A stretch of 63,940 nt of DNA, filler included, from Rhizaria sp. SCN 62-66 (Eukaryota): NCBI GenBank assembly GCA_001724265.1. It is 5 parts of 5 records of this genome, joined end to end, with 100 filler letters (N's around TTAATTAATTAA, not from the genome) between each part and the next. Parts side by side here need not be neighbours in the genome. Positions count along the whole stretch, not along the records: positions 14,056 to 28,001 come from MEDY01000517.1; positions 28,102 to 41,908 come from MEDY01000518.1; positions 42,009 to 55,791 come from MEDY01000519.1; positions 55,892 to 63,940 come from MEDY01000592.1; 1 more part is not named here. One strand, written 5' to 3'. This document shows, piece after piece, positions 1-63,940 of the stretch. The notes under the pieces are model-generated. The model made no database searches, was not told the origin of the DNA, and saw only the letters and a list, made by a program, of their open reading frames with translations. Made by a program: the position numbers and the translations under genes. The stretch's first letter is position 1, and the number at the start of each line of letters is the position of its first letter.

Positions 1-1
1 A

Positions 2-102
2 AGTGCTGTTTATCGGGGATGGGGAGCCTGGCCGAGTGCCGCCACACCACAAACATGTGGGGGAAGAGGCTCAATCGGCCCAATTCGCGACCCCCGTGTC
101 AA
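2..102. repeat. ~100-bp dispersed repeat, copy 1 (window start)
   Basis: 101 nt match 55907..56007 with 3 substitutions (positions 6, 14, 27). Confidence 0.9.
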
Positions 103-687
103 CAGCAACGTGCGGTTGTGACCAGCCCTCACCCATCCAATTAAATCATAGCCAATTTAGATCGTCATTCTCAGATTCAGCCTTTTGATATATTATTGAA
201 CGTAATATTTAAAACTCATTAAACTTGGTTTTTATTCCGAAAATAGTTATTATATCGAGATAAATTATATTTAATTGAGTTTTATTGCGTATGTGGTGAC
301 CAGAAGGGCAGCTTTTTTCAGTCCTGCTTCGTGGGCATAGAGCCGCTGGTTGCGACTGTTAGAAGAACTTGAGGCCTGGATTTAGAAGGATATATTTCGG
401 CGCCACAGAGGTTGGATTTAAATTCCATAAAAGGAACTGGTATATCAAACCGATTTGCTTTATAACATTCAAAACTGTATTGGTTGCGTTACTTGGTGAT
501 GCTTACTATGTTCTCGAATTCTCATGATCGTGCCTGCCACTCTCTTCAAACCTCGGTTTGTTTTTTTCCGTGCAGCAGCTTTTTCTGCTCCTTATTTTTG
601 CCGTGTTACGCGCACACCGACCCAAACACACACTTGGCCGTCGTATTCATCTACAAAAGCGCGTTTCTAGCGTGCCAAGTCGCCGCA

Positions 688-3600
688 ATGAGCGACCGAC
701 CGTTGGGGCCTCCCGCCTCCACCCCAGGGCTTGCCCACCCGCGCGCGACGCCCACCCACGCTACCAGCTCGCAGCACCCGGCTTCCGCCGCCGGCAACGG
801 ACCTGCACTATTCTCCGGCACGCCCACATCGCTCTCACAGTCGCTTCCCACAGCGCCGATGCCGGCCTCGCTGCCCCACTCAGCGTCGCTCACGTCGTCG
901 CTCGTCCCCGTCTCAGCCGCCGGCCAGCCCGGCTTCGGCCCCGCGCCGCACCCGTCCTCAGGCGACCCCCCGCGCGCAGTCCGCAGCAGCGCGGCTTTAA
1001 GCGGGCCACTGACTGTGCTGGCCACGTCGTCCCTGCCGCGCCCCACCATCTTCATGGTGCACCCGGGCGGCGGGCCCCACACGCCTTTCTCGCCCGCGAC
1101 GACAAACCCCGGCGCGAGCGTGCTCACGGCCAGCGGCGGCAACGCCGGGCTGGGCGGCGGCAGCCTGGCGAGCAACACGGCGCAGGTCACCGGCCTGTCC
1201 CCGCTGCCCACCAGCGCGCTGATCCGCGGCGCGGCGGTCGGCGGCGTGCGCCCCGGCGTCGTGCCCCGTCACTCGGCCTCGGCCACGCTCTCCGAGGCGC
1301 CCAGCTTCTCCACACAGGTCACCGAGGACGGGCTGCTCTACGCCGGCTCCTCGCGGCCCTCCTCCGTTGCCAACCCTGCCGTTAATGCAGCCGCGTTTGC
1401 CGCCAACGCCGCCGCCATCGCCGCCAGTAACTCCGGCACAGGTGCTGCCTCGGCGTCCTCCGCCGCGGCCCCGGGGGCCGGGCTCAGTGCGAGCGCCGGC
1501 GCCGTGCCCACGCTGCACCGCGGCGGCTCCGCCCCCGGCGCGCCCCCCGCGCTTTTGCTCTCCGCGTCAGCCTCGGCTGCGGGCGCTGGCTCCGGCCCTG
1601 GCTCAGGCCCCGCTCCACTCTCCGGCCCCGCCGGCCCCGGCGCCGCGGGCCCCGGAGCCGCGATGGGCGCCACACCGGGCGCGGGCACGATGGCCGCCTC
1701 GACGATCGGCGTCGGCGCCTTCTCGTCGCGGCCGCCCACCCCCAGTCGCTACAACTCAGCCGCGGCGGCGGCAGTGCATCCTCACATGCTCATGTCCGAC
1801 GCGCAGCTGCAGCTGCAACAACAGCAGCAGTATCAGCTCCAGTACAACCAGCACTATGTGCTGCAGCAGCATCAGCAGCAGGCGCTGGCCGCCGCCACGG
1901 CCGCCGCAGCCGCGCAGCAGCGACAGCAGGCGCGCTTCGTTGTCGCCACACCCGCCCCTTTCTCGCAGCACAACCAGCAACAACAGCAGCCACAGCAGCA
2001 GCAGCAGCAGCAGCAGAACGGCGGACACGCGGCCGCGCCCGCGACTGGCGCTGTCTCAGTCCCGCTGCCGACCCACGGCGCGCTCAGCGCCAGCGCGGAC
2101 ATGTACGACACGTCGGCCTCGCCCGCCGCGCCCGCCGCCGCGGCCGCGGTCGCTCCGACGCCCACCCCTGGCGTGGGCGCCACCGCCGGCGCTGGCGGCG
2201 CGGTGCAGCCGATCCTGCGTCCGGCGCCCAAGCGCGGCGACTCGGCCATGGCCACCGGCGCACTCGCCGCGGGCGCCCTCGCCGGGGTCGCCTCGGGTAC
2301 CACCACCCCCGTGCTCAATTCTGGCGGCAATGCGGGCGGCGCGGCTGTCGGCGCGGCAAGACTGGGCGGTGCGGGATACTTGCTCCACCAACAACCGCAG
2401 CCGCAGCAGTCCGGGGCGCAGAAGCTGGCCCCCGGCGCCGGCGCGGCGGCCGCGGGCAACGGCGGCAATGGCGGCGGCGGCGGCGGTGGCGGCGCGGGGG
2501 CGGCTTCGGGCTCGCTGCTGACGCCATCGCCGCCGCCAGCCTCGGCCGCCGCGCTCGCGCTCGCACAGGCCCAGGCGCAGGCTGCGCAGCTCCGCCAGCA
2601 GCGCCAGCTCCAGCAACATCAGCAGCAGACGCCGCAGCCCCAGGCGATGGGGGGCGAGCAGATGACCGCCGGGCTGTCGGGGCTGGTGCTGATCCAGAAG
2701 CTTGAGGACCAGGCGCGAACTGAGACGACCAGCGCGCTCGCCCGGGGGCCCGCGGCGCAGGCGCACGCGCACAGCCACGGCCTCGGCAATGGCCAGGCCT
2801 TTGCGACGGAGTATAATGTCGGCTATGGACAGCTTCCCCATTCGCAGCTGCAGCAACAACAACAACAGCAACAGATGCAACTGCAGCAGCAACATCAGCA
2901 ACAACTGCAGATGCAGCTGCAGCAACAGCAGCTGCAACGCGAGCAGCAGCGCGACGTCGTCGACGTCGACGTGAGCGGCTACCACCCCGCGGGCGCGGCC
3001 ACTGTGACGACCGACGGCAGCGGCAACCCTTACTCGCCCAGCGCGGGCGCCGCGGCCTACTACGACGGCAACGGCGCCATGGGCGAGTACGGCCACATCA
3101 ACCAGCACCACATGCAGCAGCAGCAGCTCCAGTACCAGCAGGAGCAGGAGCAGCAGCAGCTGCACCAACAGCAGCACATGCAGATGCAGTACCACGCCCA
3201 ACAGCAGCAACAGCTGCATGAACAGCATCAGTTCGAGCAGCAGCAGCAGCAGCAGCACGCTGCGCCGCCCATGACGTTGGACCAGGCATTCATTGCACAG
3301 CACGGCGACGTCATCGGCGGGCTCAGTAGCCTCGGCATCGGCCTCGGCACCAGCCGCATCTACCGCCCTGCCTTTCGCGGGCCGACGAACCTGCTGGGCC
3401 GCCTCACGGTGCACCTGATGCACACGCTGTCCGACATCAACACGCGCCACTACGCGGCCGCCAGCGAGAAGAACCCGCAGGCGCGCGACGCCGTACAGGC
3501 CGCGGCCGCCGCCCAGTCGGCCTCGCTTGCGACGGCGCAGCAGCAGTTCGATCGCAAGCAGCGCCGCCGCGCGCGCGACGCCGGGACGGGCGGCGACGCG

Positions 3601-3897
3601 GCCGAGCGTGAACGTGCGCGCCGCCCCGCCATGTCCGCCTCGGTCGCCGCGGCGCTGGCCGCAGAGGGCAAGGGCGGCGACGGCGACGAAGCTGCCCACG
3701 CCGGTCTGAACCGCAGCCACCACGGCCACGGCCACGGGCACGCAGGCGGCGGCGGCGCGAACAAGGAATCTGACAGCCAGCACCACGAGTACGCGTCCGC
3801 GGAGCTGCAGGCGCTGCCGCCGCAGCCGTGGGGGCCCGATGCGACGCTGGAGCAGTTCGCCGCGCACGGCCGCTCGCGCGCGCAGAGCCATAGCCAC

Positions 3898-3937
<40 letters not shown>

Positions 3938-6699
3938 TTCAGGAGCAGGAGCAGTCCCAGCAGAAGGAGGACGCGCATGTGCAGCTGCCGCTGCCGCGCG
4001 CGCCCCTCCCCGCCTCGGCCAGTGCCGCGGCCACGGGGATGGTGCTCGTGGCGCCCGGCTCCGTCGCCGCCTCGGGTTCACTGCCCTCGGCCGCGTCCAA
4101 CCCGCAGCAGCAGCAGCAACAGCAGGCTGAGGACCCCGCCGTGACGGCAGCGGCGATGGCGCGCGCCGAGGCCCGCGCGCGCCACCACGCCGCGCAGCAA
4201 CAGCAACAGCAGCAGCAGCAACAGCGGCAGCAGCGCAAGGGCGGCAACGGCGCCACCGGGGCCGAGACCGGCGACGGCGCCGCGGCCGAGGTGGATGAGA
4301 GCGCGTACCGTGCGCTGCCGGGCGGCTACTGCTCCGGCGGCCGCTTCAACCAATACCTGGGCGACCCTTACCAGCCGCCGCCGCGCGTGCTGACGGGCCG
4401 CATGCGCGTCGAGGGCGGACCGCCGCCGTTCGCGCAGGCCGCCGCGACCTTCGCGCGCCTCGCCGAGCTGCACGACTGCCAGGAGCGCGCCGTCCGTGCG
4501 GACCTCGCGCGCACCTCAGACGCGCTCCCGCCCGCGCTCAAGCGCGCAGAGGCGAACAAGGCCGCCGCATTGGCCGCCGCGGCCGCGTCAGGCGGACCCG
4601 CGCCGTCACCGGTGCCCGAGCTGGTCCCGCCGCGCGCGATGGCGCCCAGCGGCGTCGACGTGACGGGCGACGCGACGGGCGCGGCGGCGGGCAGCGCGGA
4701 TGGCGGCGTGGCACTCACGCGCGGCACGCTGCTGGGCGACGGGCGTTACTGCATCGAGGCCACCATCGGTCGCGGGTCGTTCGGACGCGTGGTGCGCGCG
4801 TTCGACGGCGTGGCGCAGCGGCACGTGGCCATCAAGGTCATCTCGGCGCTGCCGCTCTTCGCGGAGCAGGCGCAGATGGAGCTGCGCGTGCTCACCTCAC
4901 TGCGCGCCATGGGCTTCGACTTAGACACGGTGACAGTGCTTGACGCCTTCTTCCACCACGGCCACCAGTGCATCGTGCTGGAGCTGCTGGGCCAGTCGCT
5001 GTTCGACCTGCTGCGCCACCACAAATTCCGCGGCTTCGGCATCCGCGCCGTGTCGGTGTGGGCGCACTCGCTGCTCATGACGCTGCACAAGCTGGCACAC
5101 GCGCCGTGCCTCTACTCGCGCATGCTCCGCGTGTCTTCGCGGCCCGGCATCATCCACTGCGACATCAAGCCCGAGAACATCCTCGTCGCGTCACAGCACC
5201 AGCAGAGCGCGATTCGCCTCATCGACTTTGGCTCGGCGTGCTACCACCGTGAGCAGTCTTACACGTACATCCAGTCGCGCTTCTACCGTGCTCCCGAGGT
5301 GATCATGGCCGCGCCCTACACGTGCGCCATCGACATGTGGTCGCTCGGCTGCGTGCTCTTCGAGCTCGCCACGGGCGCGCCTCTCTTCCCGGGCAACAAC
5401 GAGAGCGACCAGGTTGTGCGCCACTTCCAGACGCTGGGCCCGCCGCCCGCGCGGCTTGTGCTGCAGTCCAAGAAGGGGCAGCGCTACTTCGCCGTCGACG
5501 GCGCGCGCGTCACGCTGCGACCCGAGTACCATCACCTGCTACAGCCGGAGGACAAGGTGACCAAGATCGAGGCTCAGATCGACGCCATCCCCGAGGTCAC
5601 GGACATTGAGAAGACGCTGTTCCTGCAGTTGTTGTCAGGCATGCTGGCCTACAGTCCATCGGAGCGCATCGCGCCGATGCAGGCGCTGCGGCACGCCTTC
5701 TTCACGCTCTACGCGCTGCCCGTGCCCTTCATCGATCTCTCGCATCTGCACGCGCCCGACGTCACGCGCGCGCTCTTCCGCTCCGCGCGCACGTGCCGCA
5801 TCATGCAGGTTCTGCTCTCCTCCAAGGCCGCCGCCGTCGCGGCGGCCAACGCCGCCAACGCCATTACCGACGCCTCCGACACGAGCGCGAGCAAGGACGG
5901 CAACGCGGCGAACGCGAGTAATAGCAGCGCCCTGACTGCGCTCGCGCCCGACTCGCGCGCCACCGCGGCCGGCGGCGCCGCGGGCGGGCTAAAGCGGCTC
6001 AAGGAGGCGCAGGGCTACCTAGAGCACGCGCGCCGGCTGCAGCGCCAGGCCGACGACATCGCCGCTGCATCGCTGCCCCTCATCAGCGGCGGACAGCTGC
6101 CGGCGGACGCGGGCCTGCCCGCGGTCACCACAGTCACCGGCGCCATGCCCGGCGAGGCGCAGCTCCTGCAGCCGTCGGCGGAGCCGCCGTTCAGAGGCGG
6201 CGCTCACTTCGGCAGCGCGTTCGGTGGCCTGGCCGCCGGGACGCTGCCCGCGTCCGCGTCGCTGCCGAACCCCTTCTCCTCCACAGCCGCCGCAGCCGCC
6301 AACAATGCGGTGCCGTCTCTGTTCCAGGCGCAGCAGCAGGCGCAGCAGCAGTTCGCGTCTAGATTCGGCATCGGCGTCTCTGCGTTCCCCGCGTCCACCT
6401 CGAACCCCACGACGATCGCGAGCGCAGCGGCGCACCCCCGACCCTCGACGCCGAACGCGTCGTCCAACGCCACGGGACGCTTCGCCATGGCTGGCACGCC
6501 ACTGACCGCGGTGACCCAATCCGTGCGCCACCTGTCGCTCGCGGAGCGACCCGTCGCCACTGCCGCGGGCGCGCCGCCGCTGTACCCGGGTCAGCAGCCG
6601 CTGCAACACCAGCAACAGCAACAACAGCAGCATTTGCAAGGACTGCACCATAGGTTGATGCCGCGCGCGTCGCCCGACCAGCGTCCCCAGCAGCAGTGA
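688..6699 (+). CDS. DYRK-family (DYRK1-like) dual-specificity protein kinase, ~2003 aa, with long polyQ/polyA N-terminus
   Basis: Motifs IGRGSFGRV, VAIKVI, HCDIKPENIL, IDFGSAC, YTYIQSRFYRAPEVI (YxY activation loop) and DMWSLGC. LGRLTVHLMHTLSDINTRHY resembles the DYRK1 N-terminal motif [20 protein letters not shown]. ATG 688 coincides with the shift to high GC. Ends in TGA; intronless. Confidence 0.92.
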
Positions 6700-7899
6700 G
6701 TGAATGAGTCAGTGTCCATTGGCCCACATGCAGCAACGCCAAGACACAACGCCGCAGTTGCGGCGACTGTTCAAGGCCTCTGTTAGAACTACACCAACGC
6801 CTTCCGTCAATTGAATGAAAGCAACAGTGAGTCCACCATGTCATCGTTCTCCCTTAGTACAATATGTTGCGCCTTTTCGTTCTCCTGTTGGCGTTTTGCT
6901 AGGGTTGTGCTTCTTTAGTCGTCGGTGTTATTTTGCACTGTTTCTAGAATCGCCATCGCATAACCCCACGCGATGCTTTTCCCCACTTGCGCAATTTCAC
7001 GTTAGTTCGTTCCTTCATTGTAATATCACACCTTTTTGAGTCGGTCCACACTTCCTTGTCTAACTAGCGGTCACATGTGTTTGCATATGCTCTTGCTTGT
7101 TCAACTTTGTGGTGGTATTTGTTTCCATTATTATAGTTTCTGTATTTTCATTGTGTATAATTCATTGCTTTATAGTTTATAATTCGCTTTCTTTTGCCTC
7201 ATTCTAATTACTTGGTGATCCTTGCTACAATAATTACACATTTGTTACTCAGAAATCTCATTCTCAATTGCACCTTTATCAAGGCCAAGCAATGTTCATT
7301 AGCCGCATTCCCGCATGCAAACCTAGGTTTGAACATGTAACGTTAATGTGTATTTACGACGTAGTATTGCAACACTTCAATTTCTCTCTTCACTCCCCAA
7401 GATGTACACTTTGGTCGACCGTGCGCGATGCACGCGCACACTGTTATGTCCTGTGCTAGATTTTCTTCACAGATTTGATTCGACCGCCACTTTCTCCAGC
7501 TTGTCTTTTCTTGCTCATTCTCACGTTTGTCTTTGATCGCTTTTACGACTGTTTCGCGTTGTATTGTGTCATTACCGAGTCAACATCATATGATGACTTA
7601 TCCAACAAGACAGCAACAAGTTGAGTACATTCGACGTAAAATACACCCTGTATCTTTCATCCAACTTCACATTTTCTCCGTATCATTTGATGCCGATCAT
7701 GTTGGCAAGCATAATGAAGCTAAAACACATTTGTATTCTTTGAAGCGAAACACGCCTCGTAAGGAGATGAACAGTGCAATGACAACAAAACAGAAGTATG
7801 ACAAACCTCGACAAACGAAAGCTAACACATACTAATCACAAACATACAGCGAGTGTGAACATGTCTTTCAGTACCTAGCTTAAAGCTACATTGCGCAGC

Positions 7900-10108
7900 T
7901 TAGAAGAACAAGTTATTGACGGAGCAGAGCTCCTGGAAGGCCTCCATCATGGAGCTGTCACCCATCATCGTGTACTGGCTGAGCGGCTGCGGCAGCTTGG
8001 CGAGCATGCGGCACGCCTCGGCCGCCTCGGGGCCCAGCTCGGTGCCGATGGCCTTGCGCGGAATCTGCGCCTTGGTCACGCGCGGCATGATCAGGGCGGA
8101 GCGCTGAATGCCACCGAAGTACACGGTGTTGATCGCCGTCACGGGCGGGGCCGAGCGGGAGATGGACAGCGGGAGCCCGTTGTTCTGGTTGACGTCGAAG
8201 CGGGGCGAGTTGGACGAGGAAACCGCAAGGCGGATCTTGTGGCCCTTGGGGAAGATGTATGCCGTCTCGCCCAGGTCGACCTCGACGTAGTAGACCTTGT
8301 GGCGCTCGATCCACTGCGGCAGCGCGCCGCCGTACTGGCCGTTGCGCCAGCGCATGCGGATGATGCCGTCGGTGACCAGGGCCACGTCGCCGCCCGGGGA
8401 GACGTGCTCCAGCTTGGCGGTATAGTCGGTGTCGTTGACGTTCGCGGAGGAGACCCAGAGCGCGAGCGCGACGGGGCCCACGATGGGGTAGTCCTCGGTC
8501 AGCTCGGGGGAGGTGAACAGGAGCACGTCAGCGCGGCGGTCAACAGTCGCCTGAGAGACAACAGAGCAAAGAAAGAAAAGCAAGAGGAGGCATAGTTGTG
8601 TTGTGAGTGAACATGATATGAGGGCACGCGATCATCGAAGATATTCAGGAAATATGGCGAAATAGAGTGCAGTGTGTGAGGAGCATTCGTTGCTGTCTCG
8701 CTATTGAAGCGTACCTGGTCGAGAGGACCGCAAGCCTCGAAGAGGTTGGCACCGCCGCGCGTGGGGACGGGGTTCTTGGGGTCGAAGCTGTAGGTCATAT
8801 TGTTGGCCTCACCGGCCGTGAATGCGAGCTTGTTGTCGTCGGCGAGGTACAGCGGCTCGGGCTTGTAGTCGGGCCACTGCGGCAGCGACGTCCAGTAGTT
8901 CCCGGGCCCGAGGAGCGCGTTCTTGGTCATGACGTAGAAGGTGACCTTGTCGACGCCCTGTGGCACGGGGGACGAGCGCGAGCCCAGGTTCCACATCGCC
9001 AGCTGGATTGACAGCAGCGCGCGGCCGAAGATGAGATTGGGGCGGAAGTACCCGGACGCGCTCTGGCAGTGGCCCAGCGGGTCGACGACGAGGTACGACT
9101 CGCCGCGCACCGCGGGCGCAGAGTACTTCTGGAGCTTGTTGAATCCGCGGACGGCACCGTTGCCAAAGATCTCGCCCCAGCCAGCCCAAACGACGGATGG
9201 GTTCTTAAAGTTGCCCCAACGAGCCTAGGAAAAAAAATCATGAACAAGAAAAGATACGTTAAAAGGAAATATATTTCGATGAAATTCGATACTATACCAC
9301 ATCAACTGAATTACATAACACATGACACACAATGAACTCGCAATTTAGATACATTCTTTTTCGAGACATTCTTTGCGATGTCATGTAGATTGCGACGTAC
9401 GTTGGTGATGTTGATGGAGTCCCACCACTCGGAGGGCTGCTCGTTGGCCTCAAAGGCCTTGAGCAGCTTGGTCTGCACCTCAGTGGAACGCACAGTCTTG
9501 CGGATCCACTTCTCGACGAGGCCGCGGATGTAGGCGCCGCCCTGGTAGATGGTGTCATAGGTCTCGCCTGTGGCGAAGATCATCGTCTGGCCCGCGAGCG
9601 CGGGGTGCGGGTTGGTGGCGATCACGAACGTCGAGATGCCGTCAGCAGAAAGGCCAAATTGGTAGATCTTGCCGTTGCTCCACTTCTGTTTGGTGAGCCA
9701 CTCCATGGTGTCGTAGGCGTCGTCGGCGTCGCTGCGCCAGGCGGAGAACTCGCCCTCGCTCTCGCCGGTGCCGCGCACGTCCTGGCCGATGGCGGCATAG
9801 CCGTACGAGAGGAACAGGCAAGGAAGCAGCTCCATCGCCATGTGACCGTAGGGAGAGCGCACCATCGACGCCGCGTACGTGGTTTGGTTCGTCAGCGGGA
9901 GGATAATCACGGTGCTGAGCTTGACGCCGTCGCGCATGGGGATCTTGACGTGGAAGAAGCCGGCGTGCAGGTCGCTACGCTCGCGAAGGGCACCAAACGG
10001 AACGCTATCCAGCGCCAGAGAGAGCGCCGAAGCAATAAAACCCAGCAAAAGCGCCGAAATAAGACCAAGACGCATGTGGGCCACTGTTCCATTCAAATTG
10101 AACGACAT
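7900..10108 (-). CDS. Secreted CocE/NonD family (peptidase S15-like) alpha/beta hydrolase, 3 exons
   Basis: Exons 10108 (or 10075)..9401, 9224..8715 and 8550..7900. Introns 9400..9225 (GTACGT..TAG) and 8714..8551 (GTACGC..CAG). Motifs IPMRDGVKLST, RSPYG, QDVRGTGESEG, WSNGKI, GLSADG, DPLGH, GHKIRLAVSSSNSPRF. Hydrophobic signal peptide. Stop TAA. Confidence 0.9.
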
Positions 10109-10649
10109 GACATGTTTAAAGAGAGTGAGTGGAGGTGCATGATAGGGGAGACGTCGACATGAAACGGAAAGACGATTATAGAAACAAATACGGATCATTT
10201 AACCCATGACACTGAATAAACAAAATTGATAATATGCGATTCTTTTGGAAATATCGTTTATTCTTCCATTGACGAACAATTTACAACGCAAGATATCGTT
10301 TCATTTCGTTGCACGATTGAATCGGTCTATCGGACGGACGCTCCAGAGCGGTTCCGAAAAATGAAAAGAAAAGTAAGTATTTCCGTCCGAAAAGAGGTCC
10401 TCCGGCTTTGAACTCTAGTGGAGACTATCTCTGCATGATTACGGGTACTTCTTGACATTGAGATGATAATGAGATGCACAACCTGCTGTTGCATACTGAT
10501 ATACTACTTACAGCCGCGGGTATACCCGTCTTCTTTCTTGTTTTTCATGTTCATCTTTCCGCGTGCTTGCGTTGTGCCTGTCTGCCTTGCCTTAATTGTC
10601 TCACTTTTACCAACCTTGTTCACCTTTGGTTACACTCACCTAGTGTGCA

Positions 10650-12523
10650 ATGCGCTTCACCGCCATTGTTTTTGTGCTGGTCGCTGTGCTGGCGCTCGCG
10701 TCTGCCGAGGAGGGTATCTTCAAGGTCTCCGAGTACCAGAACTGTACGTCACCTAACCTCCCCCTCCATCCTACTTTCGGAGTGCTCTACTTGCTCTCTG
10801 GCGCGTTCCTCTGCTCTGATTTCACGTGTGTGATGTCCTTGATATGATGTCATGTGTTGTTTCTATGTCCATGTCCCGCTATTGTACATCTGCCTTGCAT
10901 GCTAACGCTTGTGGCGTCATAGGCTTGGTTAAGTCGTTTTTCCACCCCACTCCAATTGTGTAAACATGGCTCATTCCTTCATTGCTTGTCTTCTATCCAT
11001 TCATGTAACACTCAACAGTCTTCACCAACTTTATGACCAAGTTCAAGAAGACCTTCTCTGCTGCGGCTGTCAAGCTGAAGCTCGAGATCTTCAAGAAGAA
11101 CGTCGACAAGGTCACTCAGCACAACGCTAACAAGAAGGCCAAGTTCCAGCTTGCCATCAACCAGTTCGCTGATCTGAGCTCTGATGAGTTCAAGAAGATG
11201 TACCTCGGTCTTAAGGCTCCCGCCAGTGCCTACCGTTCGCTTCTCGAGGCCAAGTCTGCCCTCTTTGACACCCCCCAGGCTGAGATCGCCTCCCTGATGG
11301 AGCTCTCTGCCGAGGCTGATGCCGAGGTACGTTGCATCACTCATGCAACCACCTGATATGTCTTTAACTCTTGACACCAGTCGCCCGCTCCGGTCTTCTT
11401 TGCCACTGTATTCATTGACTGGTTGTGTTGAAACGACTCTTACGAACCTGTACTTGTTCTATCATCTCTCACACATGCAATGACTTGTTTCTGCTTTGTT
11501 TTCTACGTTTTGTCTTTTCTTCTGACACAGGGCGACGACAAGCCCAAGAAGAAGACCAAGAAAGAGATCAAGGCCGAGGAGGAGGCTGCCGCCAAGGCCG
11601 CCGCCGAGAAGAAGAAGGCCCTGGAGGACTCTCGCCGCGAGGCCGCGGCCCGGCTGGAGGAGGAGCGCGCCGCGCATGCTAAGGCCCAGGCTGACCGCGC
11701 CGCCAAGGAGGCCGCCGACAAGGCTGCCTTCGAGGCCTTTGCCCCCATTGACTGGGTCAAGGCCGGTAACGTCGGCGCCCCCAAGCACCAGGGCAGCTGC
11801 GGCAGCTGCTGGTCTTTCGGTACGTCATGGTCCAACTCATTCTCTTAGTTCTTTAAGCTCGTCGTTCTTTACTATCTTAGATTATTGTTGCAAATAAGAC
11901 TACAATCATCTGACAATGATACTGTCTATATTTGTTTTTCCTCTTGATTTTGCGTGTTTTTAGCGACCATCGCGACCGTCGAGTCCGCGCTGAGCATCAA
12001 GCACGGCATCCCCGCGCCTGTCCTCTCTGAGCAGTCGCTTGTCAACTGCGACACCTCCAACAACGGCTGCAACGGCGGCTGGTACTCGGGCTCCTTCAAG
12101 TTTGTTGTTGACAAGGGCGTGTTCTCCGACGCGTCCTGGCCCTACAAGGCCAAGAAGGAGGCATGTGACATCGCGTCCCGCACCAAGGACAAGTACTCGA
12201 TCACGAGCAGCCAGAACCTCTACGGCTCCGACCAGGCGCTGTATGCTGCGCTGCGCGTTGGTCCTGCCGCCGTGGCGCTCGATGCCAGTGACCTCCAGCT
12301 CTATAAGAGCGGCTACTTCAATGCCTCGTGCTCCACCTCCTTTAGTACCTTCGTCAACCACGCCGTCGTGCTCGTCGGCAGCGGCACCGATGGGACCCAG
12401 AAGTACTGGAAGATTCGCAACTCGTGGGGTTCTTCTTGGGGAGAGAACGGGTACTTTAAGCTTCCTGTTACTGGCACCAACAACTGCGGAATCCATGTCG
12501 CTGCATACAACGCCATCGTCTAA
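10650..12523 (+). CDS. Papain-family (C1A) cysteine protease, cathepsin L-like, with I29 prodomain, 4 exons
   Basis: Exons 10650..10743, 11019..11326, 11531..11819 and 11964..12523; all donors are GTACGT. Signal peptide, ERFNIN-like IFKKNVDKVTQHN, INQFADLS, QGSCGSCWSF, GCNGG, NHAV, YWKIRNSWG. Stop TAA. Confidence 0.95.
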
Positions 12524-13300
12524 GTCTGCTGTAAATACGATTTAGTGTGGCCGCGGTTTTGATGAACTTACATCTGTCATTAAACACGTATTACGCAAGT
12601 AGCGTCTTTCTATGCACTGAACTGAACTGAACTGAACCAACGTTTGTACATTCCCTGAGTCTATGAGTCCCTTTAATGTTAATGCCATCGCTTTGTGTGT
12701 AACTCTTTGCCGTGCGCCTTTTCGTGCAGTCATTATCAACTTGACTGGCGGCGGGTGGTGCGTTGCAACAGTGTAGCCTTAGACATTGATTACGTCACCA
12801 TTATATCCTTTTTGTGAAGAAACCATGCGATTTTGTTGTGAACCTGATTTCCCCGACTCTTGCGTCAAGATCATACAGCTGCTTCTTTTGAAACAACCAC
12901 GGCCGACCCGGGTGTCATATTTATAATCGCCCTGAAATATAAAACAGTGTTGGACACTATATATTCGAATTTTAGTTTCGTCGTCCCATATTTATCAGTG
13001 GTTTCACTGGCTAAGTCAGTATAGAAGGTTGCTCCACAGTCAGCTTCGATCAGTTCTTGACCGTGAAATGTACAGACCTACAATGCCCTTAACCAAAGTG
13101 AGGGGTTTAGAAGAGACGTTGGGCGACTTTTTGCCTGCAATTATCGCCTTATTGCAACCACGGCTACTGACTGCACTGTGGTAAAATCACTGTAAAGCTA
13201 TTGTATACGTATATTATAATATTGGCTGTGCTCATCTCTCGACTTATCTCAAACTATTCCAACCTTTTCCGTCGCCCCTTCTTTCTCCTTAGTGTGTACG

Positions 13301-13955
13301 ATGCGCTTCACCGCCATTGTGTTTGTGCTGGTCGCTGTCCTCGCGCTCGCGTCTGCTGAGGAGGGCATCTTTAAGATCTCTGAGTACCAGAACTGTACGT
13401 GCTTCTGTATATTCACTACTTCTCTTTGCCAATCCACTCTTAACCTCAATCTTCCCTGGAGTCTCCTCCGCCAGCCCCTCCCGACCCAACCCCTTGCCAT
13501 AATTTACGCGAGCTATATCCTTCGATCACACATGCGCAATATGTCTGCACAATACGTCGTCTTACAATTGGGTTATTTGCGATACATCTGTGACGTAACA
13601 CTGGGTTTGTGATCTTGTTTGAGATCCGTGGTCCTACTGCATCGGGCTTTGGCCATGCACCTCCAATTTGGCAAACCCAGTTTCACTCACACATTCTTCA
13701 CATTGAACTGCTCTTACTCCTCCGTGGCTGGTTCTGGCAACCTGTTAATTGTCAATCACATACGATTGGTCTTGACAAAACATCATGGCCTTATGCTCAC
13801 CTACTTGCTTTTGTTCTCGTCCTGCCGCTGTTTCTACTTGTCCTCCATTACATAATCAGTCTTCACCAACTTCATGACCAAGTTCAAGAAGACCTTCTCT
13901 GCTGCGGCCATCAAGCTGAAGCTTGAGATCTTCAAGAAGAACGTCGACAAGGTCA
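13301..13955 (+). CDS. Second tandem copy of the C1A protease (5' partial, cut by contig end)
   Basis: Exon 1 (13301..13394) and exon 2 (from 13860) encode nearly the same protein as copy 1. Intron 13395..13859 (GTACGT..CAG). Confidence 0.9.
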
Positions 13956-14055
13956 NNNNNNNNNNNNNNNNNNNNNNNNNNNNNNNNNNNNNNNNNNNNT
14001 TAATTAATTAANNNNNNNNNNNNNNNNNNNNNNNNNNNNNNNNNNNNNNNNNNNN
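13956..14055. other. Artificial contig linker
   Basis: 100-nt N-run with a central TTAATTAATTAA (stops in all six frames). Confidence 0.97.
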
Positions 14056-14078
14056 TGACCAGGAGGAGCAAAAATATA

Positions 14079-14152
14079 TGCGGATTCCGTGATTTGAACA
14101 CGGGACCTTACGATCTTCAGTCGGACGCGCTCCCAGTCTGTGCCAAATCCGC
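14079..14152 (-). tRNA. tRNA-Phe (GAA)
   Basis: Reverse complement GCGGATT TG GCAC AGACTGGGA GCGC G TCCGA CTGAAGA TCGTA AGGTC CCGTG TTCAAAT CACGG AATCCGC A folds as a cloverleaf. It is followed by TATATTTTT (Pol III terminator) and has no encoded CCA. Confidence 0.93.
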
Positions 14153-14962
14153 TTATGAACATTCCTTGAAATTTAGTATATTAGTATTGAAAAACAAATA
14201 ATGCAACTCTGAAATCAACCGAGTTTTCCTGTCAACTTTGATAACATCAGTTGGAGCAGAACACAATTCCACTTTGAGGACGTCACCTACGGCAGTTATA
14301 TCGAGACCTAAACAGAAAAAGAAATCCATGTCCACATTTTCCGAGGCAGTAAACGGGAGAATTAATCGAGATTGGAGTTGTGTGTCTGCTTCTGCAAAAG
14401 TCATTCTGTCGTCATCAGCAACGTCGTGAGCTGTAGTGACAGTGGCCCCAGGAAGATATGCCGGGGAGGTTGTTTTGTGTCTGCTTGCTGGTTTGTATTT
14501 GTATAAAGAGCTTTTTTCGATTGTAGCGTCAAGTTGCACCTCCCTCGCGCCCGTCTTGTTCGTTATTGACTCGGTTTTGGTCGGGTTGGCAACACTTGCG
14601 AAACGCTGTCGTTGCCACTGCTGAGCGGAGGTTGGGTTAGGATTGCATTTACGCTATAAACAATTATTCGCACATGTAATTTGATGAACATAAACTAAAC
14701 GACAGATTTTCTTCATTTCTTTCATGAAATTCCTTGTGACGGAACTTTCACAGAGATATCTTGTTGGGCGCATGCATCACCTGTCCTCGCAACACGTCAC
14801 GATCCTAAAGTCACTCATCCTTCTCAAAATGAACGTCCCAAGCGCATTCAGTCTGTCTCACATCCATATCATGTACAAATACCGTTTTGATTTGCGTTTG
14901 CGCTTCTCACTAACTCAGCCACGCCGTTCCTGGCCGTGAACGCCTGCATTTCGTAGTCATAG

Positions 14963-17900
14963 ATGTCCGGATCTGCTTCCGCCGCAACTGCTGCGGTCTC
15001 AGCGGCCCCAGGCTCTGCAGCGGCCTCTGCAAGCGCACACTTCCTCTCCCCGACCACCTTTTCCTTGCGCGCCGGCGTAGACTTTGCGTCTTTCCCATCT
15101 CCGACGTCTAAGGTGCTCGCGTTTGTGCACCGCAACGGCTGCGGCGAGCTCGTGCTGAATCGCCCCAAGAGTCTCAACGCGCTTGATTACGACATGGTGC
15201 ACGCGCTCGCGACCATTGTCGCCACGTGGCGCTACGCACAGCAGCGCCAGTGGGCCCGCGCGCATGCCTCGCCGCGCGTGCACCACGCCGCTGCCGCTGC
15301 GGCTGACGCAGCTGTGTCCGCAGCAAAGAGCGCCGGCAGCATGAATGTTGATGAGGGCGAAACGGATGTGCTCGACGCTGCGCTGCCGTGGGGCGCTGTT
15401 ACGGTACGGAGACACTCTCATATAAGTTACAAATATAACGCAACGCGTTGTTCTGCGAGACGATATCATCTTGTTTCCTGTCTCTTGGTCGCGCGACTCA
15501 CAAACTTCTTTTGTCACATCTTTGGACATGGGCTAATCTCAACAGCACATCGTCATCACGACGTCTGCGGCGCGCTCCTTCTGTGCCGGTGGCGATGTCG
15601 TCGATCTCTACAACGCCCCGCCTTCGTTCTCGTCCTCCTCGAGAGCGGCCGCGCACGCACACAGTGGAGGTGCCGCGCAAAGCGGAGAGGCCGTGCATCC
15701 CGCGTCCTTCTTCTTCCAGCTCGAGTACTCGCTCGACGTGCTGCTGGCCGCCATCGCGAACCCCGGCGTGCCGCTCTGCTTCGCCCCGCGCCGCGCCCGC
15801 GATGGGCCCTATCTCGCCACTCTGAGCGACCACAGCCACGGCCTCGGCCTCGGCCTCGGCCTCGGCGAGAGTGACTCTGCCTGCCCCGCCGCACGCGCCG
15901 CGTCGGGCGCCGGCGCCACTGTGCCCGCGCTGCCCGCCGTGGCGCTGCTGCCGGGGCTTGTGTTCGGCGGCGGCGCGGGCATTGCGATGCACTGCCCGCA
16001 CCGCGTTGCGGGGCCCGGCGCCGTCTTCTCCATGCCTGAGGTACGTTGCAAGATTTTGAGCGCAACGAAGAGAAATATGCGCGATAGACCGCAATTAGAA
16101 CAGGTTCATGTTCTTTTTATTGTTCAAGGCTAGTTTTTGTTGTTATGTGTTTCACAGCCAATATTGTTGTGCCCGCATTCCGCTTACACTCATTTACACT
16201 TGCTTCTTTGTTAAATTTAACTGTAGACGCGCATTGGCCTGCTGCCCGATGTCGGCGCATCGCACTTTCTGGCCCGTCTATCTCCGCCCGCGCTGGGCCA
16301 CTACCTTGCTCTGACTTCGGAGCGACTCGGCGCTGGTGACATGTGGGCCTCGGGCGCCGCCACGCATTACGCTGACAAGGACTCCGTACGTGTTTAGTTA
16401 CAGTGAAGCAAAACATAGAATATCTCTTGGAGATAATTGTTTTATGTATTTTTTACTTTATATTTAACAAAACCAGTTAAAATCTACGCAGATACTGAAT
16501 GTTTTATGCTAAAATCCTTGTTTCTGTCGTCGTTCGTTGTATTATTTTGTGTTCGTAACAGTATCCGCTGACGCTCTTTGCGTTGCGCACAGTGCCGCTT
16601 GCCGCGCTTGCCGCTGGCGAGCCTGCGTCCCATGCCGCTGCCACGGGCCTGACGCTGCTGCTCTCCCACTTTGCTGTTCCGTCTCCGTGCACGCTCTCGC
16701 CCGCGCGCGCCTTCGTGCCCGCCCGGTTCATTCCCGCGTCTCACGGTCACTTCGCTGTGGATGACAGCGTGTCTGCGCGTGTGGCGGCCGCCACAACGCG
16801 TGCCACTGCTGCGCTTGCTGGCGCCCGCGCGCCCGCTGTTGCTGCCGCTGTGCTGCCCCTGCACCCGCTGCGCCGTGCGCTCGCCTCGATGCTCTTGCCG
16901 CCCGCGTCTGCTGCTGCGCGTGCGACTGCGCCTTCGACTGCGTTGGCCCCTCGCCTGACTCCGCCGCAGCCGCCGCGCCCGTCGGCGCTGCTGACGACGA
17001 TGCTGCCGCTTATCCTCACGGTCTTCTCGCTGCCCACGGTCGCTCAGGTTGAGGCCGCGCTCGCGGACTGGGCCAAGCTCGCGCCTCTCAAGCCCGCCAA
17101 GGTCGCGACCGCGGCTGCTGCTCCTACTGCTTCATCTTCTGCTGTTGCCCGTACTCCTGCTCCTGCGGCCGCAGCTGCAAAGCCCAAGCCGAAGTCGCAG
17201 CCGAAGCCCGTCTCCGAGATCATTCTGTCGACCGCCATCGTGTCTCCCGCTGCCGCGACTGCGGCGTGGGGCGCGTTCGCGGCGCGCACGCTGGCCGTCC
17301 TATCAGAGCGCTCCCCTGTGTCGAAGCGTCTCGCATCGGCCATGCACACAGCGGTTGGACAGCCCCGCGCCACGCCCGCGGCGCTCACGCCTCACGCATC
17401 GCCGCTGTCTCGCTCCATTGCGCAGTCCCAGTCACAGTCCCCGCCTCATTCTCAGGTTGACTCGCTTGGCAGCGTGCTCCCTCTGTCGCTGTCGATGTCG
17501 CTCGAGTACCGCGTTGTCGCGCGCGTGTCCTTCTGCGCGTTCGGCAACGGGGACTTCCACGCCGGCGTGCGCGCGCACTTGATCGACAAGACGGGCCGCC
17601 CGCTCTGGGGCAACTATGCAGCGCTCTGGCGCAGGCTCGGCGCGCCCCTCTGCGCGCACTGCGCGAGCAGCGACAACACCAACATCAACGGCAGCAGTGG
17701 CAGCGGCAACAGCAGCAGCAACAGCGACGCGCTGAGCGTTGTCGGCGTCGCCAGCGTTGCAGGCGGCGTCAGCGTCGTGGAGAAGAACAAGCAGACGGGG
17801 CTCTGCGTCAGCTGCGATATGCGCTCGCAGGCGTGGCTGTTTTGCCTCTACGTTGGACTTCCGCTTGCGACCTCGGCGGCGCGTGCGCGCTCTCTTGCTA

Positions 17901-18605
17901 AGAGCGCGAACTCTGGCGCTGCGAGTCAGACTGCGGTTGCAGTGGAGGAGCAGTGTGCACACCCCTGCGCTGAGGGCTTTGCGAGCGCAGAGGCTGAGGC
18001 GGTGGCGAGTGTGGCGGCCGTGGACGCGACTGCGGCGGCCGTGGCGCCCGCTCTGCCGATGGCCAAGTGGCAGACGCTGCTGCTGCCGACTGAGGGCGTC
18101 GAGCTCTTCGAGTCTATCGATCACGAACAGGTACGCTACTTGACGACATCTACCAAGCATCGTCTACTTCGAAAGATACATGTATATCTGCACAAAATTT
18201 CGAGATTACTCACCATTTTTTTTAAATTTTAATTTCAAATGTTTTTAGGCTCATAACCACTTTCAGACGCGCTCTGCAGCCTCTGATGCTGAGTCTGCTG
18301 CGAAGGCTGCCGCAAAGGCTGCCGTTTCCGCTGCCCTTCCCATTGCTGCCGCTGCTGCGCCTGCAGCCCCTGCTGCCGTTGCTGCGGTGAGGGACGTCAC
18401 GATGGGCGGTGTGCTGCTGGCGACTGGCCCTGCGCTGTCGGCGCTGAGTGCTGCGGCGGGCGCGGGGCCGGTCGCTGTGCAGCGCGCTGCGCTGGCGCTG
18501 GCGACGGGATACAACGCGCTCATCGACGGCGCTGTGGCCACGGAGCCCCGGGCGCGGAGTAAGAACGTGACTGTGGGCAGCGCCAGGGTTGAGGCGCGTC
18601 TATGA
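14963..18605 (+). CDS. HIBCH: 3-hydroxyisobutyryl-CoA hydrolase-like (crotonase superfamily), 5 exons, C-terminal PTS1 (-ARL)
   Basis: Exons 14963..15403, 15546..16040, 16227..16385, 16562..18130 and 18249 (or 18267)..18605. Motifs LNRPKSLNALD, RSFCAGGDV, GLVFGGGAGI, FSMPETRIGLLPDVGASHFL, GHYLALT, ERSPVS, LEYRV, DFHAGVRAHLIDK. Stop TGA. Confidence 0.85.
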
Positions 18606-18903
18606 GAATGAAGCGAGACACAGAGTGGCTATGACGATTGAGAGCACCCCAATGAATGCGGGCAGCAAAATGACTGCAAACAGCGAAGTGATGTAAGTTG
18701 ATTAAATCGACTATGTATTATTGTTCCAGGAAGCTTCAGCTTTAATTAAAAATGTTATAGGTAAATAAATGTCAGAATAGTTACGATATCACTGAGTTGT
18801 GTTAATTATATGAAAGCTAGATAGATATCAATACAAAACAAGGGTTTTGTCACTTTTGTCACTTTGTTGTTCAGAGTTCAACTTTCTGGTAATACTAGCT
18901 GAT

Positions 18904-21900
18904 TTAGTAGCCATCACCGTCACCATCACCGCCACAATCGCCGTCAGCCTCACCACTGTCACTTGCGACTTGCGAGGCCGCGACCTCGGCCTCCACCTCT
19001 GCAGCAGCGGCCGCAGCAGCAGCAGCAGCGTCGGCCCTCCAGTCCCCATAGCCTCCGTAGCCACCACCACTGCTATTACTGGTGTTACCGCTGCCATGAC
19101 CGCTGCCCTAGCCCCCAACCGCGCCGGTCCCGACACCAGAGTCGGCGTCGTCGTCCTGTTCGTTGCCCAGCAGGTCCTCGCCGAGGTCGTCGCAGTGCCC
19201 GTCGCCGTGGTCAGCCCACGCGGCGTCCTCGACCTCGCCGGCCTCGAGCTCCATTGTGCTCAGCAGCCGCGCGCCCACAGCGGCCGCGCCCGCGCGCACG
19301 GCAGCCGCGCGGTCGAAGTACGCCCGCGTCGCGCTGCCCGCGCCACCAGAGCCTGCAACCTCTATCGCGCCGCTGCTGCCGTAGTTGCCGCTGCTCGCGG
19401 TGGCGACGCGGACGAACGGCAGCACGTGCTTCTCCACGCGCGCCCCCGCGCGGCCGGCCATCGCGGCCGTGACAAGCTTCTCCAGCACGGGCCCGTCGGC
19501 CGCGCCCGCGCCCGCGGTCGGGAAGGACAGCCCCGCCGTAGCGTACGCCTCTGCGTCGGGCGCGGGCACTGGCGCTGTGTAGACCTCGCGGTAGAGACAC
19601 ACTTGCGAGAAGGCGTGCGCAAGGGCGCGGGACAGCGCGGTCTTCTGCGCCTCGTTTAGCGGGCTGATAAGGCCCGCGTCTGCAAAGGCTTCGACACCGG
19701 CGCCCGCGCTCTTGCTGCTGTTTGCGCTGCTACCACAACTGCTTGAGCTAAAATTGGAGCTGGAGGTCGGTAGCGGGCGCAGAGGTGCAATGCCGAGGCC
19801 GGTCACCACGAGTGCAGCGGGTGCGGGGGCAGCTAACGACAAGGCAGCATCAGCCGAGAGCGCGCGCGCCCGGCCCCCACACTCGCCGACACCAAAGTCG
19901 TCGGAGTTCGAGTCCGGCGTGAGCGACAGCGCAGCACCCCCGCGGCGCGCGAACACGCCGGGCCCCGCAGTGAGCGGCAGCGCGGCCACGGCGCCGCTGC
20001 GCGCGCTGGGCAGCGTGACCGTGAGTGTGATGACGGCGTGCACGCACGCGCCCTGCGCGATGAGGTGCAGCAGCGTAGCGGGGCCCGCGGAAGCGGGGCC
20101 GCGCGAGGGCGCCGGCAGCGGCTTTCCACCGTCGGGCAGCACCGCGATGCGCAGTGGCAGAGACATGAGCAGCGTGTGGAACGGGTTCGTCTGCTACGCC
20201 GCTGCTGCAGCTGAAGCCGCTGCTGCTGCCGCTGCATTCGCGGGCTGGGCAAGCGACTGCGACTGTGCAATCCCACTCTGCCGCGCCTGACTCTGCTTCT
20301 GTTGCTGCTGCTGCTGTTGAGGCGCCTTCTGCGCGGAGGCCGCAACGGCGGTCGAGCGCGCGCGACTGCGCTCGAGCGCCTGCAGCCGCTTGGCCTCGAC
20401 CATGGCCTTGACGTCCGCCTCTTTGCTCGCCGCCGCCGCCGCGCTGCACTGAAACTGCTGCAGCGTGACCGGCGGCGAGGACAACGCGGCGACGTGCTGG
20501 TCGCGTTGCGCCTTGGTCAGAGTGAGTGCGGCCGCTGTGGGGGGCCCGTAGAGCTGGACGCCGGAGAACACGGCGCGGCGGTGACCGACGCCGGTCTGTG
20601 AGCCCCAAAGAGGCTTGTATTCACTGCGAGCACGGCGGGACGTATGGGCACCAGCTGCACTTGCTGCATTCTCAACGTCGTTGTCGTTGTCAGCGGAGTT
20701 GGCATTAAAGGAGGCCAACGCGGCCGCAAGCATGCGAGCACCGTTGGTAGGCCTCTTATCATAGGCACGAGTACTCGCGCTATCTGGAGAAGTTGGAGCA
20801 GCGCAGCTACGATGTGCGAGTGCAGGAACAGGTGCAAGCGAGTCGCAAAACGCCATCGCCCCAGAGCAGTCAACACCACCATTGCCATTGCCGTTGCTAC
20901 ACTGCGGCGCCGAGGGGGCGAGCGACGAGAACACACGCCTGCGCCCGTGTCCCGCGCCCGGCTCCGACCACAGTGACACCGCACCGCCACCGTTGTCGTT
21001 AGACTGCGCTGGAGCGCCCCAGGGATGCGGACAGTGCGAGGGCGCGTCTGGGGACCGCTGCCATATCACTCCAGTCAACGGAGCGCCGCGGCGACCGAGG
21101 CCGAGTCCCGCAGCGGTCGCGCTGCGTTTGCCCATAAAGCTGCTGGCATTGCTGCCACCAAGGGAGCCGGCGCCACCGCAGTCGCGCAGTCCCACCGTCG
21201 GCACTGCCGCCACCGCCACCGCACCAGACAGCACCACAGCGCCAGTGCCAGGCTCAGAACATGCAACAGAGCCTCCGCCGAAAACGCTCACACCGGCATT
21301 GTTGCTGCCGGCAAGAGTGAGCGCAAGCGCGGCCCCGGGGTCAGCCTCCGTGGCCGCAGAGCGCGGCGGCACGGGCACCCATACGCGCGCGCTGGCCCGC
21401 AGCGGGCCCGGCATGCGCGGGAACTCGGACGTCGCCACGTCCCACACCGACGGCGCCTCCACAGCCGCCACGGACCGCAGCAGCGGCGCCAGCGCGGAGG
21501 CTGCGGCGGCCGTGTCGAGGCCTGCGTCCCCGCGCTGCACCGCCGCTGCGGTGTGGGCAAGCGCGCGCGCGTGCGCGGAGACGGCCAGGGTCTCAGCGCG
21601 ACGCCAGTGCGCGCTGTGCGGTGTCTCCAGCTCCAGCTCCAGCCCGGCCTCTGCTGTGTTCGCACCGGCAGACGCAGCGCCGTGGGTGCTGGAGACGGTG
21701 TAAAAGGCTGTGGCGGCGGGCGCGGCGCTGAAGGCTGGGGGCGACACGAGAGGTGTAAGTGCAAGTGGCATGCGACCGAGCGGACGCCGGCGGACGACGA
21801 GATCAGTGAACTCACCGTCATCAACGTGGGCTCCAGCTTGACGGTGACCTCCAGCGTTGCTGTTATGAGAGTGAATTTGAGCAAATGCAGCGTTAACCCA

Positions 21901-24900
21901 TTCAGGAGCGTTTGTAAACACCAGCATCTCAGACTCAGTGTCATTGTTAATGTTCTCCTTGCCTTGCTCAGAGTTGCGCTCACGGTCACTGGCGCCAAAC
22001 TTCGAAGCGTAGGCGGCGCTAGCAGAACCAAATGTAGAACTCAAGCCTGAGCTCGAGCAGCTGTACATTGAACCAAGGCCAAATGCAGAGCTGAGCTTCG
22101 GGCTGGGGCACGTGCTCGAGAAAGTGCCGAGCTGCGCAATTGGGGCCGCAACAGAGGCGAAGTGCGGCGACTGCGGCATGAACGTCGGGAGCAACTCATA
22201 CGGCGTCTCAGCAAGCGCCAGCGTCACCCTGCTGCACGTGTTCGTGTCAGCATCGTTGTCTGAGGCTGCAGCCGCGCGGGCGAGTGCGGCACGGTGTGCG
22301 CGCTCAGCGCGTGCCACTGTAGCTGCGGCCTCTTCTTCGTCGTCGAACTCGTCGTATTCACCGCTGTAGGACCAGTTGACACCCGATTTAGCACCGCTGC
22401 TCTTGCGGCTGCCGTACAAAGCAGATGACCCGGTACTCGGTGAGCGCTTGATGCCATTCACACCAGCCCTTGGACTCATACTTGCACTGGAAACAATCAG
22501 AGCGCTGTTGGAGGGATCAAGCTGGCTGAAGGGTTGCGACAGACTCAGCATGTTGGCAGCCGCAGCCCTCGCCGCGGCCGCGCTGGCCGCCTGCGCCGCC
22601 TCTGGCTCAACAATGCCGGCGGCGGCAAACTGCGCAGCAAGCGCGGCAGAAGCAAGCTGCAGCCGCAGAGGCAGCGGGACATCCCTTAGGTTCACGTTGC
22701 TGCCACTGCCGCTGTTGCTACGGCTGCTGCGAGAACGACTGCGCGACAGCGCTGACGCTGACGACGCCGAAGCAAACGCTGATGACGACACTGATGATGA
22801 CGAGGATGAAGAAGATAGACGCACGTGCGCAGCCCACGTGTGCCACGCTGCGTTGTCCGCCATGCACTCAGCGACTTCAGCGGCTTCGGCGGCCTTGGTT
22901 ACAGCGGTCTTGTCAGAATCTTGAGAACCTGAACATGAATCTGAGCCAGATGCGTTTACAAGCGCGTTGCCGTTGTTACAATCATTATAGTCATCATCAT
23001 CATCGTTCATTAACCTTGCCAAGTTACGCCGACTAAACGGGATACTGTTCTTGTTGCGAGCGTTGCTATTGCGGTTCCGCATCGTTGGAATTTGACTAAA
23101 CGACAAGTGCCCCCCCGTGGGGTGACTGTAAGCAGCAGTGGCTGAGCCGCTGTGGCCGAGAGTGTAGAGCGCGTGCGGTGACAGCATCACCGGCAGCCCC
23201 GCGCGCCGCATTGCGCACTCGACCGCGGACGCGAACAGCACCAGCACGGGCGGAGCCGTCGCACTTGAAGAGGCGACACTAAAGCCAGGGGTAACACTAC
23301 TGCTGGCGGTAACGAGCGCGCACGAGGCCGCGGCCACAGCGGCTGCAGCGGGCGCGGGGACTGAGACCGCAACGCCGGCAAGCGAGAGCAAGTCAGCGGC
23401 CACTGTCAGTAGGGCCAGCTCGTCTTGCACAGTCGCCGCAGCGCTTTGCACGCTCACATCCGTTCCAGCCGTGGCGAGACCGCGGCGACCACTCGCACCG
23501 CAAGTGTTTGTAATCGCAGCGCTTGCAGCGGCGCTGTTGCTGTGCTTGTTGCTTGCGATCAGCAGGTCGACAAGGCCGGCCACGCAGCGCTGCCACTGCG
23601 ACTTAACGCCGGCCTCCAGCGCCCGCCGCGCCGCCGCAGGCACCGCGTCCACCAGCCCGAGTCCCAGCCTCAGCCCGGTCTGCGCGGGTAACAGCGCCGG
23701 CACCGGCACGGCCGCGGTCGCCGCCATCGAGCGGTCGCGGCGCTTGCGCAGCGCGGCCGCGCGCCGCAGCCGGCGCTGCAGCGGCGCGAGCACGGTCCGC
23801 ACGCACGCAGGCGCCGGGGACAGCGCGGGCGCGGAGGCGGCACCGGCGGCCACGAGCGCGAGCATCCACCGCGGCAACGGGAGCATGTATAGCGCAGTCG
23901 TTGAGCGTGCGCGCGAAACGGCCACCGCGGTTATGCTTGCATGAACACCGTCGCTATCGACACCAATCTCGTCGCTCTCATCGCTGCTAGTACTGTTGTT
24001 GTTGTTGTTGTTCGTGTTTGTGGGAACGATGTAGTAGGGCGGGTAGCGCAGTGCGTGGGCCAGCGGGGAGCGCTCGCACACCGCGAGCACTGTCGAGTTC
24101 GCACCGTTCAGCGCCTGAGACTGTGACTGTGCGCCCGGCAGTAACGAGGACTGTGGCTGTGCGTTCGCATAGAGGTTGCTGTTGCCGCTGGAGCCACCGC
24201 AGTACCTACACGCACACGGCTCACTGGTATCGACTGCAGTAGCACTCGTGCTGTTGCCAGCCAAGCGTTGCTGCTGCGGCGGCGGTCCGCGCCCCGAGCT
24301 GGCGCGGCCGTTTAACTGCAGCGACTGCGGCCGTGGCCGCGGCTGCGCGTGCGGCGGCGCGTCGCCTCGCGTGCACAGAGCGTCGTCGAGCGCGCACACA
24401 AACTGCGACAGCGGAGACGCCGCCCACGGGTCCGGTACCGTGCGCGGCACGCTCACGGTCACCGTCACGGTCTCCGCCGTCGCTGTTGCAGTCGCCGCTG
24501 TCGCGGCTCCACTTGCGGCCACGGGGACAGAGACGGAGACGGGCACAGCAGCGGTGCGGACGGGGATGGCGGCCGGGAAACCAAATCGCCACGCCTCGCT
24601 CTCGTCCGACACGGACTGCAGCGGCCGCGGCACAGCAACAGTGACGCCAGCAGCGGCCGTAGTACTGTTTGCAGCACTCACAGTCGCATTGCCATCTACA
24701 CGCACGAGGATCGACAGTTTGGCGTTGCTGCTATCGATCATTACCGTGTTACCATTGCTAGCGCTTGCGTGACTGTTTGCGTTCAGCGCGTCAGCAGTGA
24801 GCAGAGCGAGCGGCCGTTGCAGCGGAAACGCCTCGCTCAGCGGCGGCACGGGCCGCAGCGGCAGCAGTGATACTGTCGTCCCCGCAGCCGCATTGAGCGC

Positions 24901-27315
24901 GCTAGAGCAACCTGTGTTGCTTGCATTAGCACTCGCATTTGCGCGTGAACCAGTGTTTCCCCTCTCGGTGCTTGTGTTGGTGTGGCTGTTGTCATCGGTG
25001 TTAGACTCAGCGTACGGGTCTTGGTCGGGGTCGTCGCGGTTCTCAGCGTCCCTGTCCCCGTATCCGTCGCCATACCCGTCGCCGTCGGTCTCGCCGTCGC
25101 GCGCCAGCTCGTCCGCCGCGACCGCTCCGGCGGCCACGAACGCCCCCGCGGCGACGCGGCCGGCGGCAACCGTGGCGGCCACGGCGGCGGCGTCGGCGGC
25201 GCGCGCGGGCTCGTCAGCCGCAGTGGGGCCGGACCGGCTAAGGCCCCGCGAGCCTTTTCCACTCGCACTCGCGCCCGCACTAGAACTAAAGGTTGAGTTG
25301 GAGCAAGAGTTAAAGCGGGAGCTTGCAGCGGGGGCGAACAAGCCCTTGGCAACACCGCTCGTCGTCGCTGCGGTCGCTGTACACGAGTGACCGTGCGCGG
25401 CGCGCGCGCGCGCGAGCGCCTCAAGCGCGTCTGCCTCCTCCGCCAGACGCACACATGCGGTGAGCTCAGTCCGCGCGCGGTCGCGGCGCTCGCGGGCGCT
25501 GCAGCGCTGCAGCCCGCGCTCACCGTCACCGCTAGCGCCACGCGCACTCGCACTCGCGCTAGCGCCAGCCGCGCCTGCGCCGACGCCAGTCGGCTCACTG
25601 GCAGTCGCACCTGGCGTCGTGGTGTGACGACTGGAGTCAGTTGCGTCAGCCCCGTGCGCGTCTGTCTCTGCCATGTGGGTGACCGGCGCAGCGACCGGCG
25701 CAGTGACTGTGAGCAGGGCGGCCGCGGCGCCGGAGGACAGGTGCGGCGCGGGCAGCGCGACCGTGAGCGTGGGCGGCGCTGCGGCTCCGGGCTGTGGCGC
25801 CGGACACGCAGTGCGCCCCGCCAGAGCGCCCGCGTTCACGCTCACGCTCACGGTCGAGTCGCTGCTAACAGTCGTTGCGCTCGCGCCAGCGGTGCTCGCG
25901 GAGGCTGCGGCGACCGCGGCGGCGGCAACCGAGGGCGCGACCGCGGCCGCGACCACCGCCGCTGCCTGAGGCGCCGCCGCCGCTGCCGCCGCGGCGACCG
26001 CCGCCAGCGCGGGCGGCGCGACTCCTGCGGCGGCGAGCGCGGGCGCGCGCGCGGTATAGAGGGCCTTCGCGCGGTCGTTGTGTGGTGCGAGCGCGAGCGC
26101 GCGGACTGAGAGCGACCAGCCCAGCGGACCGCAGAAGTACGAGGCGAGCTGCGTCGAGAGGGAGACGGGCAGCGAGAGCACTGTCGGGGGCGGGCCGCGG
26201 TGCGGGGCCGACAACAGCGCACTTGCACTCGCAGATGCAGATGCAGATGCATTGGCAGGGATAGCAGAGGGGTTCTGGGCTGAGGCACCAGCAGTTGAGC
26301 TGAGGTTGTTTTTGCTGCTATGACTGTTGTTACCGTTAGTTGCGGTATTGTTGTCGGCGTTAGTGGCGTCAATAGTCCTGTTGACAGCGAGACGCACAGT
26401 CAAACCCCTGCGCGCCTCACCAGCACTCGCATTAGCGCTCTGACTCGCACTGTTCCCGTTGTTATTTTGAATCAGAGCTGAAGAGCCTGCACTTGCACTG
26501 GCATCCCCAGGCTTGATCTCACTACTGCTTTCACTTACACTGTCGCCACCTGCGCTCTGAAGGCTGCTATTATTGAGAAGGCTATTGTTGTTAGTCGGCA
26601 GCAGCGGAGCTGAGCCCGAGAGCGCGCCGTAGCCGTCGAGCGCGCGCATCGCGCGCAGAGCGTCGGAGCGCGAGTAAAACCACACGTACGCGTGCAGGTC
26701 GGTCCGCTCCAGCCTCTCCAGTGCAGCACTCGCACTCACACTCACATGCGCGCTTGCACTCGCACTTGAAGTGGTGTCTGATGATGACGGGTTGATATTA
26801 TTGCTAATGATATCGCCGCTGTTGTTGTTGCTCCCTTGGTGTTGTTGCTGCATGCTTGCACCAAGCCCGGCAGTAACAAAGAAGTCAGGCCGCGCCCACT
26901 TGTCGTCGACCACGCTCCAGGGCGCCGCGTCCGCCGACACGCGGGGCACGCGGCGCCACGCCTCCAGCGCGGACCGCGGCGGCCTGGGCGCGAACGCCGT
27001 GGTGTCGTCGCCTATTGCGTCGGCAACGGCGGGGAAGGCGGAGGAACGCAGCGGGAGCCCCGCGGAGGGCCCGCCGGAGGGCGCGGGTGCGGCGGGGAAG
27101 GGCGCGTCGAGCGCGCCGAGCGTGGCGACCGCGCGGGCGCCCTCCTTGTGGAGCGCGACTGAGTGTAGAGGGCCGAAGGCCGAGAACGCACGGTGCACCC
27201 AGTGCGCGGTGACATGCGAGGCAAGCCCGCGCACAATCAACCGGTGGTCGGCCGGCGGGGGACGGCCAAGAAAGATGACCTCGCGCGTCGCGACGGCGTC
27301 GATGCTGCGCGACAT
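18904..27315 (-). CDS. RDM1: RDM1-like protein (RRM plus RAD52-motif), ~2803 aa, containing two in-frame TAG codons (20194-20196, 19108-19110)
   Basis: N-terminal RRM: LIVRGL..HRAFSAFGPLHSV, AYVWFYSRSDALRA, LTVRLA. STQLASYFCGPLGWS resembles RDM1 CQELANYYFGFNG. After the TAG, AVITLTVTLPS, TGLGIA and EAQKTALSRALAHAFSQV resemble RDM1 CALEVVLPS, PGIGLV and TAQKLAIQKALSDAFQKL. ORFs 20194..27315 and 19108..20166 share a frame; the first non-TAG stop is TAA at 18904-18906. Confidence 0.75.
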
Positions 27316-27839
27316 GCTGCCTGAGGTTGGGGCGAGACTTGTAAGGTCTCTCTCTGTTGGGGATAACCAGGGTGTTAAGAAGTGAAACTTTTTGAATACA
27401 TGTCTAATTTAAATAAAATTTGCCGCTACAAATCGTTACGCTTAACAACGGACGTCTTGCAGTACATTTCAAATATTGTCGAGCTCCCTATAAGGCGGGC
27501 GAACCAACTTCTCAGCAGCGTTTGTGGTTGGTGCACGGTTCCTAAAAATGGTCCGGTCAGAGCGAGAAGCGAGCTGTGACCGAAGCGCGACTGCGCACCA
27601 AGAGGGCTACTTTGAGCGTCATTTTGAGGTGCATCGCAACGTTGTTTAATACTGTCTCTTATTGATAGCATACAAATTGTTGTTGATATGTAAATTTATT
27701 TATTCAATTCCTGATCGGAGTCGATCCTGACTTTGTATACCCTGTTGCTTAACCCTCCGTCTCCGTTCGGTTGTTCGCCTCACCCTTTTGCCTTGCGCCT
27801 TGCTTTGCGCCACAATCGTGATCCCAGAGAGTCGTCCTC

Positions 27840-28001
27840 ATGCCGCACTCGTTCGGTTACCGCGCTCGCACGCGCTCCATGTTCTCCAAGGAGGCTGGCA
27901 CCCACGGCACTGTTGCCCTGTCCAAGTTCCAGACCACCTACCGCGTCGGCGACATCGTCGACCTCAAGGGTGATGGCTCCCTCCACAAGGGTATGCCCCA
28001 C
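27840..28001 (+). CDS. RPL21: 60S ribosomal protein eL21 (5' partial)
   Basis: MPHSFGYRARTRSMFSK...YRVGDIVDLKGDGSLHKGMPH is the conserved eL21 N-terminus; cut by the linker. Confidence 0.95.
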
Positions 28002-28101
28002 NNNNNNNNNNNNNNNNNNNNNNNNNNNNNNNNNNNNNNNNNNNNTTAATTAATTAANNNNNNNNNNNNNNNNNNNNNNNNNNNNNNNNNNNNNNNNNNN
28101 N
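28002..28101. other. Artificial contig linker
   Basis: N-run with TTAATTAATTAA. Confidence 0.97.
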
Positions 28102-28171
28102 ATGTTTATGAAATACAGCGTTAGCAGTGAAACACTACGTATAATCTCTTGGATAGTTTATTCCCTCATAC

Positions 28172-28790
28172 TTAGCACACATGGAACACATGATCTCCCA
28201 CGACCTTACGACCAAACGCGTCCCTCACGCCCAGAGTAGTCACCTGCGGCGCAGATGAGGCTCCAGCGCGCTCCCAACTGCGAGCGCGAGGGCGCTCATG
28301 GTCGTGTAGACGGGCGCCTGCGCGGCCTGAGACAGCGCGTGCAGTTGCAGCCGGAAGCCGCCGAGCGCGCGCAGCAACAACGCGATCTGCTTCGTCACTT
28401 CCTCCGCTTACGTCTCGGCCGCCCGCGAGCTGCGCAGTCGCGTCCTCGTACGCCGCGGGCAGCGAGGTGCCGTCGTCCAAGTCCGCGGCGCTGTCCGCAG
28501 GCGCCGTCACCGCTGCCGCTACTGCCACCGTTGCAGTTGTAGACACTGGTACAGCAGTCAGCAAAGTCGCTGCGGCACTGCGACTGGGGAGACCGCAGCT
28601 GTGTACGCAGAAGAAGCAAACGCATTAGCATCAGTCACCGTGCTGGCCGGAAGAGTTGTTGGGGCGGAGGCAAAAACATGCAGCGGCAGTGCTATCGGAT
28701 GTGTCAATAGCAACACTAACATTCGCTGTTGTCGTAGAGCGGACGTGACATTGGAGGCGGCAGCGGAGGCGGTCGCTCGCGCTTGCTTGC
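28172..28790 (-). pseudogene. Possible decayed, frameshifted coding fragment
   Basis: GC-rich Ala/Thr-rich peptide blocks appear in successive different frames (FASAPTTLPASTVTDANAF.., TLLTAVPVSTTATVAVAAAV.., EEVTKQIALLLRALGGFRLQL..) and are broken by TAA/TGA. No recognisable family. Confidence 0.3.
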
Positions 28791-29507
28791 TTGTATGGGT
28801 TGGACCGAAAAACGGACAACAATTTTTTTTTATTCCATCGCGGCCGGTCGGTCGGAGAGAGCGCCTTCTTTGTGATGTCTGATCGAGTCAAAAACTCGGC
28901 CTAAGTGGTTGATATAGCTTACATCGTATTTGTATCATAAGGAAAAATCGTATTTCATTGTTTATTGAGTTCGTAGAGGATGGTAGAGCTCATGGTCTGG
29001 AAATCCTAGACAAGGGCCAAAGGAGGACGGCCCAGCCTGTCGTCAGCCTTGGAATGACACTTTTTTGAGTCTACACACAATACTTTTGCGTGGTTTTAAT
29101 GTTTCACTCATCTAACTTACGTGAAATAGTTTACTAAACGAGTAGATTTTCCAAATGAACTTGTTATTGTTGTTAAACTGGCATTTCAATTTCGCCTCTT
29201 GGCCCCCACCCGCCAAACGAAGCCCCCTCGTCATCATTGTTGTCACGTCGTTTTCCGCCTAAATGCATCTTTTTAACAAGACACATGGAATGACAATCAG
29301 TTTCACACACTTTTATCTGACAAAACCTCGATATTTTTCTTCTTCAGTGCTGTTTGCGACGCTGTAGACTTGATTTCTTAACTTCTCGCCCCCCACCGCC
29401 CCAACCGCCTTCATCAGCCTGCTCCACTTCACCGTGCAAGTGCGCCGCATCCGTCACCTCTGCGGACGTCACCATCATAAGATCTCTTGGTGCTGCTTTT
29501 TAACACA

Positions 29508-32500
29508 ATGTGCGCGTTTAGCCGCGCTTTGCGGGCGCTATTGACGCTCTCAACGCTGATTTTTGTCTTCATATTGGTCCTCGGTGCCCCTCCAAGCTCC
29601 GCCACTGCTGCGCACAGCCCGATCAATAGCAGTAGCCCTTACGTTCCGCGAGTTGATGACAATGACGACACTGCTGTTAACATAGCCCCGCCAGCGTTTC
29701 CGATTCAGATCGACTCGGAAACGCGCGCGCTCGCCTACATGCGCTTCATCGACTATCTCACTGACAACTCCACAACGCGTGACCTTCTGTACCAAAGTCC
29801 TGTACACTTGCCGCCAAGCTTCTGGCGGAAGCTCGCGTTTGCGCTTGGTGACCCTTCGGACGGCCTTCCTCCTGATTATGTTCCAGGTCAGCCTTTAGAA
29901 ACTCCAGAGCAAGCGAACGCATTGCGCGCTGAGCGCGCCAAGTCCGCAAGCAACAGCCGCTTTGCTATGCTGCGCTCGCTTCGTCTCAGTCACGTTCGCT
30001 CCCATCGTGGTAATAGCAGCAGCAGCAGAAGCTCCAACGCCGGCAACAGCGGTACCACAAACAGTTACAGCGCTGATCATGATTTGTACAGTCGTAACAC
30101 AGGAACCTTTTTCCCAGCAGCGCACCAGATGCGTGAGCAGCAGTTTCAACAGCCGCAACAGCAGCCCGTCCGAGGTTTTAATACTCAAGCTGCGGCCGGT
30201 GGTAGGGTTTACGGGTATCGCGTTGTTGGTTCTGTTAAATACAGGGTAAACTCGTCTACGGCAGTCGAGGCTTACGGCTACCATGTCACCGAAATCCTGA
30301 TGTCAGTTGAGTGCACAGCGTGCACCTCCTTCCTTCTGTATGCAGGGTGGGCAATTTTCACCCCACAAATAACCGCATTTGTTGATTCGCCGTGCACTGG
30401 TGCTGCTGTATATATTGACAACTCGTGCAGTGAATATTTTTGCTTCTCCTTCCCTGCCGGCTTAGCTGTGAGCTCCTGCCCATCGACTCAATACCATTCT
30501 TCTCAGTTTTGGACAAGCTTTGTCGCAGGTGGTGCCTCCGACACGTCTGTACTAAATAAGCCTGGATGCATATCCGATGGTCGGACCAGTGCCTACTATG
30601 CGTCTACAGTGATTCCTGGCTACTCGATCGGCACTGCAGTCATGACTCCAGTCACACCGCTGGTACAGTATGACGTGTATCAACTGTCTGCCGCTATAAC
30701 CAGCCTGGGCGCAGTTCGCACAGGCACTGAGACGTCGTTCATCCTTGAGCTGAGCATACGTAACATCGTTGCGCGCTCCTTGGCATCGATCAAAGCTGCT
30801 CATGATTCTATGACGGGGTACACTTATAGTACAACCGTTGTTGACTTAGAGATCGACATCACTACCAGCAGCGGTGCTATTATAAGTGGGATGGACTATA
30901 TTGCTGTTGGACATACCTACATTCCGTTCTCCGCCCCGCTAACTGAGTCGAATGAAGCTGGAATTGCCTCCATTTCGTTGCGCTAGAAGAGGTCTAACAC
31001 TTAGTATGTGTTCCGGCTTAACCTCGGATACGCATTCCATAACTTCAATCCAGCCAACTCGTTGACCCTCCGCTTTCTTGCTTACACGGTCACCTCACTC
31101 TCGGCATTTTCCTCCGCTGCCTTATCAGTCTCTGCCAGGCCATCAACGTTTTTTACTGCCTCCCCTTCCTAGTATTGGAATTGGTTCGGATGTGGCAATA
31201 GCTACGCTAGCACGCGCATTTATTCTCCAGCTCAGCTACAGTTTGACGTGGAAGGAACAATGCGAACGGGCTCATCCGGATCCAATAATCTCCTTACAAC
31301 CTCATTTACAACGTGGTATAATGCCGGTGTAGAATCCCTTTTTAGCAGCGTTGGCGGCGTGCGCGGCACGATGCGCTTTTGCGATAGCTCGCAAGTGCTC
31401 TTCTCGTCAAGTTCTACCATTACAAACTCGGGTTGCTCCGTTGTCTCAGCCGCCACAACACGCTTTGTCTTTAGTTGCACTGCCGCGGCGACTCTTGGCT
31501 CGAGCAAGGTGCAATTAAATATTACGAACGTACAGTCACCTTCGAGTAAGGGGGCCCCATTAATCCCAGCGTATTGCCTTATGATTCATCTGACATCACA
31601 AGCGACCACGGGCTACCCAGTCACGGTGGCAACTTCATTAGCGTCGGCCATTGTTGCTAGCATGCGTACAATGTCTTACAGCTACAGCCCGAGCTCGCTT
31701 GTGTTGACGCCTGCTTCGGGCGATTATAGTCAGGTTGTTTCTACGTTTAGCGGTACCTTTAACATCGAGGCCGGCGAGAGTCTTACCACTTCCTCCTCTC
31801 TTACCTTCACAACAACCATGACATCATTTGACTTCTCTTCGGCTACCGCCTCGAGCGGCTGCACAGTCGCCAGCGCCGCGAGTAACCAGCTAGTGATCAG
31901 GCCAACCAGCGCCGTCGGTGCTGGCTCCATGATTTACTGCGCTGTTGCCAACATGCGCGTTGTCTTTGCCAACGGAGCCTCGCGTGTGTCATCTCTTGAC
32001 CCGTACATTATGAGTAAAGACGCACTGAAGCTCACGTCGCCATCAATCAACACGGGCATCTCCTCAAGCAACGACTTTGTGATCCGCGCTAGTACTGCGG
32101 CCTACTGGTGGCATATGACACCGACCAACCGCGTGCTTATCCAGAACTCCGTCCTTTCGTCCTCGCGCATGCTGCAAGTCAGCATGCTCATTTACTTCTA
32201 CGCCACGAGCCCTAGTGCCAGCAGTATTTCGTACACTGTGTCGTCATCGTGCAGCGACATTACGCTCGTCACGGCGTCAAGCTCGGTTTCGCCGTCGGGA
32301 GACTACCGCGTCACGACAGGAACAGCAACTTCAATCATCTTTGATGTTACGAACACGGCACGCTACGCGCTGGATCTGGCCTGCTTTAGCATGGGCTCAA
32401 TTGCCCGCGCTGTGGCTGCAACGCAGGCAGTGTCTCCGTACTCTCGTCAGATTGACTTCGTGTTTTATCCTGCGCGCGCGAGTCTTAGCTCTGGTATCGA

Positions 32501-35500
32501 TCTGGGTGTTACGACTCACACCACCGCTGCTATTAGTGTCGAATACGAAGTTGTTGTGTACGCGCACACGACGCTTGCGAGTGGCTGGGGGTTTACAATC
32601 ACACTACAAAGCGGAATTGCACAATATGCGACCATCACGTCCAATACTGCTGCCATCTCGTCGTTCACTAGTACGCTCACCAAGATATCGTGCTCAGTCG
32701 GCTACTCCAGCGCGACTGTAGCAACTGTAAGCTGCCCAGCACTAAGTGGCTCCGGAAATTATTACTCGCCGCGTGTATTCCGCTTTGGTCCCGTTATCAC
32801 AACGTATGGCCAGTACTTGTCAATGTTTAAGAGCTACAGCATTGCTGAAGGCGCGCTGGCCACGATTGCTGGCGTTAATGTGCCACAGCAAAACACAGAC
32901 CAGACTGATGATACTATTGTTGCGTCAGATTCCAAGCCAAGTGCCGTGGTTGCGCTTTACTTAACACGTGTCGTCTCTGCGACTGTTATTAATGCTACGA
33001 CAACGTCCCCCACAGTTACGGGCTCGTCGCAGCAGAATTACTTCGTACGCGTGTTCTTCTTTAAACGCATTTTATCAGCGACTGTCTCATATGCTTACAG
33101 TGCGACTTCAACTATGACTTCCCCCAGCTCGACTGGTTTGTCAAGCAGTTGCTCAAGCTTTGCACAAGGGAGCATTAAATGCTCGTCTTTGTTGTCTCCG
33201 GCGATGTATTTCTCGTTTTATACTGGGCTATATACGCTTGCGTACGAGAAAACGCAATTCGCAGCCTCTGAGTTTAGTTTCACTATCGTCACCTCTTACA
33301 CAACGGCTGGAGCCGACACTGCGTCTCTGTCTGCGTTTTCTCTCTCATTACTTGGTGCGCCTCTCACGTTTGACTCGCCTTTTGACTTCACCGCGACGCT
33401 AACTGAGATTACCTGGGCCAGTACAGACTTAACTGCAAAGTTCCATCTGTACCTGTTCCCGCACACAAGCCTTCTCAGCGCGCATAACGTTGTACTGCAA
33501 AGTAGCTGTGGTGTTTTTACCACGGGTAACCCTGTTGTACTTGTTAATAGCCTTACAACAGGCACGTGCGTGACTCGCTACAGCAGTGGATTTGCGCAGA
33601 TGTCGATGCCCGCAACGTGTATGCCCGCGCAGCCCAAGTTTGTTGGCTTCCAAATTGAAGCGGCTTATTCAATGAGCGCTGTCCACAAAACTGCATACGC
33701 TGCGACAGGAATAGTTCCCGCTTCTTGTTTCACATTAGTTGACTCTATTTCGTCGACCGCAATCACAGCGCTGCACAATGTCGACATTGGGCCAGTGCCA
33801 CCGCCAAACGCGTTTCTCTATGACGTCTCGCTTGCTCGGAGCTCAATATCTTCATCACAGCGCGCTCGCGTCGATGTCCGCACGGTGCTGACTGTGCCTA
33901 TTTCCGCAACGTCGGTCAAAATCACTGTGACAGTTTCTAATACCACGATTGACAACTGCCCCGCCGGACTTACAATTACCTCGTCCGCCGCGTTCTACGC
34001 TCTTGGCTCTAGTTGTACACGCACATCAGCTGCTGGTACTGAGCTCGTCGCCACGTGCACCGGCGGCCCTTGGGGCAACAAAAATGGCTTTGCTTTTGCC
34101 TTTGAATACCTCATTTTTCCGGCAGGCGGCAGTAATGTCGACGAAACACCGTACTTAGGTCCTGGCTGTATCACGGTTAAGATAGCCTACGGCTCTTTGA
34201 CACTAACCGGCATTCCTATGATGCCAGTTTGGTCACGCCCACTCTTAACAGCAGAGCTCGAACGCACACTAAGCACGGATGCGACTCAAGGTACTAATTA
34301 CCACCTCAGTATTGACTTAGGCGACGAAAAGTTTGTGTCTACCGGCAACGACTTTTCTTTCTTCGCTTTGCTGCGCGGCTTTAGTGGTCTTACTTTTTAC
34401 AGCCACAGTGGTTTTGTGACGACAAGTAAGATTGACTGGAGCGTGCGGCCTCCTGCATCTAGCGCAGTCGAGTTCGGACCCAGCGTGCCAGCTACTGCCG
34501 TTGGCGTCTGTCTGCCCACAGCTCCGTGCACCATTCGCATCCCTGTTACGGCCACGTTTGCTGGCACAGTGCCTGTTTTCACGTCTGTGAGTGTGTACAT
34601 TAAGGAGACCACCACGGGTCTGACGCGGCCCTATGCAATGGCTCCTGTGCGTATGCCTGCAGCCCTCATTCAACAGCAGCTGGTACCGCCTGCAATGCCT
34701 TTTAAAGCAACGGTTTTTACCGTGGTCGCTACTGCTTTGTCACCTTTAATCCGTGTGTTTTCAATCAACTTAATTGACTCTACACCACTTAACACCGTCG
34801 CGCTACAATACTGGGTTGTACGCCTGCCGCTGACCGGCTTCACCTATAGCAGCGCAAAGTACGCGATCAAAATTGGATCTGGCTCTACGTCAGCTGCCGT
34901 GTCTGTACCCACCAATGCTGAGATTACAATCCCGTACATTAGCTCGATGGTCGGCATTACCGTTGTAATGACTGTGAGTAGTGTGACATTAACGCTTGCG
35001 GAAACGCCCGAGCTAGTTTCAGTGGCATTAGAGCACTACTCCATGCGTAACTCGCTCACCGCAAATGCCACGCAGTCGAATCGCGTTGCCGCGCTTGGTT
35101 ACAGCGCGCTCCTACAAGACACGCGTTCCACGTACACTGTCTCGAGCAACACGTTTAGCGCTGGCCTCGGGCCTGTTTACGCAACCGCAGATTGCTCAAT
35201 GATTCTGGGACAGGCACGCTACCAAATGAAGTGCACTGTGGCATGGACCGGGCTGTTCGACATCACAACCAACATGAACCTTGCGCTCGTTACCCGCGCT
35301 GCGTCACCGCACACGACGCCGACCGGTGTGCGGCTCGAGAGTGCGACGCGCACTAGCCCGACACCGATCTCGGCTGCCTGCACGCCGGCGACGGCAGGCT
35401 TTCCTATTGCAATGGCTAGCTGTCTCACCAACGGTTACTCAACTCTCACGCTTGAAGTACTTATTTCTGCAGTCAGCTTCTTGGTTGAGCAGCAACTTGA

Positions 35501-38500
35501 GCTTGAGCTCCGCTCTGATACTGCACGCCGCGCTGTTGCCCAGATGCGCCCACCTCTCGGTGTGATTGCATTGACTGGCGTCGATCCTGTGTTTACAATA
35601 GCATCTTCAACCGCTCACAACGGACTCCTTGTGATAAAACCTGTGTTGTCGTACTATGCGAACACGCTTTCAAGTGCGCTCTTTGCGGAAATCGAAGTTG
35701 TTGGTGGTCGTTTCAACACCCGGTTTGCTGCGAACGCGAGTACGGGCACCGTAGCTGCTACATTTAACACGTGCAATGTTGAATGCACGCTTAATAATAT
35801 TATCTTCCCCAATGCTTCGTACTCCATTCTCTGTCCAATTTCAAGCTGCGCTCTGGCTGCGTCGGGAGAGATTGCAGTTTCCGTAACTAGCGGCTTTGTG
35901 CCTGGCCCAGCCACTGAAGAGCGCTCTGTGTTGCGACTGTCGATTGCGGCAACCATTGTTGGCACAAGCGGCGACCGTCGCGTGTTGTACACTGGACTTT
36001 TTAACTCTCCGCGTGGGGCACTGACTGGCAGTGATAGCTCCATTGGTACTGACACTACTACGTTAGGTTCACTCGCACCCCAGGAGGTACACACGTTGAC
36101 CCCAGCGGAAGACCTGTGCAACGGCGGTGATATTGTTCTCGACACTGGAGAGTATTTCCGCCTTACGCCGCCGCTTACTGCGCGCACCAACGCGGCTTGG
36201 GAGGCGTTGGCTGCCGCTCAATACCTGTGGCGCTCCCCAGATCTGGCGACTAGTGGCACGACAAATGTGACTTTAACTGCCGCTGTCTCGAGCAAACAGC
36301 GTTATCTTATTTTGCGCCCTCAGACTGAGGGTCGGGCATATTGTTTTAGCACGCGTCGGCCAAATATAGTAATCACTCTGTCTATTCCAATTCCTATGCT
36401 GTTAGTGGATAGTTTCGCCGTAGAGATTCTTTCTCGTGGTGGGCTCGTGCGCTACAAGCACTTGGCGCGCTTGTCAGCTGTGAACGCCAACACTTTACCT
36501 GCTGAGCTTTCGCTGGGCACGCGAGCGCAAGGCTCATATTCCGCAGTGGGTTTTGTGAAGATTACGGTTGCTAACCTGACTGTTTTGCAGGTTAATGAGG
36601 CGCGTTTCTTGCTGACTCTGGGCACAGCTTGTAATTACTTTCCTGCTATTGGTGAAACGACTCTGCAAATATCCGATAATGTCGTGTTTGGAACCAAACA
36701 ATTCACAATGACACCGTCCAAGACACCGTTTATCGGTCAACTATAGTTTTACATCAAAGCCACCGCAATTCCTGTTGTCGCCTATATCCCTGGTGTGTAC
36801 TGCTCTTTATCTGCCAACACAGCGGTTACTGTTGCGGCGTACTATGGCACAAGTGCGACAATCGTGATGAGCAAGTCGGCGTCGCTGCCTGTTGCAGCGC
36901 CCATGCCTAACATGCACGTTGCAATGTATGGAATGCACCTCAATGGCATGTTTGCCACATCGGCAGGCGCTCTGCGGCCAGTGGTTGCGGGCATCGCCGG
37001 ATACCCGTTCAGTGAAAAGTTTGATATGTCGTTTGTGATGATCTCTACACTAGGCATTCCCGCTAATTTTTATCTGTCGCTTATTGTGCCCTGGGTGACA
37101 ACAGAGACGTTTACTGTCTCTGTCCTTGACTCCACGCACGCCCCGATTACCAGTGTTGTCGCAACTCTTGTCCCCGCCGAGCGGCGAGTGTCACTTTATT
37201 TCATTTATGGCTGGCCTGCGGACGCACCTGTTATTGTTGTGCGCAGTGGCTCGTCTGTAGACCCTGCTGTTAGTTCACGTGAGGTCACCGCAAAAGTCAC
37301 AATGAACCTCGACAGCATGACGAGTAACGTCTTGGAGCAAGCAACAAACATAGTACCGCTGCGCACTGATTGGTATCAAGCACTTACATCAAGTGTCGCC
37401 GTTGCGCCGACTGTGCTTGGTAGTGGCTACGCTCGGGGTGTGTCGCTTACAGTAAGTTTCCGTGCTTCTGCCGCGACTTACATTGCGGTCTCGCCAAACC
37501 CGCGCTCTGTACTGCTGATCCTGTTCACAACAATTGCTAGTGCTACAACTGACGCTGCGCATGAGAAGGCAAAGTTAATCTTTTCCAATGCTGGTAGTAC
37601 AACCTTACAATGTGGATCTTTTGATGCAAACGTGCTGACAACGCCGCGTGCCTTTGGGCGCTATGCAACTGGAACAGCTGCAGATGGAAAAACTATTACG
37701 TATGCTCCTGGCTTCCGCATTGAGCTTGAGTACCAGGCCGCCGAAGTCAACGGCAACTGCGTCCTTACCGTCACTCACCTGCACGCAAGCAACGTTTACT
37801 ACCGTGATGCTCTTGCTTTGGTCACAAAAGCTACAGTAACTCTGCTCTCAGGCGCTAGCGCGGCTGTGCTGAATGACTTTTATTACAGCACTGCAACGGC
37901 CACTGTTACCACCACTGGGCTTGTCAAGACAAGTGTACTGCCGACACCGTGGGCGCAAATCCTGCCTCTTGCTCCGCTCTCCTTTAACTCGACTTCAACG
38001 ATGCGCTTTTTATCCGCTGGCAACGAGCTCTTAGTACTGGGGCCGCAAGCCTTCTTTTATACTGCATCAACCTTGACATCCAACGAACCTGGCTTTACCG
38101 GCCTTGGTGATGTGTTCTCGCTTGCGTTGCGAATGCAGATCAAATCAGTGCCTGCAGCCGCTACTGCGATGTGCTTTTCACTGCCTGTTGGCACAAACTC
38201 TAGTGCAACAGCAATCACACTGTACCTTGATGGGCAATCCGTTGCATCACCTGCGAGCGTTGTTGCCGGCAGCACTCCTTGTCCCGCTGGACTGCGCGAT
38301 GTACTGTCCACCTTTGATGCGCTCTCGTTTACAAGTAGCAGCGCGACGCGTGGCGACGCGCAGCGCGCAGTACTGCCAACCCAATGCGCGTGCACAAACA
38401 CAGAGACATTGCCCGCGTCACTGAAACAAGTTGACTCCATAATGACTGTTGTCATTCCTGGAATGCGTTTCATTCCATCGCTGCCCGATGACGCGATTGA

Positions 38501-41500
38501 GTCACTGCGTATGTCTCCACTTACAATGATTGCACCTGTCAATAGTGCTATGAACATTGTTGCTGCGCCTGCCATTTCTATTGGCTCAATTCCGCCACGA
38601 AACCGCATCTTCCCGCGTGGGTTCTACATGGACGCTGCGCTGACGCCATTCTACGATCTCCCACAAGTTTCTGCCGCCGCTGCTGCGCCAAGCATGTCTT
38701 TGCTGTACGCAATCGCCTCTGATGGACTTTATGTTACTAAGCCTGATGTGGCTGTGTCGGCAACGACGCCGTCGACGTACGTGTATCCCCAGCTCGGCAC
38801 GCCTTCTGCTTGGAAGAAGCTTGCGCCAGTTGCAGGCGGTCGTGTGTCCTTCACAGTCGCACCTGACGACACGACTGTTGTATTGAACTACAACAACGTG
38901 CAGCTTACGATTGTTGAAACATCTTACGATGACACACTTGTCACTGCAGAGATCCCGCTTCCGCTGATCGACAAGAAGCCGATGTTTCCCTATACGATTG
39001 CTAACCAGTCGCCGCTGTTTGCTCCGATCATTCTTGGTTGGCAAGCCCGCAACAGCTTTACGGTGAGCACACCGACGGCAACCGTAGTGCTTCCTGTAGG
39101 TGGTGCTTTGCACGTTTTTAGTTTCACTTCAGAGGGTCAGTCGAAGTATCTGCGCACTGAATACCCCCTGGGTGAGACCAGCACGATTACATCCGTCGCT
39201 TCAATTCCTGCCGCGCTCGCGTTTGTGGTATGCGGTACTATTCCCAGCGTAGCTGGTGCGCATTGCGTCACCGTTAAGCAAGCTCTCGGCGCTGTAGCGC
39301 TCACTACTTCTGCGCGCATCTCTGTAGACTCCCGGGCAGGCGTTGTCATCACTGCCACTGACTTGTGTCCGGTTGGTTATAACGGACTGGCGCTGGACGC
39401 TTGCTTTTTTGCCACCGTTCGTAATGCTGATGCAGATGCTCCTGCTAGCACGATCTATCGTGTTTCGCTTGGGACGATTATCAGTGTAACGCGCGCGGCA
39501 TTTGTGACAGGAACTCATATTCTTGACATTAAGCTGACATCCTTTGCCAACCAGATCATTATTCTGCGCAATAACCCCAACGTAGTCCCCCTTGTCTCTA
39601 TCGCAATTCAAGTATTGTCTCGAGTAAGTGACAGTTGGGTCTATGAATCAAGTGGCAATCTTAATCACGTTTACTTCACTCTTCCTTCTTCAGAAACAAC
39701 AGCATCACTGCGCAATCTTCCGATGATTGTTGCCTCTGGGGACCGCGAGTCGTTCATTGTTGTTGCAGGTAATGCTGCCACGTGGCGCTCCCTTAAGGCG
39801 CTGCCCATTCTTAATAACGTTATCGCGTTAGCGCCGACGGCATCTGCAGTCACTGTTCAGTTCTCACGTGCATCAACATCGCATCAAGTTTTATTTGCGA
39901 GTAACACCTTCACATCGACGCTCACACTTGCAGGCTCACTCTATAACGGCTCTGATTTGACTCAGACATTGCGGTCATCAACTGGCGTTAACGAAGTCAG
40001 CGTCTTGCTGCCATTGACTGCGGCAGCGCCGTGGTACGTAGCTGACGCGCTGTCACCGTATTCGGCAGCGCTTGCCTTTGGTGTCCACCCCACGAACACT
40101 GGCACCAAAGCCATTGAGTTGTCTTCGCACTTGCGCATGGTGACAACTCTTCCCAATGTTGCTGGCTTTGTCGCAGCGTCGGACGTTATTCTCCCGGAGA
40201 AGACTTGGTTTGGCGGCGTGGTGCCGACGCTTGTAGGCAGTTACATTGCTGACCCGATGCTGGGCCGTGGCACGACGACGACGTGGAGCGTGTGGTTTAC
40301 TTCGCCTGACACGCTACACACTGCCGCGACCTGGTCGTTAGCACTGCGCTATGCCACCATTGCGCAACAAGTTGCCACAATCTATGCCACTAACGCCAAC
40401 TGGTCCGTCTCCGTCACTTGCACCCCTGGATTTGTCGGTAAAGTCTCGTGTGCGCCGCGCGCCTCCGCAGTCACCGACGTCGCTGCCAACACACCGCTGT
40501 TGTTACGTCTTGATCTTGAGGTCACGCTTATTTCTTCAGCTGATCTTCAAACAACTTCGCTCTCTGGCAGCAACCCGTATAGTCTGATGAGCGTCACGCG
40601 CGGCGCAATGACTGTGCCTACACAGCCTTATAGTTACGTGCGTCCTGCTGTAAAACCTGCCGGGTACTTTGGATACTCACATCGTGCCCCTCTTGGTGCA
40701 TACTTTCCAAGCTATGCTGCCCAAGTGAGCTGGTACGCTAACTCTGAGGATGCTTTGTGCTATACTTTTGCACGCGATGTCTCTGGTTGCTACCACTTTG
40801 CGCACAGCAGCACCGCAATTACCGGCGACTGGGTGGCTGCGCGCAATAATGCTTTGGCACCAAACCCGACAATGCCTTCAGCATACGGACCTCAGGGCAC
40901 GCTTGTGAGCCTAGTCACAGAGACTCGCACAAGCAGCAAGGTCAGTATTATGCGCTTTACAGCGCCTGACCCCACAGCTGGCCCGCCTACGACAAACGTG
41001 CTTCAGAGCTTTCTTGATCTTCCCTTTGACCCTGATATGTTTGCTTTCCGTCTTGGCGCCAGCGGTGCTGCATACATGTACGTTGTATCATCTTCGGAAC
41101 TTACTGGCGGGCTCGTCATTGTTTACAATGATGCTTACGAGGTTGTAATGCTCGCTCGTATGAACCCACGCACAATGCGTGCCTCAGGCACCGACAATGT
41201 TCTGACTGATGAGCTTTACAAGCGCTTTGACATGCCGATTCAGTTTCATGGCAAGGCCGCAGGCGACCGTATTGTCGCTACATTTGATTGGACTGCACCC
41301 AGGTCACTCTCAAACTTCTCGCAGCCCACCACGCGTGTTGTTTTTGTGTATGCATCAGGTTTGGTGCGCGCGTGTGTGGCCAACCTTCGTGAGAGCTCTG
41401 CTGCAGCCAACCGCGGCACTGCTTCATTCACTGCTGACAGCGCGCGCTTCTCCTGTGCGCAAGCCGACGGCGCGACCACGCATTGGGTTACGAGCAGCGA

Positions 41501-41908
41501 CGGGACAGTACTTACGCCAACTTCTGCAGCTCTTGCCATCTCCAACGGGGTTGCGTACATCGGCACTGAGGAGAGCGTTATCGTTGCTCTGAAACTCTCG
41601 TCATCGACTGGCGCCGTTGTTATTACAGTCAACCCTGTTCCGAGTCTCTCGACGGCCTGTCCCATCGCCTCACTCGCAGTTCATCCGTCAGGGCGCATTC
41701 TGACTGCGGCCTGCGCCGACTCTGGTGCGCTTCTGAACATCCGCGTCCTGCACAGCGAAGACCTGAGTCGCTACATTCTGCGCAGCGATCAAACTGTGGG
41801 CTGCATGGTACACGTGCCGGCTGAGCCCACGCGCGACTTCACAAATGCAGATCGGCTAGACTTACTTTCTGAGAGCGTTGACTCGTACCGCTACTTCACC
41901 TATGACGC
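29508..41908 (+). CDS. Giant secreted/surface Ser/Thr-rich beta-type protein (>4130 aa, 3' partial) with four in-frame TAG codons
   Basis: Signal peptide MCAFSRALRALLTLSTLIFVFILVLG. ORFs 29487..30986, 31248..36746 and 36795..41960 are one reading frame interrupted only by TAG at 30984, 31002, 31170 and 36744. Composition is uniform across the junctions. Confidence 0.8.
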
Positions 41909-42008
41909 NNNNNNNNNNNNNNNNNNNNNNNNNNNNNNNNNNNNNNNNNNNNTTAATTAATTAANNNNNNNNNNNNNNNNNNNNNNNNNNNNNNNNNNNN
42001 NNNNNNNN
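41909..42008. other. Artificial contig linker
   Basis: N-run with TTAATTAATTAA. Confidence 0.97.
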
Positions 42009-42359
42009 GTTGAAGGTCGCGCTGGTGCGGCGAGCGAGGAACTTGTACAACTTCACGAGGAGGCGAACGTACACGTTCTCCGTCTTGGGGTTGGTGCGGA
42101 CACCCTTACGGATGCGGCCGCCGGCCTTGAGATCGATACCCTGTGATTAGACAACGGAAAACACGCATTTTAATAAAGGACAGACATAGTGAGCTACATG
42201 ATCGCGCATAAGAAGGACTAAAGGAAGGTCGAGCTTGCAGAGTGGACGCCCTTGGGAACTGGTCCACGCGGGTTGCATTGTACAACACCCCCGCGAGTTT
42301 GCACGCCATTTTGAAATAAGTAAGACATTCTAGACGAAACAGAAAATACAACGTACCAT
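42009..42359 (-). CDS. RPL18: 60S ribosomal protein eL18 (5' partial) with a start-codon intron
   Basis: ATG at 42359-42357, intron 42356..42141 (GTACGT..CTAATCACAG), then [44 protein letters not shown]. Absent from the ORF track. Confidence 0.93.
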
Positions 42360-43188
42360 GTTACTAGATAGCCTATCGCAAATTCGACGAGAACCGTCCT
42401 TCTCCCCGAGACCTCACTGGGCTTGGGGGACGCCGCAACCCCGCCGAGTCCCGTCAATTTTCTGGGCAGATTTTCTACGAACCGGGCGTGCCAAAAATCG
42501 TAACACCACAGTCGCTGTGTGGACGGTACAATTTATTTGAACCGAGGGCATGTAAAGGGCGATATTGGTTCAGAAATTTGTGGGCTGTAACAATTTTTTG
42601 ATTTGTATCTGCTGGCTGGCGAGCGGCCGCTATTATTTGTTGTTTAGTGACTTAAACTGGGGTGCTTCAGCCGTGCCCGTCGAGGAAGCAGTGGACATTC
42701 CGAGCCGCATGCTCCACGCCCGCCTCTGGACACCGCATTTGTCCGTCTGCCGCACTACAAAACACTCTTTATGTTGCAACGTGCTAACAACTCCCGCGCT
42801 GCACGATCTAAATCCCTTCGGTGTTGGATTGTCGCTACATACTTGTCTTCAAACTTCTCTCCGTGCCCCCCCTACATTCGCACTCGCTACTGCCCTTTCT
42901 GCTCTCTTTCTACTCCCACATTCTCTATCTGTGTCATTCACACTCCATAACGTACACTGCGCCACGCTTTTTACTGTACATTACCGTAGGCTTTTGCCCC
43001 GTTTCCGGACAGGACTCCTTTATCTTCCCGAAGTACTCCAGCCCCCCCGAAGCGGCAACTCCACCCCCCTTTGCTCTTCCGGCTCTCTCGGCCTCGCTCC
43101 CGCTTTTGCGCGCTTTCCTCCACCTGCGTCAACCGACTGCCCGTGCTTTTCACCGCGCGCTCCCCCCGCCGCAGTTCCCCGCCGCCGC

Positions 43189-46100
43189 ATGCAAGGCATG
43201 TACTCGCTCGCGGCGCTCTCCGCGGAGAACGCGCGTCTCCACGAAGCGCTCCGGGCCCTCACCGCCGCCAACGAGTCTCTCTTGCAGCAGACCCAGCAGC
43301 AGCAGCAGCCGCAGCAGGGCCAGCAGCAGCTCCCCGCGCTCGACGCCCCTGCGCCGGGCCTGCTTGCTCTCACACACGCCAAACCCGCCTCCGCCTCCGC
43401 CTCCGCCTCGGCTCTCGAGCCCGACGCCGAAACTGCGACGACTCCTGCGTCTGCTGCCACTGCCGCTGCCAGCATCTCCGGGCTCATTGGCGCCGCGGCA
43501 TCGGCCGCCGGCGGCAGCAGCGGCAGTGGCGCGCGCCGCCTGCGACCCCCGTCCCTCACTACGACCGCCGCGGCAGACGGCGGCGGCGCCGGCGGCGGCG
43601 CCGCTGTGCCCGTCGTCGTCGTCGCGACCGCGGCGGCCGCGGACGCGGACCTCGTCGACGTCGCCGACGTTGATGACGCCTTCCCGGTCGCCGGCGCTGT
43701 TACTGGCGCCGGCGCCGGCACCGGCGCTGGCGTCCACGCCAACGTCAGCCCTCGGAACGCGCTCAGTCCCGCTCCCAGCAGCTCTGCCAGCACTAGAACT
43801 AGCGGCAGCGCGGCCGCGAGCGAGCCGCACATCAGCATCCCGCTCTACATCACCTTCCTGCGCGCGCTACTGCCGCCCGGGGACGCGGCCGCGCTGCCCT
43901 CGGCCACCGCCGTCGCCGCCGCCGTCGCCGCTGCCGTCGCCGCCGCAGCTAACAGCAACAGCAGTAACAACAGTCACAACACGTACGGTAGCAATGCCAG
44001 TGCCAGTGGCTACGGCTACGGCGCCCACCCGAACGGGCCCATCGCCGCCCCTGCGTCGACGACTGGGACCAAGACGTCGAGCACGTTCTCCTACCCCGTC
44101 GTCGCAGCCGCCAGCAGTAGTCGCAGCCAGACAAGCAGTAGCCACTCAAGCAGCAGTGCGAGCGGCAACTGCGGCTTGACTTCCGCGGCCGACGGTCTGC
44201 CCTCGACGGGCAGCGCCAGAGGCGTGTTCTCCTACCCCCAGGCGCCCTCGCCCACCACGCACAAGAGCACTAGCGCTGGCATTAACAACGGCGCTAGTTC
44301 GTCGAGCACGAGCCCGCGCACCCTCGCTCTGGCGGCGCAGCCCGCGGCGGCGGCCGAGACGGGCTACCTGTTCCCCCGCCTGCCCGACACGCTGCCGCAG
44401 CCCGTGGCCGTGCTATGGATGGCGCTCACGGCCACGCTCGCCTCCTCGGCGCTGCCGCACAAGACCGCCGCGGCCTCCGCGGCCTCCACCGCGGCCTCAG
44501 CCGCGGCCAACAGCTCCAGCGCCAACGCCGCCGCCACGGCTTCGGCCTCGGCGGCCGCGGCTGCGGCGGCTGCGGCGGCCGCGGTTGCCGCCGCCAACGC
44601 GACCAAGGGCGGCGCGAGCGCTGACACCGAGGCTGACGCGACGGGCGGCAACACCAGCGGCGACGACGACGATAACGGTGAAGACGACGACGACGTCCAC
44701 GGCAGTCTCAAGACGGCCAAGAGCTCCTCGTCGACCAGCATCGCCTTCGACTACAAGCGCAGCGGCAGCGGCAGCGTTTCGCGGGGCAGCGCGCACGGCA
44801 GTAGGCACGGCAGCGCAGTCAAGCTGGGGCTGAGCGTGAGCAGCGCCCGGCGCGCGCGCGTGCTCAAGTACGACCACGACGACGCCGAGGACGTTTTCCT
44901 GTCACTGCTGTCGCGCCCGCGCGCGCTCAAGCGCAAGATGAAGCACAACAAACAGCTGCTCGCGGCCTTCGAGCACGGCCCACAGTCATCCTCGAGCTCA
45001 CAGTCGCAGGAGCAGGGCGGTCCACAGTCAGTCGCGGGTGCGGAGGCGATGTTCAGCACTCTGCCTGCGCTGTCGTCGCTCGCCAACATGCTGTCGTCAC
45101 TCTCTAACAACAACAACAACAACAAAAATAACAATACCAACTCGGTGAATGCGACTGCGGTGGCAGCGCTGACCACGGTCGTCGCTGCCGCCACTGCGAG
45201 CGCCGTGAAGGCCGCCAACAACAGCAACGGCAACGGCAACACCGCCAATGCGGGCGACAGCGTGAACATCCACGCTAAGTACCTGCAGTTGCTCAACACG
45301 CACCTCAGCACAAACCTCGGACTATCGTCGTCGTTTTTCCCACACGTCCTGCCGTCCCTCACCGGCAACGCGACTGCGAGCATCGGCAATGCCAGCGCTC
45401 CCACCAGCCCCACGTCCGCCTCCGCGGCGATCGCGACCGCTACTGCGAGTGCGGGCGCCGCCAACACGGCCGCGCTGTCCCCGTTCCCGCTCTCTCTGGC
45501 GCGCGCGCTGCCGCCTATCGCGCTGCCCCCGGCCCTGGCGCGCTCGTTGGGCATCCCGCAGTACATCGTGCCCCTCTCCGCGCTCGCGCAGCACCAGAGC
45601 GGCGGCGTCGGCTGCCCCGTCGGCGGCGGCGCTGCTGGTGCCTCTGCCACTGCGATGACGCCGTCGCAGATATGCGCGGCGCGCATGGCGGCCGCAGGCG
45701 TGCACATGCCTGTCCCGCTGGCCATGCCCGTCGCTGCGCCCGTGCCGCGCGTGCTGTTGCCGTCGTTCCCGCTGCTCGTCGGCTCCGTCGTCGAGTCGCT
45801 CCTCATCCTCGTAACCGCCGCCTCCGCCCCCGTCTCCACCAATAGTAGCAGCTCCCACAGCAGCAGTGACAGCACTCAGCTTGTGTGTGCGAATGCAAGT
45901 GCTGCTTCTTCTTCTTCCGCGGGCTCTGACAGCGGCCGCAATGTTGCGGCGACCGTCGCGGCCGTCACCCACACGTGTCGCATCCTGGCGTCGCTGCCCC
46001 TGACCCTCATCCAGTCTCAGTCGCAGTCGGCTGGCGCTCGCGCTGCTGCTGCCAGCTCTACCACTGCTTCTGCTGTTGCCTCTAGCAGCAGCAGCACCGA

Positions 46101-49100
46101 CGGCGGCGTCGTGTTCAACAACGTGCACGGCCAAACGAGCGCGGGCGCCACGGCCAGCTCCGCCACGGGCGCCGCCGTCTCGGCTGCGGCGCGTACGCGC
46201 GCATACTTCCTGCCACCGCGCCCGCGCCCGTCGCGCGCCTCCGTCACTGCCTACCACCGCTCGCTGCTGGCGGCGCTCGCGGGCGTGCTGCGCCGCACGC
46301 TCGGCGGACAGGTCTACATCACGGGCGATCTGGCGCTCAAGACGCGCCGCGCGGCCGCCGTGGCCGACGACGGCGCCGAGGGCAGCGGCAGCGACAGCGA
46401 CGTGCAGGCCATGCCCGTGCCCGGCGCCGTCGCCGCGCACGGTGCCGCCAAGGCGCGCGTTGGTGCCAGGGCCCGCGCGCGCGCCCGCGTCCGCAGCGCC
46501 GCCGCCGCGGCCGCCGCGAATGCAGCGGCCAGTGCGAGTGGCAGCTTGAGTCCTGTTTCCAAGGTTGACGTCGCTACGTTCAACAGCAGCCTCGTCGCGG
46601 AGGACAGCAACGCTACTGAGGACGAGGACAACGGCCGTGCCGGCGGCGACTGCGGCGGTGACGACGACAGCGACGACATCGCCGAGCAGCACTACTACAA
46701 GCACGACTGCAACGGCAACAATCCTCGCTCCAGCTCTGGCTCTAGCTTTGGTGTCTGCTCCGCATCGTCTTCCCAGTCAGCCTCTGCCTCCGCTTCCGCC
46801 TATGTGTCCCCGTACCCGCTGTCGGCGATCCCGCCCGTGCCGCTGGAGCTGTCCCTGTTCCTGGCCCGTGGCGCCGAGGGCGTGTGGATGCGCCGCACCG
46901 CGGGTGTGCTCTGCTCCGAGGTCTGGTTTGCGGGCGAGTCGCGTGCGCGCATGACCGTGGGCGCCTACGCGCGCACGCGGGCTGCCGTCGCCGACGCCGT
47001 CATGTGGCTCACCGAGCAGGAGAAGGGCCGCCACGAGCGCACGTTGAGTCACCGCGGCTTCGGTTCGCGTCTCAGCGATGACGACGACGAGGCTGATGAC
47101 GCTGATAGAGATGCTGAGAACAAGGCAAACGACGACGAAGATGGCGATGAGGCCAAGGCCTTGTCTGCGACGACTGCTGCCGCCGCTGCTGCCATCGCCA
47201 GCGCCCTCACCAACGACTCCAACGCTCTCACGACTGTCGCTAACAACAACAACAACAATAGTGCTGAGATCGACGTGGTTGTGACCACCCCCGGCGGCCT
47301 CGCCAGCGCCAGCGGCCCCAGTGCCGACGCCGTTGCCAACGGCGCCGCCGCGGGCGCGAACACGAGCGCCGCTGCGAACGCGGCTTCGGGGGGCAACAGT
47401 AACAGCAACGCGCCTGCGCCGTCGTCGGTGTCGCTGGCACCGTCGTCCATCTCGCTTCTGCCGACGCCACCGCCTCTGTCGGTGCTGCGGTCCGCACACG
47501 CCGCGGCGCACGCCACGCGCATCTCGCGTTTCAGCGCGCTGCTGACGCTGCCGCTGCCGCCGCGCGCGCGCGCCGCCGCCGCTGCCATGGCCGCCGCGAT
47601 TCCAGCCGAGGATGAGTGGCAGAGCTTCCTCCGCTCCGCCGTCTGCCCGCTCTCCTCGGCATCCTCCACTGCGTCCTCTGCAGCGCCTCCCAGTCAGGAG
47701 AGCGGTGAAGGCGCCGGCGAGCTGGGACTGCGGACCCCTTACGGGCGCGTCGGCATCAGCTCGCCCGCGGGCGCGCTGGCCGTGGCGCGCTGTCTGCTCT
47801 CCCAGTCGGGCATCATGGATCCGCGCGGCTACACGCTCAACGCCCTGCACTCGGCCGCGACCGCCGACGCCGCCGCGGCCGCGACCGCCGCCGCCGCCGC
47901 CGCCGCGGTGGCCGCGGCCGACGCCGAGTCCGAGGCTGCGCTCGCCGAGGCCGTCGTCGGCCACGGCGGCTGCTGCTCGCCCACGACCGCGAGCGCCATG
48001 GCGACCGGCGCGGCCGAGGCCGAGGCGGCGGCTGCGGCTGCGGCGGAGGCTGCTGAGGCCGCGGCGATGGGCATCACCCCCGACGCGGCCTGGTCGGCCC
48101 TCGCCAACGCGCTCGTGCCGCCCTGCTTGCGCCGCTACGGCAATGCCGCCGCGAACGCTACCGCTGCTGGTGCCGCCGCTACTGCCGCCGCTGCTGCTGA
48201 GGCCGTGGAGTGCGACGGCCACGGCTGCGGCTGCGCGGCCGACCGCCGCCGCCGCCGCCAGCGCGCCCGCCTCTCGCAGCCTCGCAGTGCCGACTCGCAC
48301 ACGGGCGCCGAGTCCGACTCGTCCGGTCTGACCGCCGAGGCGGCGGCCGCGGTGGAGGCAGACGCGCTGAGCCTGCTGCCGCCGCGCAGCCAATGGCCGC
48401 GGCTGGGCGAGCTGCTCGGCGTGCCCTGGCTGCCCGCGGTGCTCACGGCCACCGTCGCCGCGCGCACCGCCGCCGCGCTCGCCGCCGCCACGGCCGCCAC
48501 AACCACTGCCGTGACGGCGGTGGTTGAGAGCGCCGGCGCTGCCGCGATCGCTGCGACCGCTGAAACTGCTGAGGCCGCGGCCGCGGACAGCGCTACCGCG
48601 GTCGTGGCCGCCGCCGACGCCAGCACGCTCGGCCACGGCCACAGCTGCAGCCGCAGGCGCCGCGGCGCGCGCGTGGGCCCGCTCGGCGTGGGGGCGTTCG
48701 AGTCGGTCTGCGCGTCGCTGCTGGCGTCGCTGCAGCCGGCACTGACGACTCCGCCGCCCGTGCCGTCGCCCGCGTACCACAACATGATCATCACGCTGCC
48801 GCCGCTGCCCGCGCCCTCGAGCCTCCCGCAGCCGCAGCCGCACGCCAACGCGAACTCACAGTCGCAGTCGAACTTCGCGAGTGCGACCAGTGGCAGCTCT
48901 ACCGTGACCGCGCCCGCTGGCAGCCTCGCTTCCCCTACGTCGTCGACGGCACCGCTGCGGTCGAGCGTGTTCCCCAGCTCTGCCACGCCCAGTCTGTGCG
49001 CCATCGGCGCCGTGTCGCGCCAGCACCTGCCCGAGACGCGCCTCAACCTGCGCGCGTCGTCGCTCAGCTCGCTGAGCGGCACGGCGCTGTTTGAGGCCGC

Positions 49101-52100
49101 TGACGGCGGGATCGGCCGCTCGCACCTGCTCAAGCAGGCGTACGCGCTCGCCGTGCTATGGCTGCGCCGCTGGGGGCTGCTGTGCGGCGGCGGCGAGGCC
49201 GAGGCCGAAGCCGCGTGGGCCGCCAGTATGCACGCCGAGGTGCTTGAGGCGCACCCGCTGCTGCTGCTCTCGGCCGCGCTCAGCTTCACGTCCCCGCACG
49301 CCGCGCACGATGCCTCGAACAGCATCTACAACAGCGCTGCGGCGACGCTGCCCGGGCTCTGCGCGGTGTTGGCGGGCGCGACGGATGCCTCGGCCGCCGC
49401 GCTCGCGGCCGCTGTGGGCGTGGGCGCCGGCAAGAGCTCTCATAACCACGGCCGCGCTGGCGTTATGGCGAGCGACGAGAGCAAGGCCGACGGTTACACC
49501 GCCGCCGAGGCCGAGACCGAGGCGGACACCAAGGCGGAGACCGAGTCTGGATCGGGCTCCGACGACGGCGAGGCGCAGGTGTTCGTCAAAACGCGCCGTT
49601 CGCAAGCCGTCGTGATCCCCGGCGCCGGCGCGGCCTCCGCCCAGGCCAGCGCGGCCGCGGCCGCGACGCCCATGTCGGCCAGCGACGCCGTCGCCCCGAC
49701 CACCGCGGCCGACAGCGTCTCCAGCAGCGGCGTTAAGGCGACGCGCGACTCGGCTGTGTTCCCGTTCCACTCCAGCAGCACGGGCGCGCCCGCGAGCGGC
49801 GACAGCGTTCCCGGCGCGTTGAGCCCCTACCCCGCCAGCGACGGCGGCGCCTCCACGGGCACGGTCCTCGCCTCGCCGCTCACGCCGCAAGCGCCGGTCG
49901 CAAGCAACGGCGGTGGCGCGCTCTCGGCGGCGGCGGCGGGCGCGGGGGGCTCCAGTGCGAGCGCGTACGGCTACCGGCCCGCGCACAGTCCCTTCGCCGC
50001 TTCTCTCTATAACAGCAACAACCACAGCAGCAGCGCCGCAGCGCACCCCCAGGGCGGAAGCCACGGCCCAGGCGCCCAGCAGCAGTCCTCCGCGGCCGCC
50101 GCGCAGTCGGGCGTGCCGAGCCTTGACCTGGACTCGCTGCCGCCGATTCCGGCCCCATTCGCGCCACTCGCGCCGTCGGCCTTTGCGGCCTTCGCGGGCC
50201 CCACGGGCACCAGCGCCTCGGTTACCGTGGCCACCGCCGCCGCCGCCGCCGCCGCGACCGCGGGCTCGCCCGCCGGCGTCACACTGCCCACTGGCGTCCC
50301 CACGTCGTTGGTCCGCACGCTTCTGCTCTACATCTTCAACACGGCCGCGCCGCCGCCGTCGCCGCTGCACGCGCTGCTGGCGCTCATCACGACGCTCGCC
50401 ACCACCGACTGGCGCGCCGTCGCGCTCACAGTCGCCGGCCCCATCGAGCGCGCGCCCTGGGAGCGCGCGTGCCGGCTCGTCCCGCTGCCGCCCGCGCTTG
50501 CGCCCTTCGCCACCGCGGCCATCGCCGCGCCCGCGCCCTCCGGCAGCTCCAGTATCACTGGCGGCAGCAGCAGCAGTGGCACCAGCAGCAGCAGCGCGAC
50601 TGCGGGCCCGGGCAGCTCTCGCACCACCGCTCCCAGCGTCGCTGTTTCCGCGGCGAACAACAACAACAACACTGTGCCCGCCGCCGCTGCCGCCGCGAGC
50701 GCGAGTGCGGCACCGGTGGCGCCCCCCGCGGCGCCGCTGATTACGCGGACGCTGCTGGCCCCCTTCGCGCTGGGCCCCGGCTCGGGCGGCGCGACTGCGG
50801 CCCCTGCGCACGCGCTCGTGTCGGCCGCGGCGACCGCGGCGGCCGCGGGCGTGCTGGCCGTCACCTCGCACTGCCACGGCGAGCGCGAGAAGGCGCGGCT
50901 GCTGCGCGGCCGCGGGCGCGTCCTGAAGCGCCGGGCCGCGAAGCAGCAGCAGCAGCAACAGCAACAGCAGCTGAAGCTGAAGCAGAAGCAGGGAGACGAC
51001 TCTGACTCGGCGTCCGCGTCTGCGACTGTGAGGGCCCGCAGCGACGCGGACGAGGAGGAGGCCAAGACCGGCGGCGACGGCGAGAGTGACAATAGTGAGA
51101 GCGAGGACGCGTGCTTCGACGCAGAGGCAGACTCCTGGCTCCGGATCTGGCTCCACGTGCCCGCCTGCGCGCACGCCTGGACGCCGCAGCAGGAGTCCCC
51201 CGCTGGCCGCCATAGTAACGAGGCGGGCGACGCGAAGCTTGTGTGCGGGTGGCCCGCGCCGCAGCCGCCGCAGCTGCTTTCTCAGGAGGAGTATCTCACT
51301 TTCATCACCACTCCGTACAGCGTTGCCCAGCAGCAGCAACAGCAGCAGGCTGCTGCAGACGCAGCCAACTCTGCGGCTGACGCTGCTGCACCTAGCTCTC
51401 CCGCGCCGAGTGGCACGCATGACGCGCTCCTTAGCGTGTCGGCGGCCAAGCTGGGCTTTCGCCAGTCCGGCATGGCTGCGACCGCGGCGACGACCTTGTC
51501 TGCCGCCGCTGTCACCGGCTTCGACGTCCTGCGCGCCGCGAGCTCCTTCTCGAACTCCAGTGGCACTGGCGCTGGCTCTGGCTTAGGCTCTGCCTCGGCG
51601 AGTGCCGGTGCATCGACCCCTCAGCAGCCCCAGCACCATTCCCAGCAGCAGCAGCCGCAGCAGCAGTCGTCGTCGTCGTCGTCGTGCCCGCTTGCGCCGG
51701 CGATGATCGCCGCCGCCTCGGTGATTGCATCGTCCCCGGCATCCTCCATGGTCATGGTCGACCCCCTGGACGGCAACAACAACCAGGCCCTTGCGCTCAC
51801 CCCGGCGACCGTGCGCGCGCTCATCTCCGTCGCGCGCCACTGCATGCACAGCGTCGCGCACGCCGCGGCACAGACCTTCGCCACCGTCACGCCCGCCGCC
51901 TCCGCGCCCAGCTCGTCCTCGTCCTCGTCCTCGTCCTCTGCTGCGGCTGTGGGCCTCGCGGGCCACAGCGCGAGCGGACTCGGCCCGAACCCCCTGTCGC
52001 CCGGCTCGCCCGGCGCGGCCGGTGGCAGCGCGTACAACAGCAAGGCGCGGACGCAGACGCCGACCTCGCAGTCGCAGCGCATGCACGCGCGCACGCACTC

Positions 52101-55100
52101 CGTCTCGCAGTCCTCCTCGTCCTCATCTTCGTCGTCATCCTCGCGGTCGCTGGCGCTGGCGCTGGGGTTGAACACCAGCTCGCTCTCGTTGAGCATCCTC
52201 GACCGCGCTCTGGCGGCCACCGCGCCGCTGTCCAGCTCCGCGGGCGCGCACGCCGGCGCCGCCTACAGCGCCGGTCAGGGCGCCGGGGCCGACGGCGGGT
52301 CGCTGTCCCCGCGCCCCCACCACGGCGCGCAGCAGCAGCAGCTGACTCTGACCGGCAACGGCAGCGGCGAGCCCGCATCCCCCGGCCCCGTTTCGCAGTC
52401 CCAGCAGCAACAGCAGCAACAATCGCAGTCGCGTCGCTGGCGCCGCGGGGCGACCGTTGTCTCGATCCTGCGCCGCTGCGGCGCGCGCCCCCCCGCCCGC
52501 GCCTTCCCTGCGCCCTCGCCCGCGCTCGCGCTCGCGTCCACGCTGCCCCACGCCTCCGCCAACAGCAGCAGTAGCAGCGGCGGCGCGGCCGCGGCCTCGG
52601 CCTCCGCCGCCGCCGCGGCCGCCGCGGCCGCCGCGGCCGCCATGGTCGCCGCGGCGTCGACCGGCGTGACGGCGTGCCCGATCCCGCCCATGCCGAACGA
52701 CTGCGGCGCCTTCGCGCCCTCGAGCATCGCGCTCTTCGCCTCGGCCAGCGCGTCCGTCGCTGCGCTCGTCAGCCGCGGCAGCAGCGCCGCGCAGGGCGGC
52801 AGCAGCACTAGCGGCAGTGGCGCCTCGAGCGCCGGCAGCGCGGGCGCCAGCGCCAGCGCGTCGTACGCGGCTGCGTCCGCGACTGGCGGTTCCGCCGCCG
52901 GGTCCGGCGCGCCGCACTCGACGCCCGCGGCCGCTGCGACCGCTGCTGCGGCCGCCGCGACCGCCGCCGCGGCCGCCGCGACCGCGTCAAATGCGGCTGC
53001 CGACGACGAGCACAGCGCCACACACAGCACGGCCACGGCCGCCGCCGCCGCCGCCTCGGCCGCCGCCGCCGCCGCTGCCGCGGCCGCAGCGGCCGCGCAC
53101 CAGCAGCAGGCTTTCGTGCACCAGCAGCAGCTCTCGGGCGCCTGGGAGGCCGCGCACCTGCTCTTCTTCGCGCTGTTCCCGCCGCTGTCCTCACCGCTGA
53201 CGGGCGCCATCACGGCCGCGACGCCCGTGGCCGCGGCCGCCGCCGCCGCCGTCGTGGGCGCGCGCGCTACCCGCGCCGCGACGACCGCGGCCGCCGCGTC
53301 CGCCGCGTTGCACCACAATCTGCTCGCGGCCTCGGTCAACACGGCCGCCGCGGCGACTCTGGCTGCGCTGGCGCCGCCGCGCGGGCTGTCTGCGCACGCC
53401 GCCGCGCTCGCCGCGGCCCGCGCGCCGCCGCCGATGCTGCCGTTGGCGCCCGTGACCGTGCCGCGCCGGCACCGCATGTTCCTCGACGCGTACCGCGACC
53501 TGTCGCTGACGTTCGCAGCCGCGCACGCGCCGCTGTCGACGATAATCTACACGCCCAGCACCGCGCAGCAACAGAGTGCACAGTCGCAGATGCAGTCGCA
53601 GAGTGCGAGTGCGAACAGCGGCGTCAGCGTGACCGTGGTCGGCGAGGAGCAGACCGAGGCGATGTCGCTCTCGTCTGTTATCACCAACGTCGGCACCGAT
53701 GCCTCTGCCGCTGGCGGCGCTGCTGCTGCCGCTGGCGGCGCTGACGCCGGAGTGGCTGCTGCTCGCCGCCGCCCGCCTACGGTCACCATCGCCGGCAGCA
53801 GCGGCACGCTGACTGTCGGCTCAGGATCCATCGGCAGCAGCAGCGGCACTGCGCTGACGGCGGGTATCTACGGCGGCGGCGCCGGCTCGGCTGCGATCCC
53901 GCTCACGGTAACGCTGCCCACACCATCCTACACGGCGGCGGCGCTCGCGGCGGCCGCGGCCGCGCTGTCCGCTGTCGCCGAGGCCGCCGAGTCCAGCGCC
54001 AAAAGCAAGGCCGTGAGCAGTAACGTCGAGCACGTGTCGGACGCGGCGCTCGCGCTGGCGTCGGCCGCAGCGTCGCTGCCGCTGACGGCGTCCATCACGA
54101 TCCCCGTCCCGCCCACGCTGCTGCCGCCGCACGTCGCCAACTCGCTCGCTCACAGCCACGGCCACGGCCACGGCCACGGCCACGGTTACGGTCAGGGGAA
54201 CGCTGCCCACAGCAGCAGTGGGTCGGCGGCGACGCAGGGCCAGGGCCAGAGCCAGACCACTGGCAGCGCCGCACCGCACTCGCACTCTGGCGATACGCTC
54301 ACCCTTCCCCTGAGCGGCCCCAGCGCTGGCGCCGGCGCCGGTGCAGGCGCGAGCGCGAGCGCGAGCGCGAGCAAGACGGCCGCGAGCGTGTCGCTGGGCA
54401 GTCTGTTCAAGCCCTACCGGTCCTCGTCGGTGTCGCCCTCCGCGCAGCTCACGCTCGACGCCTGCTTCCCCTACGCATACGCGCCCTCGGTCACCGCGGG
54501 CGCCGCCGCTGCCGCCGCCGCCATGGGCGCCTCGTCGACCTCCGGCGGCCGCTTCGGCTCCGTCAACGGCTCCAACTCCTCCGCCACTGGTGCCGCCGCC
54601 GCCTCGACCTGCGCTGGCGCGGGCGGTCTGGGCGGGGGCGTGTACGTGCCACCGCGCGTCTTCTACACGCTCATGCCGCTGCCCGCCTCAGTCACCAGCC
54701 CCGGCGCCAGTGCCGCCACCGGCTCTGCGGCCACCGCGACCGCGGCCGCTGCGGCTGCAGCGGGCGTGTCCTCGAGCGGTGGCAACGCGCAGGCCTCGGC
54801 CTTGCCCCCCGCCGCCGCGCTGGCCGCTGCGGCCGCGGCCGCGAGCGCGACCGTGCCAGTTTCGACGCAGCTGCTTTCGTCGGCCTTCTTGACGCACACG
54901 GGGCCGCTGGTGCTCGCGGCCCTGGCCTCGGTCACCGACTCCACGGACTCGGCCGCCGCGGCCGCCGCCGCCGCGGCCGCCAACGCCGCCGCCTCCGCTG
55001 CTGCGGACGCTGACAGCGACGCCGCCTCTGCGGTGACCGAGAGTGTCACTGCGGCTGCGGCAGCTGCTGACGGCGCGCCGTCGCTGCTGCAGCGGCACCA

Positions 55101-55791
55101 GACTGCCGCGGGCGTGGGCTACGGCTCGTACCCGATCGCGTTCGGCAACACCGACTGCGAGCTGGCGGCGCCTTCGTCCATGGCCGCCGCCTTCACCGGG
55201 CCCTGGCACGCGCCGCTGCCCGCCGCGCTCGCCGCCATCGCGCCCCCCGCCGCCGCGGCGGCCGTGTCGCCGGCCCTCGCGCCGCTCGACGCGGCCGGCC
55301 CCGATACCGCGGCGCGCGCGGCGGCTGAGGTACCCAGCGCCATCGGCACCGCTTGCAACAGCGCCATCGCCGCGCTGTGCCTGCCGCCCGCGCCGGCCTT
55401 TGTCGCCGCCGCAGCCGCCGCAGCCGCCGCTGCCGCCGCAACCGCCGCGGCGACGACGCCCGCGCCCTCCTCGGCCGCCGCCGCTGCCGCCGCTGCCGCC
55501 GCTTCGGCCGCGGCGAGCGCCGGCCAGTCAGGCTCGACGGCCCTGGCTCTCGGCTCTGCCGCCGCGCCGGCCTCGGTCTCCGGCTCTGGCCCAGGCTCTG
55601 CCGCGGGCGCCGACGCCGACTCCGCGGCGACCGCGGACTACGCAGGCCCTTCGCTGCTGGACGACCGCTCCCTGGCGTCCCCCGCGGCGCACACCGGGGT
55701 CGTCTCTGCTGGCGCGGTCTCCACCGGCGCCGTCGCCGCCGCGGTCGCTGCCGCCGCTGCTGCCGCCTCCGCCGCCGCCGCGGCCGCCGCT
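43189..55791 (+). CDS. Giant low-complexity protein (>4200 aa, 3' partial) containing a dispersed, degenerate non-canonical poly(A) polymerase / PAP-OAS1 substrate-binding-type nucleotidyltransferase fold
   Basis: Collinear blocks: RPSRASVTAYHRSLL..GGQVYITGDLALKT (~46225-46344), PLELSLFL (~46840), TRLNLRASSLSSLSGTALFEAADGGIGRSHLLKQAYALAVLW (~49036-49161), GVPTSLVRTLLLYIFN..PLHALLALITTLATTDW..LTVAGPI (~50293-50445), MVDPLDGNNN (~51754). These resemble plant/protist NTP motifs QVFTFGSVPLKT, DIDL, HLFKRSIILIKAW, STYALETLVLYIF, FDW..SLWGPV and IDPLRENNNLG. Confidence 0.72.
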
Positions 55792-55891
55792 NNNNNNNNN
55801 NNNNNNNNNNNNNNNNNNNNNNNNNNNNNNNNNNNTTAATTAATTAANNNNNNNNNNNNNNNNNNNNNNNNNNNNNNNNNNNNNNNNNNNN
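55792..55891. other. Artificial contig linker
   Basis: N-run with TTAATTAATTAA. Confidence 0.97.
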
Positions 55892-55906
55892 TTCATGTGG
55901 TAATCC

Positions 55907-56007
55907 AGTGATGTTTATTGGGGATGGGGAGTCTGGCCGAGTGCCGCCACACCACAAACATGTGGGGGAAGAGGCTCAATCGGCCCAATTCGCGACCCCC
56001 GTGTCAA
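55907..56007. repeat. ~100-bp dispersed repeat, copy 2 (contig start)
   Basis: Near-identical to 2..102. Confidence 0.9.
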
Positions 56008-56570
56008 TGACTGCAACGGGCACCACTTTAACCGCCTCAGTCAATCGGCCTCGTTGTGTTTGTTCACGTACACGTAGTTTGATCGTAATTTTGCTTCTCC
56101 AGCTGTGATTTTGTATTGGCATGCTTGGTATTATTAGTGCGTTTTTGCGAATCCCGTATGAGGTTTGATAATTGCTTCCAGGAGCACGTTTTTGTTGTTC
56201 TCCACAGCCTCACTCCTATTCCTTGAGGCCCTTCAAACCTCATATTTGAGCATTATTGTGGTCACTTCCAACACATGTCCTCGATATATGCTGCAGGTGG
56301 GCGATGTTTCTATGTAATATATGACACGATACGGATAATCATGCCGTACATCTTTGTGTCAACGCGTTTTTGTTCACACACCCTCATCTCCCATCACACC
56401 CGTTTGTTTAGGTTGCACAACAACATTCTAGCCTCACGATTATCGAGTTTCGCGACGAATTGTTACCAAAGCTTTTTTGCTAGTTTCCTGTCACACAAGT
56501 ATCCATATTGGCGGACAAATCGCTGTTTTTCTGACCTGCCTGAGTCTCTCAGGGTGGCTCGTTCATTGGA

Positions 56571-59500
56571 ATGATTGTCTCGAAGAGCTCCAACTATGCA
56601 CTTCTCCTGACGTGTATTATTTTTGCTGCTCTGGGTATCACAGCTATCATCTATGCTGTATTTGTCTTTACTACATCAGAATCGCCAGGAGCAGTGAACC
56701 TGCAGAACAGCCTCAAACTGCCTAGCTCCGTTGTTCTCACCAAGATCCCACTTTTTTCGCGTGTGACAACGGGCACGGATGGTGACAGTACCGAATCAAC
56801 CTCTCCAGACATCGCGCCACCAGGCACGGGGTGGTCACCGGCGCAGGAGCGTGCTACTGTCGCCGCCTACACCGCAGACAGCGCTCTGGCCCGCGCCCGG
56901 GGGTTCTGGACCGCGCTGTCGGAGGAGGGCGGACCGCTGGACGCCACGCCGGGGCTATACCGGCCGCTAAGCTCGCGCTTTGTTCCCATGGCAGTGCCGC
57001 GCACTGTAACCGCGACCACTTCAGTGCGTGCATCAGCATCTGCTCAAGCCTCCACTGCAGGCTCAGGACCGAAAGCAGCTTCGGAGATCACGGCGTATGC
57101 TTCGTCGCAGCTGCTGACGATCGCGCGCGAGGCCCGCGCCCCGCTGCACTCTGCGCTGCCGTCTGGTCGCTTTTTTGACGCGCGCAACCGCGTGTCGCCG
57201 TTCGTCGCCGCCTACGGCCGCATGCTGCGCCGGCCCGTGTGCAAGTTCTGCTCTCCCCGCTCCCGTGGGCAAGGTCCCAGCTCTGCTAAGCGCGACAACG
57301 AGACGCCGTGGCAGTCTGTCTCGGGTGCACGGTATCCGTTGCAGGACTGTATGGATCCAATTGACCTTGTGTATACCTGGGTAAACGGGTCCGAGCCTGC
57401 GCAAGCACAGAAGCTGCAGGCGACGAGGGCGGCCGTTGAGAAGGCTGAGGCCGCGGCTGCGGCTGCGTCACAGGCTGCGGCCGATGATGCGGCCGACACC
57501 GCCGCTGCCAACGATGCCGAAAATGGTCGCAGTGTTATCAACGAAACTGATTCTTCACCTTTGCTTAGAACAGTTACAGACATCAAATTGACGACAAAGT
57601 CAGATATCAATGTCGGCGTTGGATCACTGCAAGCAACAGCTGAGAAGCAAACTAAGGTGATGACGAGAGTGCCTTTTAGTGCGTATGCCCCCCGCACGAA
57701 GTTTGGAGTTTTGGCTGCGAACGCGAATGCGGCTGATGGAGGAAGTCTAAACGACGCGGCTGTCGACCATCGCCGGTTTCGCACTCTTAATGAGCTTAAA
57801 TACTCTCTCCGCGCCACCCTTGCCAACGCGCCTTGGATTCGCCACGTGTTTATCGTAACTGGAGACCAGACTCCGTCGTGGGCTGAGCCGCGCGCTCTGA
57901 TGGCGAGCGTTGCTGGAGCGCACGCGAGCGTGAACGCAACGCTTGCATCGTTCCTTCCCGCGCTTAAAGCCGCGACTGATAATGGATCTAGTAAGACTCT
58001 GGCTGATGTTGATGCTGCATCTAACTTGGGTGACACACGGATTAATGGGATCACCCCTGGACTTACTCGACAAGACATTTTAAAGTATCTTGAAGCAGAG
58101 GATCATCTCGTCGACGGGTTTAACTCAAATCAGAAATTTACCATTGTTTCGCATTCGGAAATCTTTTTAACTCCAGGCTTATCAATGCCTATCTTTAACT
58201 CCAATGGCATTGAAACGGCCCTACACCGCATTCCAGGTTTGTCAGATACGTTTCTATACGCAAATGACGACGTGTTTATTGCAAAGTCTTCACCGCAGTC
58301 GTTTTTCCATGAAAATGCGTTTGGTCAAGCGATACGTTACGCGTCATATCCTCTTCAGACCTGCGCACCTGACTGTGCACTGACCATGGTTGGCGACGGT
58401 GTGTGTAATCCACAGTGCTACAGCGCTCTATGCCACTTCGATCTTGGTGATTGTGAGCGCAATTATATCACCGCTCCATCTGAAGCAGTTGCATACGCTG
58501 CGCTTTTGAGCTTTGCCACGACGTTTGCAACGGATAGTTTGATCTCAAGATCAATGACTTTTTTCCACAGTACTGATAGTCGATCTGTGAACAAACGCGG
58601 CAACGATGAGAGCACAGGTGATGGCTCATTTAGCAACATTTCGAGCGGCAAAGTTTTCAGCTCGTTCACCTCTCGTGTGTCGAGTTTTATTGACGAAAAT
58701 CGCCTCCGCGAGATCAGCAGTCAGGGAGTCTCTCGTCAGTCGAATCGTGTGTCGCGCGATGCTAAGTCTTCATCTGTCGGAACTCCATTTATTCTGTCTT
58801 TATTCGAGTCCACCGAAGCATACACGACTGCGGTCGCTGCAAACAGTGTGAGCGTCAGCCCTGTGCTCGCGACGCTTGCGCGCACGTTAAGTTCGATTGT
58901 TGCGAGGAACAATACGAGGTTCAACACTAGCACAAGCTCTAGTTCGACTGCTAGCGCAACCGACTCAGTGCCGGAGTCATGCGCGCCTGGATGTCCAGTC
59001 ACATGGCTTAACGACGGCGTCTGTGACAATGCGTGCGACACGGAGGCTTGCGAGTGGGATCGCGGCGACTGCGACGTGCGTTCCACAACTTTGTCAGCAG
59101 CCAACCAGCGCGCGCGCTACTACCGACTGCTCGCGAAGCAAGCGCGCGCACAGGCCGCGGTTGGCGGTGCAGCGGAATCTCTCCTCGCGCGTCTGACTGC
59201 CCCGCCTGAAGCCTTTGCACTGTCTGCTGCGGACCTTGATGCGGCGACTGCTGCGATTATGGCCGCACAACGGCGCCGCGAAAACGTCGACTTGCGCGAC
59301 CGGAGCTCTGGCATCGGCTCACGGTGCGTAAGTGCGCGCACGTGCACGAGCATTGCTCTGTCTCTTGCAAACACGACATTTTCCCCCGCTGCGCTTCCGT
59401 TGGAGATGACAGACGATGACGTCATTTCTTCAGCGGCGGACGAGGCTGCGATTGCTGCTGTCGCAGCAGCGCGCGAAAGCCAAGCATCAGCAACTTCGAA

Positions 59501-61007
59501 CGTCAAAAACAAACCACAGGTTGATTCTAAGCCATCTTAGTTCCTTGCGTCATTATTACCCAGTTCGGCATTAATAATCTATAACCGACACCTTACTTTC
59601 ACAACCCGCACCTGGCTTGCACAGTCATTCTGGCAGCGCCCTGTCGGCTTTCGCCATGAACACGATCACGGCTACATCTTACCCCCAGAAGATGAGACCA
59701 CTGTCGACGCTACCGCATCCGCTATCGAGGCGAGTGAACAGGAGACCCCCTCACAGTCTGAATCAGACTCCGAATCTAAACATGAGACTACCTCTCCGTT
59801 TACGTACGAGTCGTTGTTGTTGTCGTCTGATTTTGTGCCTTTGACATCGTCACGCGCGCGCATTGCTCGTGCGTCTGCTCCTGTGATGCAGCAAGCATGG
59901 AGTCGTCGTGTGCGCAGTGCCGGCCGCGCCTTACCGATTGCGCCTTTGTCTCAATTTCAAGAGGCGTACTCCGCCTATATTGCACAAAATATGATCAACT
60001 CACTAAAAGCAACAGGCTTTGCGATTACTTCACCGCCCCTCCACTCAACTACATCTACTAACAGGCACGTTGTCGCTCACATTCACGCATTGCTTCCTGA
60101 GGAGTTTCTTAAAACAGAGCAAACGCCGCTGCGACGCTTGTTGGACGCGCAATTCACCGCTCTTATTATCCCATTTCATTACACCGCGCGTCACGGCTCG
60201 CTCGCCACGCTTGCTGAGGCCATGTTTTCAGACTTTGATTGGGATTGCAGCGGTCAACTTGAGGGCGACGAAGTGCGAGCTTTCTTGCAAGCGCTCTCAG
60301 CGCCAGCTCCTGAGCTTCCGCGGGAGTATTCGGACTGGAAAGATGATAACCCACGTTTTCCGTTTGCCGCCCCGTTTGCGCTTGACCGCAGGAGCTTTGG
60401 TGACAATAACTTAAGTACCGAAGAGCCAAGGGGTGAGCAAACAAAGAACGTGACGGGGCGTGCTTATGTCACTGAGATGTTGCCTGATGTTGTTCCAGAT
60501 ATGAACTTAGGCGACGGAGACACAATGCGTGCGCGCTTCCTGGGTGCTGCTTCCACTGTGTACGCGGCTAATGGTGCCCCAGCGGCGTCTTTATGCGATG
60601 ACAGATGTGATGCACTGATGCGGACGCAGCCGTGGAGTATGCGTAAACTCGACAGCGACAGCGTTTTGAAAGCGATTGTTTCTATGACTCTTGATGAGTT
60701 TGTGTCGTGGGACACTGCACTTGCTTTGTTGCAGCAACAGCACCTTCGATGGCGCTCTATGTACCCAACGTACCGCGAACCGCAAGACTTTCGTTTTCAC
60801 CCTCTTGGGCGGAAGAGCTCTACACTTGACAAGTTTCGACATGAGCTGCGCGTAGTCGCAGCATTTTTCGCTAGGCCTGAGCGCAATACGTTGTTGTGCA
60901 TCAACGATGACATGAGTAACAGCGAGGATGAACTGCTGGAAGCCTTCGCGACAACGCTCGACTACCAACTGCCGGCCAAGACTATGCTTGAGGATGACAG
61001 TCTCTAA
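56571..61007 (+). CDS. GNPTAB: Stealth-family GlcNAc-1-phosphotransferase alpha/beta-like protein (~1478 aa) with one in-frame TAG (59538-59540)
   Basis: N-terminal TM; CR1 PIDLVYTWVNGS; CR2 NELKYSLR..APWIRHVFIVT and FNSNGIETALHRIPGLSDTFLYANDD; two LNR/Notch repeats. After the TAG, in the same frame: CR3-like RHVVAHIH, EF-hand DWDCSGQLEGDE and CR4 LLCINDD. Stop TAA. Confidence 0.85.
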
Positions 61008-61883
61008 AACAGGATTTCATGTGATCATCACATGTTCTTCAACTCATCCTTCATGTTAGGATTTGATGTCTATTACATTGTACATGTACTTTTATTTGGT
61101 CTGTATATATTTTTTTGCTCTTAATTCTTAACTTTCAAGTACTACGTAATAAACTTCTGAGTCGCGTCCTCAACTGTTATCTGAATGACTGAAACCATTA
61201 TGTGTTTTCTTTGCCAGGACATAGTGACCATCCAGAGACAATCAGCGACCGGATGAGACTGGGTTAGCCGGTGGCTCTTGAGGTAGCCAATAAGATAGAG
61301 CTTGCGCGCTAAAAGAGAGATCATTGTCGCGGACTCTGCATGCCGACACATTATCAACTCATGGCTGCTGTACAGAACGGTTGGATCTCGTCATAGATCG
61401 CGGCCACGCCGTCGGGGTGCAGCGGCGAGCGCGACGACACCCAGGAGTCACAAAGTGTACTATTGCGGTTGGTGAACAACAATGTTTTAAACACACGCGT
61501 ACCAAGTAGAGATGTGCCTTGCTTGAACGAGAGATGTACAAGAGCGGGACCGTGTGTGCAGCCATCGCCGCTGAGCGACGAATTGCCGGCTTCGGAAGCG
61601 AGACAGGAGGGGAACGAAGGTAATGGTGTTTATTTGCAATGGATCCGACATAGGTGGTACTTACATGGTCAGAACCAAAGGAGCACTCACCAAACGACGA
61701 GACAAAATGCTCAGGCAATACGTTTCGCTCATCATACGGAACGACTGAGGTCCTTCACTTTGTGCTCAAAGCGATCCGACGTATCGGGAAGATTAACTTG
61801 CACAAAAGGGAATACGTAAACTATTATATATATTGTGCGCTATATATCAGGTGACTAAGGTGTGATATTTCCGAGAAATGTTA

Positions 61884-63356
61884 TCAATTCCCCGTTTGAC
61901 AAAGATCATCTAGACTGACGCCGTCAATCTTGTCTTGCCTCCAGACAATCTCCATCTTGTTTTTGAACATTATGTGCTCGTTCTACATCAGCCGTTGCTT
62001 TCGTTTCAGTTCCGCAGCAGTGAAGGGCTTGATGTGGAGCGAACCGTCAGTCCACAGCCCCAGCGACTCTAGCGACGGCAGCGCGCCGTAGAGCCGCGCC
62101 TCGGTCAGCGCCGTGCTCTCGAGCCCGTTCGTGCCAGGCCGGTACGCCATCGAGTCCAGGCTCGCAGTGACCCAGTGGAACGCGCCAAGCTGCGGCAACG
62201 GCGCATAACGCAAAATCGTCGCATTTACTTTGCTGTATCCATCAGCTGAATAGGGCGAGACCGCGTTCACGCGCAAGACCATGTCAAAGTATGCTTTGCG
62301 GTTGTTGCTTGCAGAGGGCGTGACAGTTTGCTTCTTGTCGGGGCGCGAGTGGTCTTCTTGGGCATATAGCCCAACCTTAGGGAGCAAACGGCGGAATCCG
62401 CTGTGGCGATAGGCGCGGTGATAAATGACGTTATCCTCGCCACCCCAGCCCCAGAAGTTGTTTGCGAAACCGTCGATAGCCCTGTACATCGCCACTGACA
62501 TCGCGAATACGCCACCAAAATGGCTTCCGCTGGTGCCATACTAGTCAACAGTTTTGGGGGCGGAGCACATGTGCACAGGCAGACCATCAACGCCGAGGTC
62601 ATAGGTGTTGTTGAGACTGAGCGGATACAGATCAGCATCATGTGCGACCACGTAGTCGTAGCCCCAGGACTCCGCCACACGAACGCCGAGATTCAACAAG
62701 TAGCCCTTGTTAAACGCGACGTCCTGGTCGTGCATTTCGATCACCAGCATCGCGTAGTCACGGCCAGGAACCTTACGAACAGCGCGCAGATGCTTGTCAA
62801 GCTTCTCGACCAGCAGGAGGATTTGTACTGAGCGCTCACGGAGTGTGTTGAAAGCATGCTCACGAAACGGGACAACAAGGAGCATCTTACCACCCACATT
62901 CGTAGCATTCTCAGTACCCTTGTGTGCTTTGATAACGTCGGGGTGGAACGGGGACAGTTCCGATGCCCATTCAGGCAGATCGAGGTCGGCGAGAGTGAGC
63001 TTGCGGTCGGCGAAGGGCGCTGTCTTAAAGATGCGCGTTGCGTTAGTGAGGTACTCACGCTGCGTGGCGGTGATGTTGGCAGTCATAGAAGGCGTTAGGC
63101 GGACAGCGCTCTCGAGAAGCGTGGCAGTGAAGGGAAATATGGCTTTGGCGGGATAGGCTGAGGGCGCGGTAAGGTTGTAGTTGAGCTACAGTAAAGCAAA
63201 GTTTGCGCTCTTGACGACAAAGAAGATCGTCAGAAGAACCACGGATGAAAAGATGCTCCCTATGATGAATGAGGAAGGTCGTTTGTAGCAACATCCTTGC
63301 TGGTTCGCGTCCGCGAAGTAGAAGGCATCTGTGAAAAGTACGTCCTTCGAGGACAT
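61884..63356 (-). CDS. GT7 beta-1,4-galactosyltransferase-family type II membrane protein (~490 aa) with three in-frame TAG codons (63186, 62541, 61983)
   Basis: ATG 63356 (MSSKDVLF..), signal anchor FIIGSIFSSVVLLTIFFVV, then VVPFRE, FNKGYLLNLG, HDADLYP, FGGV, GFANNFWGWGGED, all in one frame broken only by TAG. First non-TAG stop is TGA at 61884-61886. Confidence 0.88.
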
Positions 63357-63940
63357 TCAAAGATCTGTGGGAGATATTATCAACAGCATTTGAAAAACCA
63401 GCAATAAGAATGCGGGTGAGAGTAAGAATCCATGTTAGTGATGATTTTTCAGGAAATACTTGCTCTTGCAGCAGATTTTAAGCAGGTTTGTCGCTTGTAC
63501 ATTCTCGTGTGGTTCGCACATCACTCACGGCATCATGGAATGAGAAGAGGCACTATACAGGAGTTCTTAACATCAATTCTCTAACGATCAAAAATAGTTC
63601 ACAATAAATCGAATACATGACTGCATATAGTTCCTCAGCGCGAAAGTTCTTCGATCACAGGTCAAGAAATACCCAATGCAAAAGGTCACCAGAAGTCAAG
63701 GTTCACCGACGTGACCGCAAGGGCCCCTTGGCTATCTGACCACAATTTTTTATTGCAGTTCCGCGGATCTTGGGTGAGCTCAACATATAGTGTTTTGCGT
63801 GTCTGCCCCTCAGAATGTATCAAGAGATTGATATTATTTTGTCTATATATAATTCTCCTTAAAACACCTTTATTTAACACGCATACCTGTCACCTCCGAC
63901 TCTCCCAAAGCTCACCGCTCTTCCTTTCAATGGCGCCACC

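Follow-up and report, generated by a model that had tools for sequence, protein, structure and literature searches.

UAG is probably a sense codon, with UAA and UGA as stops, in the nuclear genome of a GC-rich eukaryote from wastewater reactors

In the nuclear genome of a GC-rich single-celled eukaryote from wastewater reactors, UAG is probably translated as a sense codon, with termination at UAA and UGA. This is what the original prediction had proposed, and it is supported by the coding signal around in-frame TAGs, ungapped alignments to homologues, the architecture of a Stealth-type gene, an in-frame TAG in a related gene from another metagenome, and retention of TAGs in a diverged strain. 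We lean towards glutamine as the residue inserted. Few nuclear genomes are known to deviate from the standard code, and those in which UAG and UAA are decoupled are fewer still.

Results

The window, which is the whole stretch of 63,940 nucleotides that was analysed, consists of five pieces separated by N linkers at 13956-14055, 28002-28101, 41909-42008 and 55792-55891. The codon census was based on nine coding stretches (16,113 codons, in genes of 53-73% GC) and contained ten in-frame TAGs, no TAA and no TGA. TAG makes up about 0.06% of codons. Four genes of about ten contain it, and in genes of intermediate GC it accounts for about 5% of Gln-type codons. The ten TAGs had been predicted to lie in four genes on three of the pieces, free of in-frame TAA or TGA, and every coordinate holds on the coding strand. 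Two of the genes are giant open reading frames. One is Ala/Ser-rich and on the minus strand (P0001, 18904..27408; 2,834 codons, GC 67%), with TAGs at 20194 and 19108 and a TAA end at 18904. The other is Ser/Thr-rich and on the plus strand (P0002, 29481..41908; at least 4,142 codons), with TAGs at 30984, 31002, 31170 and 36744, and reaches the contig edge before a stop. The remaining two are a Stealth/GNPTAB-like gene on the plus strand (P0003, 56544..61007; 1,487 codons), with one TAG at 59538 (codon 999) and a TAA end at 61005, and a GT7 beta-1,4-galactosyltransferase-like gene on the minus strand (P0004, 61884..63356; 490 codons), with TAGs at 63186 (codon 57), 62541 (codon 272) and 61983 (codon 458) and a TGA end at 61884.

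The reading frame had been noted to be preserved at each TAG, and on all 20 TAG flanks the coding frame had the highest codon score (19 of the 20 scores were positive), including 4/4 flanks in P0001 and 8/8 in P0002. A drop in GC that marks the end of coding follows the TAA ends and does not follow the TAGs. In P0001, GC per codon position is 0.54-0.84 beyond both TAGs and 0.32-0.40 beyond the TAA. The frame stays open for 5, 32, 55, 67, 185, 214, 361, 488, at least 1,720 and 1,857 codons beyond the ten TAGs, the two longest stretches lying past 36744 and 31170 of P0002, respectively, and for 0-38 codons beyond seven TAA or TGA ends. The other frames of the genes in the census are abundant in all three stop types; in P0002, the +1 and +2 frames contain 32 and 65 TAA, 37 and 49 TAG, and 83 and 113 TGA, respectively.

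P0001 and P0002 have no match to a Pfam family. P0002 has a signal-peptide-like N-terminus and is predicted to be secreted. No relative of it was found in a scan of prokaryote genome contigs, a comparison to the Atlas using part of it scored under the recognition level, and self-comparison for internal repeats gave four alignments, none of which spans a TAG. An independent relative in another metagenome (L001, 59% amino acid identity) carries a single in-frame TAG over about 1,400 codons, free of TAA and TGA, and its TAG aligns, without a gap, to a GAC (Asp) codon in the window. L001 also has a 1-nt frameshift within an A run and, because of this frameshift besides the TAG, could be a decaying copy.

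The GT7-like protein is a predicted type II membrane protein. Codon 272 of its gene separates the Glyco_transf_7N match from the Glyco_transf_7C match, and conserved catalytic blocks come after this codon. In alignments with homologues P0005-P0007 (42-57% identity), all three TAG columns are free of gaps, and NCBI table 15 translates the gene straight through. The Stealth-type protein has the CR1 and CR2 regions and two Notch LNR repeats and, beyond the TAG, a weak EF-hand match and CR4. The part after the TAG matches the C-terminal CR3/CR4 region of homologues P0134, P0135 and P0137, and these are single chains bearing CR1/CR2/Notch plus CR3/CR4. As judged from this domain comparison, the architecture of the Stealth gene requires the segment after the TAG. 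Database gene calls P0133 and P0138 stop exactly at the TAG, and P0132 is likewise truncated at UAG. A word-based search using the whole Stealth protein as query gave two matches, neither of them across the TAG. The UAG positions have the properties of translated positions: ungapped columns, homologues that are single chains, and a continuous coding signal.

Comparison to independent sequencing runs covered 55892-63940, the region with the four TAGs of P0003 and P0004. The X2 and X3 contigs are identical and may be one data set, the source's own study; this leaves X4, a strain from a separate study that has diverged by about 1-2%, as the only clearly independent DNA. In the X4 pieces listed, which do not extend over 62541, TAG is kept at 61983 and 63186. 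At 59538, both X4 DNA and the polyA RNA run X7, which covers parts of the same region (12 of 30 bins), have CAG. The X7 contig across 63186 has three differences whose positions are not listed, so the UAG there is not readable. Among the strain differences listed, 19 are synonymous and 12 non-synonymous, three of the four just 3' of codon 999 are synonymous, and the sole indel in the Stealth gene between the strains is 3 nt. At the level of these sequences, purifying selection is visible in the strain differences. The coding sequence around the TAGs is continuous, conserved and under selection.

Seven gene ends can be identified in the window, four at TAA, three at TGA and none at TAG. All seven had been predicted, and each triplet was found in its position. 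In addition to the ends at 18904, 61005 and 61884, these are the TGA (6697..6699) of a DYRK-like kinase gene (466..6699, plus strand), which has no TAG in 2,077 codons; the TAA (7900..7902) of an S15 peptidase (CocE/PepX-like) gene with three exons on the minus strand; the TAA (12521..12523) of a papain-family (cathepsin L-like) gene on the plus strand; and a TGA (18603..18605) that closes the last open frame of a multi-exon ECH_2 (HIBCH-like) gene on the plus strand and is the least certain terminus. Four of the seven (7900, 12521, 61005 and 61884) agree by homology with the ends of their families; the other three (6697, 18603 and 18904) are placed solely by composition and by where the open frame closes. 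With seven termini, UAG might serve as a stop as well: were about 25-30% of genes to end at TAG, none in seven would be seen with a probability of about 8-13%. An Rfam search of the window found one tRNA, Phe-GAA; neither a tRNA with a CUA anticodon nor an eRF1 gene is located within the window. The domain of the DYRK-like kinase is 44-47% identical to metagenome proteins and about 40% identical to proteins from animals, Amorphochlora, Lagenidium and others equally, and thus gives no taxonomic placement.

The identity of the residue was estimated with a BLOSUM62 vote over five sites, with the strain CAG included. The scores were 4.5 for Gln, 3.0 for Arg, 2.5 for Glu, 2.5 for Lys, -0.25 for Ser, -10.75 for Tyr, -13.25 for Leu and -14.5 for Trp. 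Gln ranks first solely when the strain CAG is counted; minus this datum, the scores are 2.0 for Arg, 2.0 for Asp, 1.5 for Lys, 1.5 for Asn, 0.5 for Glu and -0.5 for Gln. The residues aligned to TAGs are R, N/K/G/K and G/A in the columns of the GT7-like gene, and D at the TAG of L001. None of the aligned sites is a conserved Gln column, and four are variable polar columns. The nine homologue residues that face TAGs include no hydrophobic or aromatic one, which puts the scores of Leu, Tyr and Trp at -11 to -14.5. The original prediction had favoured Gln and allowed Leu. The preference for Gln gains modestly from the CAG in the sister strain and the polar aligned residues; Leu now seems unlikely.

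Discussion

We think it somewhat likely that UAG specifies glutamine in this organism. If so, the codon pattern would be that of NCBI table 15. By analogy to known cases, UAG would be read by a tRNA with anticodon CUA, for which the simplest source would be a copy of tRNA-Gln(CUG) with a mutated anticodon, and eRF1 would lack efficient recognition of UAG. It is less likely, though a serious alternative, that UAG is translated as another residue. Glu or Lys would be the most plausible; Leu, Ser, Tyr and Trp are other options from precedents or near-cognate reading. The vote without the strain datum places Gln behind Arg, Asp, Lys, Asn and Glu, the TAG of L001 is opposite an Asp codon, and UAG has been published as Leu, Ser and Glu in other lineages (PMC11687900). 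Against this, position 59538 is CAG in the sister strain, in a gene whose listed differences are mainly synonymous; Leu, Tyr and Trp score badly; and Gln is the commonest assignment among the cases described in PMC11687900 and PMC5304391. We consider it rather improbable that the code is ambiguous, with UAG both stop and sense, either because the outcome varies with context or because a suppressor tRNA works inefficiently, and with some genes ending at UAG. Such codes have been published for ciliates and others, the very low use of TAG would fit an intermediate stage, and the sample of termini is just seven. However, none of the seven termini is TAG; of the two uses that one codon has in a code of the Condylostoma or karyorelict type, at gene ends and internally, the internal one is seen. 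Furthermore, three TAGs in a gene of 490 codons would, with poor readthrough, leave little full-length enzyme, and the base 3' of TAG (T 6, A 2, C 2 and G 1 for the ten TAGs of the window plus that of L001) gives no common readthrough context.

A standard code, with each TAG a nonsense allele in a pseudogene or a strain-specific broken gene, is very improbable, even though the CAG at 59538 is compatible with a recent CAG-to-TAG mutation, L001 bears a frameshift plus a TAG, and the four genes include two huge ORFs of low complexity without a known family. Decay had been argued to leave TAA, TGA and frameshifts as well, and none of these is present: there are no frameshifts in the 8,953 codons of the four TAG-bearing genes, and the share of TAG expected under random nonsense mutation, from the codon content of the genes, is 46-49%, which gives a probability of about 5e-4 to 7e-4 for ten TAGs of ten. 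Nonsense alleles would also need 4 of about 10 genes to be broken, two of the TAGs are common to a diverged strain with an excess of synonymous over non-synonymous differences, and the coding signal is undiminished beyond each TAG. The four genes therefore lack the pseudogene signature of mixed stop types, frameshifts and relaxed selection. Removal of the TAGs in short in-frame introns or by RNA editing is the least probable explanation. The organism does have spliceosomal introns, and three TAGs lie inside 190 nt (30984-31170). Both delimited introns, in the S15 peptidase gene, are about 165 nt long, start with GTACG and end with AG. This verifies GTACG as an intron start, and its predicted absence near the TAGs was upheld: it is not found on the same strand within 400 nt upstream of any of the ten, nor on the plus strand between 28603 and 32558, the region of the TAG cluster in P0002. 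In addition, alignments are without gaps at four TAG columns, the coding frame still scores best across 30984-31170, and no splice joints were seen over 59538 and 63186 in the RNA and DNA contigs. A U-to-C change at 63188 is not seen in X7 because the single A-to-G difference of X7 lies elsewhere.

A sense UAG with UAA and UGA as stops is already known in several lineages, and the case in the window is thus probably one further example. About nine lineages with decoupled UAG and UAA are named in PMC5304391 and PMC11687900, and the list of such cases given with the original prediction was incomplete, since more UAG-only reassignments are published (PMC11687900). In the fornicate Iotanema spirale, UAG is Gln and the stops are UAA and UGA (PMC5304391), as may be the case here: in both, UAG alone would be reassigned, the gene ends seen are UAA or UGA, Gln is the likely residue, and the organism is a protist other than a ciliate. 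However, 204 in-frame UAGs in 126 genes are described for Iotanema, with Gln at 22 of 28 hyperconserved sites (PMC5304391), whereas we have ten UAGs in about ten genes and no conserved Gln columns. The ECH_2/HIBCH-type gene, spliceosomal introns and GC up to 76% would also be unlike a fornicate. UAG is Gln in the ciliates Protocruzia tuzeti, Hartmannula sinica and Trochilia petrani (PMC11687900), and the codon table proposed here is the same as in these three and as table 15, the Blepharisma nuclear code. The phyllopharyngeans described in PMC11687900 have UAG in 78-91% of genes and a genome GC of 27-54%; in contrast, UAG usage in the window is far lower, genes reach 67-73% GC, contigs of at least 13.9 kb carry several genes, and introns are about 165 nt. 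An uncultured rhizarian, exLh, and phyllopharyngean MAGs from TARA use UAG as Leu (PMC5304391, PMC11687900). They are, like our organism, uncultured and known only from sequence and, as proposed for our organism, changed in UAG only, with UAA and UGA as stops; unlike them, our organism has polar residues aligned to its TAGs, a score of -13.25 for Leu, and CAG in a sister strain. In the green alga Scotinosphaera, UAG is Ser (PMC11687900). This is another UAG-only reassignment outside the ciliates, but here Ser scores -0.25 versus 4.5 for Gln, and the named kinase matches have no green-algal affinity.

The low usage of TAG would be compatible with a reassignment that is young, or little used, in a genome rich in GC. 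We tentatively suggest, as a possibility that we hold less firmly than the assignment to Gln, an independent, early-stage reassignment of UAG to Gln in a eukaryote that is GC-rich and deep-branching, is not a ciliate, and is widespread in wastewater reactors. If this is true, it would be an independent origin outside the ciliates, in GC-rich genes and with very sparse use of UAG, and could reveal an early stage of stop-codon capture. Composition in such a genome should favour, not deplete, stops ending in G, and the organism would then be a natural test case against AT-driven codon capture and for the route through an ambiguous intermediate. Gene callers that use the standard code cut proteins at UAG, as in P0132, P0133 and P0138, and eukaryotic bins from wastewater may therefore be systematically mis-annotated.

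In-frame TAGs and the coding signal around them

Both the ten in-frame TAGs of the original prediction, in four genes and with no TAA or TGA, and its seven TAA or TGA termini were confirmed. TAG is on the coding strand at all ten triplets checked, and nine coding stretches (16,113 codons) contain 10 TAG, 0 TAA and 0 TGA in frame; the off-frames hold dozens of each stop type. The termini are four TAA and three TGA, and the end of a family or homologue coincides with four of the seven. When TAG is read as sense, the Ala/Ser-rich ORF (18904..27408, minus strand) forms a frame of 2,834 codons with two TAGs, and the Ser/Thr-rich ORF (29481..41908, plus strand) has four TAGs in at least 4,142 codons and reaches the contig end while open. 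The Stealth/GNPTAB-like gene (56544..61007, plus strand) has one TAG in 1,487 codons, and the GT7 gene (61884..63356, minus strand) has three in 490.

Coding runs on across the TAGs. Using a codon log-odds model trained per gene, on parts distant from its TAGs, we scored fifty-codon flanks; the original frame had the top score on 20 of 20 TAG flanks and a positive score on 19. In the GC-rich gene, per-position GC is 0.54-0.84 past both TAGs and drops to 0.32-0.40 only past TAA, and the Stealth gene behaves similarly. The reading frame stays open for 5, 32, 55, 67, 185, 214, 361, 488, 1,720+ and 1,857 codons past the TAGs. Past the seven TAA or TGA ends, it stays open for 0-38 codons before another stop, which is TAG in three cases, and thus TAG is not rare outside coding sequence.

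Homology across the TAGs

The product of the GT7 gene is beta-1,4-galactosyltransferase-like and carries a membrane anchor at its N-terminus. Three homologues, 42-57% identical, align over its full length with no gaps at the TAG columns (63186, codon 57; 62541, codon 272; 61983, codon 458). The 7N and 7C matches flank codon 272, and the GSHFGG and WGWGGED blocks are conserved past it.

In the Stealth gene, the TAG at 59538 (codon 999) is preceded by CR1, CR2 and two LNR repeats and followed by an EF-hand match and a CR4 match that are weak and fall under the Pfam cut-off. When residues 850-1487 were used as query in an exhaustive HMMER search, products of the window itself turned up split at the TAG: database protein P0133 stops exactly there, and P0132 begins past it. 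Three long homologues (1,040-1,787 aa) match the post-TAG region with their C-terminal parts. In each of the three, a single chain combines CR2 and LNR towards the N-terminus with CR4 at the C-terminal end; CR1 is also in P0134 and P0135, and CR3 is in P0135 and P0137. Since the long homologues carry CR2, LNR and CR4 in one chain, readthrough of the TAG is predicted to be needed for a working Stealth enzyme.

Relatives and strains

JGI metagenome contigs scanned with the Ser/Thr-rich product yielded one locus, L001, with 59% amino-acid identity. Over ~1,400 homologous codons its sole in-frame stop is a TAG at 1895, with no TAA or TGA, and the aligned window codon is GAC. A 1-nt frame change in a run of four A (L001 1478-1481) could be a homopolymer assembly error or a real frameshift. 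When L001 1895 is counted together with the ten TAGs of the window, T follows TAG in 6 of 11 cases, owing to a Tyr or Phe codon in the next position, and no known readthrough context is common to the 11.

The region 56544-63356 is present in bioreactor, wastewater and activated-sludge metagenome runs of several studies. Contigs of four sequencing runs were compared with 55892-63940. Those of X2 and X3 show no differences from the window; these runs have different studies and years on file, yet their contigs, depths and loose ends are identical over this interval, and they are probably one data set, not to be counted as independent. X4, from a separate study, represents a strain that differs by ~1-2%. 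Two TAGs are retained in X4, at 63186 and, in a piece free of differences, at 61983; C at 59538 gives CAG. The listed pieces of X4 leave out 62541. The polyA RNA run of the same study, X7, also has CAG at 59538, and no joints were seen in its contigs. The X7 contig over 63186 has three differences that are not itemised, and its single A>G is at another place. Inside both genes, 59538 excluded, the listed strain differences are 19 synonymous and 12 non-synonymous, with 69 further differences outside this tally. The genes contain a single indel, of 3 nt; three nucleotides at 60405, in frame and downstream of Stealth codon 999, are absent in the diverged strain (X4 DNA and X7 RNA).

Is UAG sense?

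If the TAGs were nonsense codons in pseudogenes, the codon content of the four genes would make each random nonsense substitution a TAG with probability 0.46-0.49, and therefore all ten with probability ~5e-4 to 7e-4. This explanation is also poor because 8,953 codons contain no frameshift, purifying selection can be seen, the window and the diverged strain have two TAGs in common, and four of about ten genes would need to be broken. Alternatively, the TAGs might be removed with introns or by editing. Introns in the window are ~165 nt with GTACG as donor, and, as had been observed, no same-strand GTACG lies within 400 nt upstream of any of the ten TAGs; the ungapped TAG columns in the homologue alignments also argue against introns. 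The interpretation of UAG as sense is supported by the coding signal, ungapped homology and strain retention of TAGs, and UAG is very probably translated in this organism.

The residue is probably Gln. The sole near-direct datum is TAG versus CAG between strains. Homologue residues at other TAG columns are R; N, K, G, K; and G, A, and the window residue opposite the L001 TAG is D. Per-site BLOSUM62 sums are 4.5 for Q, 3.0 for R, 2.5 for E and K, -0.25 for S, -10.75 for Y, -13.25 for L and -14.5 for W. Based on the strain datum and these sums, Gln is our best guess from sequence, Glu or Lys may be the residue, and Leu is unlikely. The original view that sequence contexts favour Gln is modestly supported with the strain datum; without it, Q falls to -0.5, below R, D, K and N. 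Leu, which that view had kept as possible, has lost ground.

Passages of PMC11687900 and PMC5304391 describe UAG as Gln with UAA retained in Iotanema spirale, Protocruzia tuzeti, Hartmannula sinica and Trochilia petrani, and UAG as Leu in a rhizarian and in TARA phyllopharyngean MAGs. Passages of PMC11687900 add UAG as Ser in Scotinosphaera, and a ciliate in which UAA means Lys and UAG means Glu. TAG is Q in NCBI table 15, as we confirmed by translation. UAG reassignment of this sort is thus already described elsewhere, and ours is probably a further case, not a new sort of code. Among the papers listed by our full-text searches, none is on such a code in a non-ciliate eukaryote that is GC-rich or comes from wastewater, which is weak evidence of novelty for an unplaced organism. 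The most interesting traits are the sparse use of UAG and the high GC. By analogy with cases in passages of PMC5304391, decoding would involve a tRNA(CUA) and an eRF1 with weakened UAG recognition; the sole tRNA in the window is Phe-GAA, and eRF1 is absent from it.

Gene content and composition of the window

The five N-linked pieces, ~13.9 kb each, are eukaryotic DNA, with multi-exon genes and GT-AG introns. They encode a DYRK-like kinase, tandem papain-family protease copies, an S15 peptidase and an ECH_2/HIBCH-type gene, and also hold very long ORFs without introns. One intronless frame (42556-55791; 4,412+ codons, 73% GC), open at the contig end, has no Pfam family and no TAG inside. GC varies over the window (1-63940), from 48% to 77%, even inside one contig; the kinase gene is 72% GC and the adjoining protease genes lie in ~50-60% GC sequence. 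In the tandem cathepsin L-like pair (10653-12523 and 13260-13955, the second extending past the contig end), the signal-peptide exons are identical and the second exons nearly so.

The first ~115 nt of the fifth piece (55892-56006) have no match in Rfam. DNA-run contig depth there is 118-221, versus ~2-8 mostly elsewhere, RNA contigs cover it as well, and many contigs part ways at 56006/56007. The stretch resembles an element that is high-copy or shared widely.

Follow-up and report, generated by a model that had tools for sequence, protein, structure and literature searches.

In-frame TAG codons in a GT7 glycosyltransferase gene and a probable reassignment of UAG to glutamate in a rhizarian genome

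The GT7 gene and its surroundings

The stretch of DNA analysed here (the window, 63,940 nucleotides with filler) is made of five contigs joined across runs of N, and belongs to a eukaryotic assembly (G000) of 34.9 Mb in 714 contigs in which spliceosomal introns are present. Within four long frames of the window, 10 in-frame TAGs were counted. One of the five contigs, C592, carries a gene of the GT7 glycosyltransferase type whose main features are as follows:

61884..63356, minus strand: GT7 (beta-1,4-galactosyltransferase-like) gene, a single frame of 490 codons plus TGA
63213..63269, minus strand: predicted type II signal anchor, residues 30-48 (Kyte-Doolittle 19-residue maximum of 2.64 at residue 30; presumed anchor role)
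63186..63188, minus strand: in-frame TAG codon 57, past the anchor, putative Glu; R and T in paralogues
62628..62642, minus strand: HDADL (residues 239-243), the DxD metal-binding motif, which aligns to FSDVDL of B4GALT1
62541..62543, minus strand: in-frame TAG codon 272, in the catalytic domain, putative Glu; K in B4GALT1, N or K in paralogues
62433..62519, minus strand: FGGV (280-283) to WGWGGED (302-308), the C-terminal catalytic half, from the Pfam and B4GALT1 alignments
61983..61985, minus strand: in-frame TAG codon 458, with TGA 32 codons later, putative Glu; both C531 paralogues align weakly past this TAG

When the TAGs are read through, the frame matches Glyco_transf_7C (PF02709) including WGWGGED with 49 bits (cut-off 23), and Glyco_transf_7N (PF13733) slightly below its cut-off of 27, with 24.7 bits and an E of 2e-5, the DxD motif being present and aligned. 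The alignment with B4GALT1 (E 3e-19) crosses TAG 272, which lies opposite the K of MDKFG in the three B4GALT1 alignments listed, and the H262-FGG loop is 17 residues long in either protein if the TAG is counted. An initial annotation of this DNA had placed TAG 62541 between HDADL and FGGV/WGWGGED, and TAG 63186 beyond the signal anchor. Both placements are borne out, with TAG 272 falling after the DxD residues and ahead of the two downstream motifs, and with the most hydrophobic 19-residue window beginning ahead of TAG 57. The frame likewise confirms that reading TAG 61983 adds 32 codons before TGA, and the Pfam and B4GALT1 matches of the read-through frame agree with the view that the motifs are intact and the gene is not pseudogene-like. 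The protein shares DxD, FGGV, WGWGGED and the N-terminal hydrophobic anchor with the beta-1,4-galactosyltransferases of the two Pfam families, but it belongs to a lineage-specific paralogue family with a C-terminal extension of its own (genome matches on C531, C78, and C596), and galactosyl or GalNAc transfer is putative.

Selection on either side of TAG 272 was assessed against the two C531 paralogues. The two values of dN/dS were 0.16 and 0.22 upstream of it (codons 58-271) and 0.19 and 0.29 downstream (codons 273-457), which shows long-term constraint on both halves and says nothing on the recent status of the gene. The last 32 codons gave 0.59-0.95 from only 25-27 poorly aligned codons and are uninformative. 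Among the sequencing runs listed, at least half of the GT7 words were present in 4 of 11 (three studies; bioreactor or wastewater where labelled), and one of these may itself be the source. In run X4, three base differences were seen over 62548-63190, of which two are silent and one replaces E by Q, and TAG 61983 is covered without difference by contigs of X4 (61912-62207) and X5 (61840-62074); RNA run X6 was left out here because it reaches this TAG only at a contig end. Poly(A) RNA run X9 gave a gap-free contig over 63125-63338 with three differing letters, the letters themselves being unlisted. One X4 contig that differs near 62541 has loose ends and is probably from a paralogue. Judged from its sequence, the gene would encode a complete Golgi-type glycosyltransferase of 490 residues in which codons 57, 272, and 458 would stand for Glu.

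The paralogues show no conservation at any of the three TAG columns (R/T, N/K, and G/A at codon 458), and GT7 therefore supports readthrough while being silent on the residue. This is also why the gene is not the cleanest single test of recoding that it had been taken for: it is one of a paralogue family without a conserved TAG column, and what decides the matter comes from elsewhere in the genome, namely the CUA tRNA, the TAGs of eRF1 and of the Thg1 active-site motif, and the lack of TAG at gene ends. The annotation was right that site 62541 does not identify the residue, since Pfam scores there were 50.8 bits for E, 50.7 for Q, 51.0 for K, and 51.1 for L (Y 52.6); of the two residues it gave for homologues, K is found in B4GALT1 and, next to N, in the paralogues, while L was not seen in these alignments.

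Several other features lie near the gene or elsewhere in the window. A degraded GT7 fragment in another frame follows the GT7 gene (about 61300-61700, minus strand; tblastn E 3e-05), and C531 (L039) holds its intact GT7 paralogues as a tandem pair together with another fragment. Tail-to-tail with GT7 lies a GNPTAB-like gene with Stealth CR1/CR2 and two LNR repeats (56571-61007, plus strand); as a Stealth-like start also adjoins the GT7 paralogue on C596 (L041), the pair may have been duplicated jointly. A CIMR-repeat gene is also present in the genome (L139). The frame at 29508-41960 (plus strand) has 4,150 Ser/Thr-rich codons, a signal-peptide-like start, and four TAGs, three of them clustered at 30984-31172, and runs off the contig end. 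Two Ala-rich low-complexity frames span 18904-27315 (minus strand; 2,803 codons, two TAGs near its end) and 42709-55839 (plus strand; 4,376 codons). None of these three frames has a Pfam match. A tRNA-Phe(GAA) gene lies at 14079-14152 (minus strand), where the second contig begins.

TAG usage across the genome

The best named matches of the VCP/CDC48 protein are rhizarians, and in a FastTree phylogeny of 117 VCP sequences the organism clades with Guttulinopsis vulgaris, the 10-taxon clade having a support of 0.999 and the 11-taxon clade one of 0.998. IQ-TREE, run on 30 of the 117 sequences, gave the 11-taxon clade a support of 100; rerooting shifted the IQ-TREE values by one node, and this clade had 100 either way. 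The organism is a cercozoan, probably in or near Sainouroidea, and the placement goes no finer than that vicinity because it comes from a single gene and Guttulinopsis has a long branch. A tree of eRF1 left the organism unplaced. In a metagenome scan with eRF1, one identical contig was found (L150, possibly from the same source), the other matches being distant eukaryotes.

Codon usage was studied in 920,826 bases (2.6% of the genome), comprising 40 unselected 10-kb stretches and further loci found by family and tRNA searches, part of which had been chosen because a TAG was present. Stop-type codons that came after 60 coding-like codons (n=150) were collected and the coding potential downstream was scored with a periodic Markov model, which was used in place of an initial hexamer filter that let in many shadow frames. 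Coding-like DNA followed TAG in 29/31 cases, whereas non-coding DNA followed TAA in 64/67 and TGA in 46/52 (110/119 together). Of the two TAGs not followed by coding-like DNA, one belongs to a TAG-TAA pair and the other apparently lies within an intron. In the unselected 40 stretches alone (400 kb), a hand count found 12 of 14 TAGs to be internal, against 49 TAA/TGA. The reading of the GT7 TAGs as sense codons agrees with this genome-wide contrast, and their identity is more than chance, since each of the three in-frame stops of GT7 is a TAG and the bias extends across the genome. On the sampled sequence, then, TAG lies inside coding regions and is absent from gene ends, and UAG is very probably a sense codon in this genome. 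The sole case of TAG at a gene end is the gene at L129:2664-2669 (plus strand), which apparently ends in TAG-TAA.

UAG is rare, with a frequency of about one per four genes. Exonic UAGs were found in conserved coding regions of eRF1, Thg1, UBE2J, kinases, papain, and GT7. Among 142 kinase matches, 9 had TAG only, 1 had TAA only, and 4 had a mixture; of the 10 TAGs in the kinase alignments, 5 are exonic, 4 are intron acceptors, and 1 is unclear. No exonic TAG was found in 43 DEAD-box matches, where the single TAG is an intron acceptor, in 22 AAA matches, or in dynein heavy chains over ten 10-kb stretches (28,097 codons of long frames), where TAG occurred only as acceptors or in introns. Conserved housekeeping genes, as sampled by these three families, avoid UAG. 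Other A/T-ending codons are rare as well, ATA and AGA occurring 128 and 126 times in 162,133 codons, and the genome is GC-rich. A search with a polyubiquitin-junction pattern gave no match, and an all-against-all comparison was dominated by antisense frames, which were ignored.

The residue at UAG, its tRNA and eRF1

The features outside GT7 that bear on the residue and on decoding are:

L139:1447-1449, plus strand (contig C25): TAG in Thg1, SD*FSF, at the E77 position
L042:2464-2466, minus strand (contig C63): TAG in eRF1, GK*KKV, upstream of the GGQ domain; the gene ends in TAA
59538..59540 of the window, plus strand: TAG codon 990 in the Stealth/LNR (GNPTAB-like) gene; CAG in a related strain (T>C, runs X4, X5, and X9)
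L038:1489-1561, minus strand (contig C84): tRNA gene with a CUA anticodon and a tRNA-Glu body, 73 bases, found by pattern search and fold

In Thg1, the TAG column of 150 homologues has E in 147 and K in 2, with 1 uncovered. These homologues came from an exhaustive search, as a word-based search gave none at 1e-15, and the query carried E, with at most a slight bias on ranking. Pfam scores at this site are 88.4 bits for E, 84.6 for Q, 84.3 for K, and 82.2 for L, and E77 is described as one of three conserved active-site carboxylates (PMC3701042), the TAG standing in place of the third. The genome search for eRF1 gave one eRF1 match and one Pelota-like gene. The eRF1 TAG column has E in 105, D in 10, and V in 1 of 116 proteins, and among 79 metagenome loci E in 76, with 2 uncovered and 1 gap; a true stop here would remove the GGQ domain. 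The V belongs to the nearest relative, P0004 (84%), and the site is therefore relaxed in this clade. In these two genes TAG stands at conserved Glu columns. Summed by hand over 11 sites, Pfam bits were 614.2 for E, 610.1 for K, 608.5 for Q, and 591.5 for L, and without Thg1 525.8, 525.8, 523.9, and 509.3, respectively. The sums therefore exclude Leu, and the preference for Glu over Gln or Lys stands on the two columns and the tRNA.

Other sites are less uniform. At the UBE2J TAG, yeast Ubc6 has D and human J2 has S. The TAG/CAG (Gln) change at 59538 is the sole strain difference seen at any TAG, several TAGs lie inside poly-Gln runs (L070, L079, and L142), a Sel1-like TAG is opposite Q in the nearest paralogue, and the GT7 paralogue at L041 has a TAG opposite L or V. 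A divergent papain-like protease (L233:3113-4900, plus strand, C364) has two exonic TAGs, one of them at the W of WG, where W gives the best Pfam score. Since CAG, TTG, and TGG are one base from TAG, these exceptions fit missense changes at tolerant sites, and they also fit mixed decoding.

The genome-wide tRNA search used a pattern with a CUA anticodon between the D-loop GG and the B box, which intron-bearing or divergent suppressors would escape. It returned one match, against 13 for a reversed-pattern control, and that match is the gene at L038, which has a normal cloverleaf, a short variable loop, a T-run behind it, and nuclear gene neighbours. It was compared with 26 other distinct tRNAs recovered from the genome (a set without tRNA-Trp, His, Pro, Gly, Val, and Thr) and groups with tRNA-Glu(CUC), with identities over 73 bases of 47 to Glu(CUC), 39 to Glu(UUC), 38 to Asp, 29 and 23 to Gln, and 29 to Leu. 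A cruder pairwise alignment was less decisive (Glu 0.64, and Met 0.63 with many gaps). The body is of the Glu type in the acceptor stem, D arm, and T arm, and CUC becomes CUA by one base change, while the anticodon stem is weak, with one G-C pair and one G-U. A first search with a tRNA-Glu pattern had given no match; one CUA gene now stands against 8 tRNA-Glu(CUC) matches.

The D arm differs from those of the two tRNA-Glu types of the host and equals a common bacterial tRNA-Glu motif, its 20 bases occurring at 120 or more prokaryotic loci, 118 with Glu anticodons (CTC or TTC). A bacterial origin is not supported, as outside these selected 20 bases the best bacterial tRNA-Glu matches at 37/53 and that of the host at 36/53; a search for the same D and T arms in bacteria or viruses gave no exact match. 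A pyrrolysine tRNA was rejected. In tRNA-Pyl the D loop has no GG and TPsiC is absent; the 'Pyl' label given by ARAGORN comes from the anticodon alone, and the tRNA found here has GG, TTC, and the Glu body.

In eRF1, three residues beside the stop-recognition motifs are altered (human numbering): T32S and G57S, where T and G are found in 116/116 proteins, and T58K, where T is found in 115/116, the exception being P0004, which has the same change. The YxCxxxF region reads SMYMCDNQF, and E55, L69, S70, and Y125 are kept. T32 is reported to contact the third base of UAG and is altered in Iotanema (PMC5304391), and T32S is reported to have had almost no effect on human eRF1 in vitro (PMC3632111). 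A published test of G57S or T58K was not found in the literature searched, including passages of PMC4381064. The three substitutions probably weaken the recognition of UAG.

A plausible course of events can be proposed. Most likely, a duplicated tRNA-Glu(CUC) gene would have acquired a CUA anticodon, and the tRNA, presumably expressed and charged by glutamyl-tRNA synthetase, would pair with UAG and not with UAA. eRF1 would largely have stopped recognising UAG, the codon would have vanished from gene ends, and TAG codons may then have arisen by point mutation and persisted where Glu was right or tolerated. The residue inserted and the part played by the eRF1 changes are predictions from sequence.

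Alternative readings and comparison with known codes

UAG read as Glu, with UAA and UGA as stops, was given a probability of about 0.85. That the TAGs are instead true stops or artefacts (nonsense mutations in genes under decay, misassembly, very small introns, or editing) is very improbable. Many in-frame TAGs of six-frame translations are indeed intron acceptors (4/10 in kinases, and the DEAD-box and dynein cases), GTTGACTAG at 62549-62541 has GT-AG ends, and GT7 has paralogues, so that one copy could decay. However, decay would also bring TAA, TGA, and frameshifts, and TAG would still be seen where genes end. Neither eRF1 nor Thg1 can do without its downstream half, and an excision at the Thg1 site would take out the SDE motif; in GT7 it is the reading of TAG that gives the loop length of B4GALT1, TAG 61983 is unchanged in contigs of two other runs (X4 and X5), and a cognate CUA tRNA gene exists. 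A UAG = Leu code by common ancestry with the sainouroid rhizarian exLh is scarcely credible: the VCP tree does join the organism to Guttulinopsis, of the group of exLh (PMC5304391), and one GT7 paralogue has TAG opposite L, but Leu falls 22.7 bits under Glu across the 11 sites, the Thg1 and eRF1 columns contain no L, the CUA tRNA is short in its variable arm, unlike tRNA-Leu, and shares 29/73 bases with tRNA-Leu(CAG), and eRF1 keeps L69.

Amber anticodons can attract GlnRS or LysRS, and a sense UAG might insert Gln, Lys, or a mixture through mischarging of the CUA tRNA or near-cognate competition. I consider this unlikely. The TAG/CAG difference at 59538, the TAGs within poly-Gln runs, the AA in place of AC behind the anticodon of the suppressor, and the margin of at most 2 bits among E, Q, and K without Thg1 would all suit it. 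Against it, there is no Q among the 150 Thg1 homologues and neither Q nor K in the eRF1 column of 116, the tRNA body is of the Glu type in all three arms, and CAG becomes TAG by a transition, as would be expected at tolerant sites under any meaning of TAG; the amino acid is also altered by 11 of the 27 further strain differences listed for the Stealth/LNR gene. A reading that overlaps with the preferred one is that UAG means Glu yet still partly terminates, an ambiguous state that would explain its rarity, and this is possible but doubtful. In its favour are the ratio of internal TAGs to gene ends of about one to four (12 versus 49 in the unselected 400 kb), the lack of exonic TAG in the 43 DEAD-box and 22 AAA matches and the dynein frames, the single CUA gene beside 8 tRNA-Glu(CUC) matches, and the unchanged E55, Y125, L69, and S70 of eRF1. 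Yet, the TAG-TAA pair excepted, none of the 31 TAGs is a gene end; eRF1 and Thg1 both tolerate the codon, GT7 does so three times, and ATA and AGA are rare too, so that rarity can stem from mutation bias and recent origin.

Among the codes in which UAG is reassigned to Glu, that of the ciliate Oligohymenophorea sp. PL0344 also uses tRNA-Glu-derived CUA suppressors, but there UAA is Lys, UGA is the sole stop, and ten CUA tRNA genes are reported, against one found here (PMC10553269). Blastocrithidia (UAR = Glu, UGA = Trp) and peritrichs (UAR = Glu) share UAG = Glu, cognate tRNAs, and avoidance in highly expressed genes (PMC12153298 and PMC11687900). UAA is sense in both, whereas here S70 of eRF1 is intact and the genome is GC-rich, and in Blastocrithidia UAG makes up 1.38-1.66% of codons, far above this genome (PMC12153298). 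A UAR = Glu code was rejected for the present organism since 64 of 67 TAAs are followed by non-coding DNA. UAG = Glu is known, from these sources, only where UAA is also reassigned, to Glu (Blastocrithidia and peritrichs) or to Lys (PL0344) (PMC12153298 and PMC10553269).

Nuclear codes in which UAG alone changes are reported with Leu (exLh and some phyllopharyngean ciliates), with Gln (Iotanema and other ciliates), and, as listed there, with Ser (Scotinosphaera) (PMC5304391 and PMC11687900). In Iotanema spirale and the phyllopharyngeans a CUA tRNA likewise uncouples UAG from UAA, and Iotanema eRF1 carries T32G (PMC5304391 and PMC11687900); the residue there is Gln or Leu, the lineage is another one, and T32 has become Ser here. 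The exLh code (UAG = Leu, with UAA and UGA as stops) has 384 UAGs in 71 transcripts and goes with eRF1 L69A (PMC5304391). It is alike in that UAG alone is reassigned and UAA and UGA stay stops, in the same broad group (Sainouroidea or near, by a one-gene tree). It differs in its residue, in the rarity of UAG here, in that the cognate tRNA was only predicted there and its gene is identified here, and in eRF1, with L69A there and T32S/G57S/T58K here. The exLh code was rejected for this genome, as the TAG sites scored do not favour Leu and the CUA tRNA is not of the Leu type. Guttulinopsis and Rosculus apparently use the standard code. A code with UAG alone as Glu was not found in the literature searched, with most subscription journals outside its scope, and passages of the preprint 10.1101/2025.03.26.645542 contain nothing on genetic codes.

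UAG = Glu with UAA and UGA as stops is therefore a probable new variant of the nuclear code. UAG is so rare that it escapes routine checks; database protein P0181, from the Thg1 gene, for example, begins past the TAG and lacks the active site. eRF1 itself carries a UAG although conserved genes otherwise avoid it. A more speculative view, which I regard as improbable as a whole, holds that UAG alone has become Glu at an early, partly ambiguous stage in a GC-rich genome and that the UAG of eRF1 acts as a feedback sensor, whereby more eRF1 would cause more premature termination on its own mRNA and so set the balance between termination and the single suppressor tRNA.

If the Glu reading is true, it would add a new code table and the second non-standard nuclear code in Rhizaria. 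Codes that separate UAG from UAA are rare, and with tRNA and eRF1 from one genome, the loss of UAG with UAA and UGA retained becomes testable. The rarity of UAG in GC-rich DNA contrasts with the AT-driven route put forward for Blastocrithidia and may reflect codon capture at an early stage. As the organism is a relative of the UAG = Leu lineage, the finding points to a clade prone to the release of UAG, and if the early-stage reading were true, one cercozoan clade would hold three meanings of UAG: stop, Leu, and Glu.
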